From assembly GCA_003971905.1 (NCBI GenBank), contig RSEE01000004.1, positions 1,116,001-1,180,000 on the forward strand: a stretch of DNA of 64,000 nt. The letters run 5' to 3'. The notes under the pieces are model-generated. The model ran no database searches. It had not been told where the DNA came from and saw nothing but the letters and a program-made list of their open reading frames with translations. Origin of the DNA: Moniliella sp. 'wahieum'. Lineage: Eukaryota. The position numbers and the translations under genes are program-made. Shown piece after piece: positions 1 through 64,000 of the stretch. Every line of letters starts with the position of its first letter. Positions within the stretch are counted from its first letter, which is position 1.

Positions 1-3000
1 GTGATACTGGTGATGTGTGGCCAGCGGGGTAGCAGCCGGTAGAGGGGGGAAGCTAGAGAAGGAGGGCCAGGCCCCAGGGTGCCTTACGTTACGTTACGCC
101 ACTGCATGTGACGCGTGACGCCTCTGCTGTCTGGTGTTCGGGGCACACTAGGGCACGTTTCCAGCGATCGACCGGGTACAGATATTCATACACTGGCCCT
201 GCGCCGTCTACGCGTTGCGCTTGAAGCTCGCGTGAAGCTTGAAGCTGGCTTGAAGATCCACTCGACCAATCTCTTTCCCAGGAGCATCATGCATCATTAT
301 GCCGGTGGGGCGTTCGGTGGAAATGACCCTCTGTAGCAGAGTGGGGGCCCACATCCATCACATGCATCACACACGTCAGATCATCGATTGCTTGTTACAT
401 GTTACATGTCGCTCTCCCCGCACAGCTGCCAGTCGCTCGTCGCTCGCTCGTCGGGCCTGCACAGGCACCTAATGCCTAACCCTGTCTAACCTAGGGCCTA
501 ATATCGCGGCAAGCAAGCATTGCAGTAGGATCGACCAGGATCGACCCCTCCGACCCACCCAGTACCCAGTCCTCACCAGCTCGCCCCAGCCACTCTGTAT
601 CCAATCCCGCAGTACTTCTCCAACGGCGTACTCAGCGTAATACACTCAGCGTTAACCTCACAGCGACTCAGCATTCGGATCTCAGATCTCAAATCGGGCG
701 AATGTGTCTCATGTCCACATGCCCCCCACTGGAGCCCTATGCGAGCCATAAAATAGGACAGGCGCCCCATGCCGTGCCATTTGCTAGCTGCCAGACTATA
801 GCCGAACCTATTAGCACGGAGCCAGTTTGCTCCCGACGCCGTCGAATGATTAAGGAGGGTGCTTGCACAGCAGTATACAGAGCATCCCAGTCGCTGATTG
901 GGTCGAATGATTATCGATTATCTCGATTCATCGATTAATGGGCTCCACAGAGGCCCCTGAGGCTCAGGTGCTCGGGGCTGTCCAGGCCTGCCTGCGCGAG
1001 CGTCGAACCCGGACCTAAGCCTCCCCGGGACGTTTGTTGTTCTCCAGGTTCACAAGACCCCACACTATCGGGCTGCCTCTGTTGTCCCAATCTCCAACAG
1101 GCAGGCCCACCCCGACACAGCCGTGTCCTGAGTTTCTCTATAGCTGCCACCAACGCACTCTTACTTCCTCCCCTCATCGGCCTCATCCCTCCGGCCAGTT
1201 CGCCAATCCTGGCTCATTATTCTTTGCTCAGCGCTCGGCGCTCGACCTCAGCCGTTCGTCCCCCCGCCCGCTCTCTCGGTGTCAACGCCCTGCGACCCTG
1301 TGTGCGCGCCCCTTGCGCATCCACGGCCCCTCCGCCCCACTTCGTTTTGTAAATCCGCTGAGTGCCCCCCCGCCAACATCCGCCCCTGAGTGCAAGCCAC
1401 GCTTCCCCCGTGCGATGGCCCACAAGCTTATTCCCCCGCCGCAAGCTCCGCCGCGTCCCGGCCGACTCGAAGGTGGCTGACCTGCCTGCTGAGTCTCAGC
1501 AACATGGCACTGCCCCGTCCCCGTCGGAACAACACTCTCTTGCTCCTTCTAGCCCTCGATTTCTGCATCACACGAACCGACCACTGGACTGATGAGTACA
1601 TCCCAGGATCTCCTGCCCCCTGCCCGTGCCCAGCCCTCTCCGGCCGGGCATCCTTCTCCCCGGAGACTGTCGAATCTGCAACGGGAGCAGCGAGAGCGGC
1701 GAGAGCAGCTGATGCTCTTCCGCAATGCAGCGCTCCATCCCTCCCTCACCGGAAACAGCGAGGAGATGGGCGCGGTGGGACCATGCACTCTCTCAACGTG
1801 CTCAACTATCGGGACCCCCTGTTGAAGAGCAGATGTGTGCGTCTCACTCTGGTGCCTTTGAGTGGAGCGAGTGGGCGGCTGCACGCCTCAACCTCCCGCT
1901 TCCAGCGCCTCACCGACACATCAATCCTCCCATTCCAATTTGCTCGCCTCCCTCGACGCGCACCAGGATCCAGGGCGGAAGCCGCGGCGCCACGGCCGTT
2001 CCTGCTGCCTCCAGGTCCAGTTTCTCCTTCGCTCGTTCCTCTCCTCGTCTCTCAGTGACCGGGTCCACGTCGTCAGCGCTGGATTCACGCTCGTCCTCGC
2101 GGCCCTTACTTTTGCTTCCCCCTGTTCGCAGGGCCGGAGTTCAAGCCCAAGCCCAAGCCCAGCGACCAGCTTGGCTTCTTTCTCGGGCACGTTGCGCCCC
2201 CGCCGCCAAAGGCGGAGCGCAGCTTGTTCGCCCGAATCGGCTTGGCTTCCCGTCGCCGCGCTTCTGCGCCTGACTCGCCTCCCCATAAGCACCTGGATCC
2301 ACAGATGGGATCAGCGATCTCCCGGTAGACACTTTGTTTCTGCCCGCTCCGCCAGCTTGTCCATGCCGGCACTGATGGAGCATGGCGACCTGCCTCCCCC
2401 CTACGAGGAAATTGAACCATCCGCCTAGTCGATTTGCCTCTGCTTTTGTTGTGACTGTCGTTTATCATACTCGTACCTCTAGGTACCGACCCCACCGCCC
2501 TGAGCTCATCATCATTTCCACTTCCCCTCGCCCCAATCCTCCATCGACGACGTGCGTGCCTATCCCCGCCATCCCCGAACTCTGAAAGTGGACCGTTGTA
2601 CACTCTCCTTGTTCATGAACTGCTACGATTTTTCGGGTCGATCCACTTGGTGTGTCTTATTGACGGCAAAGGTGTAGTCAATGGATAGGCAAAACAGAAA
2701 AGAGGTATATAGTTTGCTTCGGCTTGACCGGCTGGGCCTTGAACCCCTGTCGCGCCGGATACCGGACAATGTAGTGTTGAACCCAGCCGCGAATCCACCG
2801 GTACCATGCCGTGGTCTCTCCTTTCGTTTGGGAAGGTTAGTAACTTTTCCCAGGGAATGTAAGGAAGGACGACAATCATTAATCATTGCTCATCAGCGCT
2901 GGTTGAATGAAGGATGAAGCTTGAAACTTCAAGAGCGATCTAATGTAGTTCGTCTCCCCCCCCTCCCACACACACGCCTCAAGCAGTTGATCGCCAGCAC

Positions 3001-3232
3001 TAACGTACCTGATAATCGGAACCTGTTCTACCTAATCGTTCATTCCCTGCAACTGTGATCATTCTTCTTCTTTCTCGTCCGCCTCAAGACGACGGTACGA
3101 GACTGATGATATGGATAGTGCGGGCATCATGGTATTGGTTGGCAGCGCATCCTCTAGGCCATGGCATGACGACACGGGGCGAGTAGACCAAGTCACTAGA
3201 GATGGCTCAGGTAAAATGCGAGCGTTGATACT

Positions 3233-4485
3233 CTATGTTGGACCGAAGCTCATCAATGTCAATTTCCCAAACAACGCTTCATCTTCGGAAATGAGCCGTT
3301 CAGCCTCGAGTGCAGCCATACTGAGAAGGCAAAGGAGGTTAGTAGGCGAGTTGGACAGCACAGCGAAGCGATCGAGAAACGTACCATCCTGAGCCAGCGC
3401 TGGTAATCGCTTGCCGATACCCCGATCCTGGACATCCCCGGCGGCAAGAATCCCTTGACCGAGGTCTGCGTCTTGCCCGGCGTGTGAGGATGTATCCGTC
3501 CTCGTCGCAATCCACTTGGCCACGGACGAGATCGGTGGCTGGGCGTGCCCCACCGCATAGAACAGACCAGCAGCGGGATCACGCTCTCCTGGCCAGTCTG
3601 GTTATTGCGCACCTTGACCGCCCGCAACAAGTCCTCGTCGCCCTGGGCCTCAATCACCTCCGTCTCGTACCATACCTCAATCGCTGCCTGGGCGGCCAAC
3701 CGTTTAAACAGGATAGGGCTGGCCCGCATCTGAGGTTTGCGCACCAAGACAATCACTTTAGCCGCATACCTGGTCAAGTACAACGCTTCTTCGCATGCAC
3801 TGCTCCCGCCTCCAATCACGACAACCGTCTGACCACGAAAGATGGGTGCCCCCCATCGCACACAGCGCACGTCGAAATACCGATTGCCAGTACAATTCCT
3901 CGCAGGCAAGTGGAGCCGCTTGGCAGAGGCGCCGTTGCATAAATCAGGGTGTCGGCCAGTTCATAATCATCCTCGTCAATCGACTCTGGGGGAGGGATGG
4001 GATGGGCGCAAGGGCAACCTCGAACGGGTCACGTCGATCGCGCCAGAACCGAAAGGGCGGGAAGAGAGGTCGACCCTGGCAATGCGTCGGAAATGATGGT
4101 CGTACCAAACCGGAGGGCTGGGCACGGAACTTTTCCACAATGGCCTGCCCCGAGATGCCCTCTGGGAAGCGGGAAAGTTGCCAACGTCCGAGGTGGTGGT
4201 GAGGTCGCCCCCGGCCTGGGGCACTTCGGGCGCAGCATGGCGCGACGCATCCCCATGGTTCGTATCATCCAAGCCCAGCTCAGAGGGAAGACGTGGGCCT
4301 TCAAAAAGAAGGGGTGCAGGTTGGCCCGAGCCAAGTAGATGGCAGCCGTGTGCCCGCCGGGCCAGAGCCGACGATGACGGCGCTGTGCCGCGGGCGGGTC
4401 GCGGCGGGAGGGGGAGAGAGAGGATGAGGGAGGATGAGGGTCCGAGGGGGGCGCCGAGCTGCGGCCATGATGCGGTCATGCTCAC
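3233..4485 (-). CDS. TRR1: Thioredoxin reductase (low-Mr type), frameshifted in the assembly, with a short 3' intron (~3321-3384)
   Basis: Motifs across frames: VIVGSGPAG, LARANLHP, GGDLTTTSDVGNFP, YWQ-GISTCAVCDG active site, VVVIGGGSSACEEALYLT, AAGDVQD, and GSGC|MAALEAER joined over a gtacgt...ctaac...cag intron. Confidence 0.92.
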
Positions 4486-4940
4486 CCAGGGAGCGTGGGA
4501 GGGGGGGGGGGATGGGATGGGAGAAGGAAGAGTGGGTGTGTCTGTATCCGACTACGCTCGAAGCAGGCCGACACCGATGCTTCATCTTCCTCACTGCGCC
4601 TACGCGGACATACGCCCTTTCACCCTGGCCTACATGGCGTGACGTAAAGGACCCGTCCGTTGCAATTTCACTGGGACACCACAGACACCTCGAGTCAAGC
4701 TAGTCAACCCTAACCCCCACACTCAGGTAACCCTATGGCCATTCAACAATATTCATGGCCAACCTCGCTCCTCGCCCTTCAAGCTAGCTTCAAGCTTCAA
4801 GCTGCAAGCCTTAACCCTAAGCTTGAAATGACATCATTGAGTAATTCCTGTGATGTCTTTCTGCTTGGATCGGCTCGCCACTGCCTTCACAACTTAATTC
4901 CTCTCGACCACCATTTCCATTTGCTGCTTTCTGAACTCAT

Positions 4941-4980
4941 CTCGTTATTACAGAGTAATTCTCGTTATTACAGAGTAATA
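4941..4980. repeat. 20-bp direct tandem duplication
   Basis: ctcgttattacagagtaatt followed by ctcgttattacagagtaata. Confidence 0.85.
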
Positions 4981-5226
4981 ACAGTCTGAATAGGGATTCC
5001 CTCTCCCTTCCTCTCTTCCCATCTCTTTCCCCACTTACTTACTACTCGCACACCTATTATAACTCGAGCCCGCCCACGCCCGAATTGCCCTTTCCATACC
5101 TCCCTCAGCATCCCATCCGTTCTCATCCTCCCACTGAACATCACTCCCAATGCCCCCCCCTGGTTTAACTGCCTTCTTCCTTCCATTCCTCGGAATGACG
5201 AAGAGGCCCAAAACGCTGTCAACAGC

Positions 5227-6418
5227 GTGTCGGCCGTCCTCGACGTCTTTCAAGATCACATTGCCCTTATTACCCCCTCTCAACAGAGCAGTAGTCAGTC
5301 TCACCTCATCTCCAAAGCAGCCCTGGTTTCTTGCCAAGAAGATGTCGATCGCCTAGGCTGTTTCCGACTCGAAAGCGATCCTAGTGCCCATGCGTGTGCC
5401 CTGGAGAAAGTCCAAACCATACGCGCTATATTCGGGATCTGTTGACAATTCTTCTGAATCGTTTTGCCGATCCAGACTGGTGGGAACATTGGGGACAGCT
5501 AAAAGATGGACCCATTTCTCCCACTCCTGACATGAACGCCAATCTGGACTCTTCCTCCGCGCTTAACGATGCGGATCACATTCGGGACGCTATCAGCCTG
5601 TTACGCCGCTACAGAGACTTTGGCATCCAAGGTATGGATCTGGTACATATTGCCCATGACCGCTTCCCTAATAAAATGTCGCTTTCTCTGCGCTGGACGA
5701 CGTCATTTGCACCAGACCTGCCTCTCAAGACAACTCTCCTTTTTATTTCAAAATGATTGATCAAATGTGCACGACCGTACCTGCAAAGCATATGTTGACC
5801 AGGGGGAAGGCTTTCTGGCCCTGGTTCCAGGCTCTGATGGATCGTCGGGTGTCAGTTATTCATCCCCACGCCAGAGGTACGGTCGAACTTGGCCAGAAAT
5901 ACGAGCACTACAACGAGACTCTGGATCACCAGTTGGTTGAGGTCCTCGTATCTCACATTGCCTTTGATCTATTCCATCCTATATACTCAACTGCGCGTGC
6001 ACAATTGGCTTCCGAGTATTTCATATCGGCTCAACTTCACTACGGCTATCTCACCGTCTCCCAGAAGAACGGCATGATTTTCAAGCTTCAGAAAATCCGC
6101 CGCGGTCAATGGGATGGCGCTACTCTTCTCGCACATCACAAGAAACTTGCCGCACGCTGGGAGCTCGCGACGGGAGGATCGCTTGACCCAACGCTCCTTA
6201 AGCTTTTTCTTCTTGGAGGCGTGTTGGATGACGACTTTTGCAATCAACACCAGAATGATGATTACGACACTGTGCAGTTTCATGTCAAACAATTACCGCC
6301 CTCTCCGGCTGAGAGTCTGGGCGTTGTTTATTGCTTTCGTATCGGCGGTTCATCTGCATCTGGTCCTCGATCATTCCCTTGGTTCAACGGCCGAACGACT
6401 TTCATCGCCCACTCATAA
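5227..6418 (+). mobile_element. Orphan Ty1/Copia gag-like (UBN2-like) coding region; no pol visible
   Basis: ORF 5753-6418 has a helical gag-like pattern (FWPWFQALM...KLQKIRRGQWDGATLLAHHKKLAARWELATGGSLDPTLLKLFLLGGVLDDDF); upstream ORFs 5227/5394 appear contiguous via frameshifts. Recognised by eye only. Confidence 0.45.
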
Positions 6419-7136
6419 TCTGTCTATACCACGACCGTTTTTCGGTCATCTCGCAAAATGGGGAGATGGACAACGAGATGAGTGTGACGCCACACTGGTA
6501 TAGTCGGCGCCGGTAGCCCAAGCCCGAAACCTTTTTCGGTTCATTCATTCCAATATTCCTTCCTGTGCAGGGCAGGAATCCTCTCTAGCCTCTGTAGCTC
6601 ATGTTATGCAAAACACCATCAACTGCCTGCTCCCTGGCCTCCTATAGAGAGGCCCTATTTATTAGCTACATGAGATGTCGTACGAGCTGGATTTCTGTGA
6701 AAAGAAAGCGATCCGTGTCTACAAACCAGGACGCAGGCCACCTCACCAAAAAAGACCAACTCGGAGAGCGCCTGAGAGATCCCAGAAGTTTTAAAGCGGC
6801 CTATTCCATGATGTGCGTGAGGGTGTCGGCACTACAGAGTTGATTGTTCATCACCACTCAGGTGAACAGCATCTTTTACAGATGTGTTCATCAATCCGGT
6901 AAGCAGGCCGAAACTGTCTCTTACCCTCACATGCTCTGCGCGTACTCCAGACTCCACACAAACATTCCTCTCTTCGATAATGCTTTATTCGTTTTTCGTT
7001 CCCCATCACGGTCCATATGGTGGCCGCCACAGTGTCTCTTTCGTTCCCCCTTTACCCGTCGTGGGCGTGTTGACATATACGGCCATTTACGACCCCAAAA
7101 GACACTTCCATCACCTTTGACCCAGGCTGAATTTCT

Positions 7137-7376
7137 GCATCCATATCATTGACAGAGCTTAAGGCTGTGGAACGGAGAAACGCTACGCCTAAACGGACCC
7201 ATTCATCTTGCGTGTGCTGCCTGATATATTAACACCAACCCCGTTTGAGGAACCAGAGGAATCGCCAGGGGATCAGGATCCTCTGGTGCCCGCCATCCCT
7301 TCCATACCCGAGATAGCGCGTGTGTAGATACGGATGAACGTGGTAGACATCAGAGCGAGGAACCATTTCCATTGAG
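7137..7376 (+). repeat. Dispersed ~240-bp repeat, copy 1
   Basis: Shares blocks TCATTGACAGAGCTTAAGGCTG, AACGCTACG, TCATCTTG, GGAACCAG, ATCAGGA and CGGATGAACGTGG-GACATC-GAGCGAGGAACCATTTCCA-TGAG with the reverse complement of 11959-12188, and the first blocks with that of 16745-16924. Confidence 0.9.
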
Positions 7377-7864
7377 CATCAATCTTTGAATCAATCCATA
7401 ATCGCTTAAACGACCTATACACGATCGTTCACTTATTCGCCACACTCTTCACTTCACGGACTGTGTGTGTGCCGACGACAGACAATGATGAGACTCTGCA
7501 TTAGCTTGGAGACACGGGTGTCGGTGCCGCGACACGCCACAGGAGGCAGTGTGGACGATGCTAACCTACATATACTGTGCCTCTTATAACCTCTTAGATT
7601 ATCTTTTAGATAGCTTTTTCAACTTTAACCTTGCTTCAAGCCTCTCAAGAGGGCCCCACTGCCTCGTTCGACCCTTTCGAGGACACGGCCTCGGGAAATT
7701 TCTGTCGGGAGAGGCACCCTGCAGGCACCGTTTTTGTTGCGTTGCACCATGTGCGCGAGAGAGTCTATTGGTTCCAGCATCTGAAACGCTGACTTATCTG
7801 TTTGACGTGAGGTGCATGCTACAGGTAATCTCACCAGTGACATGATTTGCCACATGTCACACAG

Positions 7865-7888
7865 TGACTAGTGACATGTGACATGTCA
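7865..7888. repeat. 7-bp-period palindrome array
   Basis: TGA CTAG TGA CATG TGA CATG TCA. Confidence 0.8.
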
Positions 7889-9348
7889 TACATGCGACAT
7901 CGCTCCTGGCGACCCGCAACGCCTGCAACGCCTCAGGCGCCTGACCGGCCTGAGCGTTTAAGCCCACAGTGGCGTTGCACAGAGCTCACATCTGAGGTAC
8001 ACGTCACACAGGTATTTGTCTGTTAAGCGTCACGCGCGACGCGTCAAGCTCGTCAAGCTTCAAGAACTTGATTGCATTACCATATGCAACACTCAGCCCA
8101 CAGTCAATAATCGTACTCAATACTAATACTATCTTAAGTATCATGCCGATCTATGTACATCATGAAAATCCCTCGGCTGATCCATCCCTCCGCTCAGCCA
8201 TTGAATCATTATTCTTGTTTTTTCTGTCCGAAAAAGCACTGATTTTGGTTATTGGGTTAGTTGGGTACCCCTTTCATATAGTGTGGAGAATAACGCGCAC
8301 ACGGCATCCTTCCTCGCCCCGGGGTCTGGCATATGTGCGCGATGAAAATATAAAAACGGAGGGGAGGGATTAGCTTATCGGGACAATGGCAGAAGAATCA
8401 TCTCGCCGTGTTTTTGCGAACACCTATAGGAGTTTTGTCGCGCTCGGTGGCGCCGTTAGCGCGTCAGCGTTCTTTTTGGCCATACGCGCACGACGCATCT
8501 ATGCCTGTAATTCTGGGTGTTCTAAAGCTGCTGACGCAGCGCTGACGGTCGGACGCGGTCCAGACCGTCTACCTTTAACGAGAATCAATAATTCCATTGT
8601 GGTCACCGGAATGTATTATGGGAGGGGAGCATTCAATATTCTCAAGGGTACCCCCCGCCCGTTCGCACATGTATATACTCAATCCTTTTATCGACCTTAT
8701 CATTAAAAACGTTAAACATATACTAACCTCCTTTTTCAACGTTCATCCACTTTGCGCAACTGGTTAGTAGTATAGTAGTAAAGTCCCTGTCACCGGGATA
8801 ATGCGTAGCCCCCACACAGATCTGATATACAGTTGTCACCACACCAAAATGAGAGAGGTAATCAAAAGCCGTAAGGCTCTGCGACATGTGAGTGTCTCCC
8901 ACTCCCCCCCCCCCCAACAAAAGTCCTACTATATTGTACTATAAATAGCGCCAGCAGCGCGCATGGAGAGAGACGAATGAGACCGTAGATGGTGACATAC
9001 AGTTTTACCCCATCAGGAGTCGCCTGCGGTGTGACCTAATAACTGAACGAAGCGTCTGAGAGAGATGTCATATAGTGTCAAACTCTTCAGGAGGAAACAG
9101 GGAGGATGTGGACAGAAATTCAAACGGTTGGGTGTGTGTGAGGAGAGGTTTACACGGTCAATTCGAGCAAGGGAGGGGGACGGGTACGGGGAATAGCGTG
9201 CGGTGTGACGACGACTGGATATATGGCGCAAACACATAAAGGAATCACGGTGGTAAAATGGCCATAAGCAAAGCACTAAGAAAGATATTAAGTGTGGGAG
9301 TCAAAGGCATTAGGAGGTTGAATCGGCGAAAGCAAAAGGAGCTCAAGT

Positions 9349-10723
9349 TTATTCTGTTTCGTCCAATCCCCCGCCTTGGCCGCAAGGGGCTGAAGCGGGA
9401 GCACACGGCGGCAGCGACAGCATCTCCCTGAGCATGTCATAGTCTTCCTGCTCTGGTGCGGTGGTAGGGTCGTGACCATAAAAGGACCAGTTACATGGGA
9501 ATAGCGGGTTGTTCGTAAAAATAGCCTCCTGGGCCTGGCCGGTAATATTGGCGTCGTTCGTCATGCGGTGGGGGATGACACCGAGAGTGTGTTGAAGTCT
9601 TGGTCGATCGGAGAATCCAGTAGGGAGACAAGATTCACCCCGCAGCCGCGAACATGTCTGCAAATGACGTATCTTCAACGCTACTTGCCTGTTGGAAGGT
9701 TGGAGTAGATGTGTCGTGGACCAGGCCCAAGCCTGGCCCTGTTTCGTTCCTGCCGGCATTGATGCCAGGATGGTTTACAATTTGGATTTTGAAGAATGCT
9801 TGGAGTCGGAACTGGAGGGAAAAAGGGATCCACATTGGTGAGGATGGGCCACGGAACAGAGGGCTGGGTGTTGGGGAGAGCATCATAGGTTCCATGGGAA
9901 ATAAGGGTGAGTTCTCTAATGGAGTAGTGGAAGAGCTGAAAGGGAACGTGGAGCCGGCTCTGCATGGGGTGAAAATGACAAAGTGGATGCCGGAAAGTGG
10001 GCGCATGCGGACCCTGCTGAGTCATGAGTGGCTTGACAAAGGCTGGGATGGGCTGCATTTCAGGCTGAGATACAGGAATATGCTTCTTTTGCATTTCCTG
10101 TTGCGTTTTCTGCCGTCGAGCATCACGGTTGCGCTGCCGTGCCTCCAGCCGGGCAATCTTCCTCTGCCCCTTCAAGCCGTGCACGGCGCATCCGTCTGGT
10201 TTCCCCCCGGGCCTGCTGGACCTTTTCCAAGGCAGCCCTATCGTGTCCTAGCTGGCGCAGAGCCAAGTCGGCATAAGCTAGTGTCCGTGTCTCCAGTGAT
10301 GAGTCGGGTGAAGCGCCTGGTGGAACTTAGCTGACTTTACTGATGAGGGGCTCTTGCGTGTAGAACGCGAGGATTTGGGTGCTTGAACTTCCAGTTGGGA
10401 TAGAGGCGCGCGTGCTCCCTCCCCTTTTCTTCAGCCCGAGCATGCCACTCACGCCGCTCGGGGGCTGGAAGATTGTGCCATACCGCTCTCAGGATCTGAG
10501 ATGCGTGACTCATGTGGGTGACTTGAGGCAACTCATCCGACTTAAGGAACCAGGAGCGGAAGAGCATGAAGGCGTTGGGAGGTCGTTTGATGTGCCCCGG
10601 CTCCCGTTTCTTCTTCGCATGGGATTTCTTGTGGACAGTAGACCCCCCCTTCTTGCAGGTCTCCAATGCTTTGCTGGGTGATGTATGAGAAATCAGTGTC
10701 TTATCGGAGCTGGTACTGCACAC
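9349..10723 (-). CDS. MATA/SOX-type HMG-box transcription factor with a low-complexity C-terminal region (boundaries uncertain; 5' part may extend to ~11129)
   Basis: SHAKKKREPGHIKRPPNAFMLFRS...SQILRAVWHNLPAPERREWHARAEEKGREHARLYPNWKF is a canonical HMG box; downstream minus-strand ORFs 9349-10184 likely continue it via frameshifts or introns. Confidence 0.85.
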
Positions 10724-11958
10724 AGACCCGCGCCCAAGCCAGGCGTTTTCTCCTTCCCCATAATCGCGCTGCAGAGTATGGATCGTCAGTATTTTCTTTC
10801 GTTGGCTGAATCAGGAGAGGATGCCCACTTACTATGAGCGCGGGTGACCAAGACGGAGAAAAGTTTAGAGTCGACGCGTGGGCCTTTGGGCAGCCCGTCC
10901 ACAACCGTACATGGAGGGGACGGCATGATAATGATGGGCGTCGAAACGAGAAGAGGAATGGGTTGAATAGGGTGTTGATGGCGGAAGGAGGGGAAGAAGG
11001 AGATGTTGATAGTGGGGTGCGCTTCGGCAGCAAGCGACATATATATATGCCGTGATGATACGGATCGGCTGGGAGACCATCCCACCGTCCGAGAGTCACC
11101 GTAGTAACCCCCTTTACGCTATCATCCATTATTTCTGACGGCCTGGCTGTGTGTTATATACATGTTATAGGACAGAGGTGTCGCAACGGGACGGGAGAAT
11201 ATGGAGATGCCGTGCACAACGCCAGAACGTATAGCATATCGCACCCTACACAGACCCTGGCTCCGGCCCAGGGACCATCAACAGTTGCCACGCATGCGTG
11301 TGTAGTATATTGCGGGGAAAGCATGCACACTGACAACAGGGAGCAAGGCACACACACTGTGATCGATGATTGGTTTTGGCGGGGGTTGTCGGCGCGCGTC
11401 CTCCACACAAATACTGTTTAGTAGCCTCGGGCCCTGAGGGAGATCCGAGGGCTTGAGGCCCTGATACCTAACGCTTATAGGCCTGGGCGCCTGAGCGGCC
11501 TGAGCGCCTGAGCAACCTGAACCCCAGAAGGCTCAGCTGGCCAGGAAAGGGACTTCGTGCATCGCCAGAAGGGACTCCGGGGGTGCCGAAAAGTGTGAGA
11601 GTATAACATAAAAAATCACCGATAACGCGCTCCCGTTTTACATTTTGCTCCTGCTGAGGCTGACGCGCTGACACGTCGCGGTGACACACACCAGTCAACG
11701 TCTAGTTGCATTTCCTCATACCGCTCTTGTTGCAATATGCCGCCAAATCGGTTGGCAATGCCGGCATAAATCTGTGGCTGCAAACCGTTTTTTTCCTCCG
11801 ACGTGATATTATTAGTGCTGTAATTTAACATATAAGCCTACCTACCCTGTGGCAAGCGCCCGGTTCTGGGTCTAACAAGTTAAAAGGGGCGGGGTCATGC
11901 TATTAGGTCAGAACTTGGGAACGACCTCTCTGTTTTATAAGGAGTTGGCTACCAAGTC

Positions 11959-12188
11959 TCAGTGGAAATGGTTCCTCGCTCGGATGTCAACCACGTTCAT
12001 CCGTGTCCATACGCGCTTCCTAGGGTACGGGACCGGATGGCGAGAGCCGGAGGGTCCTGATATCCTGGCGATACCCCTGGTTCCTTGACTTAGTGGCGCT
12101 TCCAAGTAACCCCCGCAAGATGACGGTTCGGTTTAGACGTAGCGTTCCCCCTGTCCCAGCCTTAAGCTCTGTCAATGAAATGGACGCG
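11959..12188 (-). repeat. Dispersed ~240-bp repeat, copy 2 (inverted relative to copy 1)
   Basis: ctcagtggaaatggttcctcgctcggatgtcaaccacgttcatccg...cagccttaagctctgtcaatga is a diverged reverse complement of copy 1. Confidence 0.9.
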
Positions 12189-12236
12189 GAGTAGACGATG
12201 TAACGGGTGGACGAGCCGGGAAAGTGGTCATGTGGT

Positions 12237-12348
12237 CAATGGAACGGTGGGCCAGGGGAAAATAGGGCTCTGGACCGTCGGCATGAGCAGAGGACGGCTG
12301 GGGCGAAGCCTCAGCAGACCAGGCTGTATGGCCCCGGCGTTCCCCTCG
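12237..12348 (+). mobile_element. Degenerate Helitron-like 3' end related to the 50736-51584 element
   Basis: GGAACGGTGG motif, hairpin gctggggc-gaa-gcctcagc (12297-12315) and terminus ggccccggcgttcccctcgt, compared with ggcccggtggtcccctagt at 51567-51585. Confidence 0.55.
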
Positions 12349-12633
12349 TTTAGTATACCCCGGCAAAGAGGCTCGCCCGGGTCCGAGGCTACGTAAAGGC
12401 ATCATAGTGTGCCCGTGGGATACCAATGAAATTTGATGAGAGTTTGAATCCACGGTATACTTTCGGCAGCCGATGAGAGAAGTGCCCTGAGTTGGGGTGC
12501 AGATAGTGCACGGACGAAAAAAAAATAACTGTCGAAATGATCGATCTACCTGGCAGATGGTCGAGGATTTGCGTCTGCGGGGGCGACAGTGTGGTGCAAT
12601 ACTGGTGCAACATATGGGGGAGGGAAACCGTGG

Positions 12634-12706
12634 TTGAAACGTTGAACGTCAACTGACCAATGACCAGTGACCGCTGACCGCTGACCGCTGACCGGTGACC
12701 GTTGAA
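12634..12706. repeat. 7-bp-period TGA-N4 array
   Basis: TGA CCAA TGA CCAG TGA CCGC TGA CCGC TGA CCGC TGA CCGG TGA CCGT TGA. Confidence 0.85.
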
Positions 12707-12967
12707 CCTGTGCGTGCGAGCAGGACATGGGCGGACAAATTGCAGCCCCTAGCACGCGTCCATGGCACCCAGGTACAAAGCAGCAGCGCTGAAGCGCTGA
12801 AGCGCACTGAAGGAATGTAGCCCAAGAACCGCATGGGTTGAATCTCAGAAGGACTGCTGTTTCGCCGATTCCGTCCAGGAACGGCGTCCCTGTTACGCGA
12901 GTTGCCGAACTGTCTCTCCGCCCTGTGGCTCTGCCTTACAAATGGGACAGCCCTCTCGTTCAGCATA

Positions 12968-13243
12968 GGCGTCACGCGTCAGCGCCACTGAGGCCCTTGA
13001 ATGAAGCTTGAAGCTTCAACTTGAAGCTTGAAGCTTGAAGGATGATCGATGATGCATGATGTTGATGATGCAGATGCATGATGCATGATGCATGATGCAT
13101 GACATGTGACATGTGACACGTGACGCGTGGACGTCACACGTGTCAAACCTTGGATCTTGGGCCAGAGTCTCACGCTCACTGAGCTCAGGCTCAGTACTCA
13201 GTGCTGGTACTGATTGAGCGAGCACTGAGGCGCTGAGCTCCAT
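12968..13243. repeat. Long compound 7-bp-period palindrome array upstream of the symporter gene
   Basis: TGA AGCT TGA AGCT TGA AGGA TGA TCGA TGA TGCA ... (TGA TGCA)n TGA CATG TGA CATG TGA CACG TGA CGCG, then TCA GTAC TCA. Confidence 0.9.
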
Positions 13244-13659
13244 TATCGGTTAATGATTGCCTGCATTAATCAAGTTTACGTTTATATTAATCGGTTTAAA
13301 TTTAAATTCATTTAAATTTAAAATTTAATCCTACTCGATATCCACACGAATTTCCCGCACAGTGCCCCTCCGCTGGACTGACGGCGTGTGGCCTGTGGCA
13401 TGTGCCCCCTGTTCCTGTTTGCGGCGGGCTGAACGTTGAATCGAAGCCGCATGGCGCCTGCCTCCATCCCAGGCATTGGGCCGAGATGCTGAGAGAAACA
13501 GCGTACAAAATTCACCGCCACCGTTATCCCTTCCTTTTCTCCACCGCCTACGCCTTTGCCTCTCCCCATCGCCTCCTTCGCCCACTCTTCTTCCTGCCTC
13601 CCAGCAACCGCCAACCGCCAACCACCCCCCTCACGACTGCGTGCACGCGCTTCGCCTTC

Positions 13660-16471
13660 ATGACGCAGCACCTCACCACATCCCAGGGCAATGCCCTGGT
13701 CTACTCCACTCTGGTCGGCTTCATGTTTGTTGGCCTCTTTGCCGGCTGGCATGTGAGCCGTAAAGACTACATCTCAGGCGTCCGCACCCAAAGCAGTATG
13801 TTCTCTCCCCTTACTTCCTGACGTTGTGTACGGTGTGGATATTGACATTTTTCTTTTCTCATCCCCTTTCAGTTATCCCACTCACATTGAATTGGATCGC
13901 ATCAAGTTAGTTTTCTCACATACCAGACCCGATGTTTTTGAGCACCAGGAACAGTCTGCGCCTTGTACGGACAAGGCATCCTCGTTTATCGGCAGTCATG
14001 GATCAAGGTATGCAACACGATTTTCATCCCGTTTTTTTTTGGCCTGAAGGGGAAAGTGCCTCGGCACGTAACCCTCGCTCGACACGCACACTAGGTAAGA
14101 GATGGGGCGGCCGCCGGCCAGGCTGGGTTTTCCTCCTGGCAGGGTTCTGCGGCTGCTCTGTCGCTGCACTCGTGCAGTTCACTGTATCTTGCCCTCTCCC
14201 TCTCCTATCTTCCTTCTCTCCTTTCTTGGACCCGAAGGTCCAGTTTGGCTTGGCTCATTGAGCCAAGTAAGTTATTGCTAATTAAGTTTGCAGCTACACT
14301 TCCCGACTTCGCCGTTGGGCTGAAAGCGGTCCCTTTGGATCTAGTCAAGGTGGACGGACGATGGGACGGAGCAGGCCAAGAACGGTGGACTCAGAGATGG
14401 GGGCTGGCCTCAGTAACCCCCTCTTTGGTGTCGTACACAGCCAGTTACGGGTGTCCTTCAGTTTAATGTCTGCCTGCATTTGTTCCTTCGGCGCAAAGCA
14501 AGTGACAAGGCTGTTGGGCTGAGATTATACCGTCATCGCTTTGGTCACTCAGGCCTGAGAGGTGATTCTCTTGCAGTGTCTGTGGGGCTTTTGCGATTGT
14601 ACCTGATCAAGTTCATGCTTGCGAAGGGATGCTGCGTTTGTGCACTTGGCAAAGGAGATGGTGTGGCCATTGGGGTACTTTGGGACACACCCTCTGCCAT
14701 CACTGGATTCCAGTTGGCCTGTTACCTCCCCTTGGTTCTCCTTCTCACCATCCTTCCCCCGTTCCCACTCTTGTTGTGACTTTGGGTTGGAGTTGGGATT
14801 TAACCCATCCCCTCCATCCCATTTGTCTTAACAGAGCTACTTGTGGGTTCCACGTGAACTGCATGGCTGACTTCCCTTGCCTGTTTTTCTGCAGATATGT
14901 CTTCGTCGCTTCTCTTTGGGTATCCCAACTCGCCGTCATCCCAGGCGCCGGGATCTTGGGGCTTGCGCGTACTCATTTGGCACAATTTTGCCTCTTTGGT
15001 TCTTCCTCTGGCTTGGACCTCAGATCCGAAAGTTGGCCCCTGAAGGCTTCGTCCTGAGCTCCTTCTTCCACAAGCGTATGGGTGGTTCTGGGCTGTCTAT
15101 CTGCTCTTTGCGTACGTTCTCTTCTCTCATTAAGAGGTGCAGTGTAAGGTATTGACACTCTTTACTCAGTTCGTCGGATTCATTTTCACGTTCATGCTGG
15201 TAGAGCTCAACACCTACGGGAGTGTTGTGAAACTCTTGGCGGTGTGGATCCCACCATCGGCTCTTGTGGTGGCTATCACGACCACCATCTATACGGCTTA
15301 CGGCGGGTTCCGTGCTTCGCTTTGGACGGACAATGTCAATGCTGTGGTGATCGTCATTCTCATGGTTATGACCGGTGCTGCTATTGGTACCAAACTTGAC
15401 ATCAGTCATGAGCGTATAATCGAATCGGGGTTGACCAAACCGCAATGGCTCGGCGCTAGCTTGTGGTGGGTCTTGCCCGCGGCGCTGGTCTTCAGTCAAA
15501 TGATCAATCAGGGCTTTTGGCAACGTGCCTTTGCCAGTAAGGATGACCGTACCCTCTTTTGGTCTGTGCTCCTGGCCAGCCCCATCTTGTTCGCCATCTG
15601 CTTCTTGGTGGGTATGACCGGCCCCCTGCCCAATGGGCAGGTCTGTTTAATGGACCCACCGATTCGATGATGGAGAGGACACCTTCTTTTACATTTTGGC
15701 TACCTTGCCAGCTGGGTGCAGGGCACCGTTTTGGTTCTTTGTGGTGCCCTGTCATCAAGTGCATACGATACATTCCAATCGGCTCAGATTTCAACCATCT
15801 ATGGCGACTTGTTTATGGGCAAGGTCAACATTTGGATTTGCCGGTTTATCCTTCCTCATCAATGTCCCCTCGGTTGTCTTGGCTGTCAAAACATCGACAT
15901 TCTTGAAGTATTTTCAGTGGCCGATCTGGGGGCCGCTTGCGTGCTTCCCGGTCCTCTGCTTGGTTTGATTCCAGCGCTTTGGTTCCTCAATGGGTTCGAT
16001 GTTTTTATTGGCGCTTGTGGCGGGTTCTTTACTGTCTTCCTCTTTGGCTTGGTCTTTTACAAGGGCGACGTGAAGGAGGCGGGTGATTTGATCGGCCTTC
16101 CCGACGGTCTTTACGTGGAGAACTACTCGGTCTTTGGTGCCTTCTTTGCTGCGCCTATTGGCTCGGTCCTTTGGACCTTTGCTGCGTTTTTGTTCCGTGC
16201 GGCAGGTATGTGGGTTGTCTGCCGTTACACCGGATGGGAGTACGATGTGTTTGACAAGGAGAAGCGCGCCCTTCGTCCCCATGAGTGGACCAACGACGAT
16301 GCTCGTCCGGTTGATCTGCAAAAGGAGGACGTTGAAGGTCAGCCGGACGTCATCCTCCCCTCATTCTCCCCGGACACCAAGCCTGACGATGCCATTGAGC
16401 CCGCTGGGTCTGATTCGAAACATCCCGGCATGGACGAAGAAGCAAGTCAGACATTGTCAAGGACGGCCTGA
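13660..16471 (+). CDS. Sodium:solute symporter family transporter (DUR31/NCU01977-like; probably for thiamine or a precursor). Exon 1 13660-13795, exon 2 13873-13905, exon 3 from 14895
   Basis: Spliced translation MTQHLTTSQGNALVYSTLVGF...GVRTQS|IIPLTLNWIAS|NMSSSLLFGYPQLA..., then TTIYTAYGGFRASLWTDNVN and QGFWQRAFAS; GT-AG introns 13796-13872 and 13906-14894 (branch gctgac at 14866). Confidence 0.88.
14442..14634 (+). ncRNA. TPP (thiamine pyrophosphate) riboswitch aptamer in intron 2 of the symporter
   Basis: P2 acgg(14447)/ccgt(14530); GGTG then P3 gtcc..cagttt/aggctg..gggc; conserved CTGAGATTATACC (14519-14531); conserved ACCTGATCAAGTTCATGCTTGCGAAGGGA (14601-14629) with P5 caagt/gcttg; weak P1 cagt/gctg. 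Confidence 0.92.
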
Positions 16472-16744
16472 TTGCTGGCCCTCCCGAGCTATCCCGAACC
16501 TGATTCCCCCCCTTCGGTGTTTCATCTTACGCCCTTCCTTGAAACCCCCCCTATTCTCCTGTCCCATCCGTACTTCTCCCTGGCCTTGACTGAATCACAG
16601 ACTACTACCCCTGCCCTCTTAGATCTTATGTCGCAACGTGGTTATGAGCTGTAGGATTGCGGAGGCGATGTAGTTATATGTATGTGGACGACGTATGATG
16701 GAGAAGCAACGATAGTAGGATGAAGCTGATGAAGGGAGCCAGGC

Positions 16745-16924
16745 AGGCGCGCTACCTTAGGTGTGGGAACGGATGCCGGGCACCAGAGGGTCCTGATCTC
16801 CTGGTGGTTCCCTGGTTCCTTAAGCGGGGTTGGCGCTATCAAGCAGCACACCCAAGATGAATGGGTCGGGTTAGGCGCAGCGTTTCTTCTCCCCCAGCCT
16901 TAAGCTCTGTGAATGATATCGATG
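16745..16924 (-). repeat. Dispersed repeat, copy 3 (truncated, ~180 bp)
   Basis: cgcgctaccttaggtgtgggaacggatgccgggcaccagagggtcctgatctcctgg...caagatgaatgggtc...cagccttaagctctgtgaatgatat aligns with copies 1 and 2. Confidence 0.88.
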
Positions 16925-17023
16925 AATAGACAGATTAGTACAAAATAATGGCACGAAGACATGAAAACGAGGTGTCCAACTAGGACAAAAGTGACTCGCT
17001 AATAGCTTCACCCTAGTACTCAA

Positions 17024-17053
17024 AAGCTTCAAGCTTCTTCAAGCTTCAAGCTT
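17024..17053. repeat. AAGCTT-C heptamer array upstream of eIF4A
   Basis: aagcttcaagcttcttcaagcttcaagctt. Confidence 0.8.
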
Positions 17054-17567
17054 TTTGCCGCAGCTCCGTCCCCGCACGGAAAGCCAATATAGCTTTTCAT
17101 CCCGCCGCCGTGCAACTCATGCGCGGGGGCGGCCTGGAGTGGCACGGCGCCAGTGGCCCGCCCTCCCTCGGGCCTGCTCACGCTCGCATGGGCCAGCGCT
17201 GGCGCTGCTGCCCCTGCTGACCCGCTCAACCCCCAGCACAGCGTCAGTGTCCTCCGCCTCGCCTCTTTAGGAGCGCATATACGCGCACAGCCGATACGAG
17301 GCCTGGCTTGCCACCGACCGCTGCTGGACCGATGCCTGTCTCTGCTTTCCACCACCACCTCCACGCAGGCCCGCTTCCGCACTCAGTGCGTATTGCCCAA
17401 GCCCGTCCGGCTCTTGTCCGTGCTGCGACTGACCTTCTGTGCACTTCCGTTATCCTTTTCTACCTCTGCTCCTCTCATACACCATAGGAAAGAGCACCCT
17501 CGTAACCCATCCATTTGTTCACTATGTCGGGATTGATCCCGTTGCTTCTGGCGGTAGCACCGATCCT

Positions 17568-18732
17568 ATGGCTGAGCCTTCGATTGAGTCCAACTGGAAC
17601 CTGGTTGTCGATAACTTCGACACCATGGAGCTCAAGACGGAACTCTTGCACGGCGTATACGCTTACGGGTTTGAGAAGCCCTCGTCCATTCAGGCGCGTG
17701 CGATCGTTCCCATTATCAAGGGAAACGACGTGATTGCCCAGGCCCAGTCGGGCACCGGCAAGACAGCTACGTTCTCTATCGCCATTCTCCAGCGCATTAA
17801 CGAGACTGTCAACAAGACCCAAGCTCTTGTTCTGGCACCAACTCGTGAGTTGGCTTTGCAAATCCAGAAGGTCATCCTTTCTCTGGTCGAATACCTCAAA
17901 ATCAACTGCCACGCCTGCGTCGGCGGCACTCGCATCTCGGAAGATATTGCTCGCCTTCAAGAGGGACCCCACATTGTTGTTGGTACCCCTGGTCGTGTGT
18001 TTGACATGATTGACCGTGGTCACTTTGTCACTAGCAATCTCAAGATGTTCTGCCTTGACGAAGCCGATGAGATGCTCTCTAAGGGGTTCAAAGAACAGAT
18101 GTATGAGATTTTCCAACGCCTACCCCAGGACACTCAAGTTGTTCTCCTCTCCGCTACCATGCCCACCGATGTGCTGGAGGTGACCAAGAAGTTTATGCGT
18201 AACCCTGTGCGCATTTTAGTCAAGCGTGACGAGCTGACCCTTGAGGGTATTCGTCAGTTCTTCGTCTCCATCGGAAAAGAAGACTGGAAGCTGGCCACGC
18301 TATGCGACTTGTACGAGACACTCACTATCACCCAGGCCGTCATATTCTGCAACACGCGCCGCAAGGTCGATTGGCTCACTGATCAACTTACGAAACAGGA
18401 ATTCACCGTCTCGGCCATGCACGGTGACATGGAGCAATCGCAGCGTGACGTAATTATGCAAGAGTTCCGTTCGGCTCCTCTCGTATTCTCATCACGACAG
18501 ACCTGCTTGCCCGTGGCATTGATGTTCAACAGGTGTCACTAGTGATTAACTATGACCTTCCTACCAACCGCGAGAACTATATTCACCGCATTGGCCGTGG
18601 CGGTCGCTTTGGCCGTAAGGGCGTCGCCATCAACTTTGTCACTGAGGATGATATCTCCATGATGCGCGAGATCGAGAAATTCTACTCGACTCAAATTGAG
18701 GAGATGCCGATGGACATTGCTGACTGATTTAA
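17568..18732 (+). CDS. TIF1: Translation initiation factor eIF4A (DEAD-box helicase); one apparent assembly frameshift near 18473; start may be the upstream ATG at 17524
   Basis: [69 protein letters not shown]. Confidence 0.97.
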
Positions 18733-19228
18733 GGTCGTGCAACTTGGGATATCCATCATCTCCATTTTCCCCTTCCCCATTCGCCCCAACAGCTCAAGAT
18801 GACTTGACGATTTCCTGACCCTGTTCCGCATTGTTCACTATGATTCCCCCGTATGCCTGAAAACAACAATAAGGGGGAATACATCAAACGTTGACCTGAC
18901 ACGGGGCCAACAAACGCATTCATGCATATGTGTGATACGATGTGCCTCCCCTATTCTCATACCTCTCTAGGTTACCCTGCGCGTTATCGCACGTCCTCAT
19001 TCATCCCCCAGACCAACCAATATGAAATCCTATTGATAGGCATATAGTACTGTGTGAACCTGATGAAAGTGATCCGCCTCACCGCCTCACTCCTTGACCA
19101 CCCTGCATCTGCTGAGCGCACGATCTTTCCTCCTGGAGATGAATTGGGAAGACAGGAGCTCGCTTCCTCAGGTCGCCTTAAACCCTGCTTCTTGTGCAGG
19201 GTAATTTTACTTTGTTCAACAGATAAGA

Positions 19229-19328
19229 GGTCGGATGGTCTAGCTGGTCATGACGTACGCTTCACATCCTGGAGCAACAGGTCTCGTTGAGACGCGTAAG
19301 GTCCCCGGTTCGATCCCGGGTTCGATCA
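19229..19328 (+). tRNA. tRNA-Val(CAC) with a 26-nt intron (19267-19292)
   Basis: Acceptor GGTCGGA/TTCGATC, anticodon stem TACGC/GCGTA, loop TT-CAC-A^C, T-arm CCCGG TTCGATC CCGGG, followed by a poly-T Pol III terminator. Confidence 0.95.
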
Positions 19329-19759
19329 TATTTTTTTTTAGCGATTAACCTCACCCAACCAGTACTACTATTAAGAGAGCTGTGTGTGGAGTTCGCTCTT
19401 ACCAGTAGGTGGTACTCCAAATGCAGTGGTAAGGGACCCCCCCGCCCCCCCCGAAAACCATTACCGTGGTCATCGACCTCAACAACCATCATCATTTTGG
19501 CCTCTCAGAGCAAAGAAGGTAGTCTCCCATGAATCCCCTGGGAGAGGGTAAGATGAAAACAGATAAGCCAAGAGAGTATACCATGTGAGTATAGTATACC
19601 GACGTATGGAGAGATGCGAGACTCACATCAAAAAAAGAAAAGAGTAAAATACTTGTGTGATGGTCATCCAGGTCATCGAGGTCATCAGATGCATCAGGCA
19701 GAGGTATCATCCAGCGTGCTTTCAGCGTGACGTTCAAAACAGAGTGGCAGAATGATGCA

Positions 19760-21200
19760 CGGTAAAAATAAAATCGCGCCGATGACGTCTTTGGGGACAA
19801 GAGTAGAAAGAGACGAGAGGGGAATACACATATATACTCTTATGGCGTATCCGGGGTGCCCCACTCAGACTGAGGGATGCTCCCTTGAAGTGCAGACTGG
19901 CCACAGGCAGAGGACCACATGTCCGAAGCATTGTGGCCCACGTTGGGGACAACACAAAACTGATGGTGGAAAGGTCCGGAGGTGATTGCATGGACATTGG
20001 GGGCGATACTCGAGTATTTCGGAAATTGGCTCAAACGGTCCTGACCGCCCACATTGGTAGAGTTTTCGGCACCAGCCACAAGTGCCTTGTAGACCCAATA
20101 GTCGTACCCGCGTTGCGTCGGCTGTGCCCTCCTTGGGCCATAGCTGAGCAGGATTCGTCTCCATTGGGGTATCGAGAGTGGGTGTCCATGTCGCCCACCA
20201 TAGTCAACAGGCGGCGGGAAGAAACATACCGCTTCAACATGGTCTCAGTGCCTTTCCAACGGGATGATGCGTAGCGAATGCTACTGATCCCCTTTACCCC
20301 ATAGTCCCAATCGTTCCAGCCCGAACAGGACGATGGGGAGAAAAAGTCTTTACCAGGGCGGTAGGATGTAAAGTAGGGTAATGTGGGATTGTTAGCTGCC
20401 ACATAGACCACATCGGTGGATGATGAGGTCCAGTCGTCGGCAAGGAGTGCATAGCGGGAGACAAATCCCCCTCCGTCGGAATGCCCGACAAAGTAAACGG
20501 ATTCCAAATGTGGGTACTTGCTGCGGTCCGTAAACTGCTGGCGCAGCCAGTCGAATGTGTCATAGGAAGAACAGATCTCCTGTGCGTTGGAAGCATCTTC
20601 ACCTGACACCCAAGAGATCTCGGAGGACCAAGCAAGGTCGCGGTCTTTGTTGTACCAATTGTTTGACTCCCCGTCATAGTCAGACTGGAGATAGAAGTTG
20701 GGGGCAACGACAACCGTGTGGTGCTGAGATCGACATTGTTGGCCAAATCTGAAAAGGTCTGGTCAAAGTCGCGCAAGCTTCCATGCTGGGCTACCATGGC
20801 GATGCTCGCTCTAGAAGGTGTAGATGCGTTATTGGGGTCAACCCACAAGTGTGAGGTCATGAAAGGGATGCGGAAGGAAGTTCCGCTACACGGGGCGTAG
20901 GTGTGGAAGGTTGCGTGCTTGGGGGGGTTGGGTGTAGCTGCAATACCAGGGACGGGTGCAGTTGTGACCATAGTGGCCACTGACAATATAGCCCTCCAAT
21001 AAGGTAGACGCCAAGGATCATTGCTGGGGCCGTTTCGCGAACAGGAGAGGGTAATATATCGGCCGCAGTCGGAGTATTAGCCCGCCTGTAGAGCGTAGTA
21101 TTGCTGCGGTGTTGGATGGAGATGGTAACAACTACTAAAACACTGCGATGGCCCACAAAAGGAGAGAGCCCCAGCGAAAGACGATGATGGGGGAGGAGAG
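19760..21200 (-). CDS. Secreted alpha/beta-hydrolase-fold protein (esterase-like); boundaries approximate
   Basis: AMVAQHGSLRDF, nucleophile elbow VYFVGHSDGGGFVSRYA, YVAANNP, MVGDMD, SCSAMAQGG; hydrophobic N-terminal stretch near 21140-21190. Confidence 0.7.
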
Positions 21201-21815
21201 ACTTTGGTCTGAAGACACTCTATAAAAATGATAAAAGGGAAATATAGAGAGAGAGAGCTCTAAGAGTTGATATGCTGGCTCACATACAACAGGCAGAATG
21301 GGAAGGGACTGACGTATGTATGTGCAGATAAATGTAGAGACCAGAAGACAAAAGAGGAAGCTATCACGCGTTTTCACAATGAGTACGGATAAACAGTATG
21401 AAATGGGGCCCCGATCAATCATGTATATGGTGTGGTGTTCTGCGCTATCCCGCGTGTGTTGCGGTGCGTTGCGGTATGTTGCAGTATGTTTTGCGGTGCA
21501 CTGTGGTGGATGTGTGTGGCATGTTCATGAAATGTCGAGAAAGAGCAGCACTTATTGCTTGAGTGCGGGGAGGAACAATCTTTATTCAAGAGAAAAAAAG
21601 AAATGGTAAAGTGCAAAAGAAGCAGGGCAGCACACTCTGTCTCATTCACAACGCTACTAAGTACTAAGGATGCTTCGCTTACACACCCACAATAGCAGTC
21701 GGCCTGTCTCTTCCGTACCTATGCCATGATGCAGATCGATGAGTACTCGATGAGTAGAGGATGTATATGGGACGCCGAATCTCCGAAAACACGTATCGCC
21801 GCTGCTGGCCAAGTA

Positions 21816-21866
21816 TTACATTTACATGTTACATGTTACACCAGCTTATATTTTGTAACATGTAAC
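21816..21866. repeat. ACATGT-T/A heptamer array
   Basis: ttacatttacatgttacatgttaca ... tgtaacatgtaac. Confidence 0.75.
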
Positions 21867-22998
21867 CCGAGAATTTGGCATACGTGGATGCGCCAGACAT
21901 ACGCAGCCACATGCCTTTTGTATTGCCTTCGTGTGTCTGTTCATATTGTCAAACACCACACATGCATTTACACACTCCACAATGCCCTTCGTCTCTCACT
22001 CGCTCCGTTGTACCCACCGCAGGAGCGATTTTCCTCTTCTTCCTTCGCTAGTTATGGCTTTAGCGCTTATCAGCAAGCGTTTCGACCCGTGTTGTACTAT
22101 GTGTATGCATATACAAATAGTACCACCGCGTGGCTCATGCTTTGGCTAACGTCCCTTCAGTTCCTCCTCAGGTCTAGGAGTTCCGCTGTCTTCTCTCGGT
22201 TTTTTCCTTTTCTGCAGATTAGCCCCTGGTGGCGAGTCACTGCTTGATGTTCCTCTGTAGGTGTTACTGGTTGGCTTAGACCACTACCACCACACTAGTG
22301 CGATTGCATCACTCTCGAGGACCATCCAGACTCCAGAGGTCTCATCAAGTAGTAAGTGCTATTGTGCCGTAACCACCTGGCGAAGCGGATGGCCCCTGCT
22401 TCCTCTCGCTGCCTTTGCCTGATTAATGATTCTGGATGCTGCTCACATGACGCTCACATCGCTTATTTTGCTATTGTGCTGCTATGGTGACTGGCTTCAC
22501 CGGCTGTGAGACACTTCCGTCCCACTCTAGCCCCTGAGACTCTGCCGACTCCGACGGCTGTGGTGGCGCGCATGTGGCCACGTATTATAAGCCAGAGGGA
22601 CTATTAGTATAATTATAGCCTTCTCCTGTATTATAACCTCGTCCCCTGTTTCCTACCACCGACGCCTATCTCTCGCCCACAATCGATCGCCTATAGCCTG
22701 CGGTCATATACGATTTAGTATCCATTTCGGTCTCCATATCCGGGTTATCAGGATGTCGCTAATACAGTTGGTCCTTTTGTGCCCCGGGCGAGTTGCATGA
22801 TGCATGATGCATGGGACCTGTGTTTGAGCTTTCGGAAAAGATCAGGAACTTAATGGAGATGGACCACATATGTTACGGGGCCCCAGATGACATGTGACAT
22901 GTGACACAAGGGAGGTGATATGTTTGTGCGTACCGGAAGATGGCACACGAGAGAACCACCGCAACTGTCATGGGGGAAGTACCGAGGTGGTAACCCCC

Positions 22999-23562
22999 TG
23001 TAGTTTAGGGGTATAAATATAAACCCTTGGACAGGTCAATCGGTGTATCGTACCTTAGGTTCTGCTCCAGATCCTGGTTAAACCGAGCGGGTGTAGAGGC
23101 GAGGGAGAGACCCTCTATTAGTTTGGGTGGCTGCCTGCGTGCAAAGGCCGCAGCTCAGACCCTCCGAGATAGGAGCCGCGTACGTAGGTCGTTAGACCAG
23201 TTGAAGGGGGCCAGGGCTCCGAAGTTACTCTGTTCCTCACAGCGTTACTACACTCGGTACGCTGTAGTAGGCGGGAACAGACAGAGTCCTAAAGAAGAGC
23301 AAGCGCTACTGATGCATGATGAGAGTAACCGCGGCTTGCAGCGTACTCGACGTAAGTCGTAAATTCGTAAGCGTAAAGGGTGTGGTAGAAGATGGAAGGG
23401 CGAGAGAGGAACGGGTAGTCGTGGAGACCAAAGAGGAGACAGGATAGTCGACAAGGACCACAGCTAGGAAGCCTTAGACATGGCTGCTTTTATATACAAC
23501 AGAAGGAAGCAGGCCTCAAGTGCCTCATGACAGGTATAGACAGAATGTGGGTTAGGGTTACA
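22999..23562 (-). mobile_element. Probable solo LTR remnant
   Basis: TGTA...TACA inverted termini, minus-strand TATATAAAAG box (~23487-23496), strong purine/pyrimidine strand skew; no target-site duplication found. Confidence 0.4.
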
Positions 23563-24452
23563 CTTTCCTGTGAGGCAAAGACTAATGCACAACAGCCCAT
23601 GCTTTAATTTGACTTCTTGGGAAACAAAAGCACACAGAATGCGTCAAGAACTTGGCGTATATACCATGGATACCATCCCAGCACTGCAGAAACCTTTCTT
23701 CCTCCTATATAGTGAGCGCCTATAGCCCCATGCCTCACTGGCCGAGTTCAGACTCAGCTGGCACCGATGCGCTCGATGCTTATTAACCCCAGTGTCTCCA
23801 GTGTCTCTCTCAGATCCCACATATTGTGACCGGTGACCGCGTCAGCCAGAGCCCGGAGGCCCTGAAGTTCGGACTCAGCGCCCTCGTTGAACGTTGATGA
23901 ACGTTGAACTGGCTACGTTCGGTGCAACAATGTCAGTTGTGGATGAAAACGTCATACAGGGGGGGTAACCGGTAAGGATGACGACGAGTGTGTGTGTGGG
24001 GAGCGCCTTTGTGCACTTTTGTATCGCTCACTTGCGTGGCTGGCGCATACCACCATCTCGATAGCAAAACAGCCAAGCACATCGCAGCTGTACCTCGCTC
24101 TTCCTTTGAGCCATGGTAACGGAGCATCACTTTCGAGATGACCTCAGTCTCACTCATTTTCATACCCGGCACTGGCCTGCGTCCCTGCCCTCCTCTGTGG
24201 TCTGATGGCCGGTATCGCCCTCTAAAGCGACTCTGGGCTGTGGACTGACCGGGCTCAGTAGGAATCCCGGGTGAATCATCTCTCTTGGACGCTATCGTGC
24301 TGTGTCCGGAGACTGACGCCCAAAAGGTATGACGTTCACCGTTGTGTGAGAGATAATACCAAAACAGATGGATCAACATTCACTCCATCAGCCCCTCTCT
24401 TTCTTCCATATAGCACCCACACCACCATCATCACCACGTTTTCTCCATCATA

Positions 24453-26374
24453 ATGACTTGTTGGACCTGTCTTCCGAACATCATCTCTACCCAGAGTCTA
24501 CTCTGGACCTCTGGGGCTATTATCACGATCACCATTGCCCCACTGTTGCTCGGTATCTGTCATATTTCCATTTGCTTTTTCTTCAATGTCTTCACAGACC
24601 ACTTTTCCCTTGGACGATACGGCGATCTTCCCCACCCGATACGCGGGCACATATCGATGGCGTCCCGCCTCACATCGGCGATTTTGGTCGTATCATTGCT
24701 CTTCCTCCTATGGAAGCACACCGCCAATTTGTTAAAGAAACGGGTTCTGAAGTATTGGTCTACCGTCGTTCGGGATGGCGACCACGGCTGCTCTTGGCTG
24801 ATCCAAAGGCGATGTTACATGTTCTCAATGCTCAATACTCTTACTCCTTTCCCAAACCATCTCATATCCGCTCATTTCTCTCCCGCTGCCTGGGAGAGGG
24901 GCTTTTGGTGGTTGAAGGCAAGTCCAGCCGTGGTTCCTCGTTTCTTTTTTCTCTCGCCCGGCGTTAACATCTTTTCTGTTTCCGATTTCTCCAGGGGCCA
25001 AGCACAAAAATCAGCGCAATATCCTTCAGCCTGCGTTCAGCCTTTCTGTCATCCGCGACTTGGTGCCTTCGTTTTTCTGGCACGCTGGCCGTTTAACTGA
25101 CCGTCTGGGACGAACTGTGGATGCGTGTAAAGGCCCCAGCGACGACGCTGAATTCTTGGGACAGACGGCCGCAAGCAGCAAGCTGAGCCAGCCAGGAGCC
25201 CCAATCCTAGATGTGTATGCGTGGATGAGCAGGTGCACATTGGATGTGCTAGGTGACACAGGCTTCAATTGGTCGTTTGACAGTATCCTCAAGGATGACC
25301 CAAACGTGGTCGAATCGCCTGGACCTCGAAAGGTGGATCACATGTCGGATGCGCTTCAGTCAATATTCACCCCAATATTCCTAAAGCGCTGGGAGGTACT
25401 GGTGCTTCTTCTTCGAAACCAACCCGGATTGGGATTTCTCCAGTACTTCCGTCTCCTTTTGAACGACAGAAGGACCGTGGGCTGGAAATAATTCAAGACT
25501 CAACTAAGGACATTCTGGTCGCCAGCTGTCAAGAAATTGAAGCGGAGATGGAAGAAAAGCCCGAAGGTCTGAGGAAGGAGGACTGGGAAAACAGGCCCCA
25601 AAGTACAGGCGGCAAAGATTGCTCTTCTATATGCTCAGGAGCAAATGAGCCGTGATTTACCTGAGTCCGAGCGCCTGACGGACGCGGAGCTTTTAGGACA
25701 AATGACCACCATTCTTGGCGGGGTACGAGACTACTGGGACCCTTTTATCTTGGGTATTGTACGAACTGTACCACCCCCGGAAGTCCAACAGAAAGTTCGG
25801 AAAGAGATGCCAGACTTTGTGGCCGAGGGACGGGATATCTTAAGCTACCAGGATCTGGCTTCGCTTTCTTATCTCGATGCTGTGATCAAGGAAACATTAC
25901 GGTGCGGGCGCCGATACCGTCAACATTTCGTGTCGCTATTCATGATTCGGTCATTCCTCTTCCCGCCCGTATCCCAACACGCGACGGCCGTGGACCTTCA
26001 ATCACGTACTGTACGGGCAGGAGAGGAACTCTTTCTCCCCCTTGGCTTGATCAACACATCCGAAACGTTATGGGGACCAGACGCTACCACTTGGCGCCCC
26101 GAACGGTGGTTCGATGTACCCTCTAATGCGAAGACTGGTATGTCCCTTCACCTTACCTCCTTCATCTGCGGTCCCCGGGCTGCATTGGAAACCGGTTTGG
26201 CCTGACGGAGGCTAAAGTGGTACTCTTCTCATGCCTACTAAACTTTGACTTCTCTCCGTTGAAGGATGGGAAATTGAAGCGAAGCAAGCGATCGTACTTC
26301 GCTCTCGTGTCAAAGGCCAGGAACGAGCAGGGATGCAAATGCCTTTGCGTATCAGGCGGGTATCTGCCCCGTAA
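24453..26374 (+). CDS. Cytochrome P450 monooxygenase (frameshifted in the assembly), with a GC-AG intron at 24918-24994
   Basis: N-terminal TM, LLLADPKAMLHVL, GEGLLVVEG|AKHKNQRNILQPAFS, TLDVLG, YLDAVIKETLR (ExxR), WRPERWF, heme motif SFICGPR(A)CIG. Confidence 0.93.
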
Positions 26375-26680
26375 TTCACATCATCTCCCCCCCCTTTTAT
26401 AAGGTCTTCGTGGCATATGTTTTTGAGTACGCCAAAAGGGAGAAGAGGACATAATAAGGGTGTGTGTGGCTGTGCGACTTGAGAACAAGGTCGGCCAAAC
26501 GGTAGCGCGTGCACATCAGCTGTTGAAACATCCAAGTTGCGGGCGTGGGCAGCAACGAGAGGATACAGAAGTATCAGGGCACCGGTGAGGACTTGGGCGA
26601 GATGGGACACCTTCTGCATGTTTGCTGGATGGGTGCTTTGATGTTATGGGGAGAGATCCCAAAAAGATAATGAAAAAATT

Positions 26681-26776
26681 AGGCTGCAGCCGGGATCGAA
26701 CCGACGACCTGCGGCAACTACAAGTCTGGGGCATGCTCGCCGAAGACCGCCACTCTGGCCACTGAGTTATGCAACC
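26681..26776 (-). tRNA. tRNA-Arg(TCG) with a ~23-nt intron
   Basis: Minus strand GGTTGCA TA ACTC AGTGGCCA GAGT G GCGGT CT TCG G [intron] T GCCGC AGGTC GTCGG TTCGATC CCGGC TGCAGCC T, followed by a T-run terminator; the isotype assumes a canonical 37/38 intron. Confidence 0.85.
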
Positions 26777-27201
26777 CTTGTTGAATGCGTCAGATTACGA
26801 CACATTTTATCCTGTCACTAGAAATATCTTGTTGAGATTTGGTGTACCCCACCGCGACTCCCACGCGTATGAACACCTCCATCGCATTCATAAAACAATT
26901 TATTGTTTCTTGCTCGTGTACTGCGAGACCAACCCCCCATAGGTCCTTAGACTCTCTTCCTCGCACAATCAGGGTTCCCCATAGGCCAACCTGCATTCTA
27001 TCTCCAACTATTCACATCTTTGCAGAGCAAAGAAGTGGTGAGGATGGTTGCTCAACATAAGGGATGCCTTAACTTGAAGAGTCAACCCTGCGGTGGGCGA
27101 GCATGGTCAAACTGAGCCAGGGTTCATGTCTCGTTTGAAAGAGGTGGCATACACAAAAGATGAGGCAGGAAGGGACTGCAGTAAGAGCGAAGACTAGAGG
27201 T

Positions 27202-28155
27202 TCACTTTGAGAAGGCACGCGCAATTGCCGGCGTTGCTGGGCGCGAGTGGGTCGGAGAAGGCGGTAGGCTCTGAAGCGGTGTGGTGGAGGGCATAATCTT
27301 TAGACGAAGCCGGTCCAGCACAGGGAGCTTGGGGAATACACCGACAAGTGTAGCGATAAAGTTGATTGAAAAGGTCCAGGGTTGTAGTGGGTGTAATGGG
27401 TGGCCATAAGAAAGCTGAGTAGAGGGCGGGTTAGCGCTCGTTCTCTCCCTCCTTTTGGGTGAGAAAACAACGTACAGTAGAATGGGCAGGGAGGTGAGCC
27501 ACTTTTTTGTTGGCGTGAAATGTGCACCATCATCAATCTGTTCCCACAATGTTAGGCCATCGTATGCGCCCGCGTTCGACTCAAATGGGGTACCAGTCAC
27601 GTAGTGGAACATGATATAGGAAATCTGAGAGAAGGGGTCAGTACTGATCTGTTCGTACACTTGTATGAATACGCACCACCGCGTAGCCCACACAGACCAG
27701 CGTCCAGCTCAAGTCCGGCGTCATGCCTGGCAGCACGTCAAGCATAATCTTGGACAGAAAGATAAGACGACGTGAATGATCCATGCACCTGCAAGCTCAT
27801 CAGTATCAATGCAAAATTTATCCCGGGAATATGCGTATGAGGCATGGAGCAAGGAGAAAGGGGGGGGCATACCTTTGTAGTTAACCCAGTCAGCATTGGC
27901 ATTGAAGCCCGCATTCTGGTCGAGCAATTGCTCCGGCGTCTCGTTAACTTTCGTAACAGTGACCAGCGACGCGCGGCGGTCTTTTCCGGCGGGGTGCGCT
28001 GCGTGAGGGTTGCGTCGGTAATCTCGATGCGCGGCAGTGAGAGCGGCGGGGCCATGGGGGTGGGTGGAAGGAGGAAGAGGTAGGATGCTAGTAGGATACG
28101 CAGGCCGACTGGAGGGGGGAAGTGCTGGGAGGTGAGTCACCTGGTCAGTGGTCAC
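27202..28155 (-). CDS. ORM1: ORMDL/Orm1 family sphingolipid synthesis regulator (several introns; start uncertain)
   Basis: DQNAGFNANADWVNYKG|AWIIHVVL, YIMFHYVTGTPFESNAGAYDGLTLWEQIDDGAHFTPTKKWLTSLPILL, THYTHYN, PKLP. Confidence 0.93.
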
Positions 28156-29315
28156 TAGTCACTGGCGACCGGTGAGTGGGGCGCATAGGGGCAGTGCAGT
28201 CTGTCCGCGCGCCGCCCGCCGCCTGATTGAGTACTCAACGTACCGCGTACTCAACGTCAACGCGTTAACTGAGTACCGAGTAGGGTTGGGGGGTGACATG
28301 TGAAATGTCATGCATGTGGCGTCCTTTGGAAGAGTTGAGCTGATCCAGCCATCCGCATCTGGGGAAGCAAGGCAATACACCAAGTACGACCTCATAGAAC
28401 TGCACGCTTAAGGCTTGCCGGTTATTCCAAAGAACCATCATGATGTGCAGTCATATTATTGGCAGATCCATCCGGTTTGGTAAGAAAAAGCGGGAGCCAG
28501 AGTGTCCAGGCCTACTGGCGACCCCATTAGCTTCCTGCGTGGGTTGACATGAGCAAAGAGTACGCTCCGGATGAGCCAGCCTGGCAAGCGCGGCATCTCT
28601 CTGTCCCTGTTTTAAGCGCTGCATTTGGTAGTACGAATCCACAGCAGAGACAGAAGAACAAGCAGCGAAATGGTTGTGCTATTCCAAGAAAGGATCCAAT
28701 CAAGGGCTCGGCAACGTGGACAGAGTCGGTCAGAACAGGGTGAATTGCGATGTACAATCAGCTACATACATGGTGGCGCTGACTGAAGATGTCGGGGAAA
28801 AAGAGATGGCGACAGTCCATGAGAAGGGGGCAGTGAGATATTGTCTAGGAAACCATGGCATCCCTGATAGAGCCTGTCGCTGCCAAACCCATCCCTCTTC
28901 GGCAACGACAGGCTCGCCAGCCTAAGGGACGCAGGTGCTCCGATCGTGCACTTCTCCACAAAACACCACATGGAGGTCAATTTCGGGTTTTCTTAAGCAC
29001 AGCGCACCACAGTGTGCATCCCATACGGCTCACGACTACAATAAGCGCACGTGTCATGATACAGGGTTGCACAACTGGCAACCTTAAGATGCATATCCTT
29101 TTGGCGTACACGTCCACCGCTAGGGGCAAAGTGCACTGGAGCTTCTTTTCTGGCAAGTAAAAGAATGCTCAATTGGAGGGAGACCGCACTGGATCCGCTG
29201 CTCAGGTGGATTCTCGCGGATACGAAAACTCAGAACGAGGCATCGCACGAGGAGAAGATCCAAGACGGCAACCCTCATATGGACCCGCTCTGGCAACAAA
29301 AGCAAGAAGAATCGT

Positions 29316-29705
29316 TTAATTCTCCTCCGAGCGCACCCGGGCGTTGGCGTTGGTCACCTTCACGCCAAGGGCCTTGGCCTGCTCGAGGATCAGCACGCGC
29401 TTCTTAGAAGAAACATTGTGGGCAATCTCGGCGGCGTAGGTCGTGTTGTGCATGAGCAGAAGGCTCACATCCTGGGGGTTGGACACAACAAAGCGACGGT
29501 AGCCGTTGGGCATCAAGAAACGGGTCTTGTTCGAACCGTACCCGATCTTGGGCATCTTGGTCACGTCGCGGAAACGGCGACGGACAACCGAGTCAATACC
29601 CTTGGGCTTGCGCCACGAGGTGGCGAGGCGCTTGTAGCGGTCCGCATGGTGGCGGGTGAACTTCTTAGTCCGCTTCTTGACGATGGGGATGGTGGTGGCC
29701 GCCAT
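29316..29705 (-). CDS. RPL32: 60S ribosomal protein eL32; 5'UTR intron 29711-29812
   Basis: [55 protein letters not shown]; minus-strand gtgagt...ctgac...tag ending 5 nt before the ATG. Confidence 0.97.
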
Positions 29706-30163
29706 ATTGACTAGAAGAGTGAGGTGGATTCGGAGTCAGATCCTTCACTTAAGAATAGGGCAGCTCTGGTACAGACGAGCCAGCGTGGGACCACCGGGAG
29801 ACAGCGACTCACCTCTTGTTGTGTCGGTCGGTGGTGGTGACAAGCCTCGACCTGCCCAAACAACATGCTTGGACGAAATGTTGTGGTCAACGTCGCCTCG
29901 TCAAGCTGCCGCAGCGCAGGCATATGGTCAGTGTGCAGAAAATAGATTAATTTCTGTATACTGCTCTAGTGCGAGTAGGGTCTCCTTGTCTTGGCAACCC
30001 TAATTCATACAACCCTATCTTCCTCCAGCGTAACCCACGTTGGTAACATCGAGAAGTCCCCATCTCCACCACCCTACGGTAGTCAAGTTCAAGGTGAGTT
30101 TGAGGTCGGCATCGCCGTTGGCTTACGAGTACTGAGTGGAATGCTGACCGAAGCGTAGAAACC

Positions 30164-30776
30164 ATGTCTTCTATGTCTGCTTCTCCCGTCGTGATTGACG
30201 GAAAGGGTCACCTGCTCGGTCGCCTGGCTTCGGTTGTTGCCAAGCAAGCCCTCTCTGGCCAGGCTGTGGTGGTTGTCCGCACGGAACTCATCAACGTGTC
30301 CGGCAGCTTCTTCCGTAACAAGTTGAAGTACCACGCCTACCTTCACAAGACCCACTGCTACAACCCCTCCAAGGGGGGCCGTGGCACGAGCGTGCGCCTT
30401 CGCGCATCCTCCACAAGGCCATCCGCGGCATGATTCCCCACAAGACCGCCCGCGGCAAGGCGGCCCTGGCCAAGATCACCCTTCTGGAGGGTGTTCCTTC
30501 GCCTTACGATGCGAAGAAGAAGGTCGTTGTGCCCGCTGCCCTGCGCGTTCTTCGTCTGAAGCCCGGTCGCAACTACGCACCCTCAAGCGCATCTCGTCCG
30601 AGTTTGGCTGGAAGTACGAGGGCGTCGTCGCGAAGCTCGAGGAGAAGCGCCACGTTCGTGCTGCTGCCTACCATGAGCGCAAGGTGGCTGCTCTCAAGAA
30701 GAAGCAGGCTGCCCTTACGGGTGCTACCGGTGCCCTTGCCGAGATCAACCAGAAGCTGGCTGTCTATGGCTTCTAA
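30164..30776 (+). CDS. RPL16: 60S ribosomal protein uL13 (L13a/L16); 5'UTR intron ~30094-30158
   Basis: [75 protein letters not shown]. Confidence 0.96.
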
Positions 30777-32599
30777 ATCAGTCTTTTTGAGTGGCTGTGC
30801 TGACTCCCGTGGTAGGCACCATCTTCCAATTTCAACACTGATTTTTCCCAAAACGTGCGTGGTCGGCACGGTTCAACCGTATATGACTTGCCGAGATCCC
30901 GCTCGCCTGGGTCACCTCGTCTGTCCTTCCATGCACTCAAATACACCACATACACCCTCCCGGTGTACACTACGGCGGAAAAGGCGCTCAGATGAAGCTG
31001 ATGAAGTCCCTTCATAGAAAACAGCCCGGTCAGGTTGGAGACGCTTGCTCCCAGTTTTCTCTCCTCCAGCAGCACATTGCAACTAGGGTGAAGACCAATA
31101 ACGCTGGCAGAAAGTTATATCCCGTCCCTATGAATCAGCCTGCACCGATTACTGCTATGCCAGCTCAATGAGGTGGTGGCTAATGGGTAAGGCGTCCATG
31201 GCCAGTAGGCGAAGTCACGACTTCATACTGATTGAAGCACCTCTGTTCCAGAAAATTGCCCTGCAGAAGCCCGCATCTAACACATTGCCCAAACAGGCTC
31301 GACGGACAGGTATAGCGGGGACAAAAGTTTGGGGATGAGATGTTACCATGCTAAGGAGAAGAAGGGCTGGTCATTCCATGGCTGAGACCATTCAGATATA
31401 GGCCGCAAATGGGACAATGAACACCGTAGAAGGCATCAACGCATTCAACAGAGCGGTGTTTTTACCTTGTATGCAGGGCAGCATACCACATGCACCACAA
31501 GATCATGCCTCAAAGAGGTCCTAACGCAGTAACGCGGGCGAAATTATAGTACAGTGAAAAGAACACGTGTTTCTATGGCGGCGACAAATCTTCCTCTGAA
31601 AGCCCTTCTTGCAGCTCCTGGAATACTTTTGCCGGAGTATCAACAACGGCGGCGACAAAATGGAAGGGTTGCGGTCCAGAAGCGTTTGGATGAAGTGGTG
31701 CATCATGAACATGAATGAGGTAATGGTACGGGTGATGATGGGACCAGGAGACCTGATGGCCTTCGAGGGGGACGCGATCGCGATCGCGATCGCGGTGGCG
31801 GTGGTAGCAGTGTTAAACGTTAATCTTACCAACAAAACGACCCTGCCTGTGTCATACTTTTGGCTGATGTCACTCTCATTTCCGATTTTTCATCCCAAGC
31901 GTCTCGCTTTCCCTGTTTCTTCCACTTCGCACGTACCATGTCCTCTCTGCTCTTGCTTCTTCCCCATGAACGACTACTACATCCTTTGACCTAGTCTCGA
32001 CTCTGGTCTCCCTCGCCTTAGCCCCGACTGTGACACTGCCGAAGGCCCTCAAGCTGTCACTATATGGTCAGGCCCTCTGTCAGATGTCAGCCCCCTTGAA
32101 GACGAAAGCGAATTCCGCGGAGCTGCTAATAAGCCTGAGGGACTGCAAGAGGCATCTTGGCCAAACGCCCAAGCCACACCATGCGGCTCCATAACGCATA
32201 ACCGCTTACGAGCGTGATGATATTTACTGGGAACAATCAATTATGCAACATCGAGTTATCAATCCGGCTCAGGGAAGACGGCAACCAGTTCCCGCAGCTC
32301 ATCGGTCCCTATACTTTAAGCGATCTGCCAGCACGTGCCCCGTCTACGGGCCTTATTGTGGGGGCCATGTGCGTGCTGTCAAACGCACGAGAGGTGCCAA
32401 GGTCCAAAGTGGAGGTGTGGAGGTGTCTGAGATCTGGGTGCGAACCATCAGTGCATCAGCACTTTTCTGGGTGGCATGTGCGTCAGTAAGGCCGGAGCCA
32501 GGTCTAGCAGACATCATCACCTCGGCTGCCTTATTATAGCCGTAGCCTCTATAGTCTTAGTCGAGTTTAAAGGTAAGCTGGTAATGAGGGAAGGTTTTA

Positions 32600-32644
32600 G
32601 ATAATCGATAATCGATAATCGATCAAAGGCCTAAAGGCCTAAAG
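32600..32644. repeat. ATCGAT-A heptamer array followed by AGGCCT units
   Basis: TAA TCGA TAA TCGA TAA TCGA TCA, then aaggcctaaaggcctaaag. Confidence 0.8.
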
Positions 32645-33928
32645 CGATTAGCGCGTAAAGGGGCGATGCGTATAGTGCACTTAAATGGGCTAAGGTTAGC
32701 GTAAGTTGAGCGCTAATCAAGAGCATTGACCGAAACATGAGGCTGCACCACCCAGAAAGCTCAGAACCGCGGTTCAGATTCGCAGGCCTCAGATCTCGGA
32801 TCTCAGACATGGGTGGCGGCTGGGCCTCAGCGGTCAGGCTCTCAGACTGCGCTGGTACTGTGTTGCCGACGGGTGAGGTGAACTGTCTGAATATCTAGAT
32901 CGGAGCGTGTAGCACTAACGCCGCAACAGCGCGGCGGCAGTCACCATGCACGAGGTATGCCGCCGGTGTCCGCAGGCTCAGCCGCTAGCAGTGCAGCGCA
33001 GCGTATGTACAAGTATGCACGGACCAGCGTGCATCATGCATCACTAACCCTGCCATTGGCACCCAACCTCCCTTCTGAGATCTGACTGAGGACAGAAGAG
33101 GCGTTCCATGTCCGTGGATGCCACACTCTAGTAACGCGTGGTGCATCACGCGTCACGTACTGCGTGGGTAGTCGTGGGCAGGGAGAAATGGACAAATCGA
33201 TGCCGGAACTGTCATGGTGCCTTTCGTGCAGCCCCCCGCAGTGTATGTATGTCTGATCGTTTATACTGAGTGCACCAATCAATCAGATGGTCTGAGACTG
33301 GTGAGCCGGTAGAATCCGGTGAGATCGAGGCGAACGTAGCCTCCATCCATTCATTGGCCATCGATGGGACGGGTGTGAAGCTGTGAAGAATATTGCATGA
33401 GAGCGTTGGGTGGCCAATTCAGACGCTGTTTCGGCGTACCTGGCCGAGTTTTGGCAATACGCAAGGCTTGCCTGCGCCTTGTCCTCCAGAGAAAGAAGAC
33501 TGGGCATTTGCCCTGCTCCTTGCTTAGTTTACCCGCGGACCCTCTCACTCCCATCGGGTTCACCGGAACCGGCGCTCGGGCCATTGCCTACCACTGCGCC
33601 CGCAACGAATGGTGCGATCTGGGAGGGCCCGATGCACCTGATGCCTGATGCCTGACCTGAACCTGAAAAGCTTGACGCCTGAATATGGAAGCGCTGGCCC
33701 ATGGAGTTACAGGGCATGTGGTACACGCGCTGCCAGGGTGCTGCTGGGGCGCTCTTGAAGAGCTTGAAGCTTGACTAGTGGCTAGTGACTGTACCCGAAC
33801 GGAGGCTCTTCGCTCTAAACCTATACCTGCATCCTGTGTCGGGTATATAAAGCGACTAAGATGTCGTTCGACCACATCTTTCTACCCACGTCCACCCACC
33901 CCTGCCTGTTCCATCTTCCTGTTCAGCT

Positions 33929-35087
33929 ATGACCGCCGATATCCGCGAGACTCAACTCGACGTGCCCCAGGTCGCCACCAAAGCCGTCTTCTCGAAGAAG
34001 GGTGGCCCCATTGAGTTCGTCAAGTACGACCCTGCGGCCATCCAGCTTAAGGAAGGTGAGATTCTGGTGCGCATCACTTACACGGGCGTCTGCCACACGT
34101 ACGTATACTTCTCCTTCCCCTGCATTGTCGCGCAATGTGCTGACGACTCTTCTAAAGCGACCTGCATGCCATGCTTGGAGACTGGCCCCTCGCCACCAAG
34201 CTGGAATCAACGGGCCAGCCTCTTGTTGGTGGCCACGAAGGTGCGGGTGTGGTAGTCAAGCTCGGGACTGGCTCCGATCAGTGGGTCAAGAAGGGCGACC
34301 GTGTTGGTATCAAGTGGGTCGCAGATGCTTGCCTCAACTGTGACTACTGCCGCGTCGGCTACGAGTCGACCTGCATTCACCTCGAGAACTCTGGGTACAC
34401 TGTGGATGGTACGTTCCAGCAGTACGTTGTCTCGACGGCCAAGTACGTGACCAAGATTCCCGACAAGCTCGCCCTCGTCGATGCTGCACCCATCCTTTGC
34501 GCTGGTGTCACCATTTACCGGGCACTGAAGGAGGCGAACCTTGAGCCTGGACAGTGGGTTGTTCTGCCGGGTGCTGGTGGTGGTTTGGGCCACTTGGGTG
34601 TGCAGTACGCCGCAGCCTTGGGTACCGTGTCATTGCGGTTGACACGGGCGCGGAGAAGAAGGCGTTGGTCGAGAAGTTGGGCGCAGACGCCTGGATCGAC
34701 TTCAAAGAGTCGAAGGACATTGTCGGCGATGTCAAGGCACTTACGGATGGCCTCGGTGCTCATGCGGCGGTTGTTGCTGCCGCTAGTGACTCGGCTTATA
34801 CCCAGGGCCTCGCTTATATTCGGCCGCGTGGCACTCTTGTCACTGTGGGTATGCCGCCTGGCACGGTGATTAAGGCGGATGTGTTTGACACGACTGTCAC
34901 CGCCAAGAAGATTGTCGGCTCGATTGTGGGCAACCGGCAGGACGCCCTCGACTCGCTTGCCCTGGCGGAGCGGGGCAAGGTTAAGGTGATCTACCAACTC
35001 AAGGGGCTGTCGGAACTCAACCAAGTCTACGACGACATGCACCATGGCAAGCTTGCTGGCCGTATCGTACTCGACGTCGACAAGTAA
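33929..35087 (+). CDS. ADH1: Zinc-dependent alcohol dehydrogenase (MDR family); intron ~34099-34157
   Basis: GVCHT|DLHA, GGHEGAGVVV, GDRVGIKW, structural Zn CLNCDYC..C, APILCAGVT, GAGGGLGHLGVQYA, GSIVGNRQD, GRIVLD. Confidence 0.96.
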
Positions 35088-35583
35088 ATGCCTCTCGACA
35101 AGGAAGAAACGCCTAGGGGTTTCCCAACTCGCGTATGTTGTTGATAGATATGAAGCAAGCCGTCCGTTCATCATGCATTTTGCGTACAGTTTCGTAAGAC
35201 GTTGCCCCCCCCCCCCCCCGACAGCTGTAATCACCAGTGCGGCTGTGCTGTTATTTGAACAAGGTAGAAGAATGTGTCTGGAGCCACAAGTACTACTGAA
35301 ATGGGTGCATCTGTGAAGGGAATACGTTTGCGGAATGGTATACGTGCTGGTCTCGAGGTGCGATGCACCTGTTGGGCACACTGGGACGGCTGAATGCGCC
35401 CAGCATATACGGCGTGGCTGCGCTGGCTCACAACTTGCGTGGCCCAAGCGCAGGTATGGAGGCACCATATATGACGTCAGATTCAGATGGCATGCATGAC
35501 ACAGAGCTACTGCGGCGGCCATCGATCACTCGACCACCGCTCGCAAATCACAAGTCGCTTGCCGTCACGCGTCAGCGTTAGCA

Positions 35584-35653
35584 TCAAGCTTCAAGCCAAG
35601 CTCTGAAGGATCTGGAGCTTGAGTTCAATAAGCTTGAAGCTTGAAGCTTGAAG
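35584..35653. repeat. AAGCTT-G/C heptamer array
   Basis: tcaagcttcaag ... taagcttgaagcttgaagcttgaag. Confidence 0.8.
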
Positions 35654-36328
35654 TGAGGCTCATCGACATCGCGCTGCGGAACCGGGCATATGGTCACAGT
35701 GCGGGGTTGTGGGGTGGATGGGAATGGGGGCTGCCAGGCTGGGTGTGGCTGGGCGGCTGATGTATGCATGATGCCGGGACAGGGGACTGACGGAGGCGGC
35801 GGCGCGCAGATGTCCGGCCGGACGCGGTAGCATGCACGATGTCAAGGCCCGACGTGGCACAGCTAGTGCATGGACAGGGATTGCGCATTGCCACCGACAG
35901 ACACTTACCGAGTCGCTGTCGCGCTAGTCGGTGGGTCCTGCAAGCCCCTGCAGGCTCCTGCACGGGGGGCAAGGTGCCAGCCGGCGGGAGGCAGGGGCTG
36001 GTGCCAGCCGACGAGAAGCGAGCAAACAAGAAAGCTAGTCGCTTGCTGTTTCCCCTTTCAGCTGAACGAGCGCTCGTTCAGCGCCGATAGTTCGACCTGT
36101 TCGACTGCCGAATTTCTGTGCCGTGGGATAAATACGAGAAGTGGATCTCTTGGGCGTCATCGACATCGCGGGCGACCTGGCAGGCAGGGCAGTAGGCTCC
36201 TTCTCATCATACCAGCGGGCAAGTGGGTATTGTCTGCTGTCTACCACCGTGGCAACCATACAGCAGCCTCCTGCACCCTCACCGCTGTCCCCGCTGTTCT
36301 CCTCTGCCGTTTGTGTACAGTATCCGTT

Positions 36329-38221
36329 ATGCCGTCCCAGGCCATCTCGTTGTACCCACTCCTGGCCATGACACCGTCCAGTGGACCGGCTGGACCGCGT
36401 TCACCACCCTTCTTGCACCCAGCAGCATCGCCAGCACGTCCAGCTTTGCAGACCCTGCCTCCAATTCCAGGGAAGATCAAGCTTCTCAACACGAGATGCA
36501 AAACTTCCGCCAATCAAGATGCACATCCCGACGAGGAGAATGAGCACGCCTTGGACACGTCAGTCCCTCGCCCCTTGGGTCCCCGACGGCGGACGGTGCC
36601 CTCAGTTGCCTACCCTGAGCGTCTTCGTCCCTTGGGCCGCCTTGAACGTGCCCCGCAAACCTCGCCTTCAAACTCCCAACTTGCTCATGAATCCAACCGT
36701 TGGCGTCGCAGCAGTGCCAGTGCTACACCCTCCGACAACGAGGTGGTGCAAAGCCCCGAACACGAGCCTCCTATTGAGGATCCGTTGCCCGATCAAGTAT
36801 CTGACCCATCACTCCCTCGACCGGTGTGCTCGATTTGTGGGGATGCCCGCGGGCATATGGTCTACTGAAGAACTGCGATCATCCATTCTGTGCATCCTGC
36901 CTTCGCCAATGGCGGCAGCAAGGCACCACTTCGGATCAAGACGAGCTCACGAGCAACTTTAAGTGTTGCCCACTTTGTCGCACCCAGTCCCTGATCTCTG
37001 TTCGCTCCCCTGACTTTTTGGTTGGACAAGCCAAGATGGATCGGATCGATGCGCGATGACACCCAAGAAAGGAATTCCGTGTCGATACTTTACCAAGTCA
37101 CTTCGCTCGTCCCAAGGGCCCTTTTGCCCCTTGGGCGATGATGCTTCTACCTGCACAAAATTGGGCCAGGCCACTTCCGATTCGGTCTGAGTGTTGACGA
37201 AATGCAAGCCAAATCACGGGCACGACAAAGAGTGGCGGCCAACCGTTCCGATCCTCCATCGGAGGATGAGGCGTCGGACACAGAATCCATCTCTTCCATA
37301 CATCCTCAGTTGCCGGACAGGCACGACCTACCACTCTGCATCGATTTGGTTCTGTTGGCCGTGCTCGGACCCGGTTCGGTGGGTCTGGGTTGGGGTTGAC
37401 TCCCATGGAGCAGTCGCCTTCCATTTCCCCAGCACCCAGTGTGGCTTCCCCACGCGCCTCTCCTGGTCCCGGCGACGGACCAGGCCGACGGTTGTCTTTT
37501 GGGACTTCGGTCTTGGCCTCATCCGGTTCACTTTCCCCCGTTTTGCATACTGGATCCGGCCCGATGGAGCGGCGGGGCTCCATTGCTGCTGCTGCTGCTG
37601 CCGCTCGGCGCCAACGGGAAAGCCGACAAGGCTCGCTGCCGGCCGTGTCCCCCCGCCTCACCCGGGCCGGGTGATGCACTGAGCCGGAGATCATCCTTTG
37701 GCGCTTCGGCATATGCGTCCCGTTCTCGGGCCACCTCACCGGTGCCCTCTGCCCCTCATTTGGTGGGGTCCGGATCCAAGGAACGGCGAGGTTCGATCGC
37801 GGCAGCTGCAGCAGCTGCGCGGCGCCAACGGGAAGCGCGGTCGTCCATGTCGTCAGGGAAAAGTGGGGCCTTGGGGGTTATCGGTGGACTGGCGCCGCTC
37901 TCCGAAGCCCAGCTTCCTTCTTCCCTCGCTTCGAGCAATGGGCTGACCAGTCGACGCGCCTCGCTCGCGGCAGCTGCGATTGCGGCGGGGACGAATCCCG
38001 GGTCGAAAGATCCGAGAGCGTTGGTGCGCAGTCTTCACACCACCCTGCGCCTCCGTCGACGATACCTTCCACATCTGCTATTGATTCGGCCTCGTCAGGC
38101 TCCTCACGCACGCCCTCACCTGCATCCCAACACAGCTACTAGTAGACTGGTCTGGATGCGACGTTTGGTTGAGCATTCATACCCACCAGGTGTACCCGCT
38201 AATTCCTTCTCTCCATCATGA
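36329..38221 (+). CDS. Makorin-like RING (C3HC4) plus CCCH zinc-finger protein with a long Ser/Ala-rich tail
   Basis: CSIC...YGLLKNCDHPFCASCLRQWR...KCCPLCR followed by IPCRYF...PFCPLGDDCFYLH (across frameshifts). Confidence 0.8.
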
Positions 38222-39532
38222 GAATCATATGGTTATTCACATAAAATACGATGCATGATGCATCGGTTGGATGTGCTTCTTCTGGGTCAAGTGCTGGTAG
38301 CAACGTGAAAACATGTACAGAAGATGTGTGTTGATGTTGTTAAAACGATAGCATCAGGGGTGCAGGCGTTTGTTGGTTCCATTTATGGGCCAAGGTGGGG
38401 TTGGGTGCGCCGTCATTCTTTGATGGGCTCATTAATTGACGAGCTAGCGCAGGAGCCGGGCACGGGTATTGCTACACCTCTCGTCGCAAAGAGGATGTCA
38501 CTGCCGCCAAACATGGTTTGATCAATGCGTGGTGGAGATCACACATGTACAGCGCAGGGGGGTTCGCGCATGCAATCCATAATCCCCAAAACCGACAGAG
38601 AGAAGATGTGGTGTGGCATGCACGAGGCGCAGGAAGGGTCTAAGAGAGGGACGAGATCAGACCGTCGGTAGCCTGCACTCACGGCCAGTCAGTTCTACCT
38701 CTATATCGGGCTGCAGAAGATGACCATCACTGCACGGCGCATGTTGGGCTGCATGGCGGTGTTTCCGCTGTCCGCACAAGGTGGACCAGCCACCTAGTAA
38801 AAGACAATGCAAAAATGCACCCAGGATGCCCGACTGGGAAGCGGAGGCTGGGCACGTCGCCCTGGTCCGGGTGAGTAGAAAGCGAGGGAGGCGAGAGAGG
38901 CGGTAGTAAGAAGGAAAGGCCATGCGAGCGGGCAATAAGGGGGACTGCTGCGTACATGCGCGCGTGGCTTTGCCCGATCCACATCACGTGATGTGACAGT
39001 CGCCGATCCGATCTCAGCGCCTCGGCAGACTCGGCGTGCGGGGACTTTGTTGGGGCGACGTGGAGCGTTTTGAAAAACGGAAACGCGCTGAGGCTGAGGC
39101 TCAGCGCCCAGACTGAGCAGCTGGTAGGTGGCACCCGGTGGCACTTCGTGGCACTTGGGGCATGGTCTTGCCCGCGACGCGCGTTTCACACGCCTAGTGC
39201 GAGTATGCACACTTTGGGGCACAGTGGCTTGGTGCTGGCTGCCCAGATGGCCTTAAACCGGCAAGGGCGCGCGACGGGTGATCCATGGATGATGTGGGCG
39301 GCACCTGAGCTTTGCATGGGGCTCGCATCGGTGATGCTCGATGCATGATGCGCCGCATGCGGGCTCTGGCTCAGTCTTGGGCTCAAGCAGCAAGTGTGGG
39401 CCGCAAGGTTGAACGTTGCAGACGTTGAAGACGTTGAAGCTTCACGCCCTGTCGTCCTGTTCTCCTCGAGCCCCCACCACCACTCCGCTTTGCCCTGTCC
39501 ATCCTTCTCCCGGCCCTCGTGCAGGTGTGATC

Positions 39533-41768
39533 ATGGTCGCCACGATTGACCTCCTTATTCTGGGAGGGCTGGGCCTGCTCACTGTTCTTTTCCTCTTCCG
39601 AGGCGTTATCTTGGCTCCTCCCGACCCTCGGCTGCCGACAAGTTTGCCCAGGCTGACGACACGGAAGCAACCGACTTTGTTACCAGCCTCCAGTCCCAGG
39701 TGCGTTGTCCTGCCTGCCCTCCCTTTTTTTCTCCCTTGTATGCCTCCTTGCCAGCGGCCCCTAACCTCTTGTGGTTCGTGCGCTCAGAACAAGCAAGTTG
39801 CCATCTTTTTTGGTTCCCAAACCGGCACTGCAGAAGAGTATGCGATCAAGTTTGCCAAAGAGCTCAAGGCCGTTCGGTACTTCGCCCTTGGTCCTCGACC
39901 CTGAAGACACTGACTTCACCAAGCTCGACACTCTTCCGGAGAACTGCATGGTCTTCTTTATGGCCACCTATGGCGAGGGTGAGCCAACGGACAATGCAAC
40001 CCAGTTGATGGAACTTTTGGAAGACGATTCGGCGGAATTTAGCCAAGGCTCTTCTCGAGGGCGTCAAGTACGCTATCTTTGGTCTGGGTAACCGCACCTA
40101 CGAACAGTACAACAAGGTGTCACGCACACTTGACGCCCGTCTCGCTCATTTCGCGCGACCAAGGTGGGCGAGCGTGGCGAAGGTGACGACGACAAGAGTT
40201 TGGAAGAGGACTACCTGGCGTGGAAGGATGACGCGCTGGTGGCGATTGGAAAGGCACTCGAATTGCATGAGGGTGGCGGCGGAGACGTGTCGACTTTGTT
40301 GTCACGGAATCTGACATGCCTGTGGACGACTCCAAGGTGTTCAAGGGCGAGTTGTCGTCTCGTGCGTGACCAAACCAAGGCCGTACATGATGCCAAGAAC
40401 CCGTATGCAGCGTCTATTTCGACCACCTACGAAGTGTTCCCCGACTCGCCCGACCGGTCCTGTGTGCACATGGAGTTTGATCTCGAGGGATCGGGTATCA
40501 ACTACCAACATGGCGATCACCTGCTGTCTGGGCTAACAACCCAGACCATGAGGTGGCACGTCTCACGTATATTTTGGGTCTTTCCGGCAAAGAAGATGTG
40601 AAGATTGATGTCAAGTCGCTTGATCCGACGCTGGCGAAGGTGCCGTTCCCCACGCCTACGACCTACGAAGCTGTGCTGAAATACTACCTCGACATTGGTG
40701 CCAAGGCGGGTCGTCAATCGCTTGTCGTCGTCAAGTTTGCGCCGAACGAGAAGGCGGCAGCGGAGCTGAACCGCATTGCCCAGGACAAGGAATACTACAA
40801 TGCAAAGGTGGGCTTTCTCTTACACTCTTGGTCAAGTCTGCAACTGGTTGCTGGTGACTCGCTTGCAAAGGAAGACGTGGCTAAATCCACGCCGTGGGCA
40901 ATTCCATTTGACCGGATCATCTCTTCGGTCCCTCGTCTGGGTCCCCGCTTTTACTCCATCTCCTCGTCTCCCAAGCTCCATCCGAACAAGGTGCACATCA
41001 CTGCTGTTGTGCTCCGGTACACGCCGACGGCGAGCTCGCCCTCGTCAGGCGGTGGCACACCCATCTGTTACGGGTCTGGCGACCGGTTTCATCAGCCAAT
41101 TGCGCATGGTGGCTCTCAGCCAAACCCCTACGGCCCTGAGGACCCCAAGTTTGGTACACGGTCTATTCGTTCTTGGTCCTAGGAACGCTTATGGTCCCGC
41201 CGGGCCCGGAATGAAAGTCCCGTTCACGTGCGTCGTAGCAATTTCCGCCTGCCCACCAGTCCCAAGGTCCCAGTCATCATGATCGGACCCGGTACCGGTG
41301 TGGCCCGTTCCGTGGGTTTGTGCAAGAGCGTGTCGCGACGGCGCGCAAAGCCAAGGCAAAATACGGCAATGGCGACGCTGCCCTGGCGGACTGGGGCGAC
41401 ATGTGGCTGTTCTATGGCTGCCGCAAGGCCGATGAGGACTTTTTGACAAGACGGAGTGGCCCGAGTACAGTGCTGAATTGGCCGGTAAGCTGCACATGGA
41501 AGTTCTCTGTCACGCGAAAAGTTCAAGCCGGACGGGAGCAAGTTGTATGTGCAGGACTTGATCTGGGCGCAGCGCGAAGCGTTGGCCAAGGCCATCCTGG
41601 AGAAGCGGGCATACATTTACATTTGTGGCGAAGCGAAGGGCATGGCACAAGAAGTGGAAAAGGTGCTGCAGCGCATTCTCGCGAAGCCAAGGGCTCCGAG
41701 GCTGCGGGACTCAAGGAGTACAAGCTGCTCAAAGACCGGTCGCGGCTGCTACTCGACGTGTGTCTTAG
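39533..41768 (+). CDS. NCP1: NADPH-cytochrome P450 reductase; intron ~39699-39787
   Basis: [95 protein letters not shown]-terminal LLDV(W)S. Confidence 0.96.
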
Positions 41769-42374
41769 TCCCCGTTCCTGGTCTTTTCTCCGCCATTGGG
41801 TGGTCGGCAGTGGCAGCTGCCCCTCTGTGTGTGGTAGTGGCAAGATTGCCTTGTATGACCATAGCCCATTTGCAACGCCTGTTGATTAACGATGAACAAG
41901 CGCAACATGATGCCGAAAGAGGTCCAGATGGAGAAAACAGGTGTTGGTAGAGGCGGCAACAATGGAAATCAGTATCCCTATAGTCCCGGCCGTGCGCGTT
42001 CTCAGATCTCAGCATCTCAGCACACGCATAACAGAACCAGAAACGCGTCATAGCTCGGTCACTTATTAGCTTCAGTGCCTTCAGCACACCCATCCGCTGA
42101 GAAATGGCGTTGACGTTGATGGTAGCGCGGATGACGTGCTTGGAGCTGGCTATATAAGCTAAGCTAATTATCAGCGCGCGCCGCTGTGAGATCTGAGAAT
42201 GAGATCCCAGGCACTCCAAATCACCGATCGTCACCTGCTTGAACGGATCGGCAAGATATAAGCGCGCATACTCATCGATGATCCCAAAGTATCCGCCCCA
42301 TCGGCTTCTTTTCTAGTGTCTCTTCTCCGTCTTCCCGTTTCTTGTCTCCACCACTCTGCGTCGCACCCATCACC

Positions 42375-43855
42375 ATGGTTGCCTCTCTCGGTATTGCTCG
42401 CAACGCTGCCCGTCTGCGCTCATCCGGCCGCCCGGCCGGGAGTGCCTGCTGCCCAGCGGACTCTCGCTGCACTCGTCACTGCCCCTCGGCTCTTGCCTAC
42501 GCCGCCGCGTCGAGCGCCGGGGTCTGGCCACCAGCTCTGAAGCAATTGCTGCAGCTAACTGTGACGCCACTGGATCCAAGAAGGCTACAAAGTCGTCGTG
42601 GTTGGCGGTGTACCGCCGGGCAAGATGTAGCCCACATCCGTCCCGGACCCAGACTTTGCTGACTCACCGCTTCGATTCTGGTGATTGATCCGGCCGAGTT
42701 TCACGATTAGCATGGCTGACCTTGGTTGGAGGTGGCGTCCGTACGGCACAACAGGGCCGGCCGGCGTAACACCAAGGACTTGGCTCAGGGAAAGGGATGA
42801 TTGAGTTCCTGTCCGATGCCGTCACCACCTTTCAGCCCGAGGGAACACAGTTCAAACCAAAAGCGGCCTGACGATCGAATATGACCAGCTGGTTGTTGCG
42901 CCTGGGATCAAGACAAACTGGGAGGGCATCGAGGGGTTGCCGGAGGCATTGGCCTCCCCCGAATCTGGGGTGGTCAGTATCTACGGCTATGAAACGACCC
43001 AAAAGGTGTTCCCGGCTATCCAGGCTTTGACCAAGGGCCATGCTATCTTTACTCAGCCTGCGGGTGTAATCAAGTGCGCAGGTGCGCCGCAAAAGATTAT
43101 GTGGATGGCGTACCATGAGTGGAAGAAGCTGGGCCGTCTATCCCAAGACGATCCTAGCAAAGGTGTGCAGGTGAGCTTCTTGACTGGCATGCCCACCATG
43201 TTTTCAGTGCCCGAATACAGCGCAACGCTGGACCAACTCCGTCAGCAGCGCCACGTCGAAGGTCTGTTCAAGACCAACTTGATCAAGATTGACCCCAAGA
43301 CCAAGGTGGCGACCTTTGCTCAGGAAGGCAAGCCCGACCTAGAGCGCGAGTATGACCTGCTCCACGTCTCACCCCCTATGGGACCGCTTGACTTCATCAA
43401 AAACTCGCCTCTGGCCGCTGAACAGGGGATGATTTGTTGACGTGGACCAGGCTACGACCCAGCACAAAAAATACAAGAACGTCTGGTCTCTTGGCGACTC
43501 CTCTTCTTTGCCCACCTCCAAGACGACGGCTGCCATTACAGCTCAGGCGCCTGTGACAGTAGCCAACTTACTCTACAGTGTGTCCAACCCAGGCGCGACG
43601 GAGCTGCCCGCAGCATACGACGGCTACACTTCTTGCCCGCTCATCACGCAGTACGGCAAGGTTCTTTTGGCCGAGTTTAAGTATGGTGGGAAGCCCAAGG
43701 AGACCTTTGGTCGGTTTGTGGACCAAAAGCAGCCTCACTGGCTCTTCTGGTTGCTCAAGCGGGACTTTTTCCCGCGGGTTTACTATTCCTCCATGGTCAA
43801 GGGCACCTGGGCTGGTTCGAAAGGCTGGCTGAACCCTAAGTCGTTGCTGCCCTAG
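42375..43855 (+). CDS. Mitochondrial sulfide:quinone oxidoreductase (Hmt2/SQOR-like)
   Basis: YKVVVVGGG, YDQLVVAPG, IKCAGAPQKIMW, YDLLHVSPPMGP, WSLGDSSSLPTSKT, YDGYTSCPLIT, LAEFKYGG. Confidence 0.93.
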
Positions 43856-44084
43856 AAAAAGAGGTAGAACAGGAACAGAAGCTCTAGTGTTTCGCCTCAG
43901 CCTGGATCTTTGTTTGTTCGTAACGATGATACGCAATTGATTTTCTCTCGTTGCTACCTTGCGCCTAATAGATTTTGTGTGCTTCCAGACACGTAGCCTT
44001 TTGTTGGTCAGGCTGCCGTCGGGGTTTCTTCTCCAATGACCTGGAGGGCGGCACGATGAGTTATTGGTGGGTGGAGCCGCGCCT

Positions 44085-44210
44085 TGAACGTGAGTTCATC
44101 GTTCAACGTTCAACTCTGTTTAACCTGACAATGCCCAAACGAATCTCCGTTAAGGGCTGAGCCTCAGCGCCCTCAGTGCCTCAGCAGGCCTCAGCCTCAG
44201 GCCGGTCTCA
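44085..44210. repeat. AACGTT and AGGCCT/AGCGCT-type TCA-phased array
   Basis: cgttcaacgttcaac; gctgagcctcagcgccctcagtgcctcagcaggcctcagcctcagg. Confidence 0.7.
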
Positions 44211-44401
44211 CGGGTAGTTGCTTCGCTTGCGAGTCCGAGTAAGCGGTAATGATGGCGCGAGCGACACGCGCCCAAACGCGACCCGTTATGATACCGCGTC
44301 AAATTCCAATCCCATTTAAAACGTTTCATTCTCTCCCGGCGCGGTCAGCGCCGACATGGATTCTCATCTCATTTTAACCATCCTCATCACCAGCAACTAC
44401 G

Positions 44402-45356
44402 ATGGCCGACGAAGTGAGGGATGCGTTTGTGTCCTACATCCCTCCGGAGGATTTGGATAAGAGAGGGGAGGAAAATGCACTGCTCCCACTTGATGTGGTT
44501 CCTGAAGCGCTGGAACGCCTTGGCCTCGACGGGGACGACGATCTGGCGCTCTCTATCCTACGGGAAGCGGCCGAGCCATTGGGGAGGGGATTGGGAATGG
44601 GCGTTCCTTATCCCCAGTGGAAGGAGGTGGTGGAGGTGCTGTTATCCCAGCAGCGGGACGAGGACCAAAATGCTCAAGGAGCATCGGACCAACAAGAGGA
44701 GCCCTCACGGCGGCGGCGGCAGCCTCCTCGAGCCGCTCGAGCTGCAGCTCAACCCCATTGGATGGACGACAACAGCGAGGAAGAGGAGCCCGAATCGGAC
44801 AACTCCGAGATGATGCCTATGAGGAAGGGGACGTTCCTAATAGGAAAAGAACCCGCGCTGGAGTAGGGAAAGGTGATGAAGATGAGGAGCCAGACGATGA
44901 CGACGACGACGATGAAGACGATGATAAGGGGGTTTCCTGCCTCCGCGGAAACGACGTACTCCCGCCCGTGCGCAGCAAGGAAAGGTGACGGAAGTACACC
45001 GCCAAAGGGCAGAACGTGTTTTTGGTCTGTTTCTTGACCAGCTTCCGGAGAAGCCAGAACGGCTGACTGCCCAAGACTTGATTGCGGTGGCCAAAAGCAT
45101 GGGGGATACTCTCTCCTTAAACGAGGTTCGTCTGGTTCAAGATTGCTGGGAGCTTCCGTGTTGACTTTGTGTTGTAGGCACAGGATATGGTCGAACAGGC
45201 GGTCCGGCTGGGCAACGAGCAATCATCCCAACCTACAACAACTTCCAGCGTAAGCCCTTTTGAGTACGTCCCCTCTCGCTATGGTCACAAGCGAAGATGT
45301 TGATCCTGATTCATTCCCTGCTAGGCTGGCAGCTGTCATTCGGAAGCTGGGTATGA
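44402..45356 (+). CDS. Hypothetical protein: two small helical (EF-hand-like) lobes joined by an acidic linker; possibly Rad33-like
   Basis: VPEALERLGL...WKEVVEVLL, D/E-rich linker, then FGLF...LIAVAKSMGDTLSLNE|AQDMV across an intron; family assignment is by eye. Confidence 0.5.
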
Positions 45357-46073
45357 GGAGATCTTAGGGTCCCAGCACTCGAGTTGACTGATCTCACTCG
45401 GGTTGACTGATGTTAGCGACTACGAGACTGTATCCGATCTTATTGGGATGCATGACCTACTTTCGCTTCAAGCATAGCTCCTGCTGCATCAGGCGTCGTT
45501 GCACCATCGCGTCTTGCCCACAGATCCCCTGGGCACATATACAACTTCAGACAAGGCGTGAAGGAAAAGTGTTGAGCCACAAGTCTTCAAGCATCGTCGA
45601 AGGGAAGGAACAGGAAGAGAGAAGGGAGATGGAGCGAGCAGGGGGCGCCCTGCGAGCGGAACTCTTTCGACCGGCTAAGCGAGAGCGTCACCGATCCACT
45701 GAGGGCCGAGCAGGGGAAGCCTAGCACTACCCCCCAACAGAGGCAAGTGGAGGCTGCGAAGGAAGTAAGAATATCATCCGATAGCACTTCCTCGTATACA
45801 ATGGGAGAAGGTTTGGATATGGATAATGATACGAGAGACTACCGATTATGGATATCGTTGTTCTAAAATGCAACACGTAGCTGAAGAAGCCACAGGAGAA
45901 CGAAAAATGGTTTACACTTAACGTGCTAGTGCTCTCCTGACAAAAATTCGCTTCGGGAAAGTATGGACAGGGATTGCTACAAGCTTGACTGTCGATGGGT
46001 CTGATCAGATCCATGACCGAAAGTAGCAAGCGAATCGTAATAGACAAAAGAGAGAGCGGGAGCTAAGGGCGAT

Positions 46074-47191
46074 CTAGCGGGGGGGAAGTGGTGCTGCCAA
46101 GCGGAGCCGAGGTCCGCGGAGGTAGGCCAAAGGAAGGAAAGATCTGCCCATGCGAATGGGTCGATGGGCCTGGTTGGGCCATGGGCAACCCGAGCCTGGC
46201 ATTGGAGCCATCGGTTGGGCAGGGGACGGGGCCGGGTGCGGAGGAAACGGATTAGCAGTGGCAGGGGTAGAATAAGCTGACGGAACCGGGGGAGGCACCC
46301 AAGATTCTTCCGCCTCAAACGGATCCTCTTCTTCGGCAGCTGGCGTGCGGGTCGAGCGGGACGCCTTCTCCTTCGGTGCATCGACCAAGGCAGTAGTAAC
46401 ATGAGGTCGGGAACCGTTTCGACGTATGAATGGAGGCCATTCGCGACGCGAAGTTCGTTCAGTTGTTCAGTAAGAACGCGCGTGCGGGTGTGGAGGTCGT
46501 TGAGGAGGCTGCGGTACATCCTCTCAGGGCCAGCGAGTCGTCGACAAACTGGAGGGAACGGTTGACAATCAGCGCCTTCGAAGGACGACGCACCTCGGAT
46601 ATGGAGGGAATACGGGAGGCCACACATCAAAGCGAGCATTGAGGCTGTCGCGGGGCGCGTTCCGTCGCGTTGTGAGAAGCACGCTTGTCAGGCGTGGAGA
46701 TGGAAGAAGTGCGAGTACCAGCAGACTGGGGCTGGACGGAGGCTGGGATTGGGGTTGGGGTGCGGGTTGGAGCTGGGAGTGTGCAGGAGGCAGGGGCTGG
46801 AGCGCAGACGCGTGGAGTGCGGCTGAAGGGGAGGGGCCAAGATTGGGCGGTTGGGCACGCATGGCAAAGTGGGGTCGGGGAAGGGGGGAGGGGAGGAGAA
46901 GGGCAAGGGGAAGGAGCAGGAGCAGGAGCAGGCGCGAAGGAGATGCCGAGCCAACCAGAGATCGTCACACCGGTGGGGGAGATCGATCTGGCTGTCTTCC
47001 AAGCAGAGGAAAGAGGGGGGAGGAGGGGGGGTGGGTGCCGCGCCCGGGAGGCCGAGATGGATTTGAGGGATGGCTGTAATCTGAACCAGCGGAGGGCGAA
47101 CGCATGGTGCACACGCAAACCCTAGCGCATGTTTACCCCACACTGGTGTGCTGCGGGGGAGCGCACTCTGTGTGCCGGGCGTCCTGCTCAC
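46074..47191 (-). CDS. Hypothetical proline-rich protein
   Basis: Overlapping minus-strand ORFs with a coiled segment (YRSLLNDLHTRTRVLTEQLNELR); no family recognised. Confidence 0.3.
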
Positions 47192-47473
47192 TGCCCTGGT
47201 GCCTGGCTGGGATGTTCGGTGTCACGCGTGTCACAGGCTGCTGATGGCGCTGATGGTGCATGATGGTGCTCGCTCACCGCAAGGCTGAGCCTGAGCCACA
47301 GGGATGATTCATCCGTGGCGTGAGGCGCTGAGGCCCAGCGCTCAGCCTGAGCGTCATCGCGCTCTCGATTCCATCGCGCCCCGCACCCGATGATGCGGGC
47401 GGCATTGTTCCAATGTTCAATTCGATTCGCGTTGCGCATTGGGACAGCGCACCCGGAGAGGTCCTCGTGGCCA

Positions 47474-47580
47474 TCATGCATCATGCATCATGCACGAGAA
47501 GTGCTGTGACATGTGACATGTGAGAGAATCACTGCTATCCACTCGCACTTGATGGGTCACCGGTCAGCCTGACCGGTCAG
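47474..47580. repeat. Compound heptamer palindrome array
   Basis: TCA TGCA TCA TGCA TCA TGCA; TGA CATG TGA CATG TGA; TCA CCGG TCA GCC TGA CCGG TCA. Confidence 0.85.
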
Positions 47581-50500
47581 CAAGAGGCTGTTACACGTTA
47601 TGTTACGCGTCTCTGTCAATGCGATCTATATCTTTGACGAGGACATTCGCCCCTTAGTTGCCTATTCATATTTTCTGTTCTTGCCCACGTATCGTCTCCT
47701 TTGGGGACGGAACGCTGCGAGCCCACACTTGTTTCCTGGTTCCCCGCCTGTGGGAATGGGGGTCTCCCCTTGTGTGGCGACTGTGCTCCCCACAGCTCCT
47801 TTATATCTCCCTATTCTCTCTCTCTCTATGACGTTAAGGTTTTCCCCCACGGTCCATCGGCGTCTTTACCTTCTTCGATTGACGATCCATTAGTGTCTCC
47901 ATCTTCGTCCATCCGCACAGTAGTGAGGCAATACTACTTTTCCTCTCTCCTCCTATAATAGTTCTCTGTCTCCGCCTTTCTTGCCACCTCTTCAGTCCCA
48001 TCTCTCTCAGCTCCAGCTCTTCGACCGCTCAACAGTGCTCGGCCTTTCGTATCCATAGTCACTGGAGCTTCCGGTCACGATTTCAGCACCACAACTCCAA
48101 AAATCTAAAGGTTTCTATTCTAAGTCCAGTCAGGGTAGCGTTGCCTCCCGCTACTCTGTCTCCCTGTCCCCAATAAGTCTGGGAAAGCATTCTGACACGT
48201 CATTACTGACCTACGCAGCTTTTTTTGCTTCAAAATTGGGCGTCTCTAGTATACTATATAGCGGAAGGATCCTCTCAATATCGGTTATCCCTAGATGCAC
48301 ACCACAATGCATAACAAATGTGGCCAAAATACGAATAGACCCGCGAGTCGGCACTTTTTCCGACTTGCAAGGAATTGTATCACTATACGATATCCGGTAG
48401 GCGTGGGCCCACGCTATGTTGGGATCCGCTCGTGACAAGGCCCTCCACATTGTCGATCCACACTAAGGGTGGCTCTCGCGCTTTCAGCAACAGCATCCCT
48501 TCGGTTTCCGTTCAGACTGTATCTCTCCACGCCAATGCTCCGATGTATTCTAGTTTCTGCGTATAGAGCGCGTGCACAGCTGTTGAAAGTGATTCTCTTA
48601 TGCACAGAACCAGGAATGATAGTAACTATGACTGGCAGATTGATTTCCCTGTAAAGTTGCTGTATAGCGCGTTTGTTGTCGCCTTCCCGACTATATACTA
48701 TTGCATCACTCTATAGGGGTGCATATATGGGACTCCATGTCTTCATCAGGTGTTTTGTCAAGAATGGAACACACACGGAGACGAATGAATGCTTCGCCCC
48801 ATTCCAACCTACCGCCAGATGGGAGAAGTGACCCAACGAGAAACGAGCTCTCCTGGTGGAAGGACAGGATATGTGACGACGGAGGTTGCTGGATTCTGAT
48901 CCCAAGTGGAATCCTTTTCTGCCCACCGGATACCAGCCTCACGGAGGACTTAACACGTTTCAGATACACAATCCAAGGGACACTGGTGTGGGCGTAGGAG
49001 GGTCGCGAGTAGTGTGCTTTGCTACTTTCGTGGGGCAGAGCCAGGCAGCGTCCGAAAAGGAGGTTGTTTGCACGTTAAGGGGGCGCTGCGACGTGAAAGC
49101 GGGGACCGCTGATGGGCGAGGGAGGGCGAGGAAGCTAATGAAAAAGGCGGTTCGTCTAGAGTGGAGTGCTTAGAAGAAAGGGAGAGTACGGGGGAAAATG
49201 CTGGGCGGATTGGTCCACTGATCACAATTGTGATCGAACTAAGCACAGACACAGGCTTTATATAAGAGGGGAGAAGGGGAAGAGGACCAATAGGGTTACA
49301 GAGTAAACTGGAAACGAGTCAAGGGGACAAAGCGAGGGGCCAAGGACAAAATGCGCGAGGCGAGAGACGAGGTGAGGGCCAAGTGCAAACCGACCCGAGA
49401 CCAGAAACTGAATCGAAAACATGTCTGTGTAGTTCGGAGAGTTTCAGATGAGAGATGATTGATGAGTGGGTTTTATAGATACTAAGGACGAGAAGTCGAG
49501 TCGAGACAGTGAGTGATATAGGGAAGATAGTGAATGATAGAGAACTTGAAAAGGTGGTGATGTATTAATAGGAAGGGAAGCGGAGAAGTGGATGCAACGA
49601 TAAAGGAGTATAGAGGTGGCCGCGCGAGGCATCTTAGTTCCCTGACCTGATGTGAGACAGGATACACTCTCAGAAGCATATGGCCTCTCGGTTTCAAACA
49701 TCCCGCGGATTATTATGATAGACATGTCTCCTCGGTCTCCCTCTAGTACTGCAACTGAAGGGGATGATGACAGGGCCGTTATTCACAACTATATCAGACG
49801 AGAGAAAAACGCACAAATAAAAGTTATATGTTCACAACTTCTTCTCTGGCCGTTTCCCTCGATTCGCTTTCTACACCTCTGTGCTCGACAAGGCGTTGAC
49901 GATGAATGAATATATAGTACTCAAGGGTTACGCCAACAAGCACGGTACATGCCGGATGTGCAACAGGTCGGTTTAGGCAAAGCATTTCTTTGTCCCCGCC
50001 TTAAGCGTTGTAAATGATATAACTGTGCGCAGTAGATAAAAGGCGTGACCCAAAAGCAGCAGAGATGACCCCGAAGAGGAAATCGCGTCCCAAAAATAGG
50101 ACAATGAAGGAAGATACCGCAACGTGGCAATCTGGGTTTGGGCGTAAAAAGAAGACATGTGGTGGCCCGCGTTACATCGTTCTCTGGTGCACTGAATGCC
50201 TGTGGAAATATAATCTGTGGACCTTTGGGCCTTGTCGACGTTGAAGAAGGATTGAGCGGAGACGGGATACTCTGCCTTATCCGTCTTCGGTCCGGGGGGT
50301 CGGTGTCACCCTCTCCTCCTGCCAGGAAACGTGGGATAGAGAAAAAGGAAGTAAAATGATTGAATACATATCTATGGACGGACTGGAGGTATATATTTCT
50401 TAAAAGAAAGAGGGGAGCATAGTCGAGAGGTGGACACATGATCTCCCAACTGATAGGAACCACAGCATAGTGCCCATACGGGCCTAGTGGGCCAATGGTC

Positions 50501-50735
50501 CTATGGCACTGCATGAGTCTGACATCTCCGTCCATCTTTCTGTTTTCACCATCAGTCTGCGACTGCATCTGCACACAAGACTGAAGCATAAAGCTTGAAC
50601 AACTTGAACAGCATTTATTGACCCCAGCTCGACAATACAACATATGATATGCTAGCTGATAACATGTTGTAACACTTCAAGGGATCTTCAAGCTTCATAC
50701 TGAAGCTTTATATCAAACACGTTCACAACTTTTGA

Positions 50736-51584
50736 CCTATAATAGCAGGTGCAGCCCACGGACGTTATGTCTACAGGACGCTATGTCTACAGGACACTCT
50801 GTCAACAGGACACTCCGTCAACAGGACGCTATATGTCAACAGGACGCTAGGGAACGGTGGTTGCCGTGGCTCCGGTGAACGATCACACAGTTGGACAATG
50901 GAATGGTCGGCAGCAGAACGGTTGTTAAGGTATCAACGCTGTCCCATAGAACGGTGGCCAAAAAAAGGTGACAACGACGGAATGGTGGCGATGGTTGGGA
51001 CGACGGAACGGTGGCGAAAGTGGCGACGACGGACGGTTGCTACGGTGGCCCATCCTACCCAAGGAGAGAATGCCAGGGTGGCTCGATGACGAAGCAACAG
51101 CCAAGAGCAGGCGCCTCACTTCCATCGGCAACCCAGCCCTCGCTCTCCATCTTCTGATATGTCAAGTACGGAATGCACTCTGAGCCTGGGCAGCCTTTCG
51201 CCCACCCGATTCTCTGCGTGACACGCCAGCCACGCCTTTCTGTTCTGACTCCCTTGTTTTCCTGCTGACAACGGAACGGCATGCTACGCCGCACTGAAGA
51301 TGATGGAATGTTAACCTATGTCGCATGTTGGAGTCTCTGTTAACAATGGAATGGTGGACAGTGGGGATGGTGGGGAAAGAGGCCTATGGGAATGGTGGAC
51401 CAACAGGGGGTAAGGGGCATATGCATATGAAAGGGTGTGGACTATAGGGGTTAAAGATGGCCGCGTGTGTTCGTAACCAATTAACACGGAGGAAAGCTGG
51501 GGCGAAGCCCCAGCCCTTCAATACAGACGCACGGTAAAAGCATCAGGAGTACGCATACGGGCCATAGGCCCGGTGGTCCCCTAG
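50736..51584 (+). mobile_element. Non-autonomous Helitron-like element (5' end uncertain)
   Basis: 3' hairpin CGGGCC-ATA-GGCCCG (51558-51572), 8 nt, then CTAG followed by T; second hairpin gctggggc-gaa-gccccagc (51496-51514); internal 16-bp tandem array and repeated GGAAYGGTGG. Confidence 0.65.
50761..50848. repeat. 16-bp minisatellite, ~5 copies
   Basis: gacgttatgtctacag / gacgctatgtctacag / gacactctgtcaacag / gacactccgtcaacag / gacgctatatgtcaacag. Confidence 0.9.
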
Positions 51585-53794
51585 TGGCGAGATATCTCAC
51601 ATTGGTTGAGCGCTCTCTCAGACTCACAGATCTCAGATCTCAAAAACAGATCTCATTAATCATTTCCAATTCCTGTTGCTCGTCCGCCTCACTCTCTTCC
51701 TTGGTTACCCTCTCGCCTTCGCTATGTGTCTTCTTTCTGCTCCTGCTTCTCTCCCGCGTTTATTGTGCTACACCGGGGCCTTGTCGTTACTGTTGTTCTT
51801 TTCTTAATCGCCCCCGACGGATCAGTTTTGTTGCGTGACGCGTGATGAGAGCGGGAGATGTCCTGTCACATGCATGCCAATGTCACATGTCCCATGTCTC
51901 TGCATGCCACATGGTACTCGACTACAAAGTCTCTCACTTGGGACATCCTTCTGTTACATGCATGCATCATCGACATCGATATCGATCCTCCTTCGCTTCT
52001 TGCACTTCATGCAATGCACATGGTGCCATTGGCGCCTCGGTCTCAGATCTCAGCGTCAACATCACCGGCATCACCAACCTCTTGGCATGAGCATGAGGGC
52101 TGGCACCGAGAGCACACCATATATAGCCAGGAAAACACAGATATGTTCAATGGTGGGCACCCACTCACTATACTACACGTACTACACGTACCACCCTGTC
52201 ACTATATCATTAGGCTTTGAGGGAAAAAACATGATTCACCACGGAACATCAATCAAGGGCACCACCACTTTGGTCATCGGATCATCTCATTTAGTCTTTA
52301 AAAACTCCACACTCTCTTGCGGCCGCGGTTGTCCACACTTTGATCTACATCGATGATCACGTTCATCACGCGTATCGCCGATACCGTGTAGGCCAGACCG
52401 TAGGTCTCGGGCTCAGATCTCATGCGCTCATGCCCCCCTCAGGACCAAGCAATACAAGTCAAGATTCAATAGCGGCTGCGTCAGACCTTCCTATTACCTC
52501 CATCTCCAAGGCTGGTATTGTGGAGCTAACAGGTAATTGCTAGAATGGCCCTTTGAATATTTTAAACTTTGAAAACAGACCGAGCAGCGTTGATTTCATG
52601 TTTCTCCCCGGTATTTTAATCGGGGCGAAAAAGCAATCTTGCGCCTGGAACAGGATCGCTGGGAGCCGATGGCCCGACACAGGCGCTGTGCAGATCCCGC
52701 CGAAGAAACTAGCCCGCCTTGGCCGCGCGTACCGAAGCAGTGCCCCCGTGCGGCTGTATGTGGGATGGGCGAGCGCGAACACCTGGATTCTTGGCTGTGT
52801 CGCTAGTCCAGTGCGGTGCGCGGGGAAAGGGAGCAGCCACTTTGGCGCCAACTGCATGCCGATCCAAATGTGCCGGCGCAAAGCGTGCCAATGGCCTTGG
52901 GCTCAGGGGGAGACTCAACTCAGACTGAGTCACTGCGTGCGAAGTGGGACATGCCCACCCTTGTGGGTTTGCAAGGACTGGCCGATATTACTTGCTTCAG
53001 GCCTAGCTTCTCTGGCGTTTTCAGCATGTCTTTCACCACCCAAAGTTGCAACGTGGATGGCACTCAAGCTCAAGAGTGCGCTAGTGCTTACGTTGGGTTG
53101 GTCTGCGTAGGCGCGAGAGGAATGGTTTGGATATTGTTCAATGCTGAAATGTTCAACTTTCACGTTCGTTCAGCGCTGGTGTTCATCACGCGTCACGTTC
53201 ATCGATCATCGATCATCGCCGACGGAGAGCACTGTGATTATTCGCGCAGACATTTGCGTGCTTACATGCATTACACAACGTTGCAACCCGAAAAGCAGGG
53301 CAAGAAACGGGCGGCAGAAGGTTGCAGAAGGCCAGCGCAGAACGTCGAAGGTGTCTGCGCGAGTGCGGGTGCAACGTACAGGAGGCGATCGTGCTTCGCA
53401 GGCGCGCGCGGGGGCTGGCCGTTACAAATCAATCGCCGGTTCCCAGGACGGAAGGGCAGAAAGTTGGATGGGCCCTGGAGGGGCTGCTGATGCGCTGGGG
53501 CGAGAGCTGCGCGGTGCTGGGGTGATATAAAACAAGCGGAGTCGGAAGCCCGACGTGGTTTCCAAAAGGAGCGTATACTGCGCTAGTGCTGCAGTTGCGG
53601 TTGAACAGCACGGCGCTTGCCCACGCGCGCACGGCCGGTACGGGTGGTGAGGCCTGAGGCTGGGGGCCTGTCCCGGTTGGTTTGGGGGCTTCCCAGGGTG
53701 CTTAGCTGCCGTGAGGCACTGGAGCGCTGCCGCGCCCAGGCACTCAGGCGTCACGCGTCAAGCCTCAGACTGCCGATACGCGTTAGAACTGGCG

Positions 53795-53829
53795 TCACAT
53801 GTCACATGTCACACGTCACGCGTCAGGCC
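53795..53829. repeat. TCA-phased heptamer palindrome array upstream of the GT32 gene
   Basis: TCA CATG TCA CATG TCA CACG TCA CGCG TCA GGCC. Confidence 0.88.
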
Positions 53830-54145
53830 GAGGCGGCCGCCCGTGTCCTGGGCCAGTGCCGGGGCCAGAGTGCCGCTGCCTGCGCAGGCACGCCGGCCCA
53901 CAGCGGCCAGATGCGGCTTGCCGCGCGGGGCAGCGCCAGCGCAGGGTCGTAGGCTTTAGGTACAGGCGCAGAAAGTGGCGGCACACAGATCCACCGTCCT
54001 GCATTTTTGCATCTGGCCCGCACGTCGCCTTTTGCCGGTTGGCGGCAGCCCGTAGCCTCGCGCCTCAGCCGCAGGCCGCAGGTCAGGATTCAATCACCTC
54101 GCCTCTTGCCCTCTCCCGTCCATCGTCTTTCTCGGCCACACCACC

Positions 54146-56082
54146 ATGCCGCCATCCTCGTCGCCAGCGCCGGACTATGTCCCGCTGCAGCGCGCCTCCC
54201 GCTCTACCGCCTCCAGCCACGCATCCTCCCCTTCCTCCTACACCATCCTCTCTACCGGCGTGTCCCATGGAACTGCCTACGCCCCCTCGGAGCTTGCCGG
54301 CGCCGCTGCCGCTGCCAAGGCCGACGACACTGTCGGTGAGGACAACTACGATGAGGAGGACTACGAGTTCGACGGTGACAACAGTTCATGGCCAAACATG
54401 CCATCGACTCAGCCGGCCAATCATCCTGGTGGCCATTCGCCTTGCTCCAGCGTCGTGGCCGTGGTGGACGTGATATTCCCCTGCCGCAGACTGTACCCCT
54501 CCTCGGGGTCTCACGAGACCACAGCGAGAAGCCTATCTCGTCCGTTCGCCTTGCCTGGGGTCGCGTAGGCAACCGCCTGCCTCGCGGAGTCCGCCAGGGC
54601 GTAGCCTTTCTCTTCAACCCCCGCCACGCCCGCCACCTGTTCATGGCCGTTGGAGTGCTGCTAATGCTTACCCTCGTGGGATTCGGCATCAATACCCAGC
54701 TCGTCCGCCCGCCTCCCTACCAGCTGGTGCCAAGAGAGGACTATGCTTCCGTCCTCTCCAAGTTGTGAAAGAGCAGAACTTAACTGCCCTGATCCCTCTT
54801 GCTGATTCAGAGACAGGCACGGGCACTATGACGGACACCATTCCGAGCAGATTGGTCTGCTCCAATCCCGCTTGGAGGCCCGGAGTCTTTTGGCTCGATG
54901 CGCTGGCAGCCAACACACGACTCTGGTCCCCCGTCCTCTCCCCTCGACAGGCCCCCTTCGCACATCCCTTCTACGATGTACAGCTCCGACGCGCCCCGCT
55001 TCCTGCCAACGAGTCAGCTGCCTGGCGCGCAAGTTGGGAGAAGTTTGGCTTCTCTCCCGTCACTTTCCTCACTGACATGGAAGCGGATAAGTTTGTCGAC
55101 GAAGACTATGGCCCAGACCGATTGGGCGGTTCCCAGCCCAAGTCCTTGCTAGACAGGACGCGAACGGCGGTGCAAAAGGCATGGTACGCTCTCCCACGGG
55201 GTGTCATGCGGGCCGACTTTATGCGTTACCTCCTCCTGCTCTCCCGTGGAGGGACATGGTCGGATATGGACGTGGATCCGATGGGCAACCTCACCGACTG
55301 ACCAAGCCCGATGCTCGTTGGATTCCTGTTCCCCGCATCTCAAAGCTGGCCGCTTCGAACGACCCCACTTGCGCTCCGTTCCTGACCGATCAAGGGAATA
55401 TCCGTCTTCCTCCTCTCGAGCCAGTACGGTTGGTGGTCGGACTGGAGTGCGAGCCATGGCAGTACATGCAGCATAGCGACCGCGCCTGGCTCGAATCCGC
55501 CCGCATCCTGGCAATGCCTCGGCACCGGGAGGTGCAATTTACGCAGTGGACCTTGCATGGTGCGCCGGGCCACCCAGTGTTAGGATGTGCTGCGGCGTCT
55601 GCTGGCATCGGACAAGCAGTTCGAAGACTATGTCGCGCACCACACGCCGTTCCACAAGAACGCCATCCATCCTTGGACCAACATTGATGCTGCGCGCAAA
55701 TGGATTCTCGCCGACTCGACGCCCGCGTACCCGGTTGGCCCGAGTGAGGACGACAGTGCCAGCTGGTTGCACTGGCGCATCTGGCCTTGGCGCTGGGCGT
55801 GGCCGCGCTGGGGCTGGCACCCACTTTCGGTGGAAGAATGGACCGGACCAGCGCTGTGGACCGACGCGGTTTACCTACCTCAATGCTGTGGCCGGTTTGC
55901 ACCCTCGCGATCTGTATGGGCTCAACGAGGCGGTCCAAGTAGCGGAGTGATTGTGGCTCCCAACTCGTGGTTTGCTCCTCCGCGAGACGACTTGGGCCAA
56001 GCCAAGGTCCTCCACAACTTCCGTGGCTCTTGGAAGCACGGGCCGACATTCAGGGCGCAGGAGGAAAAGGCTGGGGATGTAA
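54146..56082 (+). CDS. Glycosyltransferase family 32 (Och1/Hoc1-like alpha-1,6-mannosyltransferase), type II membrane protein
   Basis: TM segment LFMAVGVLLMLTLVGFGI; MRADFMRYLLLLSRGGTWSDMDV (DxD), LVVGLECE, QFTQWT..APGHPVL, WTGPALWTDAV, HNFRGSWK. Confidence 0.9.
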
Positions 56083-56718
56083 TCACATCAGCTGGGCCCT
56101 GGGCGCTTTTCCCCTCGTTTTCCATAGTTTCATCTCATGATTGCTGTGCTGCTGTGCGCTGTTCCCTGTCCCTCCTTCTCCTCTCGATCTCATCGATCTC
56201 AAAGCTGATGCTCTTGCCGCTCTCCTCAGTGGCAAGGGCAGGCGGCAGCCCCACCAGCCGATGTGCCCTTCCTGTAACGTTTTTGCCCACACCATTCCCT
56301 GGAAGCAATGCCTGTCCTGGGTCTGATCGCTCGTGGCGCGTGTCTGGCGCTACCCCATAGCGTTGCGTCTTGCTGGGAGGGCCTCAAGCCAGGGCAATTG
56401 CGGAGGATGATGCATGTGATGAATGATACTAGCTATGATGAAGCCTTGCAATCGAGTGGCAGCGCGTCATGGTGAAATCAAACATGGCAGGAGTCATGCT
56501 GGTCACGTGCCTTCGTCGCGACGGCGCAGAGCAGAGCGGCAGACACGGCGCAGACAACACGGCGGGCTGGCTGCCTGGCCGCTCGCTTCGCCACCACCCC
56601 TGCGCCCCCGCATTTAGTGCAGCCGCCGCGCCCCAGCCGATCCCAGCGGCCTCTGACAGCACTCTACGCGTGTCTGTGCGGCTGCTGCCCCTGCCCACCA
56701 TTCGCACGCGCGCCCGCG

Positions 56719-58673
56719 ATGCTCAAAACCCCCGCGCCGCGCGTCTGCCCGCCTCGCTGCCGCCCCCTCGCCGCCCGCGCGCCGGCCCTCGCGCCCCGAG
56801 GACGAGGAGTGTGCGGCTGGAAGACGTGCTGCCCAGGCGCACCCGCCCACCGCCTCCTCTGCTCGCCGCCCTCCTGGCCTCGCCTCTAGTCGCCCTCCGT
56901 CGGCGCGGGGCCGGCCCACGTGCCCTCACCACCCCCTCCCCCGCTCCCACCCACCTTGCGGCGTCGTCTAGGCAGCCGTCCCAGGCGAAGCGGAAACGCG
57001 CCCGCCTTTCCCCCCCGGAGGAGGCCACAGCTAGAAAGGCGCCGAAAGCCGCGCGCAGGTCTCATGTTGTCGGCGGCTTCCGTTTTCCGAAGATGAGGAG
57101 GAGCCAGAACGCGTACCGTTGACGCCGCCAAGGCATGCTCGTGCGCAAAGTCGCTTTGAGCCCTTCCCGCCGATCTCGTAGGGGAAACACCGATTGCACG
57201 CCGGAATCAGGCCGCTCGGAGGGGCGATGTGTCCCTTGGGCTTGGCCTTCCGTCGAGTGGGGCCAAGGGGCGAAGGAATCGCAGCTCCCTCAGTGGCAAG
57301 GCGTCCCGTCGTGTTTCCTCCCTGCGCAACGGTAGCATCGCCTTTCCTCACCCTAGTGTACCCGACGAGCACTGCATCGCCATTGTGCCGACACGCTGGA
57401 CCCGTCGGACGCTTTACGTATCTTTTGGCCTGGTGCGCCGAACGCGCCCGGCCACCCGAATCCCGAGCAAGTACCGAACAAGATCGCCGCCTGCAGCAGA
57501 CCATTGCCCAGACCTTGGCCGACCTAGACTCGCATGAGCTCACGCTCAGTTGGCTCTCTCGCCTGGCCGCCGCGAAGAGTTGGCTAAGCGGAGAGGAAAC
57601 CAAGGTACGAACGGACCCCGCTTAGCTGCCCATCCGCGGAATGTGGCCAATGCCCAGCGAGCCGTCGAGCTACAAGCAGCAGAGGCGCGCATTGCGGATG
57701 AGGTGCAAGGGTGGCAAGATGCCAGTCAGCGGGTGGACGCGTGCCAACGCCGGACTGGGTTGCTGGCCGAGGCGCTTGCGCGCGTTTGGCCTGGTGAGCG
57801 AGGGCCCGAGTGGGACGTGGATGCTGAATCGGAAGAGGAGGACACTACGACGGCCGAGACGTGGGCAACGCTAGAAGCCTTTGCCAACCACCGGACACGA
57901 GAGGATGAGGATTTACCAGAGATGGCGCATCCCCCTGGACGTGACCCAACTCCTCCTGTCGACCTGGGGAGGAGGATGCAGCTCTCCGCGCTGCCGCAAG
58001 CCGAGCCTAGCTTGGTCTCAGCGGGACTCGGTCCAACTTCCTCTGCCTTGGCGCGCTTTGGCCTCGGAGGCAGCGACGGAACTAGAAAGCCTCCCGCCTT
58101 GGTCACAGCAGGAAAAGAGGGATAGATGCAAAAATGGGCCGCCAAGTCCTCAAGTCCTGGCCAATCCCGAAGAGGCCTGGAACTGGTTCCTGTCTGAGCA
58201 AGGGACTGTCCGTGATCCGCGTTGGGGCGACGTGGAAAGTCAGGTATGTTGATTGAAGACTGTGCGGGTTTGGCATGGTGTGCTAACATTTCTTGCATTG
58301 ACAGATTGACTTTTTGCGCCAAGAAGCACACAAGCTCTCTTCGCTCGTCCATTGTTGTGCAGCAATATACACAAGCTTCTTCTTCGCGCGCTACAGCAGT
58401 TTGCGGAATCCTCTCGATGCCCCCGGTACCCATCGACCATTGGGAGCAGGTGCTCTTTCAATGGATGAAGCCGCTTCCTCAACCACAGCAGAAGCGACAA
58501 GCGCAACGGCGTCATTGCTGGCAGCCATCACTACCTCCCTTCCATCCCTCGGGCGGGGCAACCTCGACGGACCAAGACGAGACAGATCCTGGGGATTTGC
58601 TCCGTGCCCTGGCACGTACGGACGAACCCACCGAGCTCGCAGTCCCTCTCCACCGCCCAAGACACGCCCATAA
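56719..58673 (+). CDS. Kinetochore MIS12-complex subunit Dsn1/Mis13-like
   Basis: RRVSSLRNGSIAFPHPSVPDE, YLLAWCAERA, QTLADLDSHELTLSW, AHPRNVAN + coiled coil, C-terminal DPGDLLRALAR. Confidence 0.8.
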
Positions 58674-59351
58674 TAAGCGGGTGTGTGAGCAACTTGCCCT
58701 GCTCCTCTTCCCCACCCCTTTTATTTTTTCATGTAACTCTACCACCCATCTCTCCCTGAACGGCCTCCCTGCATTTCTCGGAGGTGTTCATGCATGTACA
58801 TGATATACTGTTGCTCTGATCTTTGAACTACCCACTCTCCTTCACCGGGTTTTGTTGAAGTCGTGGCTGCGAGATAAAAGTGATGCGTGATGTTGCAGCG
58901 ATGTCCAGGAACCGTAACCCTCCCTCGTGCAGCCGGCTTCCACGGATGTATATCTCCGCGGGTGTGGATGCCACGGGTGCATGGAAGGGGAAGCTCGCGA
59001 ACCGCAGAGCAGCGACCCTCCTTCGCCGGGATGGGGGCCTCAAGGTGCGGGTGCCCAGGTAATGTGGCTGGTGCAAGGGTGAGGGGGGTGTTGCATGTGC
59101 ACGCCTTTGGATGGGCTCGGCAACAGACGCTGCGAGGCACTGGCGGCGCATGGTGGCATGGTGGAATCGGTGCAACGGCCCTGGCCCCCGTTGCGTCGAG
59201 CCTGACTGGCTCATTTCAAATTTCCAACTTGCAGCGGACTTGAAAAAAAAAAGCACAACCCACACGGCGCCTTCGATGCGCCTCAAGACCTCAAGACGCC
59301 CCCGTAGGCCCGCTGCCTGCCTACCACCCCTTCGTCCACTTGGCCCGCGAG

Positions 59352-61805
59352 ATGGCCAAGAAGAAACAGTCGCTGGACTTTCAGCGCAACAAGGCCCGCC
59401 TTGGTCGCAAGCAGGTTGCCACCAATGCGACCGACACCTCCTCAAGGCCAAGACTGTTGCTCTCCCCACCAGAGCATCCTGGTCGAGCGCAGTGGCGCCT
59501 GCGCACAGCCCGGGGCCAAACCTTGGCCGACCTGCGTTTGGCCACAACCATCCGAATGCCGGCACGCGCAAGGATGCTTTCCAGAGCATGCTCACTTTCC
59601 TGAAAAGCCACGAACAGTTTGGTGTCGCCGCCTCTCCCGCCGTGCTCGCCACCATCCTCCCTGTGGCGGCCAACCACTTGGCCGACAGGGATGGGGGTGT
59701 GCGTCTCGCGATTCGCATGCTGCTCTCTTGGCTCCTGCCTCGTGCCTTGCAGGTAGGTAGGGCATTGGCTCCGTTGATGGAGACACTTCTCTTCTTCCTT
59801 CCTGGGGCACTTTCGTTTGACATGGCAATCAAGGCTGATTCGGTACGGACGATGGACGTGATCTTGGCCATCTGCCAGCCCCGACTCGGACTTCGTTGGC
59901 CGCTGGGTGGCAGAGGATGCGGCTTGCGCCACCTGCATCGGTGGGAGACGATGCTGGACACGCTGGGACACTCCTCGTTGGCCTGCTCAATATGCTGGGG
60001 TGACGCTTCCCACCACTACCCGAGCCCACACCTCCAAAGCAGGACCGGTCGGGGCAGCGGGGACAATTGAGGCCCCGCTGGCCACCCGGGTTGCCGTGCT
60101 GACTGCTTTGAGGAGATTGTTGGACACGGTTTATCCTGGCAGCGACCCACCCTCGTGTTTTCCGGTGCCGAAGCCGAGTTGGCCAACGTTGGCACTAGTG
60201 TGAACAACGTAGGCACCTGTCCTACTTGGTTCTTTGCTAGCGACTTTGATTGCCCTCAGATTGGGAGTCTTTCAGTCGGATGCTGGCGCCGCTCCGCCCA
60301 GGATCTCGCGCCCCAACCCTACCGATTCCGCGAAGTAATGAGAAGGAGGTACCTCCCTTGCCCGACGCAGAACTCATGGATCTCAGCTCGACACTGGGCA
60401 GTACACTTGGCGTTGACCAACTTTCGGCAATGGTTCAGGCCATTGCTAAAGGCGCACCGACGTGGACTCGGAGCAAAGGAACAAGGGGGACATCCCACAA
60501 GATTTGTTCATCCTTTTGGCGCCCACACTCACGGCACTCTATGTGGAAGTGGCTGTGGAAGCGGTGGAGACGCTGCGGTCCATCGCCCTGCTTCCTGCGG
60601 GCGCTGCAGCGGGGAAGGCGGCCCGGACGGGTCAGAAGATGGTGGGTTGGATGCACATCTCGACCCTGCTGTGCAAGCTATATTTGGAATCACCTTGTTA
60701 ACGCGCCACCTGTTCCGCTCCATGAGCTTGACGACCAATGCACAAGTTCAGGGGGAGGTGCAGACTGCTCTGATCAGTCTGCTTTCTCACATGGGGAAGC
60801 ACTTCCCGCTTTCTATTCCCGCCTTACCTTCCCATGTACCCGGATCCCAGGATGGGGGCAGGCCTATCGGAGGAACGAGGCGGCTTTGCGAGCGATCAAC
60901 TTGGCCTATGCGGAGCTCTGTGCCCGGGCGGCGCATGCACAGCGTAAGACTGATGATGATTGGGCCCAAGTTAACGCCAAGGAGGCCTAACACCCGTCGG
61001 CGCCCTATGGCTGACACCCCTGCCGGTACCTCTGAACCAAACGACGCAAGGTTGCTTTGGAGGGACGAGGCTACGATTCGGCGCTTCGGAACCGTCCATG
61101 CTCACTGTCCAGCTGCGGCATGTGAGCAGTTATTTGCTCGACGTTCTGCGCCAAGGAGAGAATGACGGAGCTTTGACACTGGAGAAGAACACGGACGATG
61201 CCAAGGTTGACTTGGACGCGGTAGAGAGCATCTTGCCCACCGTGTGGCTTCTTCTTAACCTACCTCACACGGACGATGGCAAGAAGACGGAGGAGCTGCT
61301 GCCGTCGCAGCTGCTAGATGCGTTGGTGGACCGATTCCGTGCGCTCCCAGCCGCTGCACCAAGCAAGGCCCCTCTTTTTGCCTTTTTCGCGCGCGTGGCT
61401 ATGGTGGAACGGTTCCCTTCGTACAAGGGTGCGTTCCGTACAACGCAAGTGGTCACCGATACGGGAGACAGTCCTCTGGGCCGCTTCCTGAGAGAAGTAC
61501 CGCGCTACCTATGGGAATTGACCATCAGTTCCGGCGGGGCAGAAGCTCGCAAAGCGCGGTCTCAACCTGTACGAGACTTTTTGCGGATGGTCATCCTCGA
61601 TCAAGGACATGATGCTTTCTTCGGTGACGATCTCCTCGCACTCCAAGATATGCTTGTCCCTTTCTTCACCACGCACAACGGCAAGAGCATGGCGCAACGG
61701 ATCGAATTGGAACCCGTTGTGGCTGCATTTGGGCCCGGCGCGTTGACTCCACGTTTGTCGGCAGCGGTGGACGCTACTGCTGCTGCCTCCACCCAATCCT
61801 CATGA
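59352..61805 (+). CDS. IPI1: Rix1-complex pre-rRNA processing protein Ipi1/TEX10
   Basis: MAKKKQSLDFQRNKARLGRKQVATNATDTS-KAKTVALP, HPNAGTRKDAF, LADRDGGVR, AIKADSVRTMDVIL. Confidence 0.9.
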
Positions 61806-62002
61806 TGCATGTAATTCTATCCTTGCACATCTACTAGTCACCACAACCCGCAATACCGCTATCAGAATAGACTCAACATGGGAGGCGGCAACGTCGGAAC
61901 AGCAACACATGATAATACAGCATTCGAGCGGAGAGAACAGGAGCGAAAACAAAGATTAGGCGCTGGAGCGGAAAACGTAGTAGCATGAGGGCGAAACAAT
62001 CC

Positions 62003-64000
62003 TTACCCGCCCAACAGGGGATGGTCATGTAGATGGTGCTGCAGACAAAGCGAATGGTCGAAGCAATGGCGACCCAGACTAAAATGACAAGCATGTACAC
62101 CTTCTGAAGCGAGGCGGTACTCGAGTCGAACGCGCTGCCGCGCTTTCCTCCCGATAGGATCACAGCCATAAGCAAAGATTGGACAGACCCAAGCCAAACG
62201 ACGTTGGTGCGGACGTTGCGATAGTAATCCATCTGCTTCAACTGCTGTTCCTCGACCGAAGGGGGACCCTGGACAATGACCGGACGATCCTTGAGGTTGA
62301 TCAGGGCATCGTGGTAGGCGGCATCAATGTCGGCTTGCCCGTTGGGCAACACCAGTTCCACCACTCCTTTTCTCCCTTCTTGCCACAACGGCCCGGCCCA
62401 AGTCGTTGGAGACGGAATGGTCGCCCTTGGTCCCCCACGAAAAGTCGTGCAAATTGCAAAACGCATACACGTTGAGAATGTTGGCCATGTCGGACTCAGG
62501 AGCATGTACTGCAACATGCTGGTGAACAGGTAGGACGGGTCGAGCGCAATCAAAGAGGCAGCGACATAGACGCCATACGTGGAGAGTACAGAGTAATCAT
62601 CTCAGCGTAAATGCCGGTATGTTCGCCCCCGAGTACACGGACAAAGCAGATCACAGCCGCAATGAGCATGTACACCATCAGTACGGCAAAAATCGCTGCG
62701 ACCGTGTAGTACTTCCATTTCGAGCCTTGGGGCCGGTTTCCAAGAGCAAAGATGAAGCAACTAACCAGTGACCCAATGTAGACATACTGGGTGATGGTGT
62801 GAGCACGTTGATATGAGGAAGATGAAACTGGGGGCCTCAAGACCTTGGGTGAGGATCACAAAAAAGATGAACATGTTGCCTACTGTGAACCAGGAAAAGA
62901 CAAGATTTAAGAGGTTGTAAAGGGCTTGGATGCCCAGCATGGCTTTGCGCATGGGTGTGTGCCCGCTCGCACCTAGTTGACGTGTATGAACCAGGGCGTA
63001 TAAGCCAGCAAAGAAAGATCCGTTGAGCCAACGCCTCCGCTGACTGATCAGCTCCGCCAGGTCTGTGGGCACGTCCGTCACCGCTCGAGCCGACTTGACG
63101 TATTTGAGAACCCACCCCGCGTTCCGCTTGGCTGCCAACTCAAAGCACAAGATACGATCCTCGGCCATGTACATGTTGGAGGTGAACACGTCGGCTTCAG
63201 CGCCCAAGAGCGTCTCGCCTTTAAAGTACGAGGCCAATGGTCCCTTGCCGTCCTCATCGTTTGGAGGGCAATGTACCCGGTAGGCTGAAAATGCACCAGG
63301 TAAGACGGAAATGAAGCCAAAGACAGACTCGGTAGTTTTGTCCAAGATGTTGGAAATCTTGTACTCAAAATTTTGTGCTGCCACGAGCGGGTTAAGCAGG
63401 GCAGGTCCAATCCCCCACTTGCCCCTGGTATCAGCGCAAATCTCCCGCAGGCACCAGCCACATTTGAGTTGATATCGAAGGACTTCCACAAATGGTACAA
63501 TGACTTGGGCTCCGGTCGAGTTCCCACGTCCAGAAGCAGGCAAACGTTGGGCTCAAGCACACGAGAGAAGGGTTGAAAAACCAACGGTGAGAGTTAATCT
63601 TCTTCTGGTTATGCTCCTTGAGACAAAAGATGATTTGACAGGGAACCAGTCCTTTTCGGCACCCTTGAAGCGCATGTTGGGATCCAAACTGAGTTGCGCA
63701 GTGTACTCATAGACGTGTGCCTTTACGACTTGGTCATTGACCGTGTTTTTGCCACCCCGTCTTGGTACACACCCAGGGCAGCCAGACAGTCGAGCACTCG
63801 GGGATGAATCTTCTTGCGCCCATCCGAAACAATTGCGACTACGACCTTTTGCCAACCATGCTGGCCCCAAGTCTTGCTGCGTGTGCGCGAACAAAGATGA
63901 GCAATGTTCTTCATCACACCGTGCATGGTCCGGGTAAAAACTGATGAGGAGGAATGGTCAGATATCCCGTCAGGCGGATGGTCGAGAAAAACACTTACGC
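62003..64000 (-). CDS. Chitin synthase (division 1, class I-III), 5' part outside the window
   Basis: [87 protein letters not shown]. Confidence 0.97.

Follow-up and report, generated by a model that had tools for sequence, protein, structure and literature searches.

Palindromic 7-nt repeats templated by their flanks in the intergenic DNA of Moniliella sp. 'wahieum': probable excision footprints of a cut-and-paste element

Introduction

A 64-kb stretch of contig RSEE01000004.1 of Moniliella sp. 'wahieum' (hereafter, the window) carries between its genes short palindromes spaced seven bases apart, with sequences that change from locus to locus. What process could write the same symmetry and spacing in so many different letters, and is the product a mark that the cell reads or a scar that it carries? 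An earlier note on this DNA, made from the sequence alone, favored a genome-wide functional system such as a promoter or chromatin mark. Here we define the repeat unit, describe how it is placed and how it varies between haplotypes, and weigh the processes that could have produced it.

Results

The palindromic 7-base pattern is real, as at least one strict unit lies in each of the 20 intervals listed in the earlier note. The hexamer cores (A....T) and the period of 7 described there also stand, but the defining form is a T-N-A triplet, a 4-bp palindrome and the same T-N-A again, from which the hexamer form follows. A....T palindromic hexamers occur 305 times in the window against 195 expected, and the same count revealed no enrichment of palindromes starting with C, G or T. 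Pairs of A....T palindromes number 31, 14 and 11 at lags of 7, 14 and 21, respectively, and 0 to 7 at every other lag up to 40. Non-genic DNA of the window contains 73 strict period-7 units (mean of 0.2 and maximum of 2 in 200 shuffles); 29 strict units, counting 8- and 9-nt variants, lie outside the previously listed intervals. The flanking pairs are TGA..TGA (37), TCA..TCA (33), TAA..TAA (7) and TTA..TTA (6), with nine mixed TGA/TCA pairs. All 16 possible 4-bp palindromes, each even, occur as cores. Symmetry and spacing rather than one sequence define the pattern, and its loci are not copies of one element. The pattern is not a sequencing artefact, because the units are common to homologous positions of two haplotype contigs and avoid coding DNA. 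The units (scars, for reasons given below) and the genes that anchored our comparisons are the following:

109..404, five scars (CGCG, AGCT, TGCA and CATG cores; 9-nt variant at 358) upstream of a plus-strand gene
682..920, two scars, TCA GATC TCA and TTA TCGA TTA
4777..4809, AGCT array upstream of thioredoxin reductase, containing TCA AGCT AGCT TCA, a period-11 joint with both inverted arms retained
7865..8062, two-core array ag TGA CTAG TGA CATG TGA ca, and 9-nt and 7-nt AGCT scars
11492..11511, 9-nt and 8-nt variants upstream of an HMG-box gene, which are 7- and 6-bp duplications, each with 2 inverted nt
12635..13328, densest cluster, 16 scars upstream of a sodium:solute symporter, with cores switching in register from TCGA to TGCA and from TGCA to CATG
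16619..17053, three scars in the symporter-eIF4A interval
17524..18731, plus strand, eIF4A gene, without scars, the anchor that located homologous contigs C32 and C44
21658..23975, 13 scars in a spacer from which a minus-strand hydrolase-like gene and a P450 gene diverge
28152..28161, TCA CTAG TCA scar 98 bp upstream of ORM1
31814..33774, 11 scars upstream of alcohol dehydrogenase (ADH)
35565..35651, four scars (CGCG, AGCT array) in the interval from ADH to the next plus-strand gene
39426..39437, 9-nt variant TGA AG ACGT TGA upstream of cytochrome P450 reductase (CPR)
39533..43855, plus strand, CPR and sulfide:quinone oxidoreductase (SQR) genes, coding parts without scars, synteny anchors
42002..42196, two GATC scars upstream of SQR
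44103..44112, TCA ACGT TCA scar
47242..47566, six scars (GCGC 9-nt variant, TGCA and CATG arrays, CCGG)
50688..52073, six scars in a long gene-poor spacer
53186..53825, eight scars upstream of a GT32-type glycosyltransferase

The host is a smut-related fungus, and the best named relative of its SQR comes from Tilletiaria anomala (63%).

The reported avoidance of coding DNA was borne out. None of the 47 clusters in the window falls inside its 20 hand-drawn gene spans, which cover 48% of it, and predicted coding DNA holds one of 245 clusters in the 549 kb outside the window, where a purpose-built codon HMM predicted 138 genes. Such avoidance is expected from purifying selection against 7-nt frameshifts. 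The location upstream of genes proved to be an enrichment and not a rule: cluster density in the window is 2.24/kb within 1 kb upstream of starts versus 0.17/kb within 1 kb downstream of stops, and outside the window the bias is about twofold (0.87/kb on the 5' side versus 0.43/kb on the 3' side, p=2e-5). The 5' clusters peak at 0.5-1 kb upstream. The pattern is also genome-wide, as had been proposed, with 2457 matches to one three-TSA array pattern versus 0 for the reversed control. The sampled stretches hold about 0.45 clusters/kb (245 in 549 kb), which, if extrapolated, gives a load of about 30,000 clusters for the whole assembly. A metagenome scan with one AGCT array returned at least 121 loci; among those listed, 116 are without a strict unit of another core, four have one TTAA/AT-type unit each, and one (L151, the contig of an intron-containing STAND-TPR gene) has two other-core units versus 0.02 after shuffling.

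The palindrome is copied from the flank: a site ab-TNA-cd becomes ab-TNA-cd-d'c'-TNA-cd or its mirror form, the inserted bases being the reverse complement of the adjoining flank in the window, in other stretches and in haplotype indels. Isolated units have the 2-nt extension on one side only. T-N-A-anchored duplications with 2 inverted nt number 96 in the window (0.3 shuffled) and 311 in 37 other stretches (1.1 shuffled). Requiring the TNA 2 nt from the palindrome center and a direct copy beside the 2-nt inverted arm, we counted in 613 kb 87, 530, 68, 51 and 1 duplications of 4, 5, 6, 7 and 8 bp, respectively (11, 3, 1, 0 and 0 after shuffling). The duplication thus reaches 5, 6 or 7 bp and then stops, with a single case at 8, which points to a 7-bp target duplication. 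The inverted arms seldom exceed 2 nt, a limit that matches hairpins opened 2 nt beyond their tip. The matrix of joints is confined to at most 4 nt per end, with no cell beyond 4 holding more than 7: cells (4,0) and (0,4) hold 140 and 151 joints, (4,1) and (1,4) 16 and 27, (4,2) and (2,4) 21 and 17, (2,2) 54 and (4,4) 4. This is a heterogeneous end-joining spectrum bounded by overhang length. The scars also record a target preference, T-N-A with N mostly G or C.

Two cores occur in 12 of 57 arrays and three in none. Both outer ends of the two-core arrays are as predicted from excision footprints in 7 of the 12; in the other 5 at least one predicted end is missed, which counts against the footprint reading. 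The assembly contains haplotype pairs, about 95% identical, that differ in the presence or absence of units. In 125.4 kb of aligned pairs, the rule is matched exactly by 9 of the 32 7-nt indels and not by the other 23, which also count against footprints; of the 11 9-nt indels, 3 consist of a full 7-bp TNA-centered duplication with 2 inverted nt. The indels may be gains or losses, as slippage loss between the 5-bp repeats yields an identical haplotype pair. Eight of the nine rule-fitting indels are not pure tandem copies; this and the one-sided extension argue against a slippage-born microsatellite, one born by exact whole-unit tandem copying. A young LTR family had no rule-fitting indels in 30 alignments of its 854-bp repeat, a weak hint that the scar-forming process avoids silenced repeats. 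Scar loads in the window and the homologous C32 and C44 regions were 10, 7 and 7 (ADH), 8, 8 and 10 (GT32) and 1, 0 and 1 (CPR). The orthologous promoters of the more distant subgenome carry a similar load, with other cores at other positions, making a conserved promoter code unlikely.

Searches for a responsible element covered 0.98 Mb (partly redundant) of the 69.5-Mb assembly and found none with inverted ends between two TNA-centered 7-bp copies, the one weak candidate comparing with 11 at non-TNA controls. Inspection of the larger haplotype-specific insertions and of multi-copy repeats showed retroelement-like sequences or deletions and no 7-bp TNA duplication, and scans for inverted ends with duplications recovered only LTR-type ends with 5-bp duplications. 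A Tnp2 (PF02992) search and three protein queries identified only the C17/C62 and C34 loci. Both genes sit between host genes, and neither locus has detectable inverted ends, a feature that goes with CA..TG termini in EnSpm/CACTA. The C17/C62 pair has 19 synonymous and 77 non-synonymous codon differences, a pattern that indicates pseudogene-like decay and rules out domestication; the C34 gene is present once in the assembly. Searching a word index for longer proteins related to Tnp2 returned none, and a HMMER search returned 439 distant relatives, those with names from Tilletia and a plant. The hAT (PF05699) and KDZ (PF18758, Kyakuja) domains had no matches in the genome, with controls silent too, and a DRMBL domain (SNM1/PSO2/Artemis family) is present. 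CACAGTG, the RSS heptamer, was not enriched over three control 7-mers.

Discussion

The flank-templated core, the 16 cores, the presence or absence of units between haplotypes and the subgenome differences all point to a mutational process that leaves break-and-rejoin scars. We think it probable that the units are footprints left at donor sites by a cut-and-paste element of the flank-hairpin type (RAG/Transib/EnSpm-like), whose repeated insertion and excision built the arrays. The likeliest type of agent is an EnSpm/CACTA-like (CMCT clade) transposase. The element would insert by a 7-nt staggered cut at ab-TNA-cd, duplicating 7 bp, and mostly into open 5' intergenic DNA, a targeting that would explain the 5' bias. 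Excision would nick exactly at the element ends and seal both flanks as hairpins, the even palindrome suggesting chemistry of the RAG/Transib type. A host nuclease would then open each hairpin 2 nt beyond the tip and leave 4-nt 3' overhangs, c-d-d'-c' and b'-a'-a-b. End joining would usually retain one overhang and trim the other to give the products that we observe, TNA-cd-d'c'-TNA-cd or ab-TNA-b'a'-ab-TNA (+7 nt), with partial trimming yielding the +6, +8, +9 and +11 variants. A scarred site would present two identical palindromic 4-mer overhangs, and each round of their annealing would add exactly one unit. One core could grow on each side of the site, so that no array would hold more than two cores in register. 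Some arrays would be lengthened further by ordinary slippage, and selection would clear scars from coding DNA.

The alternative that survives best, though we regard it as unlikely, keeps this chemistry and dispenses with the mobile element: a transposase-like nuclease, of the host or domesticated, would break TNA with a 7-nt stagger in open chromatin, and the ends would be filled, hairpinned and rejoined. It would account for scars that are frequent and still polymorphic when no filled site was found in the 0.98 Mb, and for Tnp2-like genes without inverted ends between host genes. However, it requires fill-in followed by hairpin closure of blunt ends, for which we know of no single enzyme, and it must contend with a C17/C62 gene that evolves as a pseudogene would and a C34 gene in single copy. 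Replication errors alone are a good deal less plausible. Template switching or synthesis-dependent end joining would make the palindrome and slippage would amplify it; slippage is indeed active, as the length of non-palindromic 7-mer arrays also varies and two haplotypes differ by 5 units in one AGCT array. Yet the anchoring of TNA at a fixed 2 nt from the center, the 7-bp cut-off and the one-sided 2-nt extensions are left unexplained, and isolated units carry 5, not 7, duplicated bases. Slightly less credible still is a selected cis-regulatory or chromatin mark, in which TGA half-sites spaced 7 bp apart would be recognized by a factor or as a structure. The 5' bias and its upstream peak, together with similar loads at orthologous promoters, would suit such a mark, but not a variable N or a core that is dictated by the flank, takes all 16 forms, comes and goes between haplotypes and differs with its position between subgenomes. 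On these grounds the functional mark favored earlier was not upheld, nor was a conserved cis-regulatory motif, since the 5' regions compared between the window and C32/C44 have no same motif at orthologous promoters. Finally, Tc1/mariner or PIF/Harbinger footprints (a 3-bp TNA duplication plus two terminal bases of each element end) match TNA-xy-y'x'-TNA outwardly, but would need a family-constant, flank-independent spacer and are refuted by a flank-templated spacer with 16 of 16 values.

Read as excision footprints, the scars resemble several known systems in part. As described in PMC2175297 and PMC5499845, V(D)J coding-joint P nucleotides (RAG hairpins, Artemis) and Transib/MULE share the even palindrome at the flank end, the 2-nt inverted arms and the variably trimmed 4-nt overhangs; Artemis opens hairpins mainly at +2 (PMC2175297). 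In contrast, both ends here carry the same 7-bp duplicated site, giving a direct-plus-inverted repeat, and the scars are genome-wide and heritable; Muta1 excision, moreover, is mostly precise. In plants, budding yeast and Candida albicans, Ac/Ds (hAT) footprints share short deletions, P-nucleotide insertions and few dominant footprints, but the palindromes described are odd and centered on the border-base complement (PMC5873905); the even 4-bp cores argue against hAT agents (Ac/Ds, hAT7). The duplications of hAT elements are usually 8 bp. According to the portions of PMC12730594 consulted, rust hAT7 and Kyakuja make 7-bp duplications in basidiomycetes, and EnSpm, Transib and RAG1 have catalytic motifs in common. 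Tnp2-like genes, as in fungal EnSpm/CACTA, Plavaka and ESTA (CMCT clade), are also in this genome, but CMCT duplications are 2-5 bp and not 7 bp, which speaks against an EnSpm-type agent; those portions describe no TNA-centered 7-bp target for CMCT, Kyakuja or hAT7 (PMC12730594). In the smut lineage, Ustilago maydis has numerous intergenic repeats of about 10 bp, also read as footprints; the core here varies with the flank, whereas the accounts consulted give neither sequence nor rule for those repeats, which are compared by description. The rule was not found described in the literature searched, and papers on the Ustilago repeats, or supplementary files, may contain a prior description.

The 7-bp cut-off, the joint spectrum and the haplotype indels are added here as tests of the footprint reading. 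If it is true, footprints, usually seen singly in reporter assays, are here a major source of non-coding sequence that is still segregating. The scars would record the target length (7 bp), T-N-A preference, hairpin type and opening position of an unseen enzyme and serve as a genome-wide map of its insertion sites. Microsatellites would be born by a route with a first step other than slippage, a transposon lineage that combines RAG-like chemistry with a 7-bp target would be predicted, and the old footprint suggestion for the Ustilago repeats would become testable. More speculatively, and with considerable doubt on our part, a RAG-like EnSpm-derived nuclease, domesticated or on a constantly hopping element with a copy number near one, may keep scarring tens of thousands of sites in 5' intergenic DNA and make an entire class of promoter tandem repeats without slippage, via self-cohesive palindromic ends; the same process may also explain the 10-bp repeats of U. 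maydis and occur in other basidiomycetes.

Genomic context

The sulfide:quinone oxidoreductase of the window has its best named relative in Tilletiaria anomala (63%), a sequence match that points to a smut-related basidiomycete; Tilletiaria is a genus within the Exobasidiomycetes. Pfam models matched TrxR, HMG box, sodium:solute symporter, eIF4A, P450, ORMDL, uL13, ADH, CPR, DXD glycosyltransferase and chitin synthase genes, the majority of genes being frameshifted by indels of 1-3 nt, as would be the case in an unpolished long-read assembly (69.5 Mb, 223 contigs). Syntenic homologues of window genes lie on contigs C32 and C44 at about 70-86% identity, and the pairs C32/C44 and C17/C62 are each 89-97% identical internally. 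There are at least three homologous copies of the region (the others at C32:234001-301000 and C44:76001-140000), two of them ~95% identical and the window copy ~80% in coding DNA, which would fit either a hybrid or a dikaryon accompanied by a second species. TrxR and eIF4A adjoin on C32 and C44; in the window the HMG and symporter genes lie between them. The C44 copy of CPR is missing 428 bp of coding sequence (locus L098 versus L092:4368-4797), through a true deletion or an assembly error. Other features of the window were as follows.

4990-6418: frameshifted open frames, no Pfam match, in the interval from TrxR to the 7134 repeat; possibly a retroelement remnant
7134-7376, 11939-12190, 16748-16924: copies of a ~250-bp multi-copy repeat
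10340-10810: HMG-box gene, with a weak second match, below cut-off, to the HMG-box model of MAT alpha-1 (E 5e-6)
19250-19330, 26673-26783: tRNA-like genes, neither called by ARAGORN; the second 90-92% conserved on C32/C44, apparently with an intron
22130-22347, 31847-32035, 45545-45742: solo-LTR-like repeats
50760-50849, 50974-51037: tandem repeats of 16 and 26 bp, degenerate and not following the TNA rule

The ~250-bp family has a 2-kb copy on C32 that was inserted into a TA run in one haplotype only, so its copies in the window resemble a non-LTR retroelement of which only a truncated end remains. The 22130-22347 family includes a 223-bp haplotype-specific insertion on C44 with a 5-bp duplication.

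A palindromic unit flanked by T-N-A

Palindromes of the form A....T number 305 in the window versus 195 expected, with pairs at lag 7. The strict unit is a 4-bp palindromic core with the same T-N-A at both ends (83 10-mers, versus 9 with mixed TGA/TCA). Period-7 units numbered 73 versus 0.2 in shuffled non-genic DNA, besides 7 period-8 and 11 period-9 variants, and all 20 intervals listed in the earlier note contained a strict unit, so the pattern reported there is real. Its definition by symmetry and spacing was also right. All 16 possible cores occur among 231 non-array units, in which the target shows no preference outside T-N-A and N is G or C in 78%. Avoidance of coding sequence was likewise borne out. 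None of 47 clusters fell inside our hand-drawn gene spans (48% of bases), and outside the window (549 kb) 1 of 245 lay in coding DNA predicted with our own HMM, an exclusion possibly inflated by the stop codons that the motif contains. The proposed upstream location held in part: by the same gene model, cluster density in 5' flanks is twice that in 3' flanks, but 3' flanks carry clusters too.

Units as probable excision footprints

Around isolated units the period-7 match runs two further bases on one side only, so what is added is a direct copy of 5 bp together with two inverted bases. Anchored on TNA, this configuration occurs 96 times in the window (0.3 shuffled) and 311 times in 37 other 10-kb stretches (1.1 shuffled). 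Direct copies of 4, 5, 6, 7 and 8 bp beside a 2-nt inverted arm centered 2 nt past the TNA numbered 87, 530, 68, 51 and 1 across 613 kb (both strands of 56 sequences, with overlapping array units included), against 11, 3, 1, 0 and 0 in shuffled controls; seven 9-bp cases were mostly arrays retaining both arms. Since the spectrum ends at 7 bp, the duplicated site is exactly ab-TNA-cd. Scoring joints by the bases kept of c-d-d'-c' (i) and of b'-a'-a-b (k), with ambiguous joints shared fractionally, we found counts occupying a 0-4 by 0-4 square dominated by (4,0) and (0,4); joints past 4 nt per end were nearly absent, even with palindromic sites excluded. We therefore consider it likely that the units are stereotyped excision footprints of a candidate element with a 7-bp TNA-centered target. 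Exactly such 4-nt overhangs would result if hairpins were nicked open 2 nt on the 3' side of the tip; Artemis opens hairpins mainly at +2 (PMC2175297).

Arrays of at least two units number 57, of which 12 have two cores and none three. A re-hit of a scarred site would give overhangs that are both the same palindromic 4-mer, whose annealing would add one exact unit, and a single site could extend with one core to the left and a second to the right; both outer dinucleotides matched prediction in 7 of the 12 two-core arrays. Slippage is active too, as in a 35-nt, five-unit difference between haplotypes.

Aligned haplotype pairs (125.4 kb), a two-way comparison in which an indel may be a gain or a loss, contain 32 indels of 7 nt. 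Nine are exactly a unit, eight of these not pure tandem copies (e.g., CC TCA TG versus CC TCA TG CA TCA TG), three are duplications plus inversion at near-TNA sites and 20 are something else. Among longer indels, 3 of 11 of 9 nt are a full TNA-centered 7-bp copy plus two inverted bases, and 5 of 14 of 8 nt fit a 6-bp copy plus two inverted bases, some also being pure tandem copies. The unit-type indels indicate that the process or its products are recent and segregating. A ~130-bp segment is inverted between haplotypes (L006:480-930 versus L062) beside a one-haplotype-only stretch, in a scar-bearing spacer.

The earlier note had read the palindromes as a functional genome-wide mark. This reading is not supported, because cores at orthologous 5' regions differ between the window and C32/C44. 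Scar loads there (window/C32/C44) were 10/7/7 for ADH, 8/8/10 for GT32, 1/0/1 for CPR and 3/0/0 for eIF4A; similar loads with different cores fit conserved accessibility, not a conserved code.

Candidate agent and range

The PF02992 (EnSpm Tnp2) profile matched two loci, one orthologous in C17 and C62 and the other on C34, neither with detectable inverted ends. Substitutions mark the C17/C62 gene as decayed: it differs between the two contigs at 19 synonymous and 77 non-synonymous codons, and the neighboring host gene at 16 and 7. The C34 gene (L007:3262-6872), single-copy with ~1200 codons in three long frames and flanked by two host genes, is a candidate domesticated or recently immobilized transposase. 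A 27-nt two-core array adjoining it (L007:2295-2321) is identical, left flank included, to one at an unrelated locus (window 7857-7883). Genome searches for hAT and KDZ domains gave no matches, and control searches were likewise silent. Conservative cut-and-paste lets footprints accumulate while copy number stays low. No filled site, with an element inside the target duplication, was found in 0.98 Mb. The footprint model has its main gap here, in the proportion of scars to filled sites.

The proposed mechanism works like the flank-hairpin excision of RAG, Transib, MULE and hAT (PMC5499845, PMC5873905). However, the hAT palindrome is odd and the one here even (PMC5873905), and the CMCT target duplication is 2-5 bp, not 7 bp (PMC12730594). 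In Ustilago maydis, abundant repeats of 10 bp have been interpreted as possible footprints (PMC4081816). No description of the TNA rule was found in the abstracts and passages covered, PMC2874221 (nothing specific) among them; the primary Ustilago work may contain an earlier account. Among 121 listed matches to metagenome loci with an AGCT array, one contig (L151) had units with other cores. Its ACGT, GATC and AGCT units (2470-2500, 3479-3488, 3853-3883) lie upstream of a fungal-type STAND-TPR gene, a kind we take to be of agaric origin. These units may reflect the same process in another fungus, and the pattern may extend beyond the lineage of the window.

Follow-up and report, generated by a model that had tools for sequence, protein, structure and literature searches.

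Small scars of a class specific to this fungal genome are clustered most densely in the tract at positions 12968–13243 of the window (the whole 64-kb stretch of DNA that was analysed). All evidence for this class comes from the one 64-kb window. The founder scar is a 12-bp sequence of the form X-m-X, where X stands for T-N-A-x-y and m for the reverse complement of x-y. It is present at 53 loci, while 0.5 are expected. The class is established by its anatomy and statistics, by its polarity, by the spectrum of its junction lengths, by its restriction to T-N-A sites, and by its non-coding location and genome specificity. As to its origin, we tentatively favor a 5-bp staggered duplication combined with hairpin-derived P nucleotides, left as the insertion or excision footprint of a flank-hairpin transposon or by a host nuclease, with later extension in steps of 7 bp. 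We rate the probability of this reading as slightly short of even.

Printed in 7-bp register, the tract starts with TGA-AGCT units, passes through one TCA unit and further TGA-AGCT units to TGA-AGGA and TGA-TCGA, and continues with a run of TGA-TGCA, TGA-CATG twice, TGA-CACG, and TGA-CGCG. This confirms the series of changing cores preceded by TGA that was listed in the initial annotation (AGCT, AGCT, AGGA, TCGA, several TGCA, CATG, CATG, CACG, and CGCG); the observation is real and understated. The regular portion of the tract comprises positions 12969–13129. The right third (13145–13243) is irregular, rich in TCA and TGA, and contains a single member of the class, at 13190–13202. The 7-bp phase, which had been described as largely retained, is kept inside the blocks but not across the tract, where the 12 T-N-A/palindrome 10-mers fall into three phase groups offset by 1. 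Arrays were reported by TRF at 13002–13142. Under the scar grammar, nine scars or arrays can be distinguished in the tract. Its features are the following (no strand is assigned to any scar or array, here or below).

12969..12981, no strand: founder-type scar CGTCA-CG-CGTCA, in which a 5-bp direct repeat flanks 2 nt completing ACGCGT; the lag-7 run has the register c2..A, with one extra matching base on the left.

13002..13040, no strand: two TGAAG-CT arrays (13002–13016 and 13020–13040), with one TCA unit and a shift in phase of 1 nt between them.

13041..13061, no strand: two overlapping founder scars with one TGA common to both, GATGA-TC-GATGA (13041–13052) and TGATG-CA-TGATG (13050–13061); the underlying lag-7 runs are 13041–13053 and 13049–13061.

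13073..13102, no strand: the longest homogeneous array, about 4.3 units of TGATGCA, folding into 5-bp stems with TGA triloops.

13100..13118, no strand: 19-bp array TGACA-TG-TGACA-TG-TGACA of the length 5+7n and the register T..c2, running from the T of T-N-A through x-y.

13119..13129, no strand: scar CGTGA-CG-CGTG(G), abutting the TGACA array; the seam gives an apparent CACG core.

13190..13202, no strand: isolated scar TCAGT-AC-TCAGT (plus one base), inside the irregular right part of the tract.

The overlap of the two founders at 13041..13061 is as expected if one T-N-A was used once per strand. The AGGA and CACG units, which had been taken for intermediate cores, prove not to be mutational intermediates. 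They are seams between two adjacent scar arrays. Namely, the AGGA seam consists of AG, the end of the TGAAG array, and GA, the start of GATGA-TC-GATGA, while the CACG seam consists of CA, the end of the TGACA array, and CG, the start of CGTGA-CG-CGTG.

These seams bear on the possibility of a point-mutational walk, in which an ancestral array (e.g. ACGCGT+N) decays by CpG transitions and quasi-palindrome correction restores the symmetry, leading from CGCG through CACG to CATG. CpG-type transitions do connect these three cores, and two loci show the series. The window has a CpG o/e of 0.86 and a TpG/CpA value of 1.16, and there is moderate enrichment of one-off cores whose spacers are identical (22 versus 7.4 and 14 versus 7.0). 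However, the CACG and AGGA units resolve exactly into the last bases of a 5+7n array and the first bases of the scar that follows. Decay of CpG can give neither the other cores nor the T-N-A frame, and it explains a minority of the differences between neighboring units at most. We therefore regard such a walk as very improbable; CpG decay may be a modifier of cores, not the creator of the pattern.

Enrichment of the class was evident throughout the window. The comparison of palindromic with non-palindromic N4 in TNA-N4-TNA 10-mers, suggested as a check in the initial annotation, was run on the 64-kb window with expected counts from 100 Markov-3 simulations. It revealed 100 palindromic 10-mers versus 8.6 ± 2.8 expected and 143 non-palindromic ones versus 127 ± 12. 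The 100 palindromic 10-mers form 66 clusters, the largest of which is the tract described above. The palindromic fraction of N4 was 0.41 in the T-N-A frame and 0.04–0.09 in the other 15 frames. All 16 palindromic tetramers serve as cores, AGCT being the commonest (18 of 100), and an unbiased ranking of over-represented 7-mers returned the same words. Only the 4-bp palindrome is enriched as a core: the counts were 30 versus 30 expected for 2-bp, 5 versus 1.8 for 6-bp, and 3 versus 0.6 for 8-bp palindromes.

The window contains 43 exact period-7 arrays with a length of 14 bp or more, versus 2.6 expected from 20 Markov-1 simulations. Arrays of other periods were counted as well: 54 versus 12.6 for period 6, 11 versus 0.6 for period 8, and 8 for period 9. 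The unit had been described as an A....T hexameric palindrome plus one spacer base, and this holds for 32 of the 43 period-7 arrays (binomial p ~4e-41); the spacer base is G or C in 26 of these and A or T in 6. Hexamer palindromes of the A....T type spaced exactly 7 bp apart occur 31 times (0.5 expected), and those starting with C, G, and T occur 2, 0, and 0 times, respectively. The excess is confined to the duplicated state. Single-copy forms, i.e. those outside lag-7 runs, are at background, with 180 versus 188 T-N-A-centered palindromic 7-mers and 204 versus 206 A....T hexamers.

The two spacers of the 100 palindromic 10-mers are identical in 83 cases (2.6 expected) and complementary in 11 (2.5 expected). 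The T-N-A frame is, therefore, a direct repeat and not a pair of inverted half-sites. This result, together with the use of all 16 cores, speaks against the earlier suggestion of a protein that reads TGA/TCA half-sites at a fixed spacing (TGA-N4-TCA). A consistent TGA/TCA strand orientation relative to neighboring genes was looked for in the window, and none was found. The genes next to the tract are listed below.

10340..10810, minus strand: HMG-box gene fragment (Pfam HMG_box, E = 2.9e-10), the nearest identified coding sequence to the left of the tract.

13660..16468, plus strand: sodium:solute symporter gene (Pfam SSF, E = 2e-8), the nearest gene to the right of the tract; the ATG at 13660 was deduced from the open frame 13402–13821 and the predicted coding segment 13501–13788.

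The arrays might alternatively be selected cis-regulatory elements, that is, promoter sites for dimeric factors (bZIP-, APSES-, or bHLH-like) whose palindromes are kept by selection. Their intergenic location agrees with this idea, as does the position of the tract about 420–690 bp upstream of the transporter gene. The same word combinations also recur at different loci: TGCA occurs with CATG arrays at 13073–13118, 22794–22906, and 47472–47523, and AGCT stands beside AGGA at 2908 and 13029. Some cores, e.g. those of the ACGCGT type, resemble known fungal promoter elements. However, no single factor fits a set of cores that comprises all 16 tetramers and thus shares no common sequence, and the half-sites are direct rather than inverted as in bZIP sites. 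The scars show no preferred orientation to genes and occur both upstream and downstream of them, while single-copy versions of the motif remain at background. Selection for binding also does not predict the 5+7n boundaries, the x-y/y'-x' templating, or the junction-length variants described below. We consider this explanation quite unlikely.

The boundaries of the repeats were analyzed in every maximal lag-7 identity run holding an A....T palindrome (n = 86). The most common run length is 12 bp (21 runs); 18 runs are 11 bp, 15 are 13 bp, and 12 are 14 bp long, after which the numbers drop sharply. The run boundaries are fixed, with starts mostly at c3 (27) and T (20) and ends mostly at A (23) and c2 (24). 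Two mirror registers, T..c2 and c3..A, out of seven possible ones hold 16 of the 21 12-mers and all four 19-mers of the class, and 17 register cells of the 15+ 13-mers match these 12-bp mirror forms lengthened by one base. Given the 12-bp mode and the fixed boundaries, the founder is identified as X-m-X and the longer arrays as X-(m-X)n, with a length of 5+7n. The 14-bp forms exceed the number predicted by chance extension of 12-mers (12 versus about 4, according to our own estimate); some duplication of whole units, or slippage, therefore takes place as well. Examples of longer arrays outside the tract are given here.

22888..22906, no strand: 19-bp 5+7n array (TGACA-TG)x2-TGACA; the others of this length are at 21822–21840 and 47505–47523.

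53794..53825, no strand: twin locus, in which a TCACA-TG array is followed by CGTCA-CG-CGTCA; the order of cores is as in 13100–13129, with C in place of G in all spacers.

The same boundaries are informative with regard to slippage of heptanucleotide microsatellites with self-complementary units. Here, looped-out hairpins with a 5-bp stem and a T-N-A triloop would favor expansion, and no site-specific break would be involved. Head-to-tail copies of one unit, as in a microsatellite born from slippage, are indeed present (the 43 period-7 arrays), their spacers are homogeneous, the 14-bp whole-unit duplications are above chance extension, and 7-bp arrays are common in other organisms. The single strand of 12995–13145 also folds strongly, with -36.7 kcal/mol versus -19.5 ± 2.2 in 200 shuffles (z = -7.7), forming 5-bp stems with T-N-A loops; the z-scores of short single arrays are uninformative because shuffled repeats stay self-complementary.

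Slippage, however, predicts whole-unit copy numbers and random boundaries, as opposed to the observed 12-bp mode, the 5+7n lengths, and the concentration of 12-mers in two of seven registers. Before the event, the founder 12-mer offers no structure that could fold. Hairpin stability leaves unexplained the exclusive use of A....T outer pairs, the lack of amplification of perfect palindromic units of 6 or 8 bp (5 of 54 and 0 of 11, respectively), and the junctions of 1 or 3 bases. Nor does it explain why other DNA with many 7-bp arrays does not follow the rule (0 of 238). Furthermore, structured repeats are reported to stall polymerases, which constrains their expansion (abstract of PMC7441554). 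The earlier statement that simple slippage does not account for the palindromic cores is judged correct. We regard slippage as an unlikely origin of the class, though one that deserves consideration.

A strict test, which requires mismatches outside the repeat, identified 30 X5-m2-X5 sequences with palindrome-completing m versus 4.4 expected, and 15–16 of them have X = T-N-A-n-n. Several other combinations were near background or very few in number: L4g2 (15 versus 18.4), L5g3 (2 versus 1.5), L4g4 (1 versus 0.6), L6g2 (4 versus 0.9), and L6g3 (1 versus 0.2). Raised numbers were obtained for L6g1 (20 versus 3.5, a count that takes in +1 extensions of 12-mers), L4g3 (12 versus 4.1), and L5g1, which corresponds to period 6 (33 versus 16.2). 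A direct duplication of fixed length, X = T-N-A-n-n at gap 2, was found 119 times versus 5.4 expected. The junction carries the predicted dinucleotide (P-type) in 96 of these 119 cases; in each of the other 15 frames, the corresponding number was 0–10.

The palindromic junction bases are short and variable in length, as is the case for P nucleotides. Counted by independent locus, P2 junctions predominate (53 loci versus 0.47 expected), followed by P1 (13 versus 1.3), P0 (8 versus 4.7), P3 (3 versus 0.10), and P4 (1 versus 0.02). This spread resembles the variable opening of hairpin ends. In 96 of the 119 gap-2 junctions, the added bases form a palindrome together with the x-y end of X, and in 13 with the T-N-A end (the '..T.A' frame); the event is, therefore, polar. 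The x-y end is the template, and P nucleotides do not occur at either flank alike. A second type of junction, in which an independent 4-bp palindrome lies between the copies of X and produces a period of 9, accounts for 19 of 49 gap-4 cases versus 0.4 expected. Both junction types are combined at four loci. Two arrays with notable junctions are listed next.

12653..12705, no strand: upstream neighbor array of seven units with invariant TGACC and the junction dinucleotides AA, AG, GC, GC, GC, GG, and GT.

39413..39439, no strand: period-9 variant, TGAAG plus the independent palindrome ACGT plus TGAAG, in about 3 copies.

Variation in the array at 12653..12705 is restricted to the two junction positions and looks like junctional diversity more than copying.

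We infer both the hairpin chemistry and the nature of the agent from this anatomy. According to the reading that we favor, the tract would be an accumulation of small scars of a single stereotyped type, left by breakage and repair. At 5'-T-N-A-x-y-3' on either strand, five bases would be duplicated and the two copies joined via the reverse complement of x-y, giving T-N-A-x-y-y'-x'-T-N-A-x-y. This product would carry the A-x-y-y'-x'-T hexamer palindrome plus one spacer base, as well as a new T-N-A seven bases on. Later events or slippage on the duplicated copies would add 7 bp each, resulting in 5+7n; the data fit either repeated events or slippage between the 5-bp repeats as the mode of array growth. 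An event on the opposite strand of the same T-N-A, or at the T-N-A seven bases off, would use another x-y. Since a new event on an existing T-N-A would use different neighboring bases, each new core would again be palindromic and the phase would be retained.

The 5-bp repeat would derive from a filled-in 5-bp staggered cut, as in target-site duplication; a fixed 5-bp direct repeat is the product of such a cut. The junction bases would be P nucleotides, generated when a covalently closed hairpin end is opened at a distance of about 2 nt from the tip. A palindrome lying directly next to its template without a loop (x-y/y'-x') is the hallmark of P nucleotides, which arise from a sealed hairpin end nicked off-center, while fold-back by a polymerase would require a loop. 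A fold-back or template-switch process regenerating the symmetry had been proposed earlier. One part of this proposal stands, namely that the palindromes are made de novo, from the reverse complement of the two bases after T-N-A; homogenization via long hairpins with one mismatch per 7 bp is not the mechanism. Taken together, the repeat and the junction bases would be the footprint of a cut-and-paste element that inserted and was later excised. The agent may be such an element forming flank hairpins (Transib-, hAT5-, or CMCT-like, duplicating 5 bp), or else a nuclease of the host that acts by the same chemistry.

Elements of such chemistry are documented for several systems. In PMC5499845, hAT, Transib, MULE, and RAG are described as producing hairpins on the flanking DNA, with footprints left by end joining. 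Footprints of Ac/Ds in Candida and yeast contain palindromic P insertions of two predominant types and of species-specific P lengths, as reported in PMC5873905. Transib generates 5-bp duplications and is reported to prefer GC-rich targets (PMC1131882); duplications of 2–5 bp are given for hAT5 and the fungal CMCT elements, and hAT7 is present in rusts, according to PMC12730594.

A resident TIR element with the same duplication and a transposase was not found within the 64-kb window. The search in this window for TIRs flanked by a T-N-A duplication returned only two arrays matching each other. For TIRs accompanied by a 5-bp duplication, 10 matches were obtained versus 7 in a displaced control, none of them convincing. 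Domains of a transposase, integrase, or nuclease were detected in none of the 108 window ORFs of at least 140 codons. The hAT signature, in which the junction bases complement element-adjacent bases, is at chance level (17 of 78 and 12 of 78). The polarity of the added bases is not predicted by symmetric two-hairpin excision and counts against the transposon version. The preference of Transib for GC-rich targets instead of T-N-A, as reported in PMC1131882, counts against Transib as the agent. The independent 4-bp palindromic junctions also count against the proposed chemistry, as they are not accounted for by P nucleotides from x-y alone, and the excess of 14-bp forms over chance extension is a further point against the footprint reading.

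A further version would involve no transposon. A host nuclease of this fungal lineage, or a nuclease domesticated from a transposase, would cut at T-N-A with a 5-bp stagger, and one end would be sealed as a hairpin; the repair would duplicate its own target and the process would thus be self-feeding. Taken as a claim of its own, this version appears rather unlikely.

Several other origins were considered and rejected. A dispersed-repeat origin is not consistent with self-BLAST, which revealed no flanks common to the arrays; the sole array-to-array match is the array itself. If a 3-bp T-N-A duplication were combined with 2 nt of each element end, forms of 10 and 17 bp with T-N-A at both boundaries would be expected; however, the register T..A occurs in 0 of 86 runs, only 3 of 41 same-spacer singletons lack an extension, and the cores are not constant as they would be for an element family. 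A symmetric 7-bp duplication of an odd palindrome was rejected because the register c3..c2 was found only three times and c4..c1 never. A 4-bp palindromic target with a T-S-A remnant was rejected as well, the register c1..c4 occurring once. The candidate element at 22994–23963, flanked by GGTAA, is merely a short inverted motif with no further features of an element.

The scar grammar was compared with control DNA, which comprised 121 loci (~687 kb) from a metagenome scan for four AAGCTT+S units. The spacers were homogeneous in 119 of these 121 loci. Among 238 other period-7 arrays in the control loci, 13 were of the palindrome-plus-one kind and none was of the A....T type. The X-m-X signature was at background in the control (88 versus 579, a ratio of 0.15), as opposed to a ratio of 0.63 in the window. 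Per 100 kb, the window contains 25 founders of the T-N-A type and the 687-kb control 1.2; in 294 kb of GC-matched control, there is 1. Arrays of 7 bp are thus widespread, and the grammar described here is peculiar to the present genome. The full-text literature searched contained no account of palindromic heptamer arrays anchored at T-N-A, nor of the X-m-X scar signature.

The window contains short and overlapping ORFs. Pfam domains identified in it include chitin synthase, eIF4A-type DEAD-box helicase, HMG box, sodium:solute symporter, P450, ORMDL, ADH, and others. The sole Rfam match is a 96-nt tRNA, whose length implies an intron. The best named matches of the eIF4A fragment are from basidiomycetes of the Ustilaginomycotina and Tremellales (74–78% identity). 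An origin from the cyanobacterial STRR heptamers, which are 7-bp tandem arrays, was rejected because the window is fungal, as indicated by the chitin synthase, the intron-bearing tRNA, and the nearest relationship of eIF4A to basidiomycete proteins.

The scars avoid coding DNA. Only 2 of 83 10-mers fall in self-trained predicted coding segments, and 16 of the 66 10-mer clusters fall in long ORFs, which cover 58% of the window. An artefact of sequencing or assembly would have to produce one exact grammar with many cores at more than 50 separate loci that are confined to non-coding DNA, and we know of no basecalling or polishing error that generates templated palindromic junctions. We give this explanation hardly any credence.

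The scars can be compared with several known systems. A Tc1/mariner footprint is a duplicated target flanking a short symmetric insert, which derives from the inverted-repeat ends of the element and is constant per family. A duplicated target around a short symmetric insert is also seen here, but the insert is templated by the target's own x-y and differs per site. The heptanucleotide arrays in the metagenomes are likewise short 7-bp tandems of non-coding DNA, and several related units frequently adjoin each other; they differ from the arrays described here in being mostly non-palindromic and in their low X-m-X ratio.

The similarity to the footprints of hAT elements (Ac/Ds, Hermes), Transib, and MULEs and to P nucleotides in V(D)J coding joints lies in a short direct duplication that flanks the junction. 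As in the flank-hairpin footprints described in PMC5499845 and PMC5873905, the bases of the junction correspond to the reverse complement of the flank end next to them. Few junction types predominate and the added lengths are narrow (here 1–3 with a peak at 2), and there is a preference for non-coding, gene-proximal DNA, as for such footprints. Unlike in these systems, no element is present in the window, the added bases come from one end only, and the scars are stacked into arrays. In contrast to Ac/Ds, as described, the palindrome is centered between two bases and not on the complement of the element-adjacent base. The 5-bp duplication is T-N-A-anchored, which is not reported for Transib in PMC1131882, where GC-rich targets are described.

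A variable number of TA repeats at the donor site is mentioned for Helitron excision footprints in PMC10095026, citing Li and Dooner. This sets a precedent for excision of a transposon that leaves behind short tandem repeats in variable copy number, but the Helitron unit is, in that account, a dinucleotide at an A/T insertion site with no target duplication, while the unit here is 7 bp long and has a templated internal palindrome. The 'palindromic microsatellites' of Fusarium mitochondria have only the name and the suggested mobility in common with the scars. They are of the (A)n-TATA-(T)n kind, located in mitochondrial intergenic regions, and, as presented in PMC7218506, have no structure in common with the scars.

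If the footprint reading is true, the window holds a dense and legible record of site-specific breakage and hairpin-type repair, with about 50 loci in 64 kb or roughly one per kb. Repeat arrays and short palindromes would then be born from break repair, not from slippage, and the appearance of new palindromic cores would be explained. The X-m-X signature, with m as the reverse complement of the end of X, is searchable in any genome and could reveal hidden transposon activity or a new nuclease. Scars located in promoters and changing their length in 7-bp steps could supply regulatory variation. If the host-nuclease reading is true, this fungus would possess a so far undescribed, sequence-anchored mechanism that generates promoter microsatellites and de novo palindromes in open intergenic DNA.

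The scar class, in which the pentamer T-N-A-x-y is duplicated around a dinucleotide that is the reverse complement of x-y, has a period-9 relative. Here two copies of T-N-A-x-y flank an independent 4-bp palindrome. Among 49 gap-4 repeats in the window (two pentamer copies 4 nt apart), 19 carried a palindromic insert, against 0.4 expected. Examples are:

39413-39439, period-9 form
8042-8055, period-9 form
16719-16732, period-9 form
30991-31004, period-9 form
47220-47233, period-9 form

The junctions at 221, 4778, 11153, and 21739 combine the palindrome-completing dinucleotide with a second 4-bp palindrome. The array at 12653-12705 retains TGACC in all seven of its 7-bp units with varying junction dinucleotides (AA, AG, GC, GC, GC, GG, and GT); just one of the seven is of the palindrome-completing type.

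Scar clusters, i.e. groups of neighbouring 10-mers with T-N-A triplets around palindromic cores, were distributed very unevenly. Two non-coding stretches of approximately 2.5-3.5 kb (21600-24000 and 50600-53850) contained eleven clusters each, with mostly G spacers (the N of T-N-A) in the former and mostly C spacers in the latter, while none occurred in the final 10 kb of the window. A unit series of about 30 nt was common to two unlinked loci, 13100-13129 and 53794-53825. The core order (CATG, CATG, CACG, and CGCG) is identical at both, and the sole difference lies in the spacers, which are all C at 53794-53825 versus all G at 13100-13129. Self-BLAST revealed no link between the flanks of these loci.

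Several other repeats were detected:

7134-7376 (-), dispersed-repeat copy
11958-12190 (+), dispersed-repeat copy
16748-16924 (+), dispersed-repeat copy
50760-50849, minisatellite, 16-bp unit x 5.5
50974-51037, minisatellite, 26-bp unit x 2.5
13265-13328, AT-rich block of TTTAAAT-type 6/7-bp repeats
13314-13328, AAATTT+A class member inside this block

The three dispersed copies (approximately 180-240 bp; 76-83% identity) display neither obvious inverted ends nor a T-N-A duplication. One copy is located about 800 bp upstream of the 7-bp array tract at 12968-13243, which is adjoined downstream by the AT-rich block. Both minisatellites lie within the second of the cluster-rich non-coding stretches.

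Two genes were recorded:

26681-26776 (-), tRNA gene, 96 nt (Rfam, 47.6 bits)
10340-10810 (-), HMG-box ORF beside a scar-rich intergenic region

The length of the tRNA gene indicates that it is intron-bearing. The HMG-box ORF scored 26.4 bits against the MAT-alpha HMG-box family, below the cutoff of 28.1; it may encode a mating-type-related or pheromone-response regulator.

Telomere-like TAACCCT words were also enriched in the window, where the most over-represented 7-mer was GTAACCC (14 occurrences versus 3.3 expected; for example, at 4727, 14068, 14413, 17502, 30030, and 58914). Since exon-like sequence often precedes it, GTAACCC may be the preferred 5' splice-site extension in this organism.

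Follow-up and report, generated by a model that had tools for sequence, protein, structure and literature searches.

The closest described systems are thiamine pyrophosphate (TPP) switches in fungal DUR31 genes. According to the sections of PMC3597705 that deal with Neurospora, an element termed α, usually less than 60 nt after the first donor (S1), pairs at low TPP with the 3′ strand of aptamer helix P1. In the same sections, Li and Breaker give pairing more weight than the sequence of α, place α′ or the aptamer of ascomycetes commonly less than 60 nt from the acceptor, and describe none of the alternative donors of N. crassa as individually essential. For Candida DUR31, the relevant parts of PMC5997356 report thiamine transport and an increase of unspliced RNA with thiamine, and between them the two sources give intron retention as a further high-thiamine product in both tested systems, N. 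crassa and Candida. The features of TPP riboswitches listed in the part of PMC5882874 concerned include the UGAGA pocket together with GCG and G-G. In the passages of PMC10573300 on folding, the three-way junction of TPP riboswitches is described as a k-junction bearing a 1–2 nt bulge, and a bulge impairs ion-induced folding; contacts of J2/4 are described in passages of PMC2018614 and PMC3764141. Variable stem-loop insertions are presented as common in riboswitches, with P3a named for TPP, in a passage of Barrick and Breaker (2007), and long P3 stems are said to lower Rfam scores as well in a passage of PMC11683625.

The window analysed here, that is, the whole stretch of 64,000 nt, contains a sodium:solute symporter gene that we modelled with three introns from a start at 13660 to a stop at 16471 (Table 1). 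The first-pass annotation had singled out intron 2 as about ten times longer than the others; at 989 nt it is 13 and 17 times the length of introns 1 (77 nt) and 3 (57 nt). The in-frame TAG that it had read at 13908–13910 was confirmed; it lies within the productive donor GTTAGT, and translation through S1 left unspliced stops at this TAG after 57 aa.

Table 1. Features of the symporter gene and of its riboswitch-bearing intron, in window positions.
Feature	Position	Strand	Remarks
Exon 1	13660..13795	+	DUR31/NCU01977-type sodium:solute symporter; start ATG 13660
Intron 1	13796..13872	+	77 nt
Exon 2	13873..13905	+	33 nt
Intron 2	13906..14894	+	989 nt, riboswitch-bearing; ends GTTAGT...CTGCAG
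Productive donor S1	13906..13911	+	GTTAGT, weak; holds TAG 13908-13910
α element	13964..13985	+	S1+59 to +80; predicted; specificity across 8 loci
α helices	13964-13972:14636-14644; 13975-13981:14627-14633; 13982-13985:14621-14624	+	
Candidate alternative donor S2	14008..14013	+	G|GTATGC
Candidate alternative donor S3	14095..14100	+	GTAAGA
Candidate alternative donor S4	14267..14272	+	GTAAGT
TPP aptamer	14442..14634	+	Motif mapping, folding, covariation
P1	14442-14446/14630-14634	+	
P2	14447-14452/14529-14533	+	
P3	14454-14518	+	Long
CUGAGA	14519-14524	+	
Insertion in J2/4	14534..14600	+	67 nt, single hairpin; outer stem 14535-14539/14593-14597
P4	14602-14604/14625-14627	+	
P5	14608-14611/14618-14621	+	
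α′, switching strand	14621..14644	+	3′ strands of P4 and P1 plus flank
Branch-point-like GCTGAC	14866..14871	+	
Acceptor CAG	14892-14894	+	
Exon 3	14895..15111	+	4 apparent single-base losses
Intron 3	15112..15168	+	57 nt; read from sequence
Exon 4	15169..16471	+	SSF domain PF00474; 7 apparent frameshifts

The SSF domain was matched at 34.6 bits against a cut-off of 22.8. Among named proteins, the closest are 'urea transporters' of Ustilaginomycotina (Violaceomyces, 71%; Tilletiaria, 68%). N. crassa ESA43834.1 (DUR31/NCU01977), listed as DUR31 with a riboswitch in an entry of the supplement of PMC5997356, matched the window by tblastn at E 5e-60 and Ustilago maydis UMAG_12200 at 41% over about 490 residues. 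Intron 2 follows LNWIAS, at the position of the N. crassa DUR31 intron after LNFIAS. A quick tree of 35 rows, DUR3 not among them, placed the window inside an Ustilaginomycotina clade (100) that adjoins the N. crassa DUR31 group (95); its placement inside that clade is uncertain. Judged from these comparisons, the window protein is the Ustilaginomycotina orthologue of N. crassa DUR31/NCU01977. An earlier proposal that the symporter imports thiamine or a precursor rather than urea is supported; solved DUR3 urea symporters matched the family profile only distantly (E about 4e-8, some 130 columns). By analogy with Candida DUR31, the protein would import thiamine.

The coding sequence carries about 11 frameshifts, mostly single-base losses. 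These are probably assembly errors, because the neighbouring eIF4A gene is likewise broken over two frames (Helicase_C model positions 2–63 and 64–110) and the longest stop-to-stop frame in the 64-kb window is at most 395 aa. Such errors may also affect the aptamer, for example the top pair of P1. The first-pass annotation is silent on the frameshifts, as it is on the J2/4 insertion and the α element.

Relatives were sought in a metagenome scan, which gave 18 loci: two end before the intron, 13 were parsed and three are identical to parsed loci in the region. They comprise seven distinct types (five Malassezia-like, one Tilletia-like and one near Violaceomyces/Ustilago), and the window makes the eighth locus. 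The aptamer lies in the same intron in all 16 of the 18 fetched loci that cover the region, the introns being 254–1418 nt long.

The TPP aptamer previously placed at 14442–14634 is real, as judged by helix covariation over 11 aptamers. In this alignment, whose rows are interrelated, four of them being near-copies, and whose structure was drawn from the window, 98.6% of cells are paired and two-sided changes occur in six of 20 pairs; none of 500 shuffles reached this level, and slid controls paired at 32–47%. Among the features of RF00059, helices P1–P5 are present with covariation, the top pair of P1 being U-U in the window. CUGAGA (with the UGAGA pyrimidine pocket) and the GCG and G-G, 18 nt apart, of the pyrophosphate pocket are invariant in 8/8 loci, all of which also keep the A that flanks P4 on its 5′ side. 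Loop L5 reads UCAU instead of UAAU in the window and in three of the seven relatives, and UAAU in the other four, so that UCAU is natural variation within the lineage. The short J2/4 of the three-way junction, another RF00059 feature, is absent; the window has the 67-nt hairpin there. By analogy with its orthologues the intronic RNA would bind TPP, and we regard it as a genuine TPP riboswitch.

A search with the Rfam TPP model, which the first-pass annotation had suggested as a check, found the element at a relaxed threshold but did not call it at the RF00059 gathering score of 54.3 bits. The relaxed match (14526–14646; 35.3 bits, E 8.6e-05) sets a wrong 5′ half on a second CUGAGA in the insertion. 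This register, with the inner CUGAGA at 14555, was rejected because it breaks P1 and P2, whereas the outer register covaries. At the gathering score there was likewise no match in 12 relative loci, 11 of them aptamer-bearing; at lower stringency six of the seven types scored 32.5–39.0 bits and one was without a match at E 0.1. A long J2/4 accompanied sub-threshold Rfam scores in every case tested here, as an association only.

The J2/4 hairpin of the window has a folding energy of −25.7 kcal/mol, which five of 300 dinucleotide shuffles equalled. J2/4 is long in all seven distinct relatives (21–107 nt, with unrelated sequences) and folds better than shuffles in six of them. By parsed locus, 12 of 13 folded better (0–14 of 300 shuffles), the exception being L003 (43 of 300). 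Among the near-copies L013–L015, J2/4 shows both pair-keeping and some pair-breaking changes. In the predicted structure the hairpin replaces the short J2/4 bulge and turns the three-way into a four-way junction, a structural variant of the aptamer; it would sit on the bulge of the k-junction. Because it is also predicted in the free state by whole-intron folding, the hairpin is most probably a peripheral helix that the aptamer tolerates and that may adjust folding, and it is unlikely to be a switching element. A survey of fungal TPP riboswitches is reportedly given by Moldovan et al. in 2018. In the literature text searched, a J2/4 hairpin is nowhere described for fungal aptamers, though one may appear in figures, in subscription papers or in supplements. 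The passages concerned of Mukherjee 2018, PMC11683625, PMC4260697 and bioRxiv 10.1101/867226 make no mention of it. In a sequence given in the PMC11683625 material, that of M. furfur, we saw by eye a 17-nt J2/4 hairpin, the sole long J2/4 among the 42 complete records examined.

The predicted expression platform follows the Neurospora arrangement. No other stretch of the entire upstream intron pairs as well with the P1 3′ strand as α does (−28.8 versus −25.3 kcal/mol), and the pairing in the window was matched by 5/150 and 2/150 shuffles. Across the eight distinct loci cognate α/α′ pairs exceeded mismatched pairs, the counts in eight settings being 2, 2, 4, 5, 15, 86, 153 and 337 of 40320 permutations. 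Individual loci are less uniform: cognate pairing is top-ranked in just four of eight rows, single-locus shuffles were not significant for L002 (31/150) or L008 (55/150), and the top-scoring duplex differs from the site read as α in three of eight loci (L001, L002 and L008). An exact match to the α consensus RGCGGYRRY occurs in none of the eight. Other long-range partners of the upstream intron were considered (the J2/4 hairpin, P3, P4/P5 and the P1 5′ strand), and no site stood out. From the aptamer GGGA to the acceptor the distance is 265 nt in the window and 40–389 nt in the relatives.

Whole-intron folding of the window paired most α helix positions at a probability of 0.93–1.0 and dissolved P1, P2, P4 and P5. 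In the seven relatives α′ paired within 120 nt of S1 (mean 0.43–0.77) and hardly at all farther away (0.00–0.02), the placement in L013 being ambiguous as its own P1 falls within 120 nt of S1. The aptamer state lies 10.3 kcal/mol above the free fold. In the free-state fold S1 is base-paired to the branch point, and in the bound-state model it is released, contrary to what the simple model predicts. Since minimum-energy folding of an intron of 1 kb takes account of neither co-transcriptional order nor ligand energy, the comparative α result was given more weight than the folding.

The three downstream donors named in the first-pass annotation are present as sequences at 14008, 14095 and 14267, but their number is not clearly above chance: with a weight matrix of our own, three strong donor-like sites were scored within 535 nt, where shuffles gave 1.19 on average (P about 0.11). 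All eight loci have a G|GTA donor no more than 150 nt from S1, an arrangement for which the single-locus chance is 0.12–0.49 and the joint chance about 1e-4 if the loci are independent, the motif and range having been picked post hoc. Use of the first such donor would be non-productive throughout, through a stop in seven loci and a frameshift in one. An in-frame AUG at 13998, ten bases 5′ of S2, was weighed as a possible alternative start codon and set aside, since by eye it is in frame in just L002 of the seven relatives. The proposal of riboswitch-controlled splicing like that of NCU01977 gains support from the orthologous gene, the shared intron position and the partner-specific α/α′ pairing in relatives.

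Taken together, the locus is most likely a TPP OFF switch of the long-distance 'Type II' kind known from NCU01977/DUR31, placed on an Ustilaginomycotina thiamine importer. The gene anatomy, the orthology, the conserved aptamer, the hairpin and the partner-specific α/α′ complementarity are directly supported; TPP binding, donor choice and substrate we infer from the orthologous systems. At low TPP, α′ would pair about 650 nt upstream with α, just behind the weak S1, looping out the downstream donors so that the whole intron is removed and the transporter made. With TPP bound, P1 and P4 would reclaim α′ and the use of S1 would fall; splicing from downstream donors or intron retention would then keep the TAG and give a dead product of 57 aa.

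The outcome at high TPP could differ while the switch is real: as with Candida parapsilosis DUR31, the intron would mostly be retained, and the downstream GT sites would be incidental. This is possible, although we lean against it. The chance-level donor count would fit, as would the relatives, three of seven of which have no strong alternative donor in the intron and two more only downstream of the aptamer (by the same weight matrix), and so would the dispensability of single donors in N. crassa and the thiamine-dependent rise of unspliced RNA in Candida described in the parts of PMC3597705 and PMC5997356 cited above. The G|GTA donor shared by all eight loci, a post hoc motif, argues the other way. 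The α helix might, besides looping, cover or abut the second donor, as in donor-masking NMT1-type switches. Such a hybrid platform is unlikely in our view: the predicted α helix overlaps the G|GTA donor in L001, L003, L012 and L013, and the window free-state fold pairs S2 with the J2/4–P4 boundary (14007–14011 with 14599–14603), but the donor lies about 23 nt past α in the window and 68 nt past it in L006, and the bound-state model leaves S2 paired to much the same extent. A broader reading, in which Ustilaginomycotina DUR31 genes share a functional, lineage-wide four-way-junction TPP aptamer with a hybrid platform, we consider doubtful. If it were true, the aptamer would be the eukaryotic equivalent of a bacterial subclass that has stayed hidden; the hairpin in the k-junction bulge would have been selected to slow or weaken aptamer closure, with a weak P1 losing to the α helix until TPP is high; and α would mask the second donor in several members, merging two known fungal mechanisms. 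The DUR31 'Type IV' non-splicing switches would then have arisen from misannotation, and further switches would have gone unnoticed in Ustilago maydis and its relatives.

It is very improbable that the aptamer is a relic, or crippled by its insertion and free of TPP control, or that the gene copy is a pseudogene. Predicted riboswitches without a thiamine response are reported in diatoms, which counts towards such a reading, as do the roughly 11 frameshifts and the deviating L5 and P1. A bulge at the J2/4 position impairs k-junction folding, as the cited passages of PMC10573300 have it. A pseudogene is opposed by the similarly broken eIF4A, by the lack of any frame above 395 aa in 64 kb and by the predominance of single-base losses, which point to assembly error; a relic is opposed by ligand-contact bases that are invariant in very divergent relatives sharing the J2/4 insertion and by at least about 100 bacterial aptamers that also have one. 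As for the substrate, a main role for a thiamine precursor (HMP), a polyamine or urea instead of thiamine strikes us as improbable. Databases label the family 'urea transporter', and passages of PMC5997356 state that DUR31 was originally reported as a spermidine transporter, that algal orthologues have been proposed as precursor carriers and that the Candida substrate evidence is pyrithiamine resistance of deletions; yet TPP control implies a substrate of the thiamine pathway, and urea-type DUR3 is just a distant relative.

A pattern scan of prokaryotic genomes gave at least 118 matches with a long J2/4, a junction that the pattern demanded, so that the count gives no frequency. Among the 118 matches listed, 106 fold a J2/4 hairpin, 97 of them with z ≤ −1.5, and 98 are without a second P2-like strand; most of the 80 titled matches among those listed we take to be Bacteroidota. 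When 20 chosen matches, mostly long, were checked against Rfam with 150-nt flanks, which may clip some, two passed, both being ordinary P3a types. With at least about 100 bacterial aptamers carrying it, the J2/4 hairpin is ruled out as a fungi-only feature. These bacterial RF00059 members, presumably mostly Bacteroidota, resemble the window in having a hairpin of variable sequence at J2/4 and in being missed at the Rfam gathering score; they differ in lying in prokaryotic leaders, where splicing is absent. A recurrent extra junction helix goes with sub-threshold Rfam scores, and surveys therefore probably under-count TPP switches in smuts, Malassezia and bacteria.

Within the subphylum, the described 'urea transporter' riboswitches of M. 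globosa, Tilletiaria anomala and M. furfur belong to the same gene. In the part of the Mukherjee 2018 table (PMC5882874) concerned, M. globosa (Type IV) and T. anomala (Type II) are the only Ustilaginomycotina among 23 basidiomycete rows, with no row for Ustilago, Sporisorium or Pseudozyma, and an entry in the supplement of PMC11683625 files the M. furfur riboswitch as Type IV. Both Malassezia entries are thus classed there as non-splicing 5′-UTR switches, unlike the window. The M. globosa interval falls inside intron 2 of L012 (98.8% protein identity) and, as listed, is without the 5′ strands of P1 and P2; an intron location offers a simple explanation for the two published 'Type IV' entries. 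The Malassezia skin yeasts have compact versions, with introns of 254–456 nt, that are suited to experiments.

Candida parapsilosis DUR31, as described in the relevant sections of Donovan 2018 (PMC5997356), shares with the window the gene family, the OFF logic and a stop after about 57–58 aa if S1 is unused; it differs in being from an ascomycete yeast, in having two donors only and a consensus first donor, and in giving retention as the main high-thiamine product. The window has the Type II features of an aptamer in a long DUR31 coding intron, at least two candidate donors and a productive S1 only. With N. crassa NCU01977, the 'Type II' case in the cited parts of PMC3597705 and PMC5882874, it shares an orthologous gene, the second intron at the same codon position, a productive first donor with stops in all other products, and an α about 60 nt after S1 that pairs with the P1 3′ strand. 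Relative to that account, α of the window lacks RGCGGYRRY, the intron measures 989 instead of 684 nt, 265 nt separate aptamer and acceptor, a J2/4 hairpin and UCAU in L5 are present, and the stop codon sits within the donor itself. The regulatory logic is already published, and the gene adds a member to a known system; the long-range pairing of Li and Breaker persists in distant basidiomycetes with its sequence replaced, which makes a natural compensatory test of their model. The window riboswitch is a structural variant of this published logic, because it departs from the short J2/4, the UAAU loop, the α consensus and the Rfam score and yet keeps the bases that contact the ligand and the geometry of the switch.

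The productive donor of the riboswitch intron (window 13904–13912) is complementary to the branch-point region of the same intron (14865–14873). Donor/branch-point duplexes of −5.7 to −8.6 kcal/mol, a complementarity that is partly generic to any donor, were obtained in all eight loci (the window and seven distinct relatives), five of which have GTTAGT as the donor sequence. In the relative L001 (about 1120–1152) the aptamer P4 is altered, with G-U replacing C-G; a matching change is present in alpha, the segment behind the donor that is predicted to pair with the 3′ strand of P1, and the second donor sits inside alpha.

On either side of the transporter gene lies one copy of a dispersed repeat, roughly 160 nt long and possibly a short mobile element (inter-copy identity 73–84% within the window). 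A comparison of the upstream copy with Rfam gave nothing convincing, and no match to the repeat was found among the relatives' loci L001–L018. The protein-domain survey of the window scanned 44 frames, 10 of which gave matches; no thiamine gene was among these gene pieces. The eIF4A-type gene is broken in two by a frameshift near 18470, which points to indel errors in the assembly. The insertion in the tRNA anticodon loop is probably an intron.

Repeats and neighbouring genes in the window (tandem runs are intergenic, around the transporter gene)
Feature	Position	Strand
Short tandem run, 7-mer	12660–12700	
Short tandem run, AAGCTT-type	13005–13110	
Short tandem run, GCATGAT-type	17025–17055	
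Dispersed repeat	7134–7303	−
Dispersed repeat	12030–12185	+
Dispersed repeat	16766–16922	+
Dispersed repeat, partial	49966–50020	+
eIF4A-type DEAD-box gene, intron-poor	17547–18727	
tRNA gene, anticodon-loop insertion	26681–26776	−
Pyridine-nucleotide oxidoreductase piece	3262–3960	−
HMG-box protein piece	10340–10810	−
Cytochrome P450 piece	25573–26202	
Zinc alcohol dehydrogenase piece	34156–35084	
FAD-binding reductase piece	40481–41179	
Chitin synthase piece	62764–63552	−

At least 118 prokaryotic TPP-like matches (L019–L136) carry 18 nt or more before P4. Among the 118 listed, 106 fold a hairpin and 98 lack a second P2-like strand; the Rfam gathering score was reached by none of the 18 true cases tested, a selection of mostly long members of this set. 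Among the relatives, the interval published for the M. globosa 'Type IV' 5′-UTR riboswitch (L012, 3098–3210) falls within a 454-nt intron, upstream of which lie two unannotated exons.
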